Translations under genes and position numbers: made by a program
The notes under the pieces: model-generated
Told to the model about the DNA's origin: nothing
Databases searched by the model: none
The model's input: only the letters and a program-made list of their open reading frames with translations
Shown: piece by piece, positions 1 to 36,361 of the stretch
Position numbering within the stretch: the stretch's first letter is position 1
How the letters are laid out: the number at the start of each line of letters is the position of its first letter
Origin: Gemmatimonadales bacterium
GTDB lineage: Bacteria > Gemmatimonadota > Gemmatimonadetes > Gemmatimonadales > GWC2-71-9
Length of the DNA: 36,361 nt
Assembly (NCBI GenBank): GCA_046715295.1
Contig: JBKJZM010000259.1
Location: 1-36,361, forward strand
Direction of reading: 5' to 3'

Positions 1-143
1 ACCGGCTCACCACGCCGCTCGTCCGCAAGGGCTGGATGTGTCAGGATGGGCAGTGGACCTGGACCGCCTAATGGCCCCGGTACCGGGAGGGCCCCTGGCT
101 CACCATCGAGGAGATGGGCGACAAGAAGAAGCCCCGGCCACCG
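1..143 (+). repeat. Diverged second copy of an internal fdhA segment (pairs with 789-931); contains an in-frame TAA
   Basis: Hand alignment: 1-143 aligns to 789-931 without indels, with about 17 mismatches (~88% identity). In the fdhA-equivalent phase it reads RLTTPLVRKGWMCQDGQWTWTA*WPRYREGPWLTIEEMGDKKKPRPP, versus RLTVPLIRKGWMCQDGQWTWAGEWPRHREGPWLTIEEMGDKKKPRPP at 791-931. Confidence 0.85.
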
Positions 144-148
144 ACGGC

Positions 149-2881
149 ATGGTAGTGGATGTTAAGTCGACGGCGGCGGCGGAGAATCGGCGGAGCGTGT
201 TGGAATTCCTGCTGGAGCGCTATCCCGGCGAGCACCTCGCTAATGGCGGACGGGAGCATCCCCGGAACGAGTTCGAGCGCTACGTCGTCCAGTACAATGT
301 GCCGGTTCGCACCCATCACGATCTGCCGCTCCGCACCGGTGACGAGCGCCCCGGTGACGTGATGATCCAGCACGATATGACCACCTGCATCCTGTGTACG
401 CGGTGTGTGCGGGCCTGCGAGGACATCCAGGAAGTCGGCGTGCTCGACGTTGGCCTGCGGGGCGAGCACGCCCAAATCATCGTCGGGGGGGACGGAGACC
501 CCGACCATGCGGGGTGCACCTGGTGTGGCGAATGCGTACGTGTCTGTCCCACCGGCGCGATCTTCGAGTTCATTCCCAGGCAGCGGTTCGGTGCCGAGGC
601 GCTCCGCACTCCGGATAAGGTGGCGCGCTCGGTATGTCCCTACTGCGCGGTGGGGTGCCAACTCGACCTTCACGTCAAAGACGATACCCTGATGCGGGTG
701 ACGTCGCCCTGGATCGAGGAGGATACCCCCAATCAGGGATCCACCTGCGTCAAAGGTCGGTTCGGGTACGACTTCACCCAGCACCGGGATCGGCTGACCG
801 TGCCGCTCATCCGCAAGGGGTGGATGTGTCAGGATGGCCAGTGGACCTGGGCCGGCGAATGGCCCCGGCACCGGGAAGGCCCGTGGCTTACCATCGAGGA
901 GATGGGCGATAAGAAGAAGCCGCGGCCGCCGCTCCGGCAGGTCGGAAAGCCGCCGCTGACCGGTCTGCCCCAGGTGGGCGAGGACGATGTGCGGGATCGG
1001 GTAGCAACCCCTGCGGGATGGTATAGCGCGTTTCGTGAGGCCACCTGGGACGAAGCGCTGAGTCTGGCCGCCCAGCAGATCCTGCGAATCAGAACCGAGC
1101 ACGGCCCCAAGGCGTTGGGCGCGCTGTCGTCGGCCAAATGCACCAATGAAGACAACTACGCGTTCATGCGAATGATCCGCGCCGGTTTCGGAACCAATAG
1201 CGTGGACCACTGCACCCGCCTCTGCCACTCGACCTCGGTGGCGGCCATGAACCGCGCGCTCAACACGGCGGCGGCGTCCGGCTCGATGCGGGAGATCGAG
1301 GAGGCGTGCGACGTCATCTTCATCGCCGGAGCCAACACCACCGAATCCCACCCGGTGTTCGGCGCGCTGATCAAGCGAGCCGTGGCGCGGGGCGCGAAGC
1401 TGATCGTCGCGGACGTCAGAACGGTCGAGCTCGCTGGGATGGCGGATATCCACCTCCAGATGACGCCGGGCTCCGATGTGGCGCTGTTCAACAGCATGCT
1501 GCGCCACATAATCGAGGCTGGGCTTACCGATCCGACGTTCATCAGCGAACGCACCCGCGAGTTCGAGAAGGTGAAAGCGGCAGTCGCTCCGTACACCCTT
1601 GAGATGGGTCAGAAGATCACCGGCATACCCGCCGCCACCATTCGGCAGGCCGCGGAGATGTATGCCCGGGGGCCCCGCACTTCCACCCTCTGGGCGATGG
1701 GCCTGACCCAGCACGCCACCGGCACCGATATCGTCGCCAGCCTGCTCAACCTGCTGCTCGCGTGCGGGATGATCGGGAAGTGGGGCGCGCAAATGATGCC
1801 GATTCGGGGACAGAACAACGTGCAGGGCGCCAGCGACGTCGGTGCCATCCCCTTCGCCTACACCGACTATCGGCCGGTCACCGATCCGGCCAACCGCGCC
1901 GAATACGCCAGGGCGTGGGGGGTAGCCGCCGAGTCGCTCTCCCTCGAGCACGGAATGATGGTGACGGAAATGACGCGGGACGACAGCCCGATCCGCGGGC
2001 TCTACGTCATGGGCGAAAATCCGGTCATCTCGGATCCCAACATCGCGCATGCCGAGGAGTGGGTCCGGGGACTCGAGTTCCTGGCGGTACAGGATCTCTT
2101 CCTTACCGAGACCGCCCGCTGGGCGGACGTCGTGTTCCCTGGGTCATCCTTCGCCGAGAAGTCCGGTACCTACGCCAACACCGAACGGCGGATTCAGCTG
2201 GCCGAAGCGGCGCTGGACCCGCCGGGCAACGCCCGCCGGGATCTGGACATCCTCATCGAGCTCAGCAACCGCCTGGGCCTCAAGACAACATGGTCGGGAC
2301 CTGAGGACGTGATGCGGGAGATCGCCTCGGTGACACCGTCCTGGCGCGGGGTCACGTACGCCGGGCTCAAAGGCACCGGATTGCAATACCCGGTCCTGAC
2401 GCCGGAGTCCAAGGGCACCGCCTTCCTGTTCAACGAATCGTTCCCCACCGCCGATGGCCGGGCCATCTTCGTACCAGTCGAGTACGTGGCCCCCGAGGAG
2501 CTCCCGGATTCGGAGTATCCATTCATCATGAATACCGGCCGCCAGATGTACCACTGGCATACCGGCACCATGACCCGGCGGTCGATCGGCCTCGATTCAC
2601 GCGAGCCGGTCCCGGTAGTGGACATCAACCCCCGGGATGCCCTGGAGCTCGGCGTCGGCGAGGGAGACACCGTCCGGGTCAGCTCCCGCCGGGGATCGAT
2701 GCTCATCGGCGCCCGGCTCTCGGAGCGTCAGGCCCGGGGACAGATCTTCATTCCGTTCCACTTTCGGGAAGCCGCAGCCAACCTGCTGACCAATCCCCGG
2801 CTCGACCCCTACGCGAAGATCGCCGAGTTCAAGATCAGCGCGGTGCGGGTGGAGGCGGTGGCGCCGGTATTCGCGGATTAG
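149..2881 (+). CDS. fdhA: Formate dehydrogenase alpha subunit-like molybdopterin oxidoreductase (Cys-type, Fe-S N-terminal module)
   Basis: Two ferredoxin-type motifs are present (CILCTRCVRAC, CTWCGECVRVCPTG). So is the Mo-bisPGD 4Fe-4S motif CPYCAVGC. The active-site region is VDHCTRLCHSTSV, with Cys where FdhF has Sec. GQNNVQGA is also present, and similarity to FdhF/FdsA runs end to end. The maximal ORF begins at GTG 38; ATG 149 (MVVDVKS...) is the first start after the repeat junction. The 2Fe-2S domain expected upstream of GMVV is not present in the window. Confidence 0.85.
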   Translation: MVVDVKSTAAAENRRSVLEFLLERYPGEHLANGGREHPRNEFERYVVQYNVPVRTHHDLPLRTGDERPGDVMIQHDMTTCILCTRCVRACEDIQEVGVLDVGLRGEHAQIIVGGDGDPDHAGCTWCGECVRVCPTGAIFEFIPRQRFGAEALRTPDKVARSVCPYCAVGCQLDLHVKDDTLMRVTSPWIEEDTPNQGSTCVKGRFGYDFTQHRDRLTVPLIRKGWMCQDGQWTWAGEWPRHREGPWLTIEEMGDKKKPRPPLRQVGKPPLTGLPQVGEDDVRDRVATPAGWYSAFREATWDEALSLAAQQILRIRTEHGPKALGALSSAKCTNEDNYAFMRMIRAGFGTNSVDHCTRLCHSTSVAAMNRALNTAAASGSMREIEEACDVIFIAGANTTESHPVFGALIKRAVARGAKLIVADVRTVELAGMADIHLQMTPGSDVALFNSMLRHIIEAGLTDPTFISERTREFEKVKAAVAPYTLEMGQKITGIPAATIRQAAEMYARGPRTSTLWAMGLTQHATGTDIVASLLNLLLACGMIGKWGAQMMPIRGQNNVQGASDVGAIPFAYTDYRPVTDPANRAEYARAWGVAAESLSLEHGMMVTEMTRDDSPIRGLYVMGENPVISDPNIAHAEEWVRGLEFLAVQDLFLTETARWADVVFPGSSFAEKSGTYANTERRIQLAEAALDPPGNARRDLDILIELSNRLGLKTTWSGPEDVMREIASVTPSWRGVTYAGLKGTGLQYPVLTPESKGTAFLFNESFPTADGRAIFVPVEYVAPEELPDSEYPFIMNTGRQMYHWHTGTMTRRSIGLDSREPVPVVDINPRDALELGVGEGDTVRVSSRRGSMLIGARLSERQARGQIFIPFHFREAAANLLTNPRLDPYAKIAEFKISAVRVEAVAPVFAD

Positions 2882-2888
2882 GGACCCA

Positions 2889-2915
2889 CCTCTCCGTCCT
2901 CTCCGTCCTCTCCGT
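2889..2915 (+). repeat. Three perfect tandem copies of the 9-mer CCTCTCCGT in the fdhA-tdh spacer
   Basis: Read directly: cctctccgt x3 at 2889-2897, 2898-2906 and 2907-2915. A degenerate fourth unit and a TATATT hexamer (2923-2928) follow. Confidence 0.9.
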
Positions 2916-2953
2916 CTTCTCTTATATTCCCCCCGTCCTAACTCAGAGCCTTC

Positions 2954-3994
2954 ATGCGCGCGCTGGTCAAGGAATCGCGAGCTCCCGGTATTGTTCTCCG
3001 CGAGGTGCCGGTCCCCACGGCAGGCCCCAGCGAGGCGCTGATCCGGGTTCACCATGCCGGCGTCTGCGGGACCGACCTTCACATCTGGGAATGGGACAGC
3101 TGGGCAAGCGGCCGGCTCAAGCCTCCCGTCATCGTGGGGCACGAATTCGCCGGCGAGATCACTGAGCTGGGTCGGGACGCTGCCGCGGCCGACCTCCTCG
3201 CGGTGGGTGACCTGGTCACCGCCGAAGGACACGTCGTCTGCGGGCACTGCCTCCAGTGCCGGCTGGGCGCTGCCCACCTCTGCCGCCGGACGCAGATCAT
3301 CGGGGTGGATAGGGACGGCGCCTTCGCCGACTACATCGCCATGCCCGTCTCCAATGTGATGAAGCTCGATGGCATCAGTACCGAGATCGGCGCCATCATG
3401 GATCCGATGGGCAACGCGGTGCACACCGTGCTGGAGGCCGAGGTGCCGGGTAGCACCGTACTGGTGCTCGGCTGTGGGCCCATCGGCTGCTTTGCGGTCG
3501 GGGTGGCGCGGGCAGCAGGGGCATCGCTGGTCATTGCCAGCGATTACAACGCCAAGCGACTCGACCTGGCCCGAGCCATGGGCGCCCAGGTGACGCTGAA
3601 CCCCGGCACCGATGACGTGGTGGCCCGCGTCCGCGAGCTCACCGCCGGCGACGGCGTAGACCTGGTGTGTGAGATGAGTGGGCACCCCAGCGGCCACGCC
3701 CAGGCACTGGCTGCGGCGCGTATGGGTGGACGGATCAACCTCCTTGGTACCCCCAATCGCACCACCGAGGTGGACTTCGCCCGGGACGTGATCTTCAAGG
3801 GCCTCACCCTCTATGGGGTCACCGGTCGCAAGATGTACGCGACCTGGCACCAGATGCAGCGTTTCCTCCGGGCCGGACAGCTCGACCCCCGGCCGGTCAT
3901 CACCCACCGCTTCCCGCTGGACCAGATCGCCGAGGCGATTCAGGTCATCAAGGATGGCCAGGCGGGCAAGGTGATCCTGGAGGTGTGTCCGTGA
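2954..3994 (+). CDS. tdh: L-threonine 3-dehydrogenase (Zn-dependent MDR family)
   Basis: 346 aa. The N-terminus MRALVKE...GVCGTDLHIWEWDSWASGRLKPPVIVGHEFAGE parallels E. coli Tdh (AICGTDVHIYNWDEWS...VVGHEYVGE). Its stop overlaps the kbl start, the classic tdh-kbl pairing. Confidence 0.9.
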   Translation: MRALVKESRAPGIVLREVPVPTAGPSEALIRVHHAGVCGTDLHIWEWDSWASGRLKPPVIVGHEFAGEITELGRDAAAADLLAVGDLVTAEGHVVCGHCLQCRLGAAHLCRRTQIIGVDRDGAFADYIAMPVSNVMKLDGISTEIGAIMDPMGNAVHTVLEAEVPGSTVLVLGCGPIGCFAVGVARAAGASLVIASDYNAKRLDLARAMGAQVTLNPGTDDVVARVRELTAGDGVDLVCEMSGHPSGHAQALAAARMGGRINLLGTPNRTTEVDFARDVIFKGLTLYGVTGRKMYATWHQMQRFLRAGQLDPRPVITHRFPLDQIAEAIQVIKDGQAGKVILEVCP

Positions 3995-5190
3995 GCAATC
4001 CTCTGGAGCAACGGATCGCCCCGGAGCTGGAACAGTTCATCCGTGACGGCACCTACAAGCGGCTCAACTTCCTGGAGAGTCCCCAGGCGGCCCGGGTGCG
4101 GATGGAGGGCCGGGGCGAAGTCATCATTCTCTCCTCCAACAACTACCTCGGACTCGCCAATGAGCCCGGTGTGGTTGCCGCCGGGAAGGCGGGGCTCGAC
4201 CGCTTCGGCGCGGGCACCGCGTCGGTTCGGTTCATCTGCGGGACCTTCACCATCCATCGGGCCCTTGAGGCTGCCTGTGCCCGGCTGGTCGGCACCCCGG
4301 CGTCGCTCAGCTTCGGGAGCGCATGGAACGCCAACGAGGCGGTGCCCGGTACGCTGCTCACTGAGCACGATCTCATTATCAGTGACCAGTTGAACCACGC
4401 TTCGATCATTGACGGCATCCGCCTGGCCAAGGCCATCACCAAGTGCCAGACCGCCGTTTACCAGCACGGTGATCTTACCGATCTGGATACCAGGCTCGCC
4501 GCCGCCGGCGATCGCCGGGTCAAGATGGTGGTCACTGACGGCGTCTTCTCCATGGAAGGGGCGATCGCCAAGCTTCCCGATCTGATCGAGCTCTGCCGCA
4601 AGCACGAGGCGGTGCTGGTCGTAGATGACTCTCACGCCACCGGCGTGCTGGGCAAAAATGGCCGTGGAACCGCGGAGCACTTCGGAGTGGTGGGCGAGGT
4701 GGACATCATCACCTCGACGCTGGGCAAGGCGCTCGGAGGGGCGGCGGGTGGGTTCGTGGCGGCATCGGCTGCAGTGTGCGATTACCTGACCCAGCGGGCA
4801 CGGCCCCAACTCTTCAGCAATGCCCTGCCGCCTACCGTCGCGTCCAGCTCACTGGCCAGCATCGAGTACCTCGAGGCTCATCCCGAGCGCGTGGCCAGGC
4901 TGGGTGACAACGCACGCTATTTCCGCGACCAGTTGCTCGGCCTCGGCTTTCACCCCCTTCCGGGCGAAACCCCGATCATCCCCGTCATCCTCGGCGAGAC
5001 CGCGGCGGCGATCCGAATGAGCGACCTCCTGCTCGCCGAAGGTGTGTTCGTCACCGGCTTCGGCTATCCGGTCGTGCCTCAGGGTCAGGCCCGGGTTCGA
5101 TGCCAGATCTCGGCGACGCATACCCGGGAGGATCTCGACCAGGCACTCGCTGCCTTCCGTACGATTGGCCGCCAGCTCAACCTGATCTAA
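3985..5190 (+). CDS. kbl: 2-amino-3-ketobutyrate CoA ligase (glycine C-acetyltransferase), PLP-dependent
   Basis: 401 aa. Motifs NNYLGLANEP, SVRFICGT, ISDQLNHASIIDG, VDDSHATG and TLGKALGG (PLP lysine) align along the full length with E. coli Kbl. The start is GTG 3985 or GTG 3991 (GTGA overlap with the tdh stop). Confidence 0.9.
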   Translation: MSVSNPLEQRIAPELEQFIRDGTYKRLNFLESPQAARVRMEGRGEVIILSSNNYLGLANEPGVVAAGKAGLDRFGAGTASVRFICGTFTIHRALEAACARLVGTPASLSFGSAWNANEAVPGTLLTEHDLIISDQLNHASIIDGIRLAKAITKCQTAVYQHGDLTDLDTRLAAAGDRRVKMVVTDGVFSMEGAIAKLPDLIELCRKHEAVLVVDDSHATGVLGKNGRGTAEHFGVVGEVDIITSTLGKALGGAAGGFVAASAAVCDYLTQRARPQLFSNALPPTVASSSLASIEYLEAHPERVARLGDNARYFRDQLLGLGFHPLPGETPIIPVILGETAAAIRMSDLLLAEGVFVTGFGYPVVPQGQARVRCQISATHTREDLDQALAAFRTIGRQLNLI

Positions 5191-5430
5191 TTCCACCAAC
5201 TAGAACGGGCCCGGTCCTTGCACTTCCACCCAACCCGACGGGCATGGGTGAGTCGGCTCGGAAGCGGTAAGTCCTTGTCGGCCCGAAGTGTAAGAGGGGC
5301 ATCTCGCCCCGGATTCCACTCCCTTCCCGCCCGATCCAGCATGAGTTCCCGCATTTTGACGTACCGTGCGAGGTAGTGCCCGGTAAGCACCAGGAGAGCC
5401 CTGGTGCAGACACCCTACGGAGGCAGTCTG

Positions 5431-6129
5431 ATGCGTAAGGTCACCCGAAGCATTTCGGTCGTGCTGGCCCTTTGCCTTGGGGCGGCTAACCTCTCGGCTC
5501 AGCAGCCGGGCAACGGCACTTTCCAGTGGTACGTCGGCGGTCACGGCGGCATCCTGAATTTCGAGACCTCGGCTCAAGGCCGAACCACAGTCCCTCTCGG
5601 TGGCGCCCACCTGCTGATTACTGCCCGGCGCACCGGCCTGCTGCTCTCGGTCGAACAGGGGTTCGGGTCGAATGAGCTGGGCGTCTTTACCGTGCAGGCG
5701 ATCGACAGCGCCGACAATCTCGTAAGCCAGACCGGGGTCGCGTCGACATTCGACTACATTCGGAAATATTCCGCAATGCTGATGGCGTTCCCCATCAGGG
5801 GACCTGCGACCCCGTACTTCGGGATCGGCGTGGGCGTGCTCCACACCGGCGGTCACGCCCCGGACGACGGCTTCACGAAGGAGATGGGCAGCTCGGGGTT
5901 CGGTTCTCTGATCGGGGGATTGAACTTCAGGGTGAGCCGGTTCAGCGCCTTCGGCCAATATCAGATCACCACCGGACCTGGCGAGCGCCGGGCTTCCGTG
6001 ACATTCACGAACGGGGCGCGGAACCTGGCCTTCGGCAATATGCTCAGCGGACCGACCCATACGTTCACCGCTGGTCTCCGATTCAACCTCGGCAACGCCA
6101 AAGAGCGAGCGAGCGGCGGCGGTTACTGA
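5431..6129 (+). CDS. Small outer-membrane beta-barrel protein (OmpW/OmpA-beta-barrel-like), function unknown
   Basis: ATG 5431 lies 7 nt after a GGAGG. The signal peptide is MRKVTRSISVVLALCLGAANLSAQQ. The body shows alternating hydrophobic beta-strand patterning and an aromatic C-terminus (..GGGY). The ORF-track start at 5404 is a GTG extension. Confidence 0.6.
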   Translation: MRKVTRSISVVLALCLGAANLSAQQPGNGTFQWYVGGHGGILNFETSAQGRTTVPLGGAHLLITARRTGLLLSVEQGFGSNELGVFTVQAIDSADNLVSQTGVASTFDYIRKYSAMLMAFPIRGPATPYFGIGVGVLHTGGHAPDDGFTKEMGSSGFGSLIGGLNFRVSRFSAFGQYQITTGPGERRASVTFTNGARNLAFGNMLSGPTHTFTAGLRFNLGNAKERASGGGY

Positions 6130-6148
6130 TCAGGCGGGCTAATTGATT

Positions 6149-6784
6149 TCAACGGGCGGGGGATCTTCGCGATCCCCCGCCCGTTTCTTTGCGGGAGGTC
6201 CAGGGGGACCCGGCGTGATGAAAGCGCAAAGGCCAGTCCGCTGCCTTGGTTATTCCGATTCTGGGCGTGGCGGCAACCGCGATCTCTGCTAGCGAACCCG
6301 GCCGCCGTACCAGGACCTCACTGCCGGGCATCCTGCTGCCGTCCAGATTGCGAGTGATTGCCAGAGCCTGGGTCAGCTTTCCCGGCCCGGAGCAGAGATC
6401 GCGATCCGCCACACCACCCCGCCGTTGGCGCATGATGTCGAGCCCGGCAAGGGGTTCCAGCGCCCGGAGCAGGACAGCGCTGGCCATTCCGGCACGCTGG
6501 CACACCAGGTTGGCACACCAGTGCATGCCGTACGATAGGTAGACATACCAGGAGCCCGGCGGGCCAAACAGAGCCCCATTGCGGGCGTTGCGACGGTGCA
6601 GGTAGCCGTGTGACGCCGGGTCGTCGTAGCCGAGATAAGCCTCGGTCTCCACGATCCTGCCTTCGGTGAGCTCCCCTCCGATCGAAGACACCACGACCAT
6701 CCCGAGCAGTTCGGCAGCCACGATCTCGGCGGGGCGCCTGAAAAAAGCGACGGGCAGCGTGGCTGCCCGTCTCCGTTGAGTCAT
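6149..6784 (-). CDS. DNA-3-methyladenine glycosylase (AAG/MPG family)
   Basis: 211 aa. FFRRPAEIVAAELLG...GRIVETEAYLGYDDPASH...GSWYVYLSYGMHWCANLV matches the Pur_DNA_glyco family signature. Its ATG overlaps the upstream gene's stop (ATGA at 6781-6784). Confidence 0.85.
   Translation of the reverse strand: MTQRRRAATLPVAFFRRPAEIVAAELLGMVVVSSIGGELTEGRIVETEAYLGYDDPASHGYLHRRNARNGALFGPPGSWYVYLSYGMHWCANLVCQRAGMASAVLLRALEPLAGLDIMRQRRGGVADRDLCSGPGKLTQALAITRNLDGSRMPGSEVLVRRPGSLAEIAVAATPRIGITKAADWPLRFHHAGSPWTSRKETGGGSRRSPAR
6152..6190. terminator. Intrinsic terminator hairpin between convergent genes
   Basis: A perfect 14 bp stem (acgggcgggggatc / gatcccccgcccgt) with a 5 nt loop spans 6152-6184. It is followed by ttcttt on the + strand. 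It lies 23 nt after the OMP stop and overlaps the last codons of the minus-strand glycosylase ORF. Confidence 0.7.
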
Positions 6785-8451
6785 TCCGGTTTCTTCCGGG
6801 GACGCGCTCTCGGTCGTTTGGGTGGCGGCGGGGCAGCACTTTCCTCCGCCTTGCCAGGTGGGGATTGGGCCGGCGCCGCCGCGGTGCGCTTCCGGCGAGG
6901 CGCGGCGCGGCGCTTCTCCTTGGGGACAGTCTCGGCAGTGGCCTCGACCGGGTCAGCATCGCCGGGGGTGGCCGATCGCTCCGGCTCCAGAAACGGGTCG
7001 ATGCTCACCATCCCCACGCGAGGAATGTCGGCAGCCCGCAATGGGACCCGGGAGCCGCGCCGAAAACGCAACCCGAGCCGTTGTCCGTTTTCCCGGGCCC
7101 CCGAGGATACGGGCTCCGAAGCCGCGGGCTCACTGCCCGGCGCAGCTTCCTGGGGTTCTTCCCGCGGAGCCGCGGGGAGCGCTGGACGCGCCGACGAGCG
7201 CTGAAGCGCAATCTCGTAGTCGTCATCGCCCACCTTCCGCACATCAGCGACCTCGGCATCGTTGGCCTGGCGGAGCAGCCGCTGGAAGCGCGCGGCGTCG
7301 AGGAGGGGGTCCTCCCTGCCATTCATGGCGACCATACGAAGCCGGAGCGCCTCCTGTCCCACGGGGGAGCGGAACTCCGACAGGGCCTGGGCCATGAGCT
7401 GGAAAGCGCGCGCCAGAGTCAGGGCGCCATCGGTGCGCTCTTCCCGCACAGGGCGCTGCGCTTGATCCTCTCGGGAGCCGTCTGCGGTCCGTGCCCGGGC
7501 GGCGCCACCATCACGCGAGCCGGTGCGCTCGCGCCCACCACGGCCTCGACGCCCGCGTCCACGCCGCCCTGCGTCCTCACGGGTCCTCGCTCCGCCCGCG
7601 GCCGGCTCGTCTCGGCCCGCCTCAGCGGGAGACCGCGACCGCGAGGCCGCCGCCGGAGGGGCGCTGGCGGCAACCGGGGGTGCCACCGAGCCCGGACCTA
7701 CCTCATACTGTCCGTTATCCAGCTTGGTCAGCTGGACAATTCCCTTTTGCCCGGCTTCGATCACGAACTTGCTGAACCGGTTGAAGCCGGCGTTCCGCTC
7801 GTCAAAGTTGGAATCGATTTGCTGCATGACCTGCTTGAGCCGGTCCGAGCGCATGACGTCGCCGTTGCGGGTCATCTGCGCCACCGCTTCGGCGGCGAGC
7901 TCCCACGGGTCCCGCTGGGTCGAGGGAGTGTCTACTTCCTTCGTCAGGCCGGCAAGATCGTTGTAGGAGTAATACTCGTCGCAGTTCTGGATCAGCAGAT
8001 CGCTGGCCGACTCACGGATGCCCACCCCGATCACGTACTTGCCGTACTCCTTCAGCTTGATCACCATGGTCGAGAAGTCGCTGTCACCGGATAGCAGAAT
8101 GAACATCCCGATCTCGGGCCGGGTGAACACCAGCTCGATGGCATCGATGGCCAGCCGGATGTCGGTCGCGTTCTTCTTGCTCGAGCCGAAGGCCGGCGCG
8201 AAGATGAGGTCGATGGACGATTCCGACAGTGGCACGATGTACTGAGGGTAGCGGCGCCAGTCGGCATAGGCACGCTGGACCGCAACCTTCCCCTTGATGA
8301 TGTCGCTGTTGAGGAGAGTGCGAAGCTCCTTGGTCAGGTCCTTCTGGATGCCAAGGGTGACGTTGTCGAAGTCGATCAGAAGAGCAGCATGCGGGGCGTG
8401 TACTGGGGGCTGGCTGAGATGCCGGCCCGGCCGAATAAGCGGTCGATTCAC
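6781..8451 (-). CDS. NYN (PIN-like) domain protein with two OST-HTH/LOTUS-like modules and long Arg/Gly/Pro/Ala-rich linkers
   Basis: The N-terminal part ALLIDFDNV...AYADW...SGDSDF is LabA/NYN-like. It is followed by DPWELAAEAVAQM...FSKFVIEAGQKGIVQL (OST-HTH-like) and a second similar module (ALTLARAFQLMAQAL...DDDYEIAL). The start is uncertain: GTG 8451 is preferred, and the ORF extends to GTG 8601. Confidence 0.7.
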   Translation of the reverse strand: MNRPLIRPGRHLSQPPVHAPHAALLIDFDNVTLGIQKDLTKELRTLLNSDIIKGKVAVQRAYADWRRYPQYIVPLSESSIDLIFAPAFGSSKKNATDIRLAIDAIELVFTRPEIGMFILLSGDSDFSTMVIKLKEYGKYVIGVGIRESASDLLIQNCDEYYSYNDLAGLTKEVDTPSTQRDPWELAAEAVAQMTRNGDVMRSDRLKQVMQQIDSNFDERNAGFNRFSKFVIEAGQKGIVQLTKLDNGQYEVGPGSVAPPVAASAPPAAASRSRSPAEAGRDEPAAGGARTREDAGRRGRGRRGRGGRERTGSRDGGAARARTADGSREDQAQRPVREERTDGALTLARAFQLMAQALSEFRSPVGQEALRLRMVAMNGREDPLLDAARFQRLLRQANDAEVADVRKVGDDDYEIALQRSSARPALPAAPREEPQEAAPGSEPAASEPVSSGARENGQRLGLRFRRGSRVPLRAADIPRVGMVSIDPFLEPERSATPGDADPVEATAETVPKEKRRAAPRRKRTAAAPAQSPPGKAEESAAPPPPKRPRARPRKKPE

Positions 8452-8832
8452 GTAGCGCTCGGTTCCGGGTCCGCCGCCTCCGCGCGCCCCCTCGTCGCGC
8501 CTGGCCGGACCCGGTAATCGGCAGGGCGTCGAGGAAGCCCACGAGGTCGAGGGACCGTTTGTGGGGGGTCCGCGCCTTAGTCCGCGGTTCTGTTGCGCCA
8601 CGGAGCTTTATGGGAGCGAACCAGGGTCGTGCCAGCCACCGCCACGGCTGCCGGGGAACAACGTCTACCGGGAGTGCGCCTCGCCGGCCGGGTCGCCGAC
8701 GCGCGCCGTGCTCACCGTGAGACCGGTCGGCCTGTGTGCGGGCTCGACGGACGACATCTACAGGTGGCGGCTAGCGCGGCAAAATCTATCCCGGCTGCCC
8801 GGGCGGTGGAAGGGCGGCGTCAGAACCCGGTA

Positions 8833-10002
8833 TCACCCGAACTGGGGCTCGCCGGCGATGGGGAGATCGAGAACGAAGTAGAAGCGGGTTCCGTACCCGG
8901 GGGAGGTCTCCACCTGCATGACGGAGCCCATCGCCTCGACCAGCTTCCGACAGATGGAAAGCCCCAGGCCCGACCCGGAGAAGGCGTACTCGCCAGGCTT
9001 CTGGCGACGCCGGAAGGGTTCGAAGAGCATTGCCATGGACTGTGGCGGAATACCCCGTCCGGTGTCGCGGACCGAGAACTCAACGGAGCGGGGGCCGCGT
9101 TGAACGGCAGTCAGCTCGACGAAGCCTTCGCCGGTGAACTTCAGAGCGTTGGTGGTCAGGTTGAGCAGCACCCGGCTCAGCGCCACCGGATGGCCGATAC
9201 GAAAGTCGGACTCCGGCACCGTCAGCCGCACCGTGAGATTCTTCTCCTCCGCAATCGGTTGGACAATGTCCCTGACCGACTCCAGGATGTCGGTGACCGA
9301 GAACGGAATCGGGTCGAGGTCCACCAGCCGGTCGCCGCCCCGGGCCAGCTCGATGACATCGCTCGCCACGGAGCTGAGACCAAAGGCGGCACTGTAGATG
9401 AGGCCTAGCTGACGCTCCTGCACCGCGTTGACCGGACCGCTGCGGCCCCGCTGCAAAGTTTCCGCCAGAAAGAGAATCGAGGTGAGCGGCGAGCGAAGGT
9501 CGTGAGCGACTTCCACCACCAACTCCAGTCCATCGGGCGAGGAGAGGCGGTCGGTGAAGTGCTGGGCCCAGTCGGCTTCGAGGTGCACGCCCACCCGTTC
9601 GATGGCATGCAGGATGTTCAGGAGTTGGGTCGAATCCGGCGCCGGGAGGGCGCGAGCCCGTTCTACGAAGGCGGTGCGAATGAGCCCGAGCCAGCGTCGG
9701 GAGAGGGCGTTGCGAGGCACCGCGCTGGTTTCGGCCGCCAGCCCAGCGATTTCCTGCCTGACGGCCGTGCACAGCTGGGCGAGATGGGCGGTGGCCTCAT
9801 CGACCCCGGAGGCATGCTCGAGGACCCGTTCCCACTCCGCCTCGGCCCAGAGCACCGACTCACGAAGCGCATCCCAGAGCGCCGGCGCCACCGCCCCCGC
9901 GGTCGGGCCGTTTGGATCCCAGACCGGCGGGGCACCGGGGGCGTCCGGGTGGGCTCGGCGACGATCTCCGGTCGAGCCGGGCAGGACGGTCTCAGGTATC
10001 AC
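8833..10002 (-). CDS. Cytoplasmic sensor histidine kinase (HisKA + HATPase_c), no obvious TM segments
   Basis: The H-box is EVAHDLRSPLTSI, the N-box LLNLTTNALKF, the G-boxes DTGRGIP and GSGLGLSICRKLVE. The GTG start overlaps the upstream regulator's stop (GTGA at 9999-10002). Confidence 0.85.
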   Translation of the reverse strand: MIPETVLPGSTGDRRRAHPDAPGAPPVWDPNGPTAGAVAPALWDALRESVLWAEAEWERVLEHASGVDEATAHLAQLCTAVRQEIAGLAAETSAVPRNALSRRWLGLIRTAFVERARALPAPDSTQLLNILHAIERVGVHLEADWAQHFTDRLSSPDGLELVVEVAHDLRSPLTSILFLAETLQRGRSGPVNAVQERQLGLIYSAAFGLSSVASDVIELARGGDRLVDLDPIPFSVTDILESVRDIVQPIAEEKNLTVRLTVPESDFRIGHPVALSRVLLNLTTNALKFTGEGFVELTAVQRGPRSVEFSVRDTGRGIPPQSMAMLFEPFRRRQKPGEYAFSGSGLGLSICRKLVEAMGSVMQVETSPGYGTRFYFVLDLPIAGEPQFG

Positions 10003-11516
10003 GCGGATCCCGGGGTCTCATCTCTCTGGAATTCGTGCTTGTCCATCAGCCGGTACAGGGTGGTGCGATCGATGCCCGCCAGTCGCGCGGCCTTCGACAT
10101 GTTCCCCCCTGCCCGGCTGACGAGGCGAGCCAGATACTCCTTTTCGAACTGGACCACCACGCGGTCCTTGGCGGGGTGGTAGGCCTCGTCCATGATTCCC
10201 GGCGGAGCGACGCTTTCGGCCGGCCATTCGGCACTATCGTCATACACCGGGATGTCATTGGGCTGAATGGTCTGGTCCGGCTCGGCCAGCACCGCCACGT
10301 GCTCGATGACGTTCTGCAATTCCCGAACGTTGCCGCGCCAGGGTCGGGAACGCAAGAAGCCTATGCTCGCCTCGCTCAGCCGAGGAACCCGGTCTCCCAT
10401 CTGACGGTGACGCTGCCAGTAGTAGGTGAGAAAGTGATTGGCGAGCAGTGGGATGTCCTCCAGCCTCTTTCGGAGCGGCGGGAGCTTGATGGGAACCACA
10501 CGCAGGCGGTAAAACAGGTCGCCCCGCAACAGCCCCTGGTCCACGGCCTCCTGCGGTTCGCGGTTGGTAGCGGAGATGAAGCGGACGTCGACCACCGCAT
10601 CCTGCTGCTCGCTGCCAACCCGGCGAACCACACCGTCCTGAACCACGCGGAGGAGCTTGGCCTGGAGCGGCATGGTCATCTCGGTCAGCTCGTCGAGGAA
10701 GAGGGTTCCCCCGTTGGCGGTTTCGAGCAGTCCCGGCTTGTCCCGATCGGCCCCGGTAAAGGCCCCTTTTTTATGCCCGAACATCTCCGACTCCAGCAAG
10801 GGCTCGGGCAGCGCCGCGCAGTTGATCGGCACCAGCGCCCGACTCGCCCGCCTGCTGTTCTGGTGAATGAACTGGGCGATCACTTCCTTACCCGTTCCGC
10901 TCTCTCCACTGATGAAGACTGACGCGTCCGTCGCCGCCACCTTTCGCGCCAGATCCACCGCCTTCCGGAACAGGGGCGAAATGCCGATCAGGGCGATCTT
11001 GTCGCTGTGGCCGTGCTGCCTCATGAGCTGGACCCGAAGGTCCTGCGTTTCACGAGACATCATGACGGCGTGGGATGCCCGGCCGATCAGGACCTGGAGG
11101 TGCGTAGCAGAGAAGGGTTTCGGAAGGTAGTCCCAGGCGCCGGCCCGGAGCGCCTCTATGCTGCTGGTCACGCTGGGGTTGCCGGTCATGACCACGACGA
11201 TAGTGTCCTTATAGGCCTCGAGCGTCGATTGAAGGATCTCGAGACCGGACACCTGCGACATGTACAGGTCTACCAGGATGATGTCGAACTTCCGGCGGCG
11301 TACCGTTTCCAGTGCCTCCTCACCCCGACCGATCAGCGTCACATTGTAGCCGTCCATCTGGAGCACGCTGGCACAACTCTCCCGCAGGGTGCGCTCGTCA
11401 TCCACCACCAGAACCCGGATGCTGGCCTTGACCTCACTGGGGATGGAAAGGGGATCGCGGGCGGTAGTCTCGGAAACGGAAGGGATCCGGTCCTGCTGAA
11501 TGAGAGGGTTGGCCAT
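9999..11516 (-). CDS. Sigma-54-dependent response regulator (NtrC family: REC + AAA+ + Fis-type HTH)
   Basis: The REC domain is VLVVDDE...ILVDLYM. Walker A is GESGTGKE. The sigma-54 contact loop GAFTGA is present (KKGAFTGADRD). The C-terminal HTH is GNMSKAARLAGIDRTTLYRLM. Confidence 0.9.
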   Translation of the reverse strand: MANPLIQQDRIPSVSETTARDPLSIPSEVKASIRVLVVDDERTLRESCASVLQMDGYNVTLIGRGEEALETVRRRKFDIILVDLYMSQVSGLEILQSTLEAYKDTIVVVMTGNPSVTSSIEALRAGAWDYLPKPFSATHLQVLIGRASHAVMMSRETQDLRVQLMRQHGHSDKIALIGISPLFRKAVDLARKVAATDASVFISGESGTGKEVIAQFIHQNSRRASRALVPINCAALPEPLLESEMFGHKKGAFTGADRDKPGLLETANGGTLFLDELTEMTMPLQAKLLRVVQDGVVRRVGSEQQDAVVDVRFISATNREPQEAVDQGLLRGDLFYRLRVVPIKLPPLRKRLEDIPLLANHFLTYYWQRHRQMGDRVPRLSEASIGFLRSRPWRGNVRELQNVIEHVAVLAEPDQTIQPNDIPVYDDSAEWPAESVAPPGIMDEAYHPAKDRVVVQFEKEYLARLVSRAGGNMSKAARLAGIDRTTLYRLMDKHEFQRDETPGSA

Positions 11517-11759
11517 CCTGCAGACTCCCGGGCAGGACCGCTGGAACGGTCGGTTGACTCAGGCACGGCTGAACGAGCCGAGTACTGGGGACTCAAAATC
11601 GAAGAGGGCCACTTTAGCGGCCCCCTGGAGCATGATACTAGTAACATTTCTACCACAGAGTGACGCAAAAGTCAAGCAGGTGAGGATGGATGGCAACAGT
11701 CCTGTGCGGGCTCTTAGGGAAACTTCGTGGGCTTAGTCCTACAACTGTGACGATTTAGC

Positions 11760-12710
11760 TCAGTGGATAGCGGCTTGATCGAACCCGCGGACCTGAACCG
11801 CCTCGCCATCCCGTTTGAGGTCCCGGAGCGCGGTAGTGGCCCGGAGCAAGAGTTCCACGGCATCCACCGTGGACTCCGCAAAATCCGGAACCGCGCAGTA
11901 ACCGGCCTGCACCCTCAGGGACCGCTCCCCGCCGCGGACCGGAATCGGGGAGGATTCGATGCTCCCGCCGAGCCGCCGGACCAGACGCAACGCACCCTCG
12001 GAACTGGTCGCTGGAGCGATGACCGCAAACTCCGATTGGCCCAAGCGCCCGATGGCGTCCGAGGAGCGGCCCACCCGCTTCAAAAGCTGACCGACTTGCT
12101 CCGCGACACGCTGCACTTCTTCATCCGAAGACTCACCGGCGTCGCCGCCTTCCGCCTGCGGAGCAAATACCACGCACGCCAGGGGATCCCGCCTCCGGAA
12201 GGCGTCGGCACCAATTTCGTGGGCCCGGCGGGCCAAGCCCCGCATGTTGTACAGTCCGGTGCTCGGGTCCAGCAGACTCTCTTCCCGCAGGCTATCGACC
12301 TCCCGTTTGCACTGGAGAAAGGTGGCGAGTTTGAGCAGCAAGGCCTCACCGTCTACCGGTTGGCCCAGGAATTCCCAGGCCCCAGCCCGGTAGGCTTCGA
12401 GCCGTTGCGTCCGCCCCGAAGGGCCCGATGTGGTGATGATGATGGGGGTCGTCGCGCTGAACCGGGGATCGCTACGCAGCTGGCGGCAAACCTCGAACCC
12501 GTGCACGTCGGGCATTTGGGCGTCGAGGATGATGAGATCGGGCTGCGCGGTGCGGACCCTCTCGAGCGCCTGTTGGCCGGTATAGGCTCGTACGACTGAG
12601 TAGCCGCTGGGGCCCAGAATGCTTTCGAGGGACCGTGCCGACCATTCTTGATCATTGGCGATCAGGACGAGAGGCGCCGTAGAAGCCTTTTCTCGATTAG
12701 CCATGCGCAT
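11760..12710 (-). CDS. Response regulator: REC domain fused to a degenerate GGDEF domain (GQSEF) with an intact RxxD I-site
   Basis: The REC domain is LVLIANDQ...DLIILDAQMPDVHG. The GGDEF-like domain begins LLDPSTGLYNMRGL. The active-site region reads RSSDAIGRLGQSEF, with the same spacing as RxxD-x5-GG(D/E)EF in PleD. Confidence 0.8.
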   Translation of the reverse strand: MRMANREKASTAPLVLIANDQEWSARSLESILGPSGYSVVRAYTGQQALERVRTAQPDLIILDAQMPDVHGFEVCRQLRSDPRFSATTPIIITTSGPSGRTQRLEAYRAGAWEFLGQPVDGEALLLKLATFLQCKREVDSLREESLLDPSTGLYNMRGLARRAHEIGADAFRRRDPLACVVFAPQAEGGDAGESSDEEVQRVAEQVGQLLKRVGRSSDAIGRLGQSEFAVIAPATSSEGALRLVRRLGGSIESSPIPVRGGERSLRVQAGYCAVPDFAESTVDAVELLLRATTALRDLKRDGEAVQVRGFDQAAIH

Positions 12711-13139
12711 TTGCCAGATTGATGAGAATCAGGAGACTGGGTGTGTGCGCCCAGATAGCAGGAGTCGTGCGCCTTCGGCTAAAAGCAGTAACACGCTACA
12801 AAGCAGCGACTTGCCCATCATGGTGCCTCCAGCCTGCAGACCGAATCGCTGGAGGGGCGCCACAGTTTGGATGTTGGAATGCCACGTCACTTGACACCGT
12901 GCAGATTGTGGTAATCTAGCCGTGGTCGCTGTGGTTTCCCAGCAACGACCCGGAGAACTCGTCTGTGGGACAGCCACCTGGGCGCCTGAGTGTAACGACT
13001 TGAAGCGCAATAACTTTACTGCTCAATCAAAGGCAAGTCATCCCCCAGCCCAACCGGCTGAATTTGCGGCGTCATCCTTGAACTGGAACCCCGGCATCCC
13101 CCGAAGTCCCACCGAACTCACGACGGAAGTTGACGACGG

Positions 13140-13364
13140 ATGCCCAGCGAATCGCTACACGACACTCCAGCTCCAACTCCGGTGGTGGACACAGCGGAGA
13201 AGGCGGAGGGCGCCGAGGGTTCGAACGGCGCTGGGACCGGAGCCGAGCTCCCCGTCGAGCTCTCCGAATTCAGTCAGCGGCTGGCGAGCTTTGGTTTGGG
13301 TGAAGCACCGGATCCTCTGCTGACCGAATCGCGCCCCCCGAGCAAGCGCCGCCCTCGTCGCTAA
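13140..13364 (+). CDS. Hypothetical small acidic protein with a basic tail (74 aa); weak call
   Basis: This is the only ORF in the 840 bp spacer with moderately GC-rich third positions (about 51 of 74 by my count). It has no clear RBS and no recognisable motif. Confidence 0.2.
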   Translation: MPSESLHDTPAPTPVVDTAEKAEGAEGSNGAGTGAELPVELSEFSQRLASFGLGEAPDPLLTESRPPSKRRPRR

Positions 13365-13547
13365 GCGAGCCGCGTCAGGGCGCCTGAGTGAGTCGCGTCA
13401 CAGGGAACTCTGCCGGGCGGTATTAAGGTATTTACGGGGGGAACCCGTTATAATGTCGGGTCGTTTTGGACGGGTACCCGCGCCCGAGGTCTTCCGGTGT
13501 AGAGGTGCCTGTTTTCTTTTGCCATTTCTTTTCTGCTGAGTGCGCTA

Positions 13548-14309
13548 ATGAGTAGTGCCATGTCCGGAGTACGAAGGAGCCACCCTTCGCTTCCCGCCAT
13601 CGAGTTGGAGCCATCTCTCGTCCGGCAACATTACCGCGACTGGAGCCAGCACGGCACGAACGGCGTCTCTTCGGATTGGGCCCGGCGTGGAATCAATCTG
13701 CTGCTCGCCCTGATGGCCATCATGCTGACACTGCCAATCATGCTGTTCGTGGCCGTGCTGGTGTGGTTGACCTCCCGGGGGCCGGTCCTCTACACCCAGG
13801 TCCGCATCGGGCTCGATCGGCGCGCACAGACAACCGGCACGCAGAACCATCGTCGCGAGCAGGACCTCGGTGGACAGCCCTTCACCATCTATAAGTTCCG
13901 CACCATGCGGGTCGATGCCGAGCAGGGGAGCGGGGCGGTCTGGGCCCAGCAGCGCGATCCCCGGGTCACCGCCGTGGGTGGGCTCCTGCGCCAGTATCGC
14001 CTGGACGAGCTACCCCAGCTGCTCAACGTGCTCAAGGGCGAGATGAACATCGTGGGGCCTCGCCCCGAGCGGCCCACCATCTTCGCCGAGCTGCGGGAGC
14101 ACATTGCCGAGTACCCGCTGCGCCAGCGGGCCAAGCCCGGCATCACCGGACTGGCGCAGATCAACCACCACTACGACCGCTCGCTCGAGGACGTGCGCAC
14201 CAAAGTCCACTACGACCTGGAGTACATCCGCCGCCGGAACCTGTGGGAAGATCTGCTGATCATGCTCAAGACCATCCCCGTTATCCTGCTCCGGCGTGGG
14301 GGCTGGTAA
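13548..14309 (+). CDS. Undecaprenyl-phosphate sugar phosphotransferase (Bac_transf family, short single-TM type); priming enzyme
   Basis: One TM segment (INLLLALMAIMLTLPIMLFVAVLVW) is present. Family motifs include SRGPVLYTQVRIG, FTIYKFRTM, DELPQLLNVLKGEMNIVGPRP and GITGLAQI. Confidence 0.85.
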   Translation: MSSAMSGVRRSHPSLPAIELEPSLVRQHYRDWSQHGTNGVSSDWARRGINLLLALMAIMLTLPIMLFVAVLVWLTSRGPVLYTQVRIGLDRRAQTTGTQNHRREQDLGGQPFTIYKFRTMRVDAEQGSGAVWAQQRDPRVTAVGGLLRQYRLDELPQLLNVLKGEMNIVGPRPERPTIFAELREHIAEYPLRQRAKPGITGLAQINHHYDRSLEDVRTKVHYDLEYIRRRNLWEDLLIMLKTIPVILLRRGGW

Positions 14310-14400
14310 GATCGCTCGAGCGTGCCTTCCGATCCGGACCGTCCCCGGCAACATTATGGCTCGATCCGGCATATTCCAGCAGACAGTCAGAGGGGTGTGA

Positions 14401-15894
14401 ATGGGACTCGGGGTGACAGCTCCCGCGGAGCGTTCGGACCGGAGCGGCACGCACACAGCGCTGCTCCTCGGTATCATCGCGCTCGCAATTGTGCTGCGGT
14501 TCTGGCGCCTCGGCGATTGGGGATTCGACAGCGACGAGATCTTCATGCTGCGAGACTCCATCGATATCCGGCCCCGGAACCCGCGGCCGCTCATGTACCT
14601 CCTCAACCACTACCTGGTCGGTTCATTCCTGCCGCTCGATGAGTTCGGACTCCGGGTACTCCCCGCATTGTTTGGAGTGCTCGGTATTCCCGTGTTTTAC
14701 GTCGTGGCCCGTCGTCTGGTGGGCGCCAGAGCAGCCCTCTTTGGCGCTTTCCTGCTGGCCACCAGTGGCTTGCACGTCTACTACTCCCAGTTCGCGCGCT
14801 ACTGGACCCTGGTGTTCATGCTGTGCGCAGTCTATCCCTATGCCATCTATCTGGGCTTCCGGGAAAGAAATCGGCCGCTACTTCTCCTGGGCATCGCCAC
14901 GGCGGGCCTGGCCGCCCTGGCCCACCCGGCATCGGTGCTTCCCGCGGGAGGACTGGCGCTCTGGTTACTGGCAACCTACGCCCGGCGGGCTCGCCCGGAG
15001 CGTCTGTGGCGCGAGAGGAGCGTTCGCTGGGGCCTTCTCGTGCTCGTCATCCTGGCGGCCGCAGCGGCGGTGCAGTTCATCCCCTTGCTCCGCGCCTGGA
15101 TCGTCCAGCGGGACACGATTCCCCGAGGCGAGTTTCTTCTCCACCTGCCGGTGACACCAGGCGTGAAGCAGGCCCTATATCTGTCCGCCTACGTGGAAAG
15201 CCTGAGCCTGGCCTTGGCGCTGACCGGGAGTCTCGGCATTTACCTGTTGTGGCAGAGGCGCGACCGGTCGCTGGCGGTGCTGCTGGCCTTCATGTTCGTG
15301 TTCCCGGTGGCCTTTCTGGTCCTGCTGTCATTCCGTACGCCGGTTTCGACCTTCTATTTGGTCCCGACGCTGCCGATCATGTTCATCGGTGCAGGAGTGC
15401 TTCTGGACCACGTGGCGAGCGTGGACTGGGGGGTGAGGCCCCGCTGGCTGCTGTCATTCGTGCTTGCGGTCCTCATCATTGCGGCGGGAGCGCCGACCCT
15501 CATCTCCCAGTACCGGGACGGGCGGCGCTATGATTTCCGTGGGGCAGCGCAGTGGCTCCAGAAACGCATGGCGCCGGGCGATGTCATCTACTCCGATCAG
15601 GCCGAGGTGACCACCCATTACCTGGCGCGAGCGCAGGCTCAACGCCTGGTTGCCGATCCTCAGCTGCTCACCCAGTCGGTGCGCCGGTTGAAACAGTCCG
15701 GAGGGTCGTTGTGGATTATCGCGCCCTACTCCGCTCAAGGGGGCCATCGGACCAACCCAAGGCTGGGCGGGTTGAAAGCGTGGATCTATGACAACTGCCG
15801 GTTACGCCATGTGGTGGGAGTGGCGCGGTTGGACTTCAGAGTGAATGAGCTCCAGATCTACCAGTGCCCCGGTCGCCCGATCGGCACCTCATAA
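14401..15894 (+). CDS. GT-C fold membrane glycosyltransferase (ArnT/PMT_2-like)
   Basis: 497 aa and highly hydrophobic, with many predicted TM segments. An acidic DSDE motif follows the first TM. The soluble C-terminal domain is ~130 aa. An RBS gagggg precedes the ATG. Confidence 0.7.
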   Translation: MGLGVTAPAERSDRSGTHTALLLGIIALAIVLRFWRLGDWGFDSDEIFMLRDSIDIRPRNPRPLMYLLNHYLVGSFLPLDEFGLRVLPALFGVLGIPVFYVVARRLVGARAALFGAFLLATSGLHVYYSQFARYWTLVFMLCAVYPYAIYLGFRERNRPLLLLGIATAGLAALAHPASVLPAGGLALWLLATYARRARPERLWRERSVRWGLLVLVILAAAAAVQFIPLLRAWIVQRDTIPRGEFLLHLPVTPGVKQALYLSAYVESLSLALALTGSLGIYLLWQRRDRSLAVLLAFMFVFPVAFLVLLSFRTPVSTFYLVPTLPIMFIGAGVLLDHVASVDWGVRPRWLLSFVLAVLIIAAGAPTLISQYRDGRRYDFRGAAQWLQKRMAPGDVIYSDQAEVTTHYLARAQAQRLVADPQLLTQSVRRLKQSGGSLWIIAPYSAQGGHRTNPRLGGLKAWIYDNCRLRHVVGVARLDFRVNELQIYQCPGRPIGTS

Positions 15895-16707
15895 ATCCCG
15901 CTCCTCGGAACCGCCGAGTGTCCGGCGCAACACCCGCTTGAGGCCGGTTGGACTGTAGGCGTAGGCGTAGCGGCCGACGGCGAACAGATACATCCAGCGC
16001 GGCAGCTTCAGCTCCCGCACCACTCGGGCCTGGACCCGGGCAAGACCCCGCTGCCGATCGGCATACTTGAACGAACGGTGGAAGAAGCTGGAAGCATGAA
16101 CATGGTGCTCGCCAATGACCTCAGGGATGTTGGCAAACCGCCACCCCAGCTTGGCTGCGCTGAGCCACAGTAGCAGGTCCTCCAGGTCAGCCACCTCAGG
16201 GTAGCCACCCGCGTCAGCCCAGACTCGCCGGCGAAACATGACGATAGTGTTGGCGAAGGGAATGGACCGGGCCATGGCCGGAATGATCGCGTCATGGTCG
16301 GTGGGCGGCATGCGAACGTAGCGTTCCCCGCGATTCTGATCGACGAGCACGTAATACCCGCCCACCACCCCCACTTCGGCATGCGCGTCGAGGAACTCCA
16401 CCTGCAGGCGCAACCGGTCGGGATAGCTGGTGTCGTCGAAATCCTGACGGGCGATGTACTCGCCTCTCGCCTGGGTCAGGCCGTAGTTCGCCGCCTTGGT
16501 CAGTCCGAGCCGGCCGGGGGAGAACACCCGGATCCGGGAGTCGCGCCTCGCGAGGTCCCGCAGGATTTCGGGGGTGCGGTCCTGCGATCCATCGTCCACC
16601 AGCACCCACTCGAAGTCTTCGAAGGTCTGACCCAGAATGCTGGGGATGGCACGATCGATGTACGGCTCACCGTTATACACGGTCGTAACCACGCTTACAC
16701 GCGGCAT
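15889..16707 (-). CDS. Family 2 glycosyltransferase
   Basis: VSVVTTVYNGEPYIDRAIPSILGQTFEDFEWVLVDDGS and the DxD-like motif QDFDD are present. ATG 16707 is preceded by GGAGGA. The ORF-track start at 16743 is a TTG extension. Confidence 0.85.
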   Translation of the reverse strand: MPRVSVVTTVYNGEPYIDRAIPSILGQTFEDFEWVLVDDGSQDRTPEILRDLARRDSRIRVFSPGRLGLTKAANYGLTQARGEYIARQDFDDTSYPDRLRLQVEFLDAHAEVGVVGGYYVLVDQNRGERYVRMPPTDHDAIIPAMARSIPFANTIVMFRRRVWADAGGYPEVADLEDLLLWLSAAKLGWRFANIPEVIGEHHVHASSFFHRSFKYADRQRGLARVQARVVRELKLPRWMYLFAVGRYAYAYSPTGLKRVLRRTLGGSEERDL

Positions 16708-16739
16708 CTTTCCTGACGTTCCTCCATTGCTCGAGGCGG

Positions 16740-17954
16740 TCAAGCGGTGACTGGACGGGGGCCGCGCGTCGAACGAGGCCGGACTCCCCTGAGGGGCAAC
16801 TCAGCAGCTTGCGGGACTTCTACCCCCACAACCGGCCACGCCGCCAGCAGACCCAGGACGAGCCAGGACACCTTGTGTTGGTGCCATCCCAGGGGTGTAA
16901 GCACCATCATGAGCGTTGCCAGCTCGACCAGCCCGGTGCGCTTTTCGAACGTGGGGAGCCGGAGCAATCGTTTTGCTATCAGCACGAACATGGTGAGGTA
17001 GATGAATAGTCCGACGACTCCCTCTTCCACGAGCACTACCAACCAGGTGCTGTGAGGAGCGACGTTCCCGATTCTCAGACCCACCGCGGGATACCACCCT
17101 GCCGGTCCGTGCCCCTGGAAGGGGCGATCGGGGACGGTGGACATACCACCCTTCCAGATCCGGAGACGACTGTTCAAGTCTCCCGTGGAGATCTCCGACC
17201 GGGTCGTCGAGAGACGCTCGAAGGCGCCCTCCGGCACAAAGTTCACCGCCACCAGGCTCGCGGCGACCATGACCACCACCGCCGCGATTCGCACACCTCG
17301 CCGTACCTGGTGGAGGGTCACGGGGACGACCAGGAGCGCCACGATGGCCGCCAACAGGGCGCCTCGGGAGCCGGTGAGCAGAATGCCGAGGGTGCCGGCC
17401 ACAAAATAGAGGCGGTTCAACCATCGTTGAAGCCCACTGGCGGTGGTCGACGCCAGGTACCAGGCCAACGGCAGGGCCAAAGCCAGGATTGCGCCGAGGT
17501 CGTTGGGATCGAAGCCACTGGCCGAGAACCGCTCGGCATGCTCCTGGATGCCGACACCCGTGAGATAGTTGAGGATGGTGCTCCCGGCGGCAACGTAGGC
17601 ACCCAGGACATAGGCCTGGAAAAGGCCCAGCAGGCGGCCGCGGGTGAGAGACGCTTCCCAGATGACCCACAACATGACGAAGATCTGAAGGTAGGTATTG
17701 AGATCCCTGACTATGCTTTCCTGGCGAGCGATCCCCCAGAACGCCGAGAGCAGCGTCCAGGCGAAGTAAGCGGTCGCGACGTAGTGAAAGGAAACCAGCG
17801 GGCGCACCTTCCCGCGAAGGACCATATGCAGGATTGTGGCGCCGACAGCCCCTAATCCCAGGACGGAACTGATCGTGCCCAGGCCCGGCAGGACCACCAT
17901 GTTCTGCCAGGGTATGGTGAACACGAAGAGCCAGACAAAGAGATATGCGAGCAT
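16740..17954 (-). CDS. O-antigen ligase/polymerase family membrane protein (Wzy_C-like)
   Basis: 404 aa and polytopic. The characteristic TGSRGALLA motif is followed by a large loop and further TM segments. Confidence 0.75.
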   Translation of the reverse strand: MLAYLFVWLFVFTIPWQNMVVLPGLGTISSVLGLGAVGATILHMVLRGKVRPLVSFHYVATAYFAWTLLSAFWGIARQESIVRDLNTYLQIFVMLWVIWEASLTRGRLLGLFQAYVLGAYVAAGSTILNYLTGVGIQEHAERFSASGFDPNDLGAILALALPLAWYLASTTASGLQRWLNRLYFVAGTLGILLTGSRGALLAAIVALLVVPVTLHQVRRGVRIAAVVVMVAASLVAVNFVPEGAFERLSTTRSEISTGDLNSRLRIWKGGMSTVPDRPFQGHGPAGWYPAVGLRIGNVAPHSTWLVVLVEEGVVGLFIYLTMFVLIAKRLLRLPTFEKRTGLVELATLMMVLTPLGWHQHKVSWLVLGLLAAWPVVGVEVPQAAELPLRGVRPRSTRGPRPVTA

Positions 17955-17968
17955 ATCAGCAACTCCGC

Positions 17969-19153
17969 TTATACATGAGGCTCTGCAAGTTCGACGCCCT
18001 TGGTCACGTTGCCCTCACCCCGAGGCAGCGACGCCGAAACGCCCTTCTGCTTCAGCAGCTCTTCGAATAGCCCTATCCAGCGATTCGCCATGGCTCGCAT
18101 GCCGTACTGGGCCGCGATGTGGTCCCGTCCATGGCGCCCCATTTGCTCTTGCTCCTCGCGCGAGCGCGCCATGAGCTCCCGCATGGCCTGGGACAGTGCG
18201 GCCGAGTCCCGGGGTGGCGCCAGAAATCCGCTCTGACCCGACTCCACCAGCTCCGGCACCCCTCCGACCCGGGTGGCGACAACCGGGACGGCCGCGGCGA
18301 GAGCCTCCATAACTACGTTGGGCATACCTTCCCATGCTGAAGACAGCACGAACCCATCGGCGGCGCTCAGAAGCGCCGGAATGTCGTGGCGGACTCCGAG
18401 AAACTTCACCTGTGAGGCGATGCCCAGTTGCTGGGTCCTCAGTCTCAACTCATCCAGGAGCGGCCCCCGCCCCGCGATGGCCAGGTAGGCGGGCGCCGTG
18501 GCGAGGGGCTGAAATGCCTCCAGCATCGTAGGATAGTCTTTCTGATCCCACAGCCGCCCCACGGCGAGCCACAGGAAGTCCCGGGGCGAGAGACCGAGAT
18601 CTTTCCGAATTCGCTCGCGGTCCTGCGCGGAGCTGGTCAGCGATGCGGTCTCGACGCCGTTGGGAATTACCCGAGACTTACCACCCGGCAGCAACCGGCG
18701 CCTCCTCAGTGACTCGGCCACCTGCTCGGAGTTCGTGGTGCAGCAGTCGTCCATCCAGTTGGTCAGCCGCATCAGCCAGTCACGGGCGGCACTCCCATTC
18801 TGCTCGCTGCGAATGGACGTCACGATGAGCGGCACTCCCGCGAATCTGCCCGCCAGACGTCCCAGGAGATTGGCGTGATACATGAAGCTCGTCAGCAGGT
18901 GTGGCTGCCAGTCCCGCAAGACGGCGACGAAGCGCTGGAAGGAACGCCAATCTGCCTGCCCACGCTGCATGTCGAGGCTGATGACAGGCAAGCCTTCGAT
19001 CACGGCCTGCCGCCCCATCTCCTCGAGCGGGGTCATGGAAACTAAGCGGACCTCGAAATCGTTGGCGAGGAGCGCGCGTGCCAGGTACAGGATTTGACGG
19101 TCGGCGCCGCCCATGCCCAAACTCGTCGACAACAGCAGGACTCTCCGGGTCAT
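17969..19153 (-). CDS. Family 4 (GT-B, Glycos_transf_1) glycosyltransferase
   Basis: The N-terminus is VLLLSTSLGMGGADRQ. The C-terminal region SSAWEGMPNVVMEALAAAVPVVATRVGGVPELV is an EX7E-type motif. The ATG overlaps the upstream stop (ATGA 19150-19153). Confidence 0.85.
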   Translation of the reverse strand: MTRRVLLLSTSLGMGGADRQILYLARALLANDFEVRLVSMTPLEEMGRQAVIEGLPVISLDMQRGQADWRSFQRFVAVLRDWQPHLLTSFMYHANLLGRLAGRFAGVPLIVTSIRSEQNGSAARDWLMRLTNWMDDCCTTNSEQVAESLRRRRLLPGGKSRVIPNGVETASLTSSAQDRERIRKDLGLSPRDFLWLAVGRLWDQKDYPTMLEAFQPLATAPAYLAIAGRGPLLDELRLRTQQLGIASQVKFLGVRHDIPALLSAADGFVLSSAWEGMPNVVMEALAAAVPVVATRVGGVPELVESGQSGFLAPPRDSAALSQAMRELMARSREEQEQMGRHGRDHIAAQYGMRAMANRWIGLFEELLKQKGVSASLPRGEGNVTKGVELAEPHV

Positions 19154-20250
19154 CCGGCGCTCTCGACCAGACTGAGATATTGATTGACGGCCGTGCTCCT
19201 GGTGAAGGGCGCCAGATCCTGCAAGGGAACGGCTCCGGCGGGCTGCTCCAGCGACCTCAATATGGCCTCGCCGAGCGCGGCCGAATCGCCCACCGGGACC
19301 AGCGCCCCGAGCCGACCGTCCTGGAGAATCTCCCGGGGCCCGCTGGGGCAGTCGGTGGAGACCACCGAGGCCCCGGCTGCCAGAGCCTCGATGAGCACTG
19401 TCGGCAGCCCCTCTCTCATCGACGAGAGAACAAACACGGCGGACCGTGCCATGTACGCCAGCGCGTTGTCCCGGAAGCCGGGCAGGTCGACATCCTCCGT
19501 AAGACCGAGCTCAGCGATCAAGGATGTCAGGGCCGGCCGCTCCTCTCCGTCACCCAGGATCAGGAGTCGTGCGGCGCGGCGCTTCCGTACGACCGCAAAG
19601 GCCCGGATGAGGTTGGGAAAGTCCTTGGCCCTGGTCAGGCGCCCAACGCCCAGGATCACCGGCGGCTGACCGGGCGCAAGCCAGGGGTGATCGACAGGCT
19701 GCTGCGCCTGGGCCAGGAGGCTGTCGCTGATCACGGGATTATAGATCACCCGCACCTTGGCGAGCGGAAATCCGGTGGCGGTACTCAGGCCGCGGGCGAC
19801 CCCGTGCGACACCGCCACGACCTGATCGGCCCACGGATAAAAGGTCCGGATCAGCAGTGGGAGCATCCGGCTGCGCGCGTTGGGGGAATTGCCCGTGGTC
19901 TGGGTCAGGTTCGTGTGCACCGTACAGATCACTCGCACCCCGGTTCCGCCTAATCGCCGGGCCCACAGGGCGATGACGCCCGCGTGGTCCATAAAAGTGA
20001 TGATCGCCGCCGGACGCTCTCGGCGGAGATACGCCACCAGCGCCGGCAGGCTCGAGATGACCCGGGACGCGTCGAGGTCGATCAGGCGCACCCCCTCAGG
20101 AATCTGCCGCTTGAACTCGCCTCGGCCGCTTGCCGCAACCAGATCGGTGGGAACACCGAGAGCGGCAAAGCCCTCTGCAAGATTGATGGCTACCCGTTCG
20201 GCCCCACCATAACAAAGCGACGGCACAAAGAAAGCCACACGCCCCGTCAT
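19150..20250 (-). CDS. Family 4 (GT-B, Glycos_transf_1) glycosyltransferase
   Basis: VAFFVPSLCYGGAERV and SSMREGLPTVLIEALAAGASVVSTD are present. The ATG overlaps the wzx stop (ATGA 20247-20250). Confidence 0.85.
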   Translation of the reverse strand: MTGRVAFFVPSLCYGGAERVAINLAEGFAALGVPTDLVAASGRGEFKRQIPEGVRLIDLDASRVISSLPALVAYLRRERPAAIITFMDHAGVIALWARRLGGTGVRVICTVHTNLTQTTGNSPNARSRMLPLLIRTFYPWADQVVAVSHGVARGLSTATGFPLAKVRVIYNPVISDSLLAQAQQPVDHPWLAPGQPPVILGVGRLTRAKDFPNLIRAFAVVRKRRAARLLILGDGEERPALTSLIAELGLTEDVDLPGFRDNALAYMARSAVFVLSSMREGLPTVLIEALAAGASVVSTDCPSGPREILQDGRLGALVPVGDSAALGEAILRSLEQPAGAVPLQDLAPFTRSTAVNQYLSLVESAG

Positions 20251-21743
20251 GCCGAACCCCTGACCGGGGTTGGGCGGATCCGGCCGCGCAGGTGCGCACG
20301 AAGCGTGTCACGCATCCGCATGCCGTATTCCCCGAGCGTGGACTTGGGCGCCAGCCACCCGGCGAGGAACCCGGCCACACCGGCCGCAGCCGACGCCGCC
20401 AGCAGCCGGCCGAGAGGAGGGAATCCGAGGTGACGAGTCCACGCCACGACCGCGGATGCGGCACCCGCCACGCACAACGTCAGCCAGATTGCCGGCACCT
20501 GCACCCGGAGAAATTGCAACCAGCTGATCTGACCCACACTCAAGCTGAGCTGTGCCATCAGCAGGTAGTTGATGAAGAGCGCCAGAAGCACTCCTACAGC
20601 CACCCCGGTTACCCCCCAGAAATGTCCCACCCATGCGCCGAGGAAGACCAACCCGGCGTACAGCGCCTGACGCCATGCACGCCGGTACACTCTCCCAGTG
20701 GCTCGGGAGAGCGAGTCGCTCATTCGGTAGCTGGTGCGGAACATCATGCCCACGGCCAGCACCTGAAAGGGCGGTACCAGTGCCACCCACTTACCGCCCA
20801 GGGCGACGGCTACGAGCTCGGGTGCCAGCACCGCGGCCACGATGCCGGCTGGCAGCGTTACCAGGGCGACAAAGGCGGTGCCCTGGAGGTATGCCGAGGC
20901 TAGGCGGCGTGGGTCGTCCTGCACCCGCGACATGGTGGGAAAGAGCACCCGATCGAGGACGTCGCCGAGCAGCGCGGTGGGCACCGCCATGAGCTGGTAG
21001 GCGCGGCTGTAGAGACCCAGCGCCACCGGCCCGAGAAAGCGCCCCACAATCAGGTTGTCGGCCTGGTTGGCCAGGAACACGCCGATACGACCCGCGCTCT
21101 GCCCTACCCCGTAGTCCATGAGTTCCCGAAAAGCCGCCCACGTAGGCTGGGGCCGGAACTTCGGGGGCTCCGCCCAGAGCAGGATGGCTGCCCGCAGCAC
21201 CGACTGAACGAGGTGCGCCGCAACCAGGGACCACATGCCCCATCCGAGGAGCGCGAGCCCGATGCCGAGCCCGAAGCCCAGGCCGTACGTCACCACATCC
21301 ACATTGGCGAGGAGCCTGAACCGCAGCTCCCGCTGGAGGAGACTCTCCGCGACTGCCGAGAATCCAACGATGGGGAATGTCAGCGCCAGCACCCGGACGA
21401 CGGGCGCCAGGTTCTCCATCCGAAAGAACTGAGCGATGAGCGGTGCCGCGAGCCAGATGAGCCCACCGGCGATGAACCCGAAACCGCTGGAGGCGAGGAA
21501 CGCGGTGCTGACGTGGTGCGGCTGAAGCTGGGGCCGCTGCACCAGCGCGGGACCCAGCCCCAGCTGCGAGAAAGTCATGGCGAACACAATGACGATCAGG
21601 GCGGCGCTGACGACACCGAAATCGGCCGGCGACAAGAGTCGGGTGAGGAGCACCAGCACCGCGACCTTGAGAACGGCCATCACCCCGCTCCCCCACGCGA
21701 CCCACGCCATGCCACCGAGCGTGCGTTGCGTCAGGCTCTGCAT
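20247..21743 (-). CDS. wzx: Polysaccharide flippase (MOP/Wzx family)
   Basis: About 498 aa with roughly 12-14 TM segments. The N-terminus SLTQRTLGGMAWVAWGSGVMAVLKVAVLVLLTRLLSPADFG is typical of Polysacc_synt flippases. ATG 21743 sits 1 nt after the sulfotransferase stop. An alternative ATG lies at 21761. Confidence 0.8.
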   Translation of the reverse strand: MQSLTQRTLGGMAWVAWGSGVMAVLKVAVLVLLTRLLSPADFGVVSAALIVIVFAMTFSQLGLGPALVQRPQLQPHHVSTAFLASSGFGFIAGGLIWLAAPLIAQFFRMENLAPVVRVLALTFPIVGFSAVAESLLQRELRFRLLANVDVVTYGLGFGLGIGLALLGWGMWSLVAAHLVQSVLRAAILLWAEPPKFRPQPTWAAFRELMDYGVGQSAGRIGVFLANQADNLIVGRFLGPVALGLYSRAYQLMAVPTALLGDVLDRVLFPTMSRVQDDPRRLASAYLQGTAFVALVTLPAGIVAAVLAPELVAVALGGKWVALVPPFQVLAVGMMFRTSYRMSDSLSRATGRVYRRAWRQALYAGLVFLGAWVGHFWGVTGVAVGVLLALFINYLLMAQLSLSVGQISWLQFLRVQVPAIWLTLCVAGAASAVVAWTRHLGFPPLGRLLAASAAAGVAGFLAGWLAPKSTLGEYGMRMRDTLRAHLRGRIRPTPVRGSA

Positions 21744-21744
21744 C

Positions 21745-22620
21745 TTAGAGCCACTGGGCAAGGCTTCGTCCGATGAGCGTGGACGTCAGGGCGATATCGT
21801 CGCGGAAGCTGTCATTGAGCTGTTGCCGCAGCGCGTCGGGCAGAGGAGGAGCCGGACGCATGTTCCGGGTGCGGAGCCGCCGGACCCAGTTCGCCGCCCG
21901 GGTCGGGATCCAGGGCTTGAACGTTCGGGCCACGCCCGCGCTGGTCATCAAGCGCTCGAGCATCATGTTCCCCGGCATCCCACCCACGTTGTGCGGGGTC
22001 TCGAAGTCGGGCGCGAAGGTGGGATCCACGCCCAGGAAGCGATACAGGTCCTGCACCACGCGGAGCGGGTTCTTCCGGAGGTCATCAAACAGAAAGACGT
22101 GGATCCGCTCCCGGGGAAATGCGTCGTAGTAGCGTTTCAGCTGCCCGTGGTATCTGCTGATCTCCATCCAGTGCGAGTCGGGATGTATCCAGGCGGCCGT
22201 GACGGTCAGGTCGGTGCCGGGATCGAGGCGCCGACCTCCGCTGCGGAGGTACATCTGGTAGTCGGAGTACGCCCGATCGGCGGGGTTGCGGAGGCAGCAG
22301 ATGATGCGCGCCTGGGGAATCACGTCCCTGATGCGGCCGGCCGCCTGAGGGCATTCGAGGTAGATCGGCGACGCCTCCCCGATGGCGACCTCATTTCCCG
22401 CGTCGGCGAACAGCTTCTCGTAGTCGGCCAGCGACTGTACCGGGTAACGGTGCACCGCCGGGTTACCGTAAAGATGCCCCCCGTCCGCGTCGAGTCCGAA
22501 GGCGAAGAAGTTGGTCTCCTTCAAGGGGCTCATGAATACCTCGGGATGCTCCTTGAGGTACCAGTACAGCGCCGTAGTGCCGGCCTTGGCCGCGCCGATG
22601 ACGATGAAAGTGGGAAGCAT
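21745..22620 (-). CDS. PAPS-dependent sulfotransferase (Sulfotransfer_1-type, carbohydrate/heparan-sulfate-like motifs)
   Basis: The 5'-PSB loop is FIVIGAAKAGTTAL (PKxGTT type). The 3'-PB motif is CLRNPADRAYSDY (RxPxxRxxS). The protein is 291 aa and soluble. An RBS gaggtg lies 6 nt upstream. Confidence 0.8.
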   Translation of the reverse strand: MLPTFIVIGAAKAGTTALYWYLKEHPEVFMSPLKETNFFAFGLDADGGHLYGNPAVHRYPVQSLADYEKLFADAGNEVAIGEASPIYLECPQAAGRIRDVIPQARIICCLRNPADRAYSDYQMYLRSGGRRLDPGTDLTVTAAWIHPDSHWMEISRYHGQLKRYYDAFPRERIHVFLFDDLRKNPLRVVQDLYRFLGVDPTFAPDFETPHNVGGMPGNMMLERLMTSAGVARTFKPWIPTRAANWVRRLRTRNMRPAPPLPDALRQQLNDSFRDDIALTSTLIGRSLAQWL

Positions 22621-22652
22621 CGAAACACCTCGGGGTGGCCGGGGTCCTCCGC

Positions 22653-23720
22653 TCAGGCGGCACGGATGGATACCTCATGCCACGCGTTGTTGTTGTAACC
22701 CTTCACATTCCAGGTCGCCTTGACTGTCGGCGGCTGGGTCGCGCCAGAGCCGTCGGCTGCTCTTACCGCCAGCGTATGAGGGCCTGGGGCCAGCTCCAGA
22801 TCTGCTTCCCAAAAGGCCCGGGTCCAGACCGCACCGGCATGCAGGATCCGCGCCGGTCCCCAATTCTGTCCGCCATCGATGGACACCTGGACCCCGGTGA
22901 CTGGCCGCCCACCGGAGCCCATGGCCCACCCGCGAACCGGCACCCGGCCCGCCTGAACCACTTGGTCCGGCGCTGGCTCTACGATGACGGCGTTGAGGGG
23001 AACCTCGCTCAGGGCGGCCCCGCGTGAGACGTCGCGTGGATCGTGGGGGTTGATCTCCCGCTGTACCCGATAGGCGCTGCTCTGAAAATAGTTCGGGGAG
23101 GGCTCCTCCAATAGCGTGACCCTGCCCAGCCATTTCACGCTTCGCGCGCCGATCCACCCCGGCACAACCGCTCGCAGGGGAAAGCCGTGCACCGGCGGGA
23201 GCGACTTTCCATTCAGTTCGTCCGCCAGCACCACCTCGGCACTCAACGCCTTGGCCAGGTCGATGGAGCCACCAAAGCCAAACGTCCGCCCATGGCGCTC
23301 CACCTGATCCAAGCCGAGGAACTCGACGTACCGAGCTCGCTCCCCCACTCCTACCGCCTGGAGCAGGTCGCTCAGCCCCAGGCCGGTCCAGTGGCCGGTG
23401 CTGGCAGGCTCAGGGCCCCAAGGCAGCTCGCCAGGGAGAGGGCCCAGGCGCAGAAACTCGTTGCGGCGCAGTCCGGCACACACCAGCGTGGCCGTCACGT
23501 GGCGCCGGGGAAAGGTGCGGGTAAGCTCCTCGAGTGAGAAGCTCGTCGGCCGGTTCACCAGGCCGTCCACTTCCAGCCTGAAGGTGCCCGGATCGATCCG
23601 GGGTATTGCCGCGTGACTGCGGGTAAAGAAGAGGTCGACCGGGGTGACCGGATGGTCGCACCGCACCGGCCAGACGCCGGTGTTCAGGCCATCGGGATCA
23701 TGGACTAACCGAGAACCCAC
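22653..23720 (-). CDS. Sulfite oxidase-family molybdopterin enzyme (Mo domain + dimerisation domain), no signal peptide or heme domain
   Basis: The Mo-ligand Cys motif is ATLVCAGLRRNE. LPPVHGFPLRAVVPGWIGARSVKWL is also present. The C-terminal Ig-like dimerisation domain reads VQVSIDGGQNW...AVRAADGSG. The start is GTG, and there is no twin-arginine or Sec-like N-terminus. Confidence 0.75.
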   Translation of the reverse strand: MGSRLVHDPDGLNTGVWPVRCDHPVTPVDLFFTRSHAAIPRIDPGTFRLEVDGLVNRPTSFSLEELTRTFPRRHVTATLVCAGLRRNEFLRLGPLPGELPWGPEPASTGHWTGLGLSDLLQAVGVGERARYVEFLGLDQVERHGRTFGFGGSIDLAKALSAEVVLADELNGKSLPPVHGFPLRAVVPGWIGARSVKWLGRVTLLEEPSPNYFQSSAYRVQREINPHDPRDVSRGAALSEVPLNAVIVEPAPDQVVQAGRVPVRGWAMGSGGRPVTGVQVSIDGGQNWGPARILHAGAVWTRAFWEADLELAPGPHTLAVRAADGSGATQPPTVKATWNVKGYNNNAWHEVSIRAA

Positions 23721-23746
23721 GGTTATACCCCTGACTCGTCGTGCAT

Positions 23747-24811
23747 CTAGGAGGGCTGGGCGAACACCCGGACGCTCGTCGGTGACACGAACACACGCTG
23801 GCCCTTGCTGATTCCCAGCCGCTCGTACAGTGCCCGGGGAATGTGGGCCTCGAGCGTCGCTCCGTCCTGAATCCGACTCAGCTCGAGGCGGACGACGGGG
23901 CCGAACGCACGCACATGCTGGACCGTTGCCTCGATGCTGGAGGGCCCGGAGGACGAAGGCGAGAGCTCAACATCGTATGTCCGCACGTACGCCACCGCCG
24001 CCTGGTCGTGCGCCTCGGCCCATTCCGGGGCCTCCAGTTCGTTGCCACCGATACTCACGCGACCTCGGTCGAGGCGTCCGTGGAACAGGTTGACGTCTCC
24101 CAGGAAGCCGTAGACAAAGGGCGTGGCGGGCCGCTCGTAGACCTCCTCCGGCGTGCCACTCTGCTCGATCCGGCCCTCGTTCATGATCACCACCCGATCA
24201 GACACCTCCAATGCCTCTTCCTGATCGTGGGTGACAAAGAGGCTGGTCACGTGAACCTCCTCGTGCAGCCGCCGCAGCCAGCGCCGGAGCTCCTTCCTGA
24301 CCTTGGCGTCGAGTGCCCCGAAGGGCTCGTCCAGCAACAGCACCTTGGGCTTCACCGCCAGGGCACGCGCCAGCGCGACCCGCTGGCGCTGGCCGCCGGA
24401 AAGCTCGGAGGGACGGCGTTCCGCTAGCACATCCAACTGTACCAGGTGGAGGAGGCCCATGACCTGCTCCCGGATCTCCGCCTCGGAGGGCCGGACCCGC
24501 CGGGGCCGGACCCGCAGACCGAAGGCGACGTTCTCGAAGACGCTCATGTGCCGGAACAGGGCGTAGTGCTGAAACACGAAGCCCACCTGGCGCTCCCGCA
24601 CCGGCTGGTCGGTGGTATCCTCGCCATGAAAGTGGATGGTGCCCTTATCGGCCGGCTCCAGCCCGGCGATGATGCGGAGTAAGGTCGTCTTCCCCGACCC
24701 GGATGGACCCAGCAGCGCCACCAGCTCGCCGCCCGGAACGTCGAGGCTCACGTTGTCCAGGGCCACGAAGTTGCCGAAGGTTTTCCGGAGATTACGCACC
24801 TCGATGCTCAT
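23747..24811 (-). CDS. cysA: Sulfate/thiosulfate ABC transporter ATP-binding protein
   Basis: The start is [15 protein letters not shown]. Walker A is GPSGSGKTT, the signature LSGGQRQR, Walker B LLLDEPF. A CysA-type C-terminal regulatory domain is present. ATG 24811 overlaps the cysW stop (ATGA). The 108-codon upstream ORF extension is rejected. Confidence 0.85.
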
Positions 24812-25722
24812 GCCGCGATCCTTTCGGGAGTGCTCTCGGCGGTGGCGGCCCGCGCCACAGCACGGCGCTGCTGCCACTCGACCAGGGTCTTGAGGGCCAG
24901 GGTGACGAGCGCAAGCAGGGTAAGGACGGACGCAACCGCAAAGCTCGCGGCGAACGCGTACTCGTTGTAGAGAATCTCGACGTGAAGCGGAAGCGTGTTG
25001 GTCTCTCCTCGAATGTGGCCGGAGACAACCGACACCGCACCGAACTCCCCCATTGCCCGGGCATTGCAAAGAATGAGCCCGTAAAGCAGCCCCCACTTGA
25101 TGTTGGGCAAGGTGACGCGGAAGAAGGTCTGCCATCCCCCGGCTCCGAGGACTATCGCCGCTTCCTCCTCTTCCGATCCCTGCTCCTGCATGAGCGGGAT
25201 CAGCTCTCGAGCCACGAACGGAGCCGTGACGAAGGTGGTGGCGAGCACGATGCCCGGCACCGCAAAGATGATCTTGACATCATGCTCCGAGAGCCAGGGC
25301 CCGAACCAGCCCTGCGCCCCGAAGAGCAGGACGAAGATCATTCCGGAAATCACCGGCGACACCGCGAACGGCAGGTCGATCAGGGTGATCAGCAGGTGCT
25401 TGCCGCGGAACTCGAACTTGGCGATGCACCAGGCGGCGGCCACGCCGAAAATCAAGTTCACCGGCACCGCAATCGATGCAACCAGCAGGGTGAGCTTGGC
25501 CGCGCTCAGCGCGTCCGGCTCTGCAATCGCCTTCCAGTACGTCGGTAGGCCCTTCGCAAACGCCTGCACGAACACCAGCACCATCGGAAGAACCAGTACC
25601 AGGGCCAGAAAGCCCAGGGCAATGCCAATGAGCGTCCAGCGCACCAGCCGGGACTCCCCGGTGGCGCGGGTGACCGCACGCGGCGCGGTGGTTGCGGATC
25701 GGGGAACGGCCGTGGTGGCCAT
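24808..25722 (-). CDS. cysW: Sulfate ABC transporter permease
   Basis: A polytopic permease carrying the EAA-type loop region [23 protein letters not shown]. It is adjacent to cysT and cysA. ATG 25722 lies 2 nt after the cysT stop. Confidence 0.8.
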
Positions 25723-25724
25723 GG

Positions 25725-26552
25725 TCAGGCTGCCGAGCGGCGGCGGCCGGCCCACTGGAGCAGGTTGATGGTGAGCAACAGGGCGAACGAAGCGACCAGC
25801 ATGACCAGAGCCACGGCGGTGGCCCCCGCGTAGTCATACTGCTCCAGTTTGGTGATGATCAGCAGCGGCACGATCTCGGTCTTCATGGGCATGTTGCCGG
25901 AGATGAAGACGACGGAACCGTACTCGCCGATGGCCCGGGCAAAGGCCAGCGCGAAGCCGGTGAGCAAGGCCGGCGCCACCGTCGGGAAAACCACCCGGGT
26001 AAAAGTCTGCCACCGGCGGGCGCCAAGGCTTGCCGCCGCTTCCTCCACCTCGACTTCGAGATCGTCGAGTACCGGTTGAACTGTCCGGACCACAAAGGGC
26101 AGGCCGATAAAGACGAGCGCCACGGTGATCCCAACCCAGGTGTACGATACCTTCAGGCCCAGCGGCTCCAGATAGGACCCGATCCACCCGTTGGGCGCGT
26201 ACAGGGTGGTCAGGGCAATACCGGCAACGGCCGTCGGGAGCGCGATCGGCAGGTCCACCATGGCATCTACCACGCGCCTCCCGGGAAACCGGTAGCGCAC
26301 CAACACCCAGGCCACGAGCAAGCCGAACACGGTGTTGATCAGTGCGGCGACGAACGAGGCTCCGAACGTCACCCGATAGGAAGCCACGACCCGCGGGTCC
26401 GTCACGATCGACCAGAACTGGCTGCCCGAAAGCTCAGCCGTCCTGGTGAACACGGTGGCCAGTGGGAGGAGCACCATGAGGCTCAAGTAGGTGCAGGTGA
26501 TTCCCAGGGAAAGGCCAAATCCTGGAAGTACGCTCCTCGATTTCTGCCGCAT
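25725..26552 (-). CDS. cysT: Sulfate ABC transporter permease
   Basis: 275 aa. [31 protein letters not shown] is a CysT-like N-terminus. The EAA loop is [23 protein letters not shown]. Confidence 0.8.
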
Positions 26553-26555
26553 CGT

Positions 26556-27566
26556 CTATCGTCCCGGCTGATAGATCTGATCGAACAGGGCACCGTCAGC
26601 AAAGTGCGTGGCATGTGCCTTCTTCCACCCGCCAAACACCTCGTTTACCGTGACCAGCGTCATTTTGGGGAACTGGGCATCGTACTTCGACGCCACCGCT
26701 GCGAGCCGCGGACGATAGAAGTGCCGTGCCGCGATCTCCTGCCCGGCATCGGTGTACAGGTATTCCAGGTAGGCCTGAGCCACCTGCCTGGTGCCGTGCT
26801 TACCCGCAGTCCTGTCTACCACGGCAACCGGTGGCTCTGCCAGAATGCTGATCGAGGGGGCGACGACTTCGAACTTGCCCGGGCCCAGCTCCTTGATCGC
26901 GAGCAGCGCCTCGTTCTCCCACGCAATGAGGACGTCTCCTATGCCCCGCTCCACGAAGGTGGTGGTGGACCCCCGGGCGCCGGCATCGAGCACCGGAACG
27001 TTCTTGAACAACTTCCTGACGAACTCCCCGGCCTTGGCATCATTGCCACCCGGCTGACGCAAGGCCCAGGCCCAGGCAGCGAGGTAATTCCACCGGGCGC
27101 CCCCGGAGGTCTTGGGGTTCGGGGTGATCACCGATACGCCCGGCTTGGCCAGATCTCCCCAGTCGCGGATCCCCTTCGGGTTTCCCTTGCGGACCAGTAA
27201 CACAATCGACGAGGTGTAAGGCGAGCTGTTGTTCGGCAGGCGGCTCTGCCAGTCGGCCGGCAGTGCCCTGCCCTTGTCCGCGATCTGATCGATGTCGTAC
27301 GCCAGTGCCAGGGTTACGACGTCCGCCTCCAGGCCATCGATCACCGATCGGGCCTGTTTACCTGAGCCACCGTGCGATTGGCGGATCTTCACGTCCTGCC
27401 CGGTCTTGCCTTTCCAGTATGCCGCGAACCGCTGATTGAAGTCTTCGTATAACTCACGCGTCGGATCATACGACACGTTCAGGAGCGTCACCGGCTTCTG
27501 CGAGATCTGCCCCACAAGCGGTACCGCGGCACCTGGCAGGAGCAGTGTAAGTGCAAGCGTCTTCAT
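26556..27566 (-). CDS. sbp: Periplasmic sulfate-binding protein
   Basis: A signal peptide is followed by [17 protein letters not shown]...[28 protein letters not shown], which closely parallels E. coli Sbp/CysP. Confidence 0.85.
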
Positions 27567-27580
27567 GACAGCATTTCCCT

Positions 27581-28984
27581 TTAGTACGAAGTCTGGAATC
27601 GGGTGATCACGGCGTTCTCGGGCTCCCGGTCGCCCGTCGCAGCGCCGCCGATGAATGTCGTGTGCTCATAGTTCACTGCGACCTTCACTGCACGGGTGAA
27701 GTGCCAGTTTACCCCCACACCCCATGCCTTGGCTTTCTGAACGCTGGCTGCAGTGGTGGCGTACACCGGGAAGGCCGCCGGATCCAGGTGGAGCTCGCCA
27801 TAGCGGCTGACCAGCTCCAGCGCACCGAGGCCACCCTCCTTGAGATCGAACGGCCTCCTGGGTGCCGGGCTCCGGAACCCCGCCTTCTCGCCGGTGAGAA
27901 AGAACGACCCCTCCGCCTGCCAGGCGGTGTGCTCCAGCTCCGCGGTAACACCGGCGCGGGTAACCTCACTACGGGAGAGGACGTACTCGCCCAGCAGACC
28001 GAGCGGTCCGGTGTAGAAGTAGCCCTGGGGAGAGAGTCGAGTCCGCTGTCCGTTGGCGAACACGTTGTTGGCCGGAGTAGTGGCGCTGCTGTTGTAGCGG
28101 AAGAGGGTCTGCTGACCCGGCGTTCGGTACGATGGGAGTCCGGGCGCAGCGGTTGACCCTCGCTCGAACCCGGTGCTCCCGGCCACGCCGACGCCAAGCC
28201 CCCGGAGGGACCCTACTTTGAACGGCTGAACGAAAAACCGGGCCGCGAAGTCCTTCGCGTTGCTCAGGTCATCGCCCCCGTTGGCGAGATCAGGAACGCC
28301 GTTGAAGACACCCACCTGGTAGGCAAGCAGGCCCTCGGCGATGTCGCCGGCCACCTGGAGGCCGACATCCCGGCTCGGCACCAGGTTGCTGGGCAGTCCG
28401 CGTTCAGCGAAAGCGATGTCGGTAGCTGATTGGAGCCTTTCGAGGCCGATCGGCGGCTTGAACTTGCCGGCGCGGACAGTGAACTGAGGGGCAAACTTTC
28501 CGTCCCAATAGGCGTCGAAGATGGTAGGAGACGCGCCCCCGAAGTCAGGCATGAGCCGAAAATCGAAGTACCGGCCGACGGTAGCTTCAATGATCGGGCG
28601 GGCTCGGCGGATCAGAAGGTTGTCTATGCCCACGCTAGCATCCGTACTTGGGAAGAGGCGCCCGTCGCTCTGGAAGTAGCCGCGGAACCGCAGCGTGTAC
28701 TTGCCGTCGGCAGATTTGAGGCTGAACCCGTCCTTGGCGCTTGCGGTCGTGGTTACCCCGTCCTTTGCCGCCGCGGCCGCGCTATCCGCGGCCAGCTCAC
28801 CCAACCGCCTCAGGATTCGAAGCTGCTGGTCCAGCTCGTCCACCCGGGCAGCCAGGGATGGCGGGCTGTCACCGCGGGCGTGATCGGCCGAGCCTCCGTC
28901 CTGCTGCGCCCACAGCTGTTGGCCTGCTCCTACACTGACACTCCACAGCGTTAATCCGCTGATCCAGGACCGCAGGCCTTTCAT
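27581..28984 (-). CDS. Anion-selective porin of the OprO/OprP (Porin_O_P) family with an N-terminal coiled-coil
   Basis: ATG 28984 is preceded by AAGAGGAGAGG. The signal peptide is [29 protein letters not shown] heptad-like segment [14 protein letters not shown] follows. Beta-strand patterning ends in ..RFQTSY. The 46-codon upstream ORF extension is rejected. Confidence 0.7.
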
Positions 28985-29066
28985 TGCACCTCTCCTCTTG
29001 CTCGCGCGGTTTCCGTTGGTTCTGATGTCGAACCAGGCTGGTGGGCAGTCTGGGTCCAGCCCTACC

Positions 29067-29099
29067 CTATTTAGTCTATCTACCAGATAGAGTAAATAG
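29067..29099. promoter_or_regulatory. 33 bp AT-rich palindrome (candidate operator) upstream of the porin-sbp-cysTWA block
   Basis: The sequence is CTATTTAGTCTATCT-acc-AGATAGAGTAAATAG. The arms are 15 bp with one symmetric mismatch and a 3 bp spacer. It lies 83-115 nt upstream of the porin ATG and 35 nt downstream of the rrf2 stop, and it stands out in GC-rich DNA. Confidence 0.5.
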
Positions 29100-29114
29100 G
29101 CAAATGGCATGCCG
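29100..29114 (-). promoter_or_regulatory. Weak sigma-54-like -24/-12 element (cGGCATgccatTTGCc) abutting the palindrome
   Basis: The minus strand reads CGGCAT-N5-TTGC with correct GG-N10-GC spacing. A sigma-70-like TTGACG with an 18 nt spacer to TATTTA is an alternative reading of the same region. Confidence 0.25.
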
Positions 29115-29133
29115 CTCGTCAAGGGTCACGGTA

Positions 29134-29580
29134 TCAGGATCGAGTGACGGTGCGTGTTGCGAGGTCTACCTTGTGCCGGAGGCTCGCCAGGCTGGTGCCG
29201 TCCAGCACCTTCGCCGTGGCATCGCGAACCTCTTTCATCAGCAGATGCACACCGCAGACCTCCTCGCTCCGGCAGTCGGCGCAGGGCACGTAGGCCGTCT
29301 GGCTGGCGCAGGGAACCGGGGCGAGCGGCCCGTCGAACATGCGGACGATCTGACCGAGGTAGATGTCAGCCGGGTCGCGGGCAAGGCGATAACCCCCTCC
29401 CTTTCCCTTCCGGCTCTGCAGGATGCCCTGGTTCTTCAGCCCCAGGAGAATGAACTCGAGAAACTTGGCGGGAATCTGTTCGGCTCGCGCGATATCGGAA
29501 ATCCGGACCGGCTCGTCACCCTGGTGGTTGGCGAGTGCCAGAAGCGCCTTGATGGCGTATTTGGCCTTCTTGGAGAGCAT
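29134..29580 (-). CDS. Rrf2-family transcriptional regulator with a C-terminal four-cysteine cluster
   Basis: The N-terminal wHTH is MLSKKAKYAIKALLALA...ISDIARAEQIPAKFLEFILLGLKNQGILQSRKGKGGGYRLA. Cysteines are at 91, 100, 103 and 109. ATG 29580 lies 4 nt after the cysD stop. The 43-codon ORF extension is rejected. Confidence 0.85.
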   Translation of the reverse strand: MLSKKAKYAIKALLALANHQGDEPVRISDIARAEQIPAKFLEFILLGLKNQGILQSRKGKGGGYRLARDPADIYLGQIVRMFDGPLAPVPCASQTAYVPCADCRSEEVCGVHLLMKEVRDATAKVLDGTSLASLRHKVDLATRTVTRS

Positions 29581-29584
29581 GCCC

Positions 29585-30478
29585 TTACATGTACCCGTCG
29601 CGCCGGAGGGTCTCGAGCCCGCCGCCGCCGTCCTTGTCCTGCGCCCGGCCGGAGCGCTCGGCGATATTGGCGAACTTTCCTGACTGGAGCTCCATGATAA
29701 TATCGTCAACGTTCATGGCCTCGGAGTCGACCGACGCGGTGCAGGTATAGCAGCCAAGAGAGCGGTAGCGCTTACCGCTACCCTGATTGTAGTAGAGCGA
29801 CACGGTCGGGATCTCCTCCCGGCGGATGTACTCCCAGATGTTGAGCTCGGTCCAGTCGAGGAGCGGATGGATCCGAAGGTGGGTGCCGGGCGCGAATTCG
29901 GTCTTGAACTGATTCCAGAACTCGGGGGGCTGATCGCCGACGTCCCACTGCGACTCCGTGGTCCGGGGTGAAAAATACCGCTCCTTCGAACGGCTGCCCT
30001 CTTCGTCGGCGCGCACGCCAACGATGACACCGGTGAACGGCTCCGTATTCCGGTCGAGCTCGTACACCTTCTTCGTGTGGTTCAGCCGGTAGCGGGGCCA
30101 CTCACCGCTCAAGGTATGCTTGAGCGCGTCCGTCTTGAGTGCCTTACAGCAGGCGATCCGATCGATGGCTCCGTCGGGAAAGGTGCGCTTCTGCTCCAGC
30201 GCCTGGCGGTTCTGGCCGTAGATCATGGTCAGGTTCCACTCCAGCGCCAGCCGGTCCCGGTACTCGATCATCTCCGGGATCTTATAGGAGGTGTCGATGT
30301 GGATTAGGGGGATCGGCACGTGCCCAAAGAAGGCCTTGCGCGCCAGCCAGAGGAGCACCGTGCTGTCCTTCCCGATAGACCAGAGCATGCCCAGGTTCTT
30401 GAAGTTGGCATAGGCCTCCCTCAGAATGTGCACGCTTCGATTTTCCAGCTGGTCGAGATGATCCATGCCGCCTGCCAT
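29585..30478 (-). CDS. cysD: Sulfate adenylyltransferase subunit 2
   Basis: [16 protein letters not shown]...[20 protein letters not shown] (PP-loop SxGKDS) is present. The conserved C-terminus is ...[22 protein letters not shown] 30478 overlaps the cysC stop (ATGA). Confidence 0.9.
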
Positions 30479-31008
30479 CAGAGTTGGCCTCCAAACCGCG
30501 CGATTACCTTTGCGACGCACTGATCCACACTCAAGGTGCGGGTATCCAGGGTCAGCTCCGGGTTCTCGGGTGCCTCGTACGGGTCATCGATTCCGGTGAA
30601 GTTCACAATTTCGCCCCGCCGCGCGCGGGCATAGAGTCCCTTCGGATCCCGCCGTTCACACTCCGCGAGAGGGGTCGCGACATAGATCTCGACGAAGCGG
30701 TGGCACAGCGCCCGAATGAAGTCCCGAGATTCCCGGTAGGGCGACACGAATGATGCCACCACCGTGACCCCGTGCGCCGCCAGCCGGCTCGCCATGTAGC
30801 CGGTGCGGCGCAGGTGCTCCTCACGCTCGGCCCGGGTATAGCCCGTATTCGGGAACACGGACCGCAGCGCATCGCCATCGAGATACTCAACCTCAACGCC
30901 GCGGCGGACCAGCTCCTGGTGCACCTGCGTCGCGATGGTGCTCTTGCCTGAGCCCGACAAGCCAGTGAACCATAACACGACGGTTTCGTCCGGCTTACCG
31001 TGCGGCAT
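30478..31008 (-). CDS. cysC: Adenylylsulfate (APS) kinase, canonical active-site motifs
   Basis: The P-loop is [15 protein letters not shown]. The motifs [20 protein letters not shown] and [11 protein letters not shown] are all intact. Confidence 0.9.
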
Positions 31009-31013
31009 GGACC

Positions 31014-31775
31014 TCAGTAGCCAATAACAAAGCTGGGGTTCCGAAGTTCCGGCTTATTGTAGGTGAGCGGTGACGATCGCTCCCCGTTGCGGCCGGACTG
31101 CCGGTAGATGCAGTCTCCGGCGGCGACATCCCACTCCATTGTCGGACCCAGCCGGGGGTAAATGTCGGCCCGTCCATCCGCGACCCAGCAGAACTTGAGG
31201 GAACTGCCGGCCTTCACCCGACGGGCGACCGGCAAGTTGCGCAAGTATTCCTCGAGCTCGGGCGCGGGGTGGGAGAGGCTTTCTACCACCGTCAGCGGCT
31301 CGCCGGGCCGAGGAGGGCTGGAGTAGATCCGCTCGGGCGTACCGCCCTTCTCCTGGCGCCATGATCCCATGCCCTTCACCGCCCAGTAGAGCAGATCGAG
31401 TGCCGGGGCAAGCACCACCCCCAGAACCGGTTCTCCATCCTCAATAAGGGCCACGTTCACGGTGAACTCCGCCCGGCGCTTGATGAACTCCTTGGTGCCG
31501 TCCAAAGGATCGACCAGCCAGAATCGGCGCCACATCCGTCGGCCCTCGAAGCCTGGCGCCTCTCCCTCTTCCGAGATGACTGGCGTGTCTGGCTCCAGCT
31601 CCAGGAGCCCCTCAACCAGGATGTCATGAGCCGCCTCATCGGCGAGCGTCACAGGGCTGGAATCTGCCTTCTGCCGCACTCCAGCCGGCACGGCCCCGTC
31701 GTAGTAGTCCATCGTGGCGCTGCCGGCTTCACGGGCCAGGCGCGTGACGGTCTCGAGAAGCTCCGCCGCTACCAT
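31014..31775 (-). CDS. cysQ: 3'(2'),5'-bisphosphate nucleotidase (PAP phosphatase)
   Basis: [44 protein letters not shown] and WDVAAG parallel E. coli CysQ. Confidence 0.85.
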
Positions 31776-33544
31776 GGCCGGAAGATGATGCCCTTGTCCT
31801 GAAGGTGGGCCTTGAGGCGATCAACCGACTCGGACACCGCTCCCCCGGGAAGCTGGAGGTCGCATGCGAGATCGGTGGTGATGGTGTCGCCGGCCCAGAC
31901 GGTCTCGATCGAGTCGGGGGGCACCGCAGTCTTGATTACTTCCAGATCGTCCTGGGTGAGCTCGGCCGCCGCCACTACCAGGATAATACCGGCATCAAGC
32001 ATGAGGTTCGCCACCTCGGCCAGCCGCCGCATGTGCTCCAGGCGATTCTCCTGCTTCCGTTCAATGTCGGCATCGACGCCGTACAGAACATTGCCGATGC
32101 CCATGAAATAAACGACCTTGCCGTCCTCGAACAGCTTTCCCTCCAGCGCCTTTGCGATGCCTTTGCGATCGGTCTCATGCTCCCCCGTGACCAGAATCAA
32201 CGCCGCCTTTTGGTTGTACTTCTCAGCCCGCCGTTCGGGCTGGATGAAGCTGGCCTCCCACTTGTAGTTTCGGAGAAGTACTCGATCGCGTACCGTGGTC
32301 TGGCGATCGGGCAGTGCTTCACGGACGATGCCGCCGCCGCGAATCTCGAAATCATCGACGATCACGAAGCGGCTGGTGGCGGCGACATCCTCGGCCAGAT
32401 CGCAGGCGATGGCGCGGTCCAGCTTCAATACGCATTCGGCCACATCGTGGCGCTTGATGACGTTTCGTTGCTCGGTGGGATCGAGGGTGGACGCATCCAT
32501 CACCCGAAGGATCTCTTCCACCCGGGCCGTCACACGGGCGGTTCCCAGCTTGAGCAGGTACTCCTTGCGGTTCACCATCGCTTCCTTGCCGAGCCAGAAG
32601 AGGCTGACCCTGAGGCGCGTGGTGACCTGAGGCCGAGGCTGGTTCTCCAGCGTGGCCATCTCCCCGCGCGGGATGTAGATCTGCTCCTGCAGCGTGAAGC
32701 CGACAGCGGCGCCTGCCTCTGCCCGGCCCTGCAGGGGCCGGTTGAAGGCCTCGATCGTCTTCACCCGGCTCTTTTTGCCGGACGGGTAGAAGATCACTGA
32801 ATCACCCACCGTAATGGCGCCGGAGTCGATCGTCCCGGCGACAATTCGCCGGTCGTCGCCCTGCTTGGTGAACTTGTACACGTCCTGGACCGGCATCCGA
32901 AAGGCACGTTCCGTAGGCGGGGGCTCACTCCGGAATGAGTCGAGCGCTTCGAGGACGGTGGGCCCTTGATACCACGGAAGGCTGGCCGAGCGATCGGCGA
33001 TGTTGTCGCCGCCGCGGGCAGACACGGGAATGAAGGAGGAGGGCCGGATACCCACCTGATCGAGGAAGGCTCCGTACTCGCGGACGATCCGGTCATAGAC
33101 CCCCCGGTCCCACCCGACCAGGTCCATCTTATTCACCACCACCGCGAGCTGGCGGATGCCGAGCAGGGAGACCATGTAGCCATGGCGGCGGGAATTCTCC
33201 TGCACCCCCTCCTGGGCGTCGATCACCAGCAGGGCCGCCTCAGCGCGCGCGGCCCCGGTGATCATGTTCTTCAGAAACTCGATATGGCCGGGCGCGTCCA
33301 GGATCAGGTAGTGCCGGAGCCGGCTCTTGAAGAACACCCGAGCGGCGTCGATGGTAATACCCTGAGCCTGCTCGTCCCTCAGGGCGTCCAGCAGAAAGGC
33401 GTACTCAAACGGCTTGGAATTGAGCTCACACTGGGTGCGGATCTGCTCGAGCTTTCCCACGGGTAGTGAGCCGGTGTCGGCCAGGAGCCGGCCGATGACG
33501 GTGCTCTTGCCGTGATCGACGTGGCCGACGATCACGATGTTCAT
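31769..33544 (-). CDS. cysN: Sulfate adenylyltransferase subunit 1 (GTPase) fused to a degenerate APS-kinase-like C-terminal domain
   Basis: The start is [21 protein letters not shown] (G1). DAPGH (G3) and NKMD (G4) are present. The C-terminal ~153 aa aligns to CysC, but the P-loop is [11 protein letters not shown] and LDGD is replaced by MGIG. ATG 33544 has an AGGAA RBS. The 71-codon ORF extension is rejected. Confidence 0.85.
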
Positions 33545-33645
33545 CCGGAGCTGTTCCTGGCGGGTGGCCGGGGAACCTCTCGGCTGCAAAAGCTGCTCTG
33601 AAATACCGGTCAGACTAGCCTCCCTAGATTGCCGCGATGATGCTA

Positions 33646-33661
33646 TGCGAAAACGGTGCCG
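33646..33661 (-). promoter_or_regulatory. Candidate sigma-54 promoter (-24/-12) about 100 nt upstream of cysN
   Basis: The minus strand reads CGGCACCGTTTTCGCA, versus the consensus TGGCACG-N4-TTGCA. GGCAC and GCA are conserved and the GG-N10-GC spacing is correct. Confidence 0.35.
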
Positions 33662-33956
33662 GAGTCTACATGTGGTGCGTCTGAGCAGCAACAGCCCCCC
33701 TGCTACCGCTTCGGCAGCGGCATGAGTAACCTGCTGGAGGTGCAAACGCTCGGTCAAATCTCACGGAATCAGGGGGATCGGGCCGCTGGACCGGTCGCCA
33801 AAGGATGGCCTTTTTTATGCTCCCTGATCGGCGCTGGTTCTCGAGGCCGTCCTGAATCTCTTGAATATGCGATGTCCTGCATACTCAGTCGGCGCGGACC
33901 CACCCGTATCCTGGTTACCCGAACTGTAAGCCGGCCCAACTCACCTTAGGGGTATC

Positions 33957-36302
33957 ATGAAACTCAATGCCGCGCGTGCGATTACAATAGCGGCCCTGAC
34001 TTGGGCGGTGGCTGGTTCTATTTCATGTAAGGGCGACGATCTGACGCCTCCGGGGCCCGCCGTTGCGGCCATCGCGGAGCTGTCGGGAAATGGCCAAGTG
34101 GGTCGGGTCGGGGAGCAGCTGTCGAATCCAATCCTGGTTCGGTTGACGGATGCCAGCAACAATCCAGTCAAGGGAGCCCGGGTCAGATTCATCGTGACCC
34201 CGGCCAGCCCCGGCGCCTCCGTATCTCCGGAGACCGCGACCTCCGGTAGCTCAGGAGAAGCGTTGACGAGGTGGACCCTGCCGACGGTTGCTGGTACCGC
34301 CACCATCGTGGCCGAGGTCGTTGGAACCTCGGGGCTCACCGTGCAGTTCTCGGCAACTGCGGCTGCCATCGAGCCTGACACTGTCGCGATCATGGGTGGG
34401 CAAGATCAAGCGGCGCCACCCCTTGCGCAGCTTCCGGAATCGCTCAAAGTGAAGGTTACAGATCGATACGGCAATCCGGTGAGCGGATTCCGGGTGACCT
34501 GGGCGTCGGTAGGAGAAGGCAGCATTAGCCCGGTGGAAGCGCCCAGCGACGCCGAGGGATATGCAGCGGCCGCCCGCACCTTGGGCGGCGGCGGTCCCAC
34601 TTCATCCTCAACTGCGACTGCCAGTGGGCTCAAGGGTTCTCCACTCACCTTCACCCACCGTGTGGTTCAGCCCGCCACAGTTGTCATACTGACCCAGCCT
34701 TCCTCGACAGCCGGAATGGGGACGCCTTTCGCTCAGCAGCCGGTAATCGAAGTGCGTGATGCAGCAGGAACCGTCCTCGACAGAATCCAAGTCGTTGCCA
34801 GTGTTGAGTCCGGAGGCGGAATCCTCAACGGAACCACGACCGCCGTAACATCGGGCGGCTCGGCCAGTTTCGAGAATCTAGCGTTGTCCGGAGCCTTAGG
34901 TGCACAGGTACTCCGCTTCACCTCCGGGTCAGCGTTCGCACTTTCGTCGCCCATTACGGTTACGGCTCCTTCCGGCGGGAGTCAGGGCCAGTGGTCGGCC
35001 CCGGTGCCCATGCCCCTAGTCGGGATCCATATGTCTCTTCTGCCGAACGGCAAGGTGATGATGTTCAGCAGGACGAGCCAGCCCTACCTATGGGATCCGT
35101 CGGGCGCCGGCACGTTCACCCAGATGCCTTTGATAACCAACGTGTTCTGCAGCGGTCACACCCTGCTTCCCGACGGGCGGCTCTTCGTTATCGGAGGGCA
35201 CATCGCTGAAGACAAGGGACTCCCGGACGGCAACATCTTCGATCCTGTGGGGAACAGCTGGACACGAGTCCCGAACATGCTCGTTGGCCGCTGGTATCCG
35301 ACCGCCACCGTGCTGCCGAACGGTGAGGTTCTGGTGTTGGGCGGACGCGATGAGCTCGCGGAGTATTCCACCGTACCCGAAATCTGGACTGGATCGGGAT
35401 GGCGCCAGCTCACGGGAACAGGGGTGGCGCGCCCCATGCCGTATTACCCCAGGATGTTCGTGGCTCCGAATGGCAAGACCTTCTTTGCCGGTCCATGGCA
35501 ATCCACCCGCTACTTCGACCAGACGGGGAACGGAAGGTGGGAGCCGGTGATCCCCCGGGTCATCGACCGCAACCGGACGTACGGTTCGGCGGTGATGTAC
35601 GAGCCCGGGAAAATCATCTACATCGGGGGTGCCGACCCGCCGGAAAACACGGCTGAGATCGTCGACCTGAACCAGCCATCGCCCACCTGGTCGATGACCG
35701 GCTCGATGGCATTCCAACGACGCCATCACAACGCCACAGTCTTGCCCGACGGCCAGGTTCTCGTCACCGGAGGTAGCAGCGCCCCGGGGTTCAACAACGA
35801 GACCGGCGCGGTGCATACATCCGAGATGTGGAACCCAGCTACGGGTGCGTGGGCCATCATGGCACCCAACGCCATCGATCGGGTCTACCATGGCACCACG
35901 CTGCTGCTACCTGACGGGCGGGTCCTGTTTGCGGGAAGTGGGGAGGGTGGTGGTGGCGTCGATCAGAAGACGTACGAGATCTACTCACCACCGTACCTTT
36001 TCAAGGGGCCGCGTCCCACGATTGCCTCGGCGCCGGCATCGGTGGCCTACGGCCAGATCTTCCAAATACAGACGCCGAATGCCGGCAGCATTCAGAAGGT
36101 AAGCATCATCCGGCTGGGCTCGGTAACCCACGCCTTCGATGAGAGCCAGCGATTCATGAGCCTCACCCATAGCGCGTCCGGTGACCAGCTGTCGGTCAGC
36201 GCGCCGCTCAACGCCAACCTGGCTCAGCCTGGGCACTATCTGCTTTCCATCGTCGACAGCAACGGAGTGCCGTCGGTCTCGAAGGTCTTACAGATCCGTT
36301 GA
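33957..36302 (+). CDS. Lipoprotein: three Ig-like (Big_1-type) repeats fused to a galactose/glyoxal oxidase-type radical copper oxidase domain
   Basis: The signal peptide plus lipobox-like sequence is ..WAVAGSISC (Cys24). Three ~100 aa repeats carry NPV(K/S)G.RV.F/W patterns. The C-terminal ~440 aa has NVFCSGH, GRWYPTA, repeated LPDG/LPNG kelch-like blades, DRVYHGTT and SVTHAFDESQR, plus a DUF1929-like tail. Confidence 0.8.
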   Translation: MKLNAARAITIAALTWAVAGSISCKGDDLTPPGPAVAAIAELSGNGQVGRVGEQLSNPILVRLTDASNNPVKGARVRFIVTPASPGASVSPETATSGSSGEALTRWTLPTVAGTATIVAEVVGTSGLTVQFSATAAAIEPDTVAIMGGQDQAAPPLAQLPESLKVKVTDRYGNPVSGFRVTWASVGEGSISPVEAPSDAEGYAAAARTLGGGGPTSSSTATASGLKGSPLTFTHRVVQPATVVILTQPSSTAGMGTPFAQQPVIEVRDAAGTVLDRIQVVASVESGGGILNGTTTAVTSGGSASFENLALSGALGAQVLRFTSGSAFALSSPITVTAPSGGSQGQWSAPVPMPLVGIHMSLLPNGKVMMFSRTSQPYLWDPSGAGTFTQMPLITNVFCSGHTLLPDGRLFVIGGHIAEDKGLPDGNIFDPVGNSWTRVPNMLVGRWYPTATVLPNGEVLVLGGRDELAEYSTVPEIWTGSGWRQLTGTGVARPMPYYPRMFVAPNGKTFFAGPWQSTRYFDQTGNGRWEPVIPRVIDRNRTYGSAVMYEPGKIIYIGGADPPENTAEIVDLNQPSPTWSMTGSMAFQRRHHNATVLPDGQVLVTGGSSAPGFNNETGAVHTSEMWNPATGAWAIMAPNAIDRVYHGTTLLLPDGRVLFAGSGEGGGGVDQKTYEIYSPPYLFKGPRPTIASAPASVAYGQIFQIQTPNAGSIQKVSIIRLGSVTHAFDESQRFMSLTHSASGDQLSVSAPLNANLAQPGHYLLSIVDSNGVPSVSKVLQIR

Positions 36303-36315
36303 TCCACACAGCAAA

Positions 36316-36346
36316 GCGGCGGGGCAAACCCCCCCCCGTTTTTTTT
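36316..36346 (+). terminator. Intrinsic terminator after the oxidase gene
   Basis: A G/C stem (cgggg ... ccccg, extendable with ggcgg/ccgcc) is followed directly by a T8 run, 15-45 nt after the stop codon. Confidence 0.6.
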
Positions 36347-36361
36347 GCCGCCAACCCCAAT

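Follow-up and report, generated by a model that had tools for sequence, protein, structure and literature searches.

A probable Gemmatimonadales gene cluster for a sulfated surface polysaccharide with its own sulfate supply line

A 20-kb block of Gemmatimonadales DNA is likely a gene cluster for a sulfated surface- or exo-polysaccharide equipped with its own sulfate supply line, judging from gene content and neighborhood. Within the window (the whole 36,361-nucleotide stretch that was analyzed), genes for sulfate import, for PAPS synthesis and recycling, for a sulfotransferase and for Wzx/Wzy-type glycan assembly lie side by side. The core claim of a first-pass annotation, that PAPS made here serves a sulfotransferase acting on a Wzx/Wzy glycan, is supported by conservation of the gene neighborhood. 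Sulfated surface polysaccharides are thought to be rare in bacteria, and here one is probably encoded in soil Gemmatimonadales; as dozens of related genomes show the same linkage, this abundant group of soil bacteria probably produces such a polymer.

Gene Content and Layout of the Locus

ORF listing and start-codon inspection placed 19 genes at 13548-33544, 17 on the minus strand (the first-pass annotation had counted 16) and two on the plus strand. The family calls made earlier were upheld by Pfam for all genes, and CysD, CysC, CysQ, Sbp, CysT, CysW, and CysA also score above curated NCBIfam cut-offs. Co-directional packing along the minus-strand train is tight: cysN and cysQ overlap by 7 nt, and cysD is followed by rrf2 after 4 nt; gaps of 14, 3, and 2 nt separate porin/sbp, sbp/cysT, and cysT/cysW, with an ATGA overlap at cysW/cysA; 26 nt lie between cysA and a sulfite-oxidase-like gene, 32 nt between that gene and the sulfotransferase, and 1 nt between the sulfotransferase and wzx; wzx/GT4 and GT4/GT4 are ATGA overlaps, and GT4/wzy and wzy/GT2 are gaps of 14 and 32 nt. 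All of these agree with the earlier junction list, which had omitted the 5-nt gap between cysQ and cysC and erred at two places: cysC and cysD overlap by 1 nt (TGATG) rather than as ATGA, and the coordinates give 149 nt, not 150 nt, between rrf2 and the porin gene. The convergent ends of the GT-C gene (plus strand) and the GT2 gene (minus strand) do overlap at 15889-15894, and profile annotation (Pfam, NCBIfam) likewise bore out that none of cysH, cysIJ/sir, wza, and wzc is in the window. Nucleotide-sugar genes were not found in the window by the same annotation; because these and a Wza/Wzc exporter are missing from it, calling the locus self-contained was too strong.

Sulfate Import, Activation and Transfer

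The import genes, all on the minus strand, encode an OprO/P-type anion porin, Sbp, and CysTWA, which are predicted to carry sulfate to the cytoplasm. The anion-selective outer-membrane porin of the OprO/OprP family (27581..28984; Pfam Porin_O_P, 4.9e-27) probably serves sulfate entry; most loci with the sulfate ABC genes also have a homologue. Downstream are sbp, for the periplasmic sulfate-binding protein (26556..27566; NF008022, 524 bits, cut-off 288), the sulfate ABC permease genes cysT (25725..26552; TIGR02139, 429 bits, cut-off 246) and cysW (24808..25722; TIGR02140, 423 bits, cut-off 329), and the ATPase gene cysA (23747..24811; TIGR00968, 382.5 bits, cut-off 342.75; Pfam CysA_C_terminal and TOBE_3).

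On the same strand, cysN (31769..33544) encodes the GTPase subunit of ATP sulfurylase, which bears an APS-kinase-like pseudo-domain at its C-terminus (Pfam GTP_EFTU, GTP-eEF1A_C, and APS_kinase); its TIGR02034 score of 335.8 bits falls just under the cut-off of 336.1. The degenerate domain (31898..32269, minus strand), in which the P-loop differs from that of the stand-alone CysC and LDGD is replaced by MGIGN, was detected by profile matches only and not by BLASTP. Pfam APS_kinase also matches the CysN orthologues of related loci L001, L002, and L083. Three further minus-strand genes complete the pathway: cysQ, encoding a 3'(2'),5'-bisphosphate nucleotidase (PAP phosphatase; 31014..31775; TIGR01331, 280.9 bits, cut-off 228.8), cysC, encoding an APS kinase with an intact P-loop (30478..31008; TIGR00455, 200 bits, cut-off 138.7; Pfam APS_kinase, 3.5e-55), and cysD, for the small subunit of ATP sulfurylase (29585..30478; NF003587, 344.6 bits, cut-off 195). 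From these assignments, CysD/CysN are predicted to make APS, CysC to convert it to PAPS, and CysQ to hydrolyze PAP.

The predicted PAPS-dependent, carbohydrate-type sulfotransferase (21745..22620, minus strand; Pfam Sulfotransfer_3 and Sulfotransfer_1) has orthologues 59-83% identical in 47 loci, from MAGs labelled Gemmatimonadales, Gemmatimonadaceae, or Gemmatimonadota. Its family profile matches the bacterial sulfotransferase PDB 3RNL at 2e-58 and heparan sulfate 3-O- and N-sulfotransferases (3-OST/NDST) at 1e-16 to 1e-12. K12 (in the PSB-loop), E35, R111, and S119 are invariant across 20 orthologues, and Glu35 aligns with the glutamate of the EVHFF motif of 3-OST-1. The enzyme is heparan-sulfate-like, with PAPS-binding and catalytic residues intact.

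Directly upstream lies an accessory gene for a molybdoenzyme of the sulfite oxidase family (22653..23720, minus strand; Pfam Oxidored_molyb and Mo-co_dimer) that has no heme domain and, judged by eye, no signal peptide. Its best solved relative is the Mo domain of chicken sulfite oxidase (5.4e-68), with the Mo-ligand Cys aligned. Only the window and four related loci (L012, L018, L035, and L038) have the gene, each time directly upstream of the sulfotransferase.

Rrf2 Regulator and Palindrome

Between the activation and import genes, a minus-strand gene (29134..29580; Pfam Rrf2, 3.9e-37) encodes an Rrf2-family transcription regulator with four Cys (residues 91, 100, 103, and 109). The protein passes the TIGR00738 superfamily cut-off but reaches none of the NCBIfam equivalog cut-offs for CymR, IscR, and NsrR; CymR, a cysteine-metabolism regulator, scores highest, yet below its cut-off. 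Repeat analysis of the rrf2-porin gap confirmed the palindrome noticed there earlier, the AT-rich CCTATTTAGTCTATCT-N3-AGATAGAGTAAATAGG (29066..29100, strandless), with 16-nt arms, a 3-nt spacer, and 94% complementarity. It occurs once in the window, against a chance expectation of 0.14 matches, and its left half-site hardly varies among 19 distinct sequences (20 sources), in which it occupies the same place between rrf2 and the porin gene. We regard it as a putative Rrf2 operator overlapping a promoter for the porin-to-GT2 transcription unit.

Polysaccharide Assembly Genes

Immediately after the sulfotransferase come minus-strand genes for a Wzx-type MOP flippase (20247..21743; Pfam Polysacc_synt_3, 6e-84; NF007773 at 232 bits, under the cut-off of 273), two GT4 glycosyltransferases (19150..20250 and 17969..19153; both Pfam Glyco_transf_4 and Glycos_transf_1), a Wzy_C-family membrane protein that may be a repeat-unit polymerase or a ligase (16740..17954; Pfam Wzy_C, 4.3e-18), and a GT2 glycosyltransferase (15889..16707; Pfam Glycos_transf_2, 1.5e-30). 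Polymerases and O-antigen or O-glycan ligases cannot be told apart by the Wzy_C match alone. On the plus strand, convergent with the GT2 gene, is a membrane glycosyltransferase of GT-C fold (PMT_2/ArnT-like; 14401..15894; Pfam PMT_2, 27.4 bits, cut-off 26.1), whose position and orientation are kept in relatives. The cluster edge is occupied by a plus-strand gene for a small monotopic polyprenyl-phosphate sugar-phosphate transferase, the predicted priming enzyme (13548..14309; Pfam Bac_transf, 2.1e-58), as it also is in L001, L014, and L036.

Conserved Linkage in Related Genomes

The comparative check proposed in the first-pass annotation showed that the gene linkage recurs. Among Gemmatimonad-labelled MAGs with a sulfotransferase orthologue and enough upstream sequence (n = 41 loci), a cys gene lies at most 4 kb upstream of the sulfotransferase in 38 and within the 10-kb flank in 40; wzx, wzy, or GT genes lie at most 8 kb from it in 34/34 Gemmatimonad-labelled loci. 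The cys-sulfotransferase (ST) linkage survives rearranged layouts: cysNQCD-rrf2-porin-sbp-cysTWA-ST, cysNQCD-ST, wza-wzc-cysNQCD-ST x4, and cysNQCD-MT-ST-MT-rrf2-porin-sbp-cysTWA. In relatives, the genes directly preceding cysN encode Wza and a Wzc that has a tyrosine-kinase-type ATPase domain. Where importer genes are absent between cysD and the sulfotransferase and upstream sequence is sufficient (11 loci), a co-directional ∼800-aa homologue of the Wzc of L002 directly precedes cysN in nine, Pfam-checked in two of these nine and in L083. As many as five sulfotransferases occur in a single related cluster. Outside the Gemmatimonad-labelled MAGs, 18 of 19 Actinomycetota-labelled loci with orthologues place them inside polysaccharide gene sets, running PGT-GT4-ST-ST-wzy-GT4.

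Fate of PAPS and Nature of the Acceptor

The cysNQCD and sbp-cysTWA genes could instead be the genome's sole set for sulfate uptake and activation, serving chiefly cysteine synthesis through CysH and sulfite reductase encoded elsewhere, with the glycan genes sharing the PAPS pool. We consider this unlikely, although several observations fit it. Identity between MAGs, leaving aside the closest relative (L001/L003), is 74-95% for cys genes, 59-69% for the sulfotransferase, and 35-80% for glycosyltransferases, a pattern of housekeeping genes; the Rrf2 protein is closest to CymR, albeit below cut-off; and E. coli-type assimilation likewise requires CysC and CysQ. A complete assimilatory pathway is reported for 18.9% of soil Gemmatimonadota MAGs, and the freshwater genome GCA_009692105.1 combines cysPUWA, cysDNC, cysQ, and a sulfite oxidase with cysH and sir. 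Against this reading, the sulfotransferase stays adjacent through rearrangements, including those that sandwich cysNQCD between wzc and sulfotransferases, and cysH and sulfite reductase genes were not seen in the window, nor in four related loci annotated with Pfam, nor among genes sampled ahead of cysN in additional loci. A published KEGG table of 47 freshwater Gemmatimonadota genomes points the same way: nine have cysD and cysNC, and only two of these have cysH and sir, the other seven lacking both. One of the seven is GCA_000695095.2, which we take to be the closed genome of Gemmatimonas phototrophica. The earlier proposal that PAPS is probably destined for sulfation and not for cysteine keeps its link to the sulfotransferase, but its exclusion of cysteine synthesis is to be softened: GCA_009692105.1 has cysH and sir beside a full importer set, so dual use is possible, and a cysH in the present genome would let PAPS supply cysteine synthesis as well.

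A sulfated O-antigen or protein/lipid O-glycan, with the Wzy_C protein as ligase and the GT-C enzyme as final transferase, is an improbable product compared with free EPS or capsule. Pfam names Wzy_C "O-antigen ligase," the protein's best NCBIfam match, though it scores far under the cut-off, is to a putative O-glycosylation ligase, some PMT_2 enzymes glycosylate proteins or lipid A, and the window has no Wza/Wzc; in relatives, however, Wza and a tyrosine-kinase-type Wzc directly precede cysN, which is typical of capsule/EPS export. Such a product would be a variant of the sulfated-polysaccharide explanation and does not contradict it. That the acceptor is a lipid, small metabolite, or protein and the wzx adjacency incidental is very improbable: Sulfotransfer_1 and Sulfotransfer_3 do include small-molecule and lipid enzymes, and 3RNL, the nearest solved structure, is titled just "Sulfotransferase" in the PDB, but among solved relatives the nearest with a known function act on heparan sulfate, a glycan, the gap to wzx is just 1 nt, and orthologues sit within polysaccharide gene sets in two phyla (34/34 and 18/19 loci, as above).

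Proposed Mechanism

For a sulfated surface polysaccharide, the Bac_transf enzyme would prime synthesis on undecaprenyl phosphate, and the two GT4 and one GT2 enzymes would assemble a short repeat unit at the cytoplasmic face. Because PAPS is cytoplasmic, we place sulfation there too: the soluble sulfotransferase would act on the lipid-linked unit while CysQ clears inhibitory PAP. Wzx would flip the unit, the Wzy_C protein would polymerize (or ligate) it, and the GT-C enzyme could decorate it in the periplasm; export would run through Wza/Wzc encoded elsewhere, whose genes directly precede cysN in relatives. The sulfite-oxidase-like enzyme may be an optional accessory supplying extra sulfate from sulfite. 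The Rrf2 protein, possibly Fe-S-bearing, would bind the palindrome in the 149-nt gap and control the second unit (porin through GT2), so that sulfate import and glycan sulfation would be switched together.

Comparison With Known Systems

The E. coli-type cys regulon comprises cysDNC, cysPUWA, cysQ, cysH, and cysIJ under the regulator CysB. The window has the same uptake and activation enzymes (CysT, CysW, CysA, Sbp, CysD, CysC, and CysQ pass NCBIfam cut-offs), but neither in the window nor in annotated related loci is cysH or cysIJ linked to them; it also differs in its Rrf2-type regulator, in a CysN with a dead kinase domain, and in operons joined with a sulfotransferase and glycan machinery. 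In rhizobia (nodPQ/nodH, lpsS), dedicated CysDN(C) paralogues give PAPS to a carbohydrate sulfotransferase with Nod factor or LPS as acceptor; importer, porin, CysQ, or Wzx/Wzy genes are not known to be linked to them.

Like our locus, the xss cluster for synechan in Synechocystis PCC 6803, whose product is chemically demonstrated to be sulfated, is Wzx/Wzy-dependent, combines sulfotransferases with glycosyltransferases, and has its outer-membrane exporter elsewhere; it is cyanobacterial, plasmid-borne, and regulated by XssQ/R/S rather than Rrf2, and the text of the paper makes no mention of PAPS or of a sulfate transporter (PMC8205485). The Wzx/Wzy cluster wps-1 of Actinoplanes missouriensis encodes WpsH, a protein with a heparan-sulfate-type sulfotransferase domain (a likeness of domain type), and resembles the Actinomycetota-labelled loci; its sulfation is inferred from genetics only, and the text mentions neither cysN nor PAPS (PMC13390465).

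Two further precedents are sulfated-capsule clusters. That of Vibrio sp. KMM 8419 shares cysC, cysN, cysD, and sulfotransferase genes inside a polysaccharide locus, of 80 genes and Kps-type, with no cysQ or "sulfate permease" in the text; the cys genes are second copies, and its authors call these and the several sulfotransferases a hallmark of sulfated polysaccharide synthesis (PMC11641403). The cluster of the marine gammaproteobacterium Cobetia marina KMM 1449, whose polymer carries Rha-2-sulfate by NMR, holds cysNC, cysD, cysQ, a sulfate uptake gene, and a sulfotransferase, as ours does, but uses ABC-transporter (Kps) export and a sulfate permease where the window has Wzx/Wzy and Sbp-CysTWA plus porin; its description includes neither an Rrf2 regulator nor a sulfite-oxidase-like gene (PMC11766843). 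These chemically proven precedents mark PAPS genes with a sulfotransferase in a polysaccharide cluster as a sign of sulfated polysaccharide. They also show that the novelty claimed in the first-pass annotation was overstated, since both capsule clusters already embed cysDNC and that of Cobetia also cysQ and a sulfate permease (PMC11766843; PMC11641403). What appears to be new is the phylum, the Wzx/Wzy assembly route, the pairing of porin and ABC importer, the conserved Rrf2-linked palindrome, the optional sulfite-oxidase-like gene, and the pseudo-kinase domain on CysN.

Gene Content and Layout of the Locus

Seventeen co-directional minus-strand genes run from 33544 down to 15889 and are met by two convergent plus-strand genes, encoding the priming transferase (13548–14309) and a GT-C glycosyltransferase (14401–15894), as determined by ORF listing and start-codon inspection. 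The first-pass annotation had described the same train and convergent pair with one minus-strand gene fewer (16), and all of the junctions it quoted were reproduced except cysC/cysD, which share a single base (TGATG) rather than overlapping as ATGA. The rrf2/porin gap measures 149 nt and not 150; it does hold a palindrome as reported. A 5-nt cysQ/cysC gap was missing from the original list. Gaps within the porin-to-GT2 stretch are all 32 nt or shorter, and the sulfotransferase gene ends 1 nt upstream of wzx. G+C content is 62–69% over the window with no compositional break at the locus. A recently acquired horizontal island was rejected because GC is flat over locus and flanks (0.62–0.69) and the block is syntenic across many MAGs.

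Pfam confirmed every family named in the first-pass annotation. CysD, CysC, CysQ, Sbp, CysT, CysW, and CysA passed curated NCBIfam cut-offs, and CysN scored 335.8 against a cut-off of 336.1. The genes for PAPS synthesis and recycling (cysD, cysN, cysC, and cysQ) all lie inside the polysaccharide cluster (Pfam, NCBIfam), linked to sulfate uptake genes for an ABC importer, Sbp-CysTWA, rather than a permease (NCBIfam), and to a porin of the Porin_O_P family (Pfam). The Wzx/Wzy set comprises Bac_transf (2.1e-58), Polysacc_synt_3 (6e-84), and Wzy_C (4.3e-18), the last of which fits a polymerase or a ligase alike. Kps-type ABC-transporter export genes were not found in the window by Pfam, Wzx and Wzy_C being there instead. 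The claims that the window lacks Wza/Wzc and cysH or cysIJ also held: a Pfam search of the 36 kb returned no Wzc/Wzz co-polymerase, no Wza exporter, and neither cysH nor cysIJ/sir. Likewise, no APS or PAPS reductase (CysH) and no sulfite reductase of the CysIJ or Sir kind is encoded in four Pfam-annotated related loci or among the sampled genes upstream of cysN.

The C-terminus of CysN carries a degenerate APS-kinase-like domain (31898–32269, minus strand) in which the P-loop is lost and the LDGD motif reads MGIGN, while an intact stand-alone CysC is retained two genes downstream. An APS_kinase domain was also found by Pfam on the CysN orthologues of three related MAG loci (L001, L002, and L083). 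BLASTP gave no significant match between the CysN C-terminus and CysC, the relationship being visible to profile methods only, which fits a degenerate domain. Some fungal ATP sulfurylases have kinase-like domains, and by analogy the CysN pseudo-kinase domain may have a scaffold or allosteric role.

The Sulfotransferase and Its Sulfite Oxidase-Like Neighbor

The sulfotransferase (21745–22620, minus strand) opens straight with the PAPS-binding loop (MLPTFIVIGAAKAGTT) and is therefore predicted to be soluble and cytoplasmic. Over 2,400 homologues scored below 1e-10, the best 120 clusters being 66–98% identical. A profile built from 20 orthologues matched the bacterial sulfotransferase structure 3RNL first (2e-58), followed by heparan sulfate 3-O-sulfotransferases and the NDST N-sulfotransferase domain (1e-16 to 1e-12). 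In the 20-orthologue alignment K12 (GAAKAGTT), E35, and R111 and S119 (LRNPxDRAYSDY) are invariant, and these residues align with the PSB-loop lysine, the EVHFF glutamate, and the RxxxRxxS motif of 3-OST-1. By the established roles of these residues in 3-OST-1, the lysine would bind the 5′-phosphosulfate, the arginine and serine the 3′-phosphate, and the glutamate would be catalytic. Because of the conserved residues and the profile matches to heparan-sulfate-type enzymes, the protein looks like an active sulfotransferase of glycan-modifying type.

The gene before it (22653–23720, minus strand) encodes a sulfite oxidase-like molybdenum enzyme with Oxidored_molyb and Mo-co_dimer domains and no heme domain (Pfam). 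It matches the Mo domain of chicken sulfite oxidase at 5.4e-68 and keeps the Mo-ligand cysteine (TLVCAGLRR vs. TLQCAGNRR); the position that we take to be Arg450 in sulfite oxidase numbering is a lysine. Scores fell below the NCBIfam equivalog cut-offs for SorA, SorT, and SoxC (184, 139, and 159 bits vs. 600, 570, and 420, respectively), no signal peptide was evident by eye at the N-terminus, and no cytochrome gene is adjacent. The gene occurs in only five loci (the window, L012, L018, L035, and L038), always directly upstream of the sulfotransferase and preceded by either cysA or cysD. Since its place is fixed irrespective of which of these precedes it, it appears tied to the junction of the supply and glycan modules and not to the importer.

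Conserved Linkage of Supply, Sulfotransferase, and Glycan Genes

A sulfotransferase scan over one genome per GTDB species yielded 80 loci, onto which the window proteins were mapped by tblastn and to which Pfam-annotated contexts were added. Orthologues were present in 47 loci from MAGs that bear a Gemmatimonadales, Gemmatimonadaceae, or Gemmatimonadota label. The first-pass annotation had proposed comparative genomics of gene-set co-occurrence as a check, and among the 41 of these loci whose upstream sequence extends for 2.5 kb or more, a cys gene lies within 4 kb upstream of the sulfotransferase in 38 and within the 10-kb flank in 40, the exception being L041. Homologues of wzx, glycosyltransferase, or wzy genes lie within 8 kb of the sulfotransferase in all 34 Gemmatimonad-labelled loci with downstream sequence.

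Gene order differs among these loci without breaking the linkage. Type A, that of the window, reads cysNQCD-rrf2-porin-sbp-cysTWA-(SO)-ST-wzx-GTs-wzy-GT2, followed by the convergent GT-C and priming transferase genes (SO, sulfite oxidase-like; ST, sulfotransferase); in its closest relative, L001/L003, the sulfotransferase is 83% identical and the sulfite oxidase-like gene is the sole absence. In type B, cysNQCD-(SO)-ST are joined directly and the importer is absent. Locus L002 reads wza-wzc-cysNQCD and then four sulfotransferases, L083 reads wza-wzc-cysNQCD-methyltransferase-ST-methyltransferase-rrf2-porin-sbp-cysT-cysWA, and L084 has five sulfotransferases within one cluster. A co-directional homologue (∼800 aa) of the L002 Wzc lies directly before cysN in nine of the 11 type-B loci with upstream sequence (Pfam was used to check Wzc identity in L002 and L008; the arrangement in L083 is the same). 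A position of cysNQCD between a capsule co-polymerase and sulfotransferases is unexpected for housekeeping sulfate activation and so argues for functional coupling over chance adjacency. Between cysA and further sulfotransferases, L083 (17523–20597) and L084 (6872–9902) also encode an HTTM (vitamin-K-carboxylase-like) membrane protein, a small unknown protein, and an amine-oxidase-type flavoprotein.

Another 26 loci, labelled Actinomycetota and found on megabase MAG contigs (including L009, L013, L016, L020, L022, L033, L044, L050, L054, L058, and L062), carry an orthologue 60–68% identical in PGT-GT4-ST-ST-wzy-GT4 clusters. There, polysaccharide genes were found in 18 of 19 testable loci and cys genes within 10 kb in none of the 19. 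This sulfotransferase thus accompanies glycan genes in two phyla, but its linkage to cys genes is a peculiarity of the Gemmatimonad-labelled loci. Its occurrence in Actinomycetota-labelled clusters without cys genes suggests that a sulfotransferase-glycan module passed between phyla. Two further contigs are probably mis-binned: L005, labelled Chloroflexota, has a porin-sbp-cysTWA-ST stretch 85–91% identical to the window, and L052, labelled Velamenicoccus archaeovorus, has a sulfotransferase cluster of the Actinomycetota type.

The Rrf2 Regulator and Its Candidate Operator

The Rrf2 protein passed the NCBIfam superfamily model alone (115.3 vs. 73.3) and fell below the equivalog cut-offs of the two families nearest to it, CymR (75.7 vs. 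195) and IscR (74 vs. 207.55). It contains four cysteines, at residues 91, 100, 103, and 109. The palindrome in the rrf2/porin gap (29066–29100) has 16-nt arms that are 94% complementary around a 3-nt spacer, and is AT-rich within a genome of ∼65% G+C. The window contains it only once, against a chance expectation of 0.14 matches. Across 19 distinct sequences, drawn from 20 sources, its left half (CCTATTTACTCTATC) hardly varies at the rrf2-porin junction; the position is shared by L001, L007, L023, L024, L034, L035, L037, L042, L043, L045, L057, L064, L070, L071, L073, L080, L083, and L084, and L083 keeps the left half although rrf2 no longer adjoins cysD. The TATATA-like right half varies more, so that together the halves could form a −35/−10 promoter (TTTACT … TAAATA) under a dimer operator. 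The palindrome is probably the binding site of the Rrf2 protein and overlaps a likely promoter; we infer that a second transcription unit, extending from the porin gene to GT2, would begin there.

A consensus scan of the window for promoters and terminators gave nothing above shuffled expectation, with no terminator-like signal beyond chance in the porin-to-GT2 unit. A second palindrome upstream of cysN, as autoregulation of the first operon would suggest, was found neither in the window nor in relatives. Searched against Rfam at gathering thresholds, the whole window had no match, and the 410-nt region upstream of cysN therefore holds no known riboswitch or leader. Within this region, shared with the divergent copper oxidase-like gene, a terminator-like hairpin followed by TTTTTT (33793–33818, plus strand) lies where no plus-strand gene ends; it could have arisen by chance or belong to an uncharacterized small transcript.

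Flanking Genes

On the minus strand, three regulatory genes (8833–12710) closely follow the priming transferase: one for a histidine kinase, one for a sigma-54-dependent response regulator, and one for a response-regulator-GGDEF protein. None had a qualifying tblastn match in any related locus; they are probably outside the core locus and could exert local control of EPS through c-di-GMP. Divergent from cysN, a 781-aa predicted lipoprotein (33957–36302, plus strand) combines Big_1 domains, a kelch propeller, and a galactose-oxidase E-set domain. Among NCBIfam models it comes closest to the radical copper oxidase GlxA, at 217.7 bits against a cut-off of 800. The related locus L019 has a homologue with 51% identity near cysN (51–1325), and the lipoprotein may be a glycan-oxidizing accessory enzyme. 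The window also encodes a formate-dehydrogenase-like Mo enzyme, an alcohol dehydrogenase, an aminotransferase, a DNA glycosylase, and an NYN-domain protein.

Predicted Fate of the PAPS

The first-pass annotation had proposed that PAPS made at this locus feeds sulfation of a Wzx/Wzy-assembled glycan and not cysteine synthesis. That interpretation is supported, the decisive evidence being comparative: the cys-sulfotransferase-glycan linkage is kept through changes of layout. We consider sulfation the likely principal, selected sink of the PAPS, and doubt that it is the exclusive one.

It is possible that the locus serves both purposes, its PAPS also entering cysteine synthesis. Between MAGs the cys genes are 74–95% identical by tblastn, compared with 59–69% for the sulfotransferase and 35–80% for glycosyltransferases (L001/L003 aside), as dual use would have it. 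One freshwater genome (GCA_009692105.1, column 12 of Table S6 in the portion available) combines cysPUWA, cysDNC, cysQ, and sulfite oxidase with cysH and sir (PMC10581226). Against dual use, assimilatory sulfate reduction was described as “patchy” over more than 400 Gemmatimonadota genomes, with a complete pathway in just 18.9% of soil MAGs (PMC10581226). In the same portion of Table S6, which lists 47 freshwater genomes, cysD and cysNC occur in nine (columns 4, 6, 7, 10, 12, 22, 36, 44, and 46) and columns 6, 8, 12, 16, and 21 carry both cysH and sir (PMC10581226). By this column overlap, seven of the nine cysDN genomes listed there are without both cysH and sir. One of the seven, GCA_000695095.2, is, we believe, the closed genome of Gemmatimonas phototrophica. 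Its entries in that part of the table include cysNC, cysD, cysQ, and sulfite oxidase and neither cysH nor sir (PMC10581226).

Sulfation as the principal use can be extended to a joint reading for many Gemmatimonadales, which we put forward tentatively and think less likely than not as a whole. A polysaccharide locus would have captured high-affinity sulfate import (porin and Sbp-CysTWA) and PAPS synthesis solely for glycan sulfation, in organisms without cysH and sulfite reductase; sulfate would be a building block of an extracellular polyanion, not a nutrient; transcription of the import-and-sulfation unit would be switched by an Rrf2 repressor through a conserved operator; and sulfated EPS would be a core order-wide trait.

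Implications and Comparison With Known Systems

In papers from 2021 and 2026, bacterial sulfated polysaccharides are described as scarcely known outside cyanobacteria, or as exclusive to them (PMC8205485, PMC13390465). From the window and about 45 related loci it can be predicted that members of the Gemmatimonadales, which are widespread in soil, abundant in dry soils, and poorly represented in culture, routinely make a sulfated surface polymer with a dedicated supply chain. If so, a major terrestrial source of sulfated glycans would be added, which we suggest could affect water retention, cation binding, and soil aggregation. The occurrence of cysDN(C) without cysH and sir in many Gemmatimonadota genomes would be explained, and a compact co-regulated set (importer, PAPS synthesis and recycling, and heparan-sulfate-like sulfotransferase) would become available for engineering microbial sulfated polysaccharides. 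A literature search on Gemmatimonadota with sulfotransferases, sulfated EPS, or sulfate assimilation found no paper describing this locus.

The short list of precedents in the first-pass annotation was incomplete, since PAPS genes are already embedded in clusters from Cobetia and Vibrio. Like the window, the sulfated capsule cluster of Cobetia marina KMM 1449, whose polymer bears Rha-2-sulfate (PMC11766843), combines cysN/cysC, cysD, cysQ, and sulfate uptake (there a permease) with a sulfotransferase. The capsule locus of Vibrio sp. KMM 8419 embeds cysC, cysN, and cysD, there as second copies, with three sulfotransferases, a combination its authors call a hallmark of sulfated polysaccharide synthesis (PMC11641403). 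The window differs from this type in having Wzx and Wzy_C and not Kps-type export. Closer in assembly is the synechan (xss) system, a Wzx/Wzy cluster with two sulfotransferases and an outer-membrane exporter encoded elsewhere, the paper on which mentions neither PAPS nor a sulfate transporter in its text (PMC8205485). Actinoplanes wps-1, which the Actinomycetota-labelled loci without cys genes resemble, is a Wzx/Wzy cluster with a heparan-sulfate-type sulfotransferase and support from genetics only (PMC13390465).

A polysaccharide cluster with embedded PAPS supply is already known from chemically validated precedents, and the Gemmatimonad system would be a further form of it, predicted from sequence. 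Judged by gene order in the MAGs, such a cluster has been kept throughout an order whose members abound in soil. Undescribed in Cobetia, Vibrio, synechan, and wps-1 are the phylum, the union of Wzx/Wzy assembly with a complete supply module, an ABC importer that comes with an anion porin of its own, an Rrf2 gene with a conserved palindrome, and the occasional sulfite oxidase-like gene.
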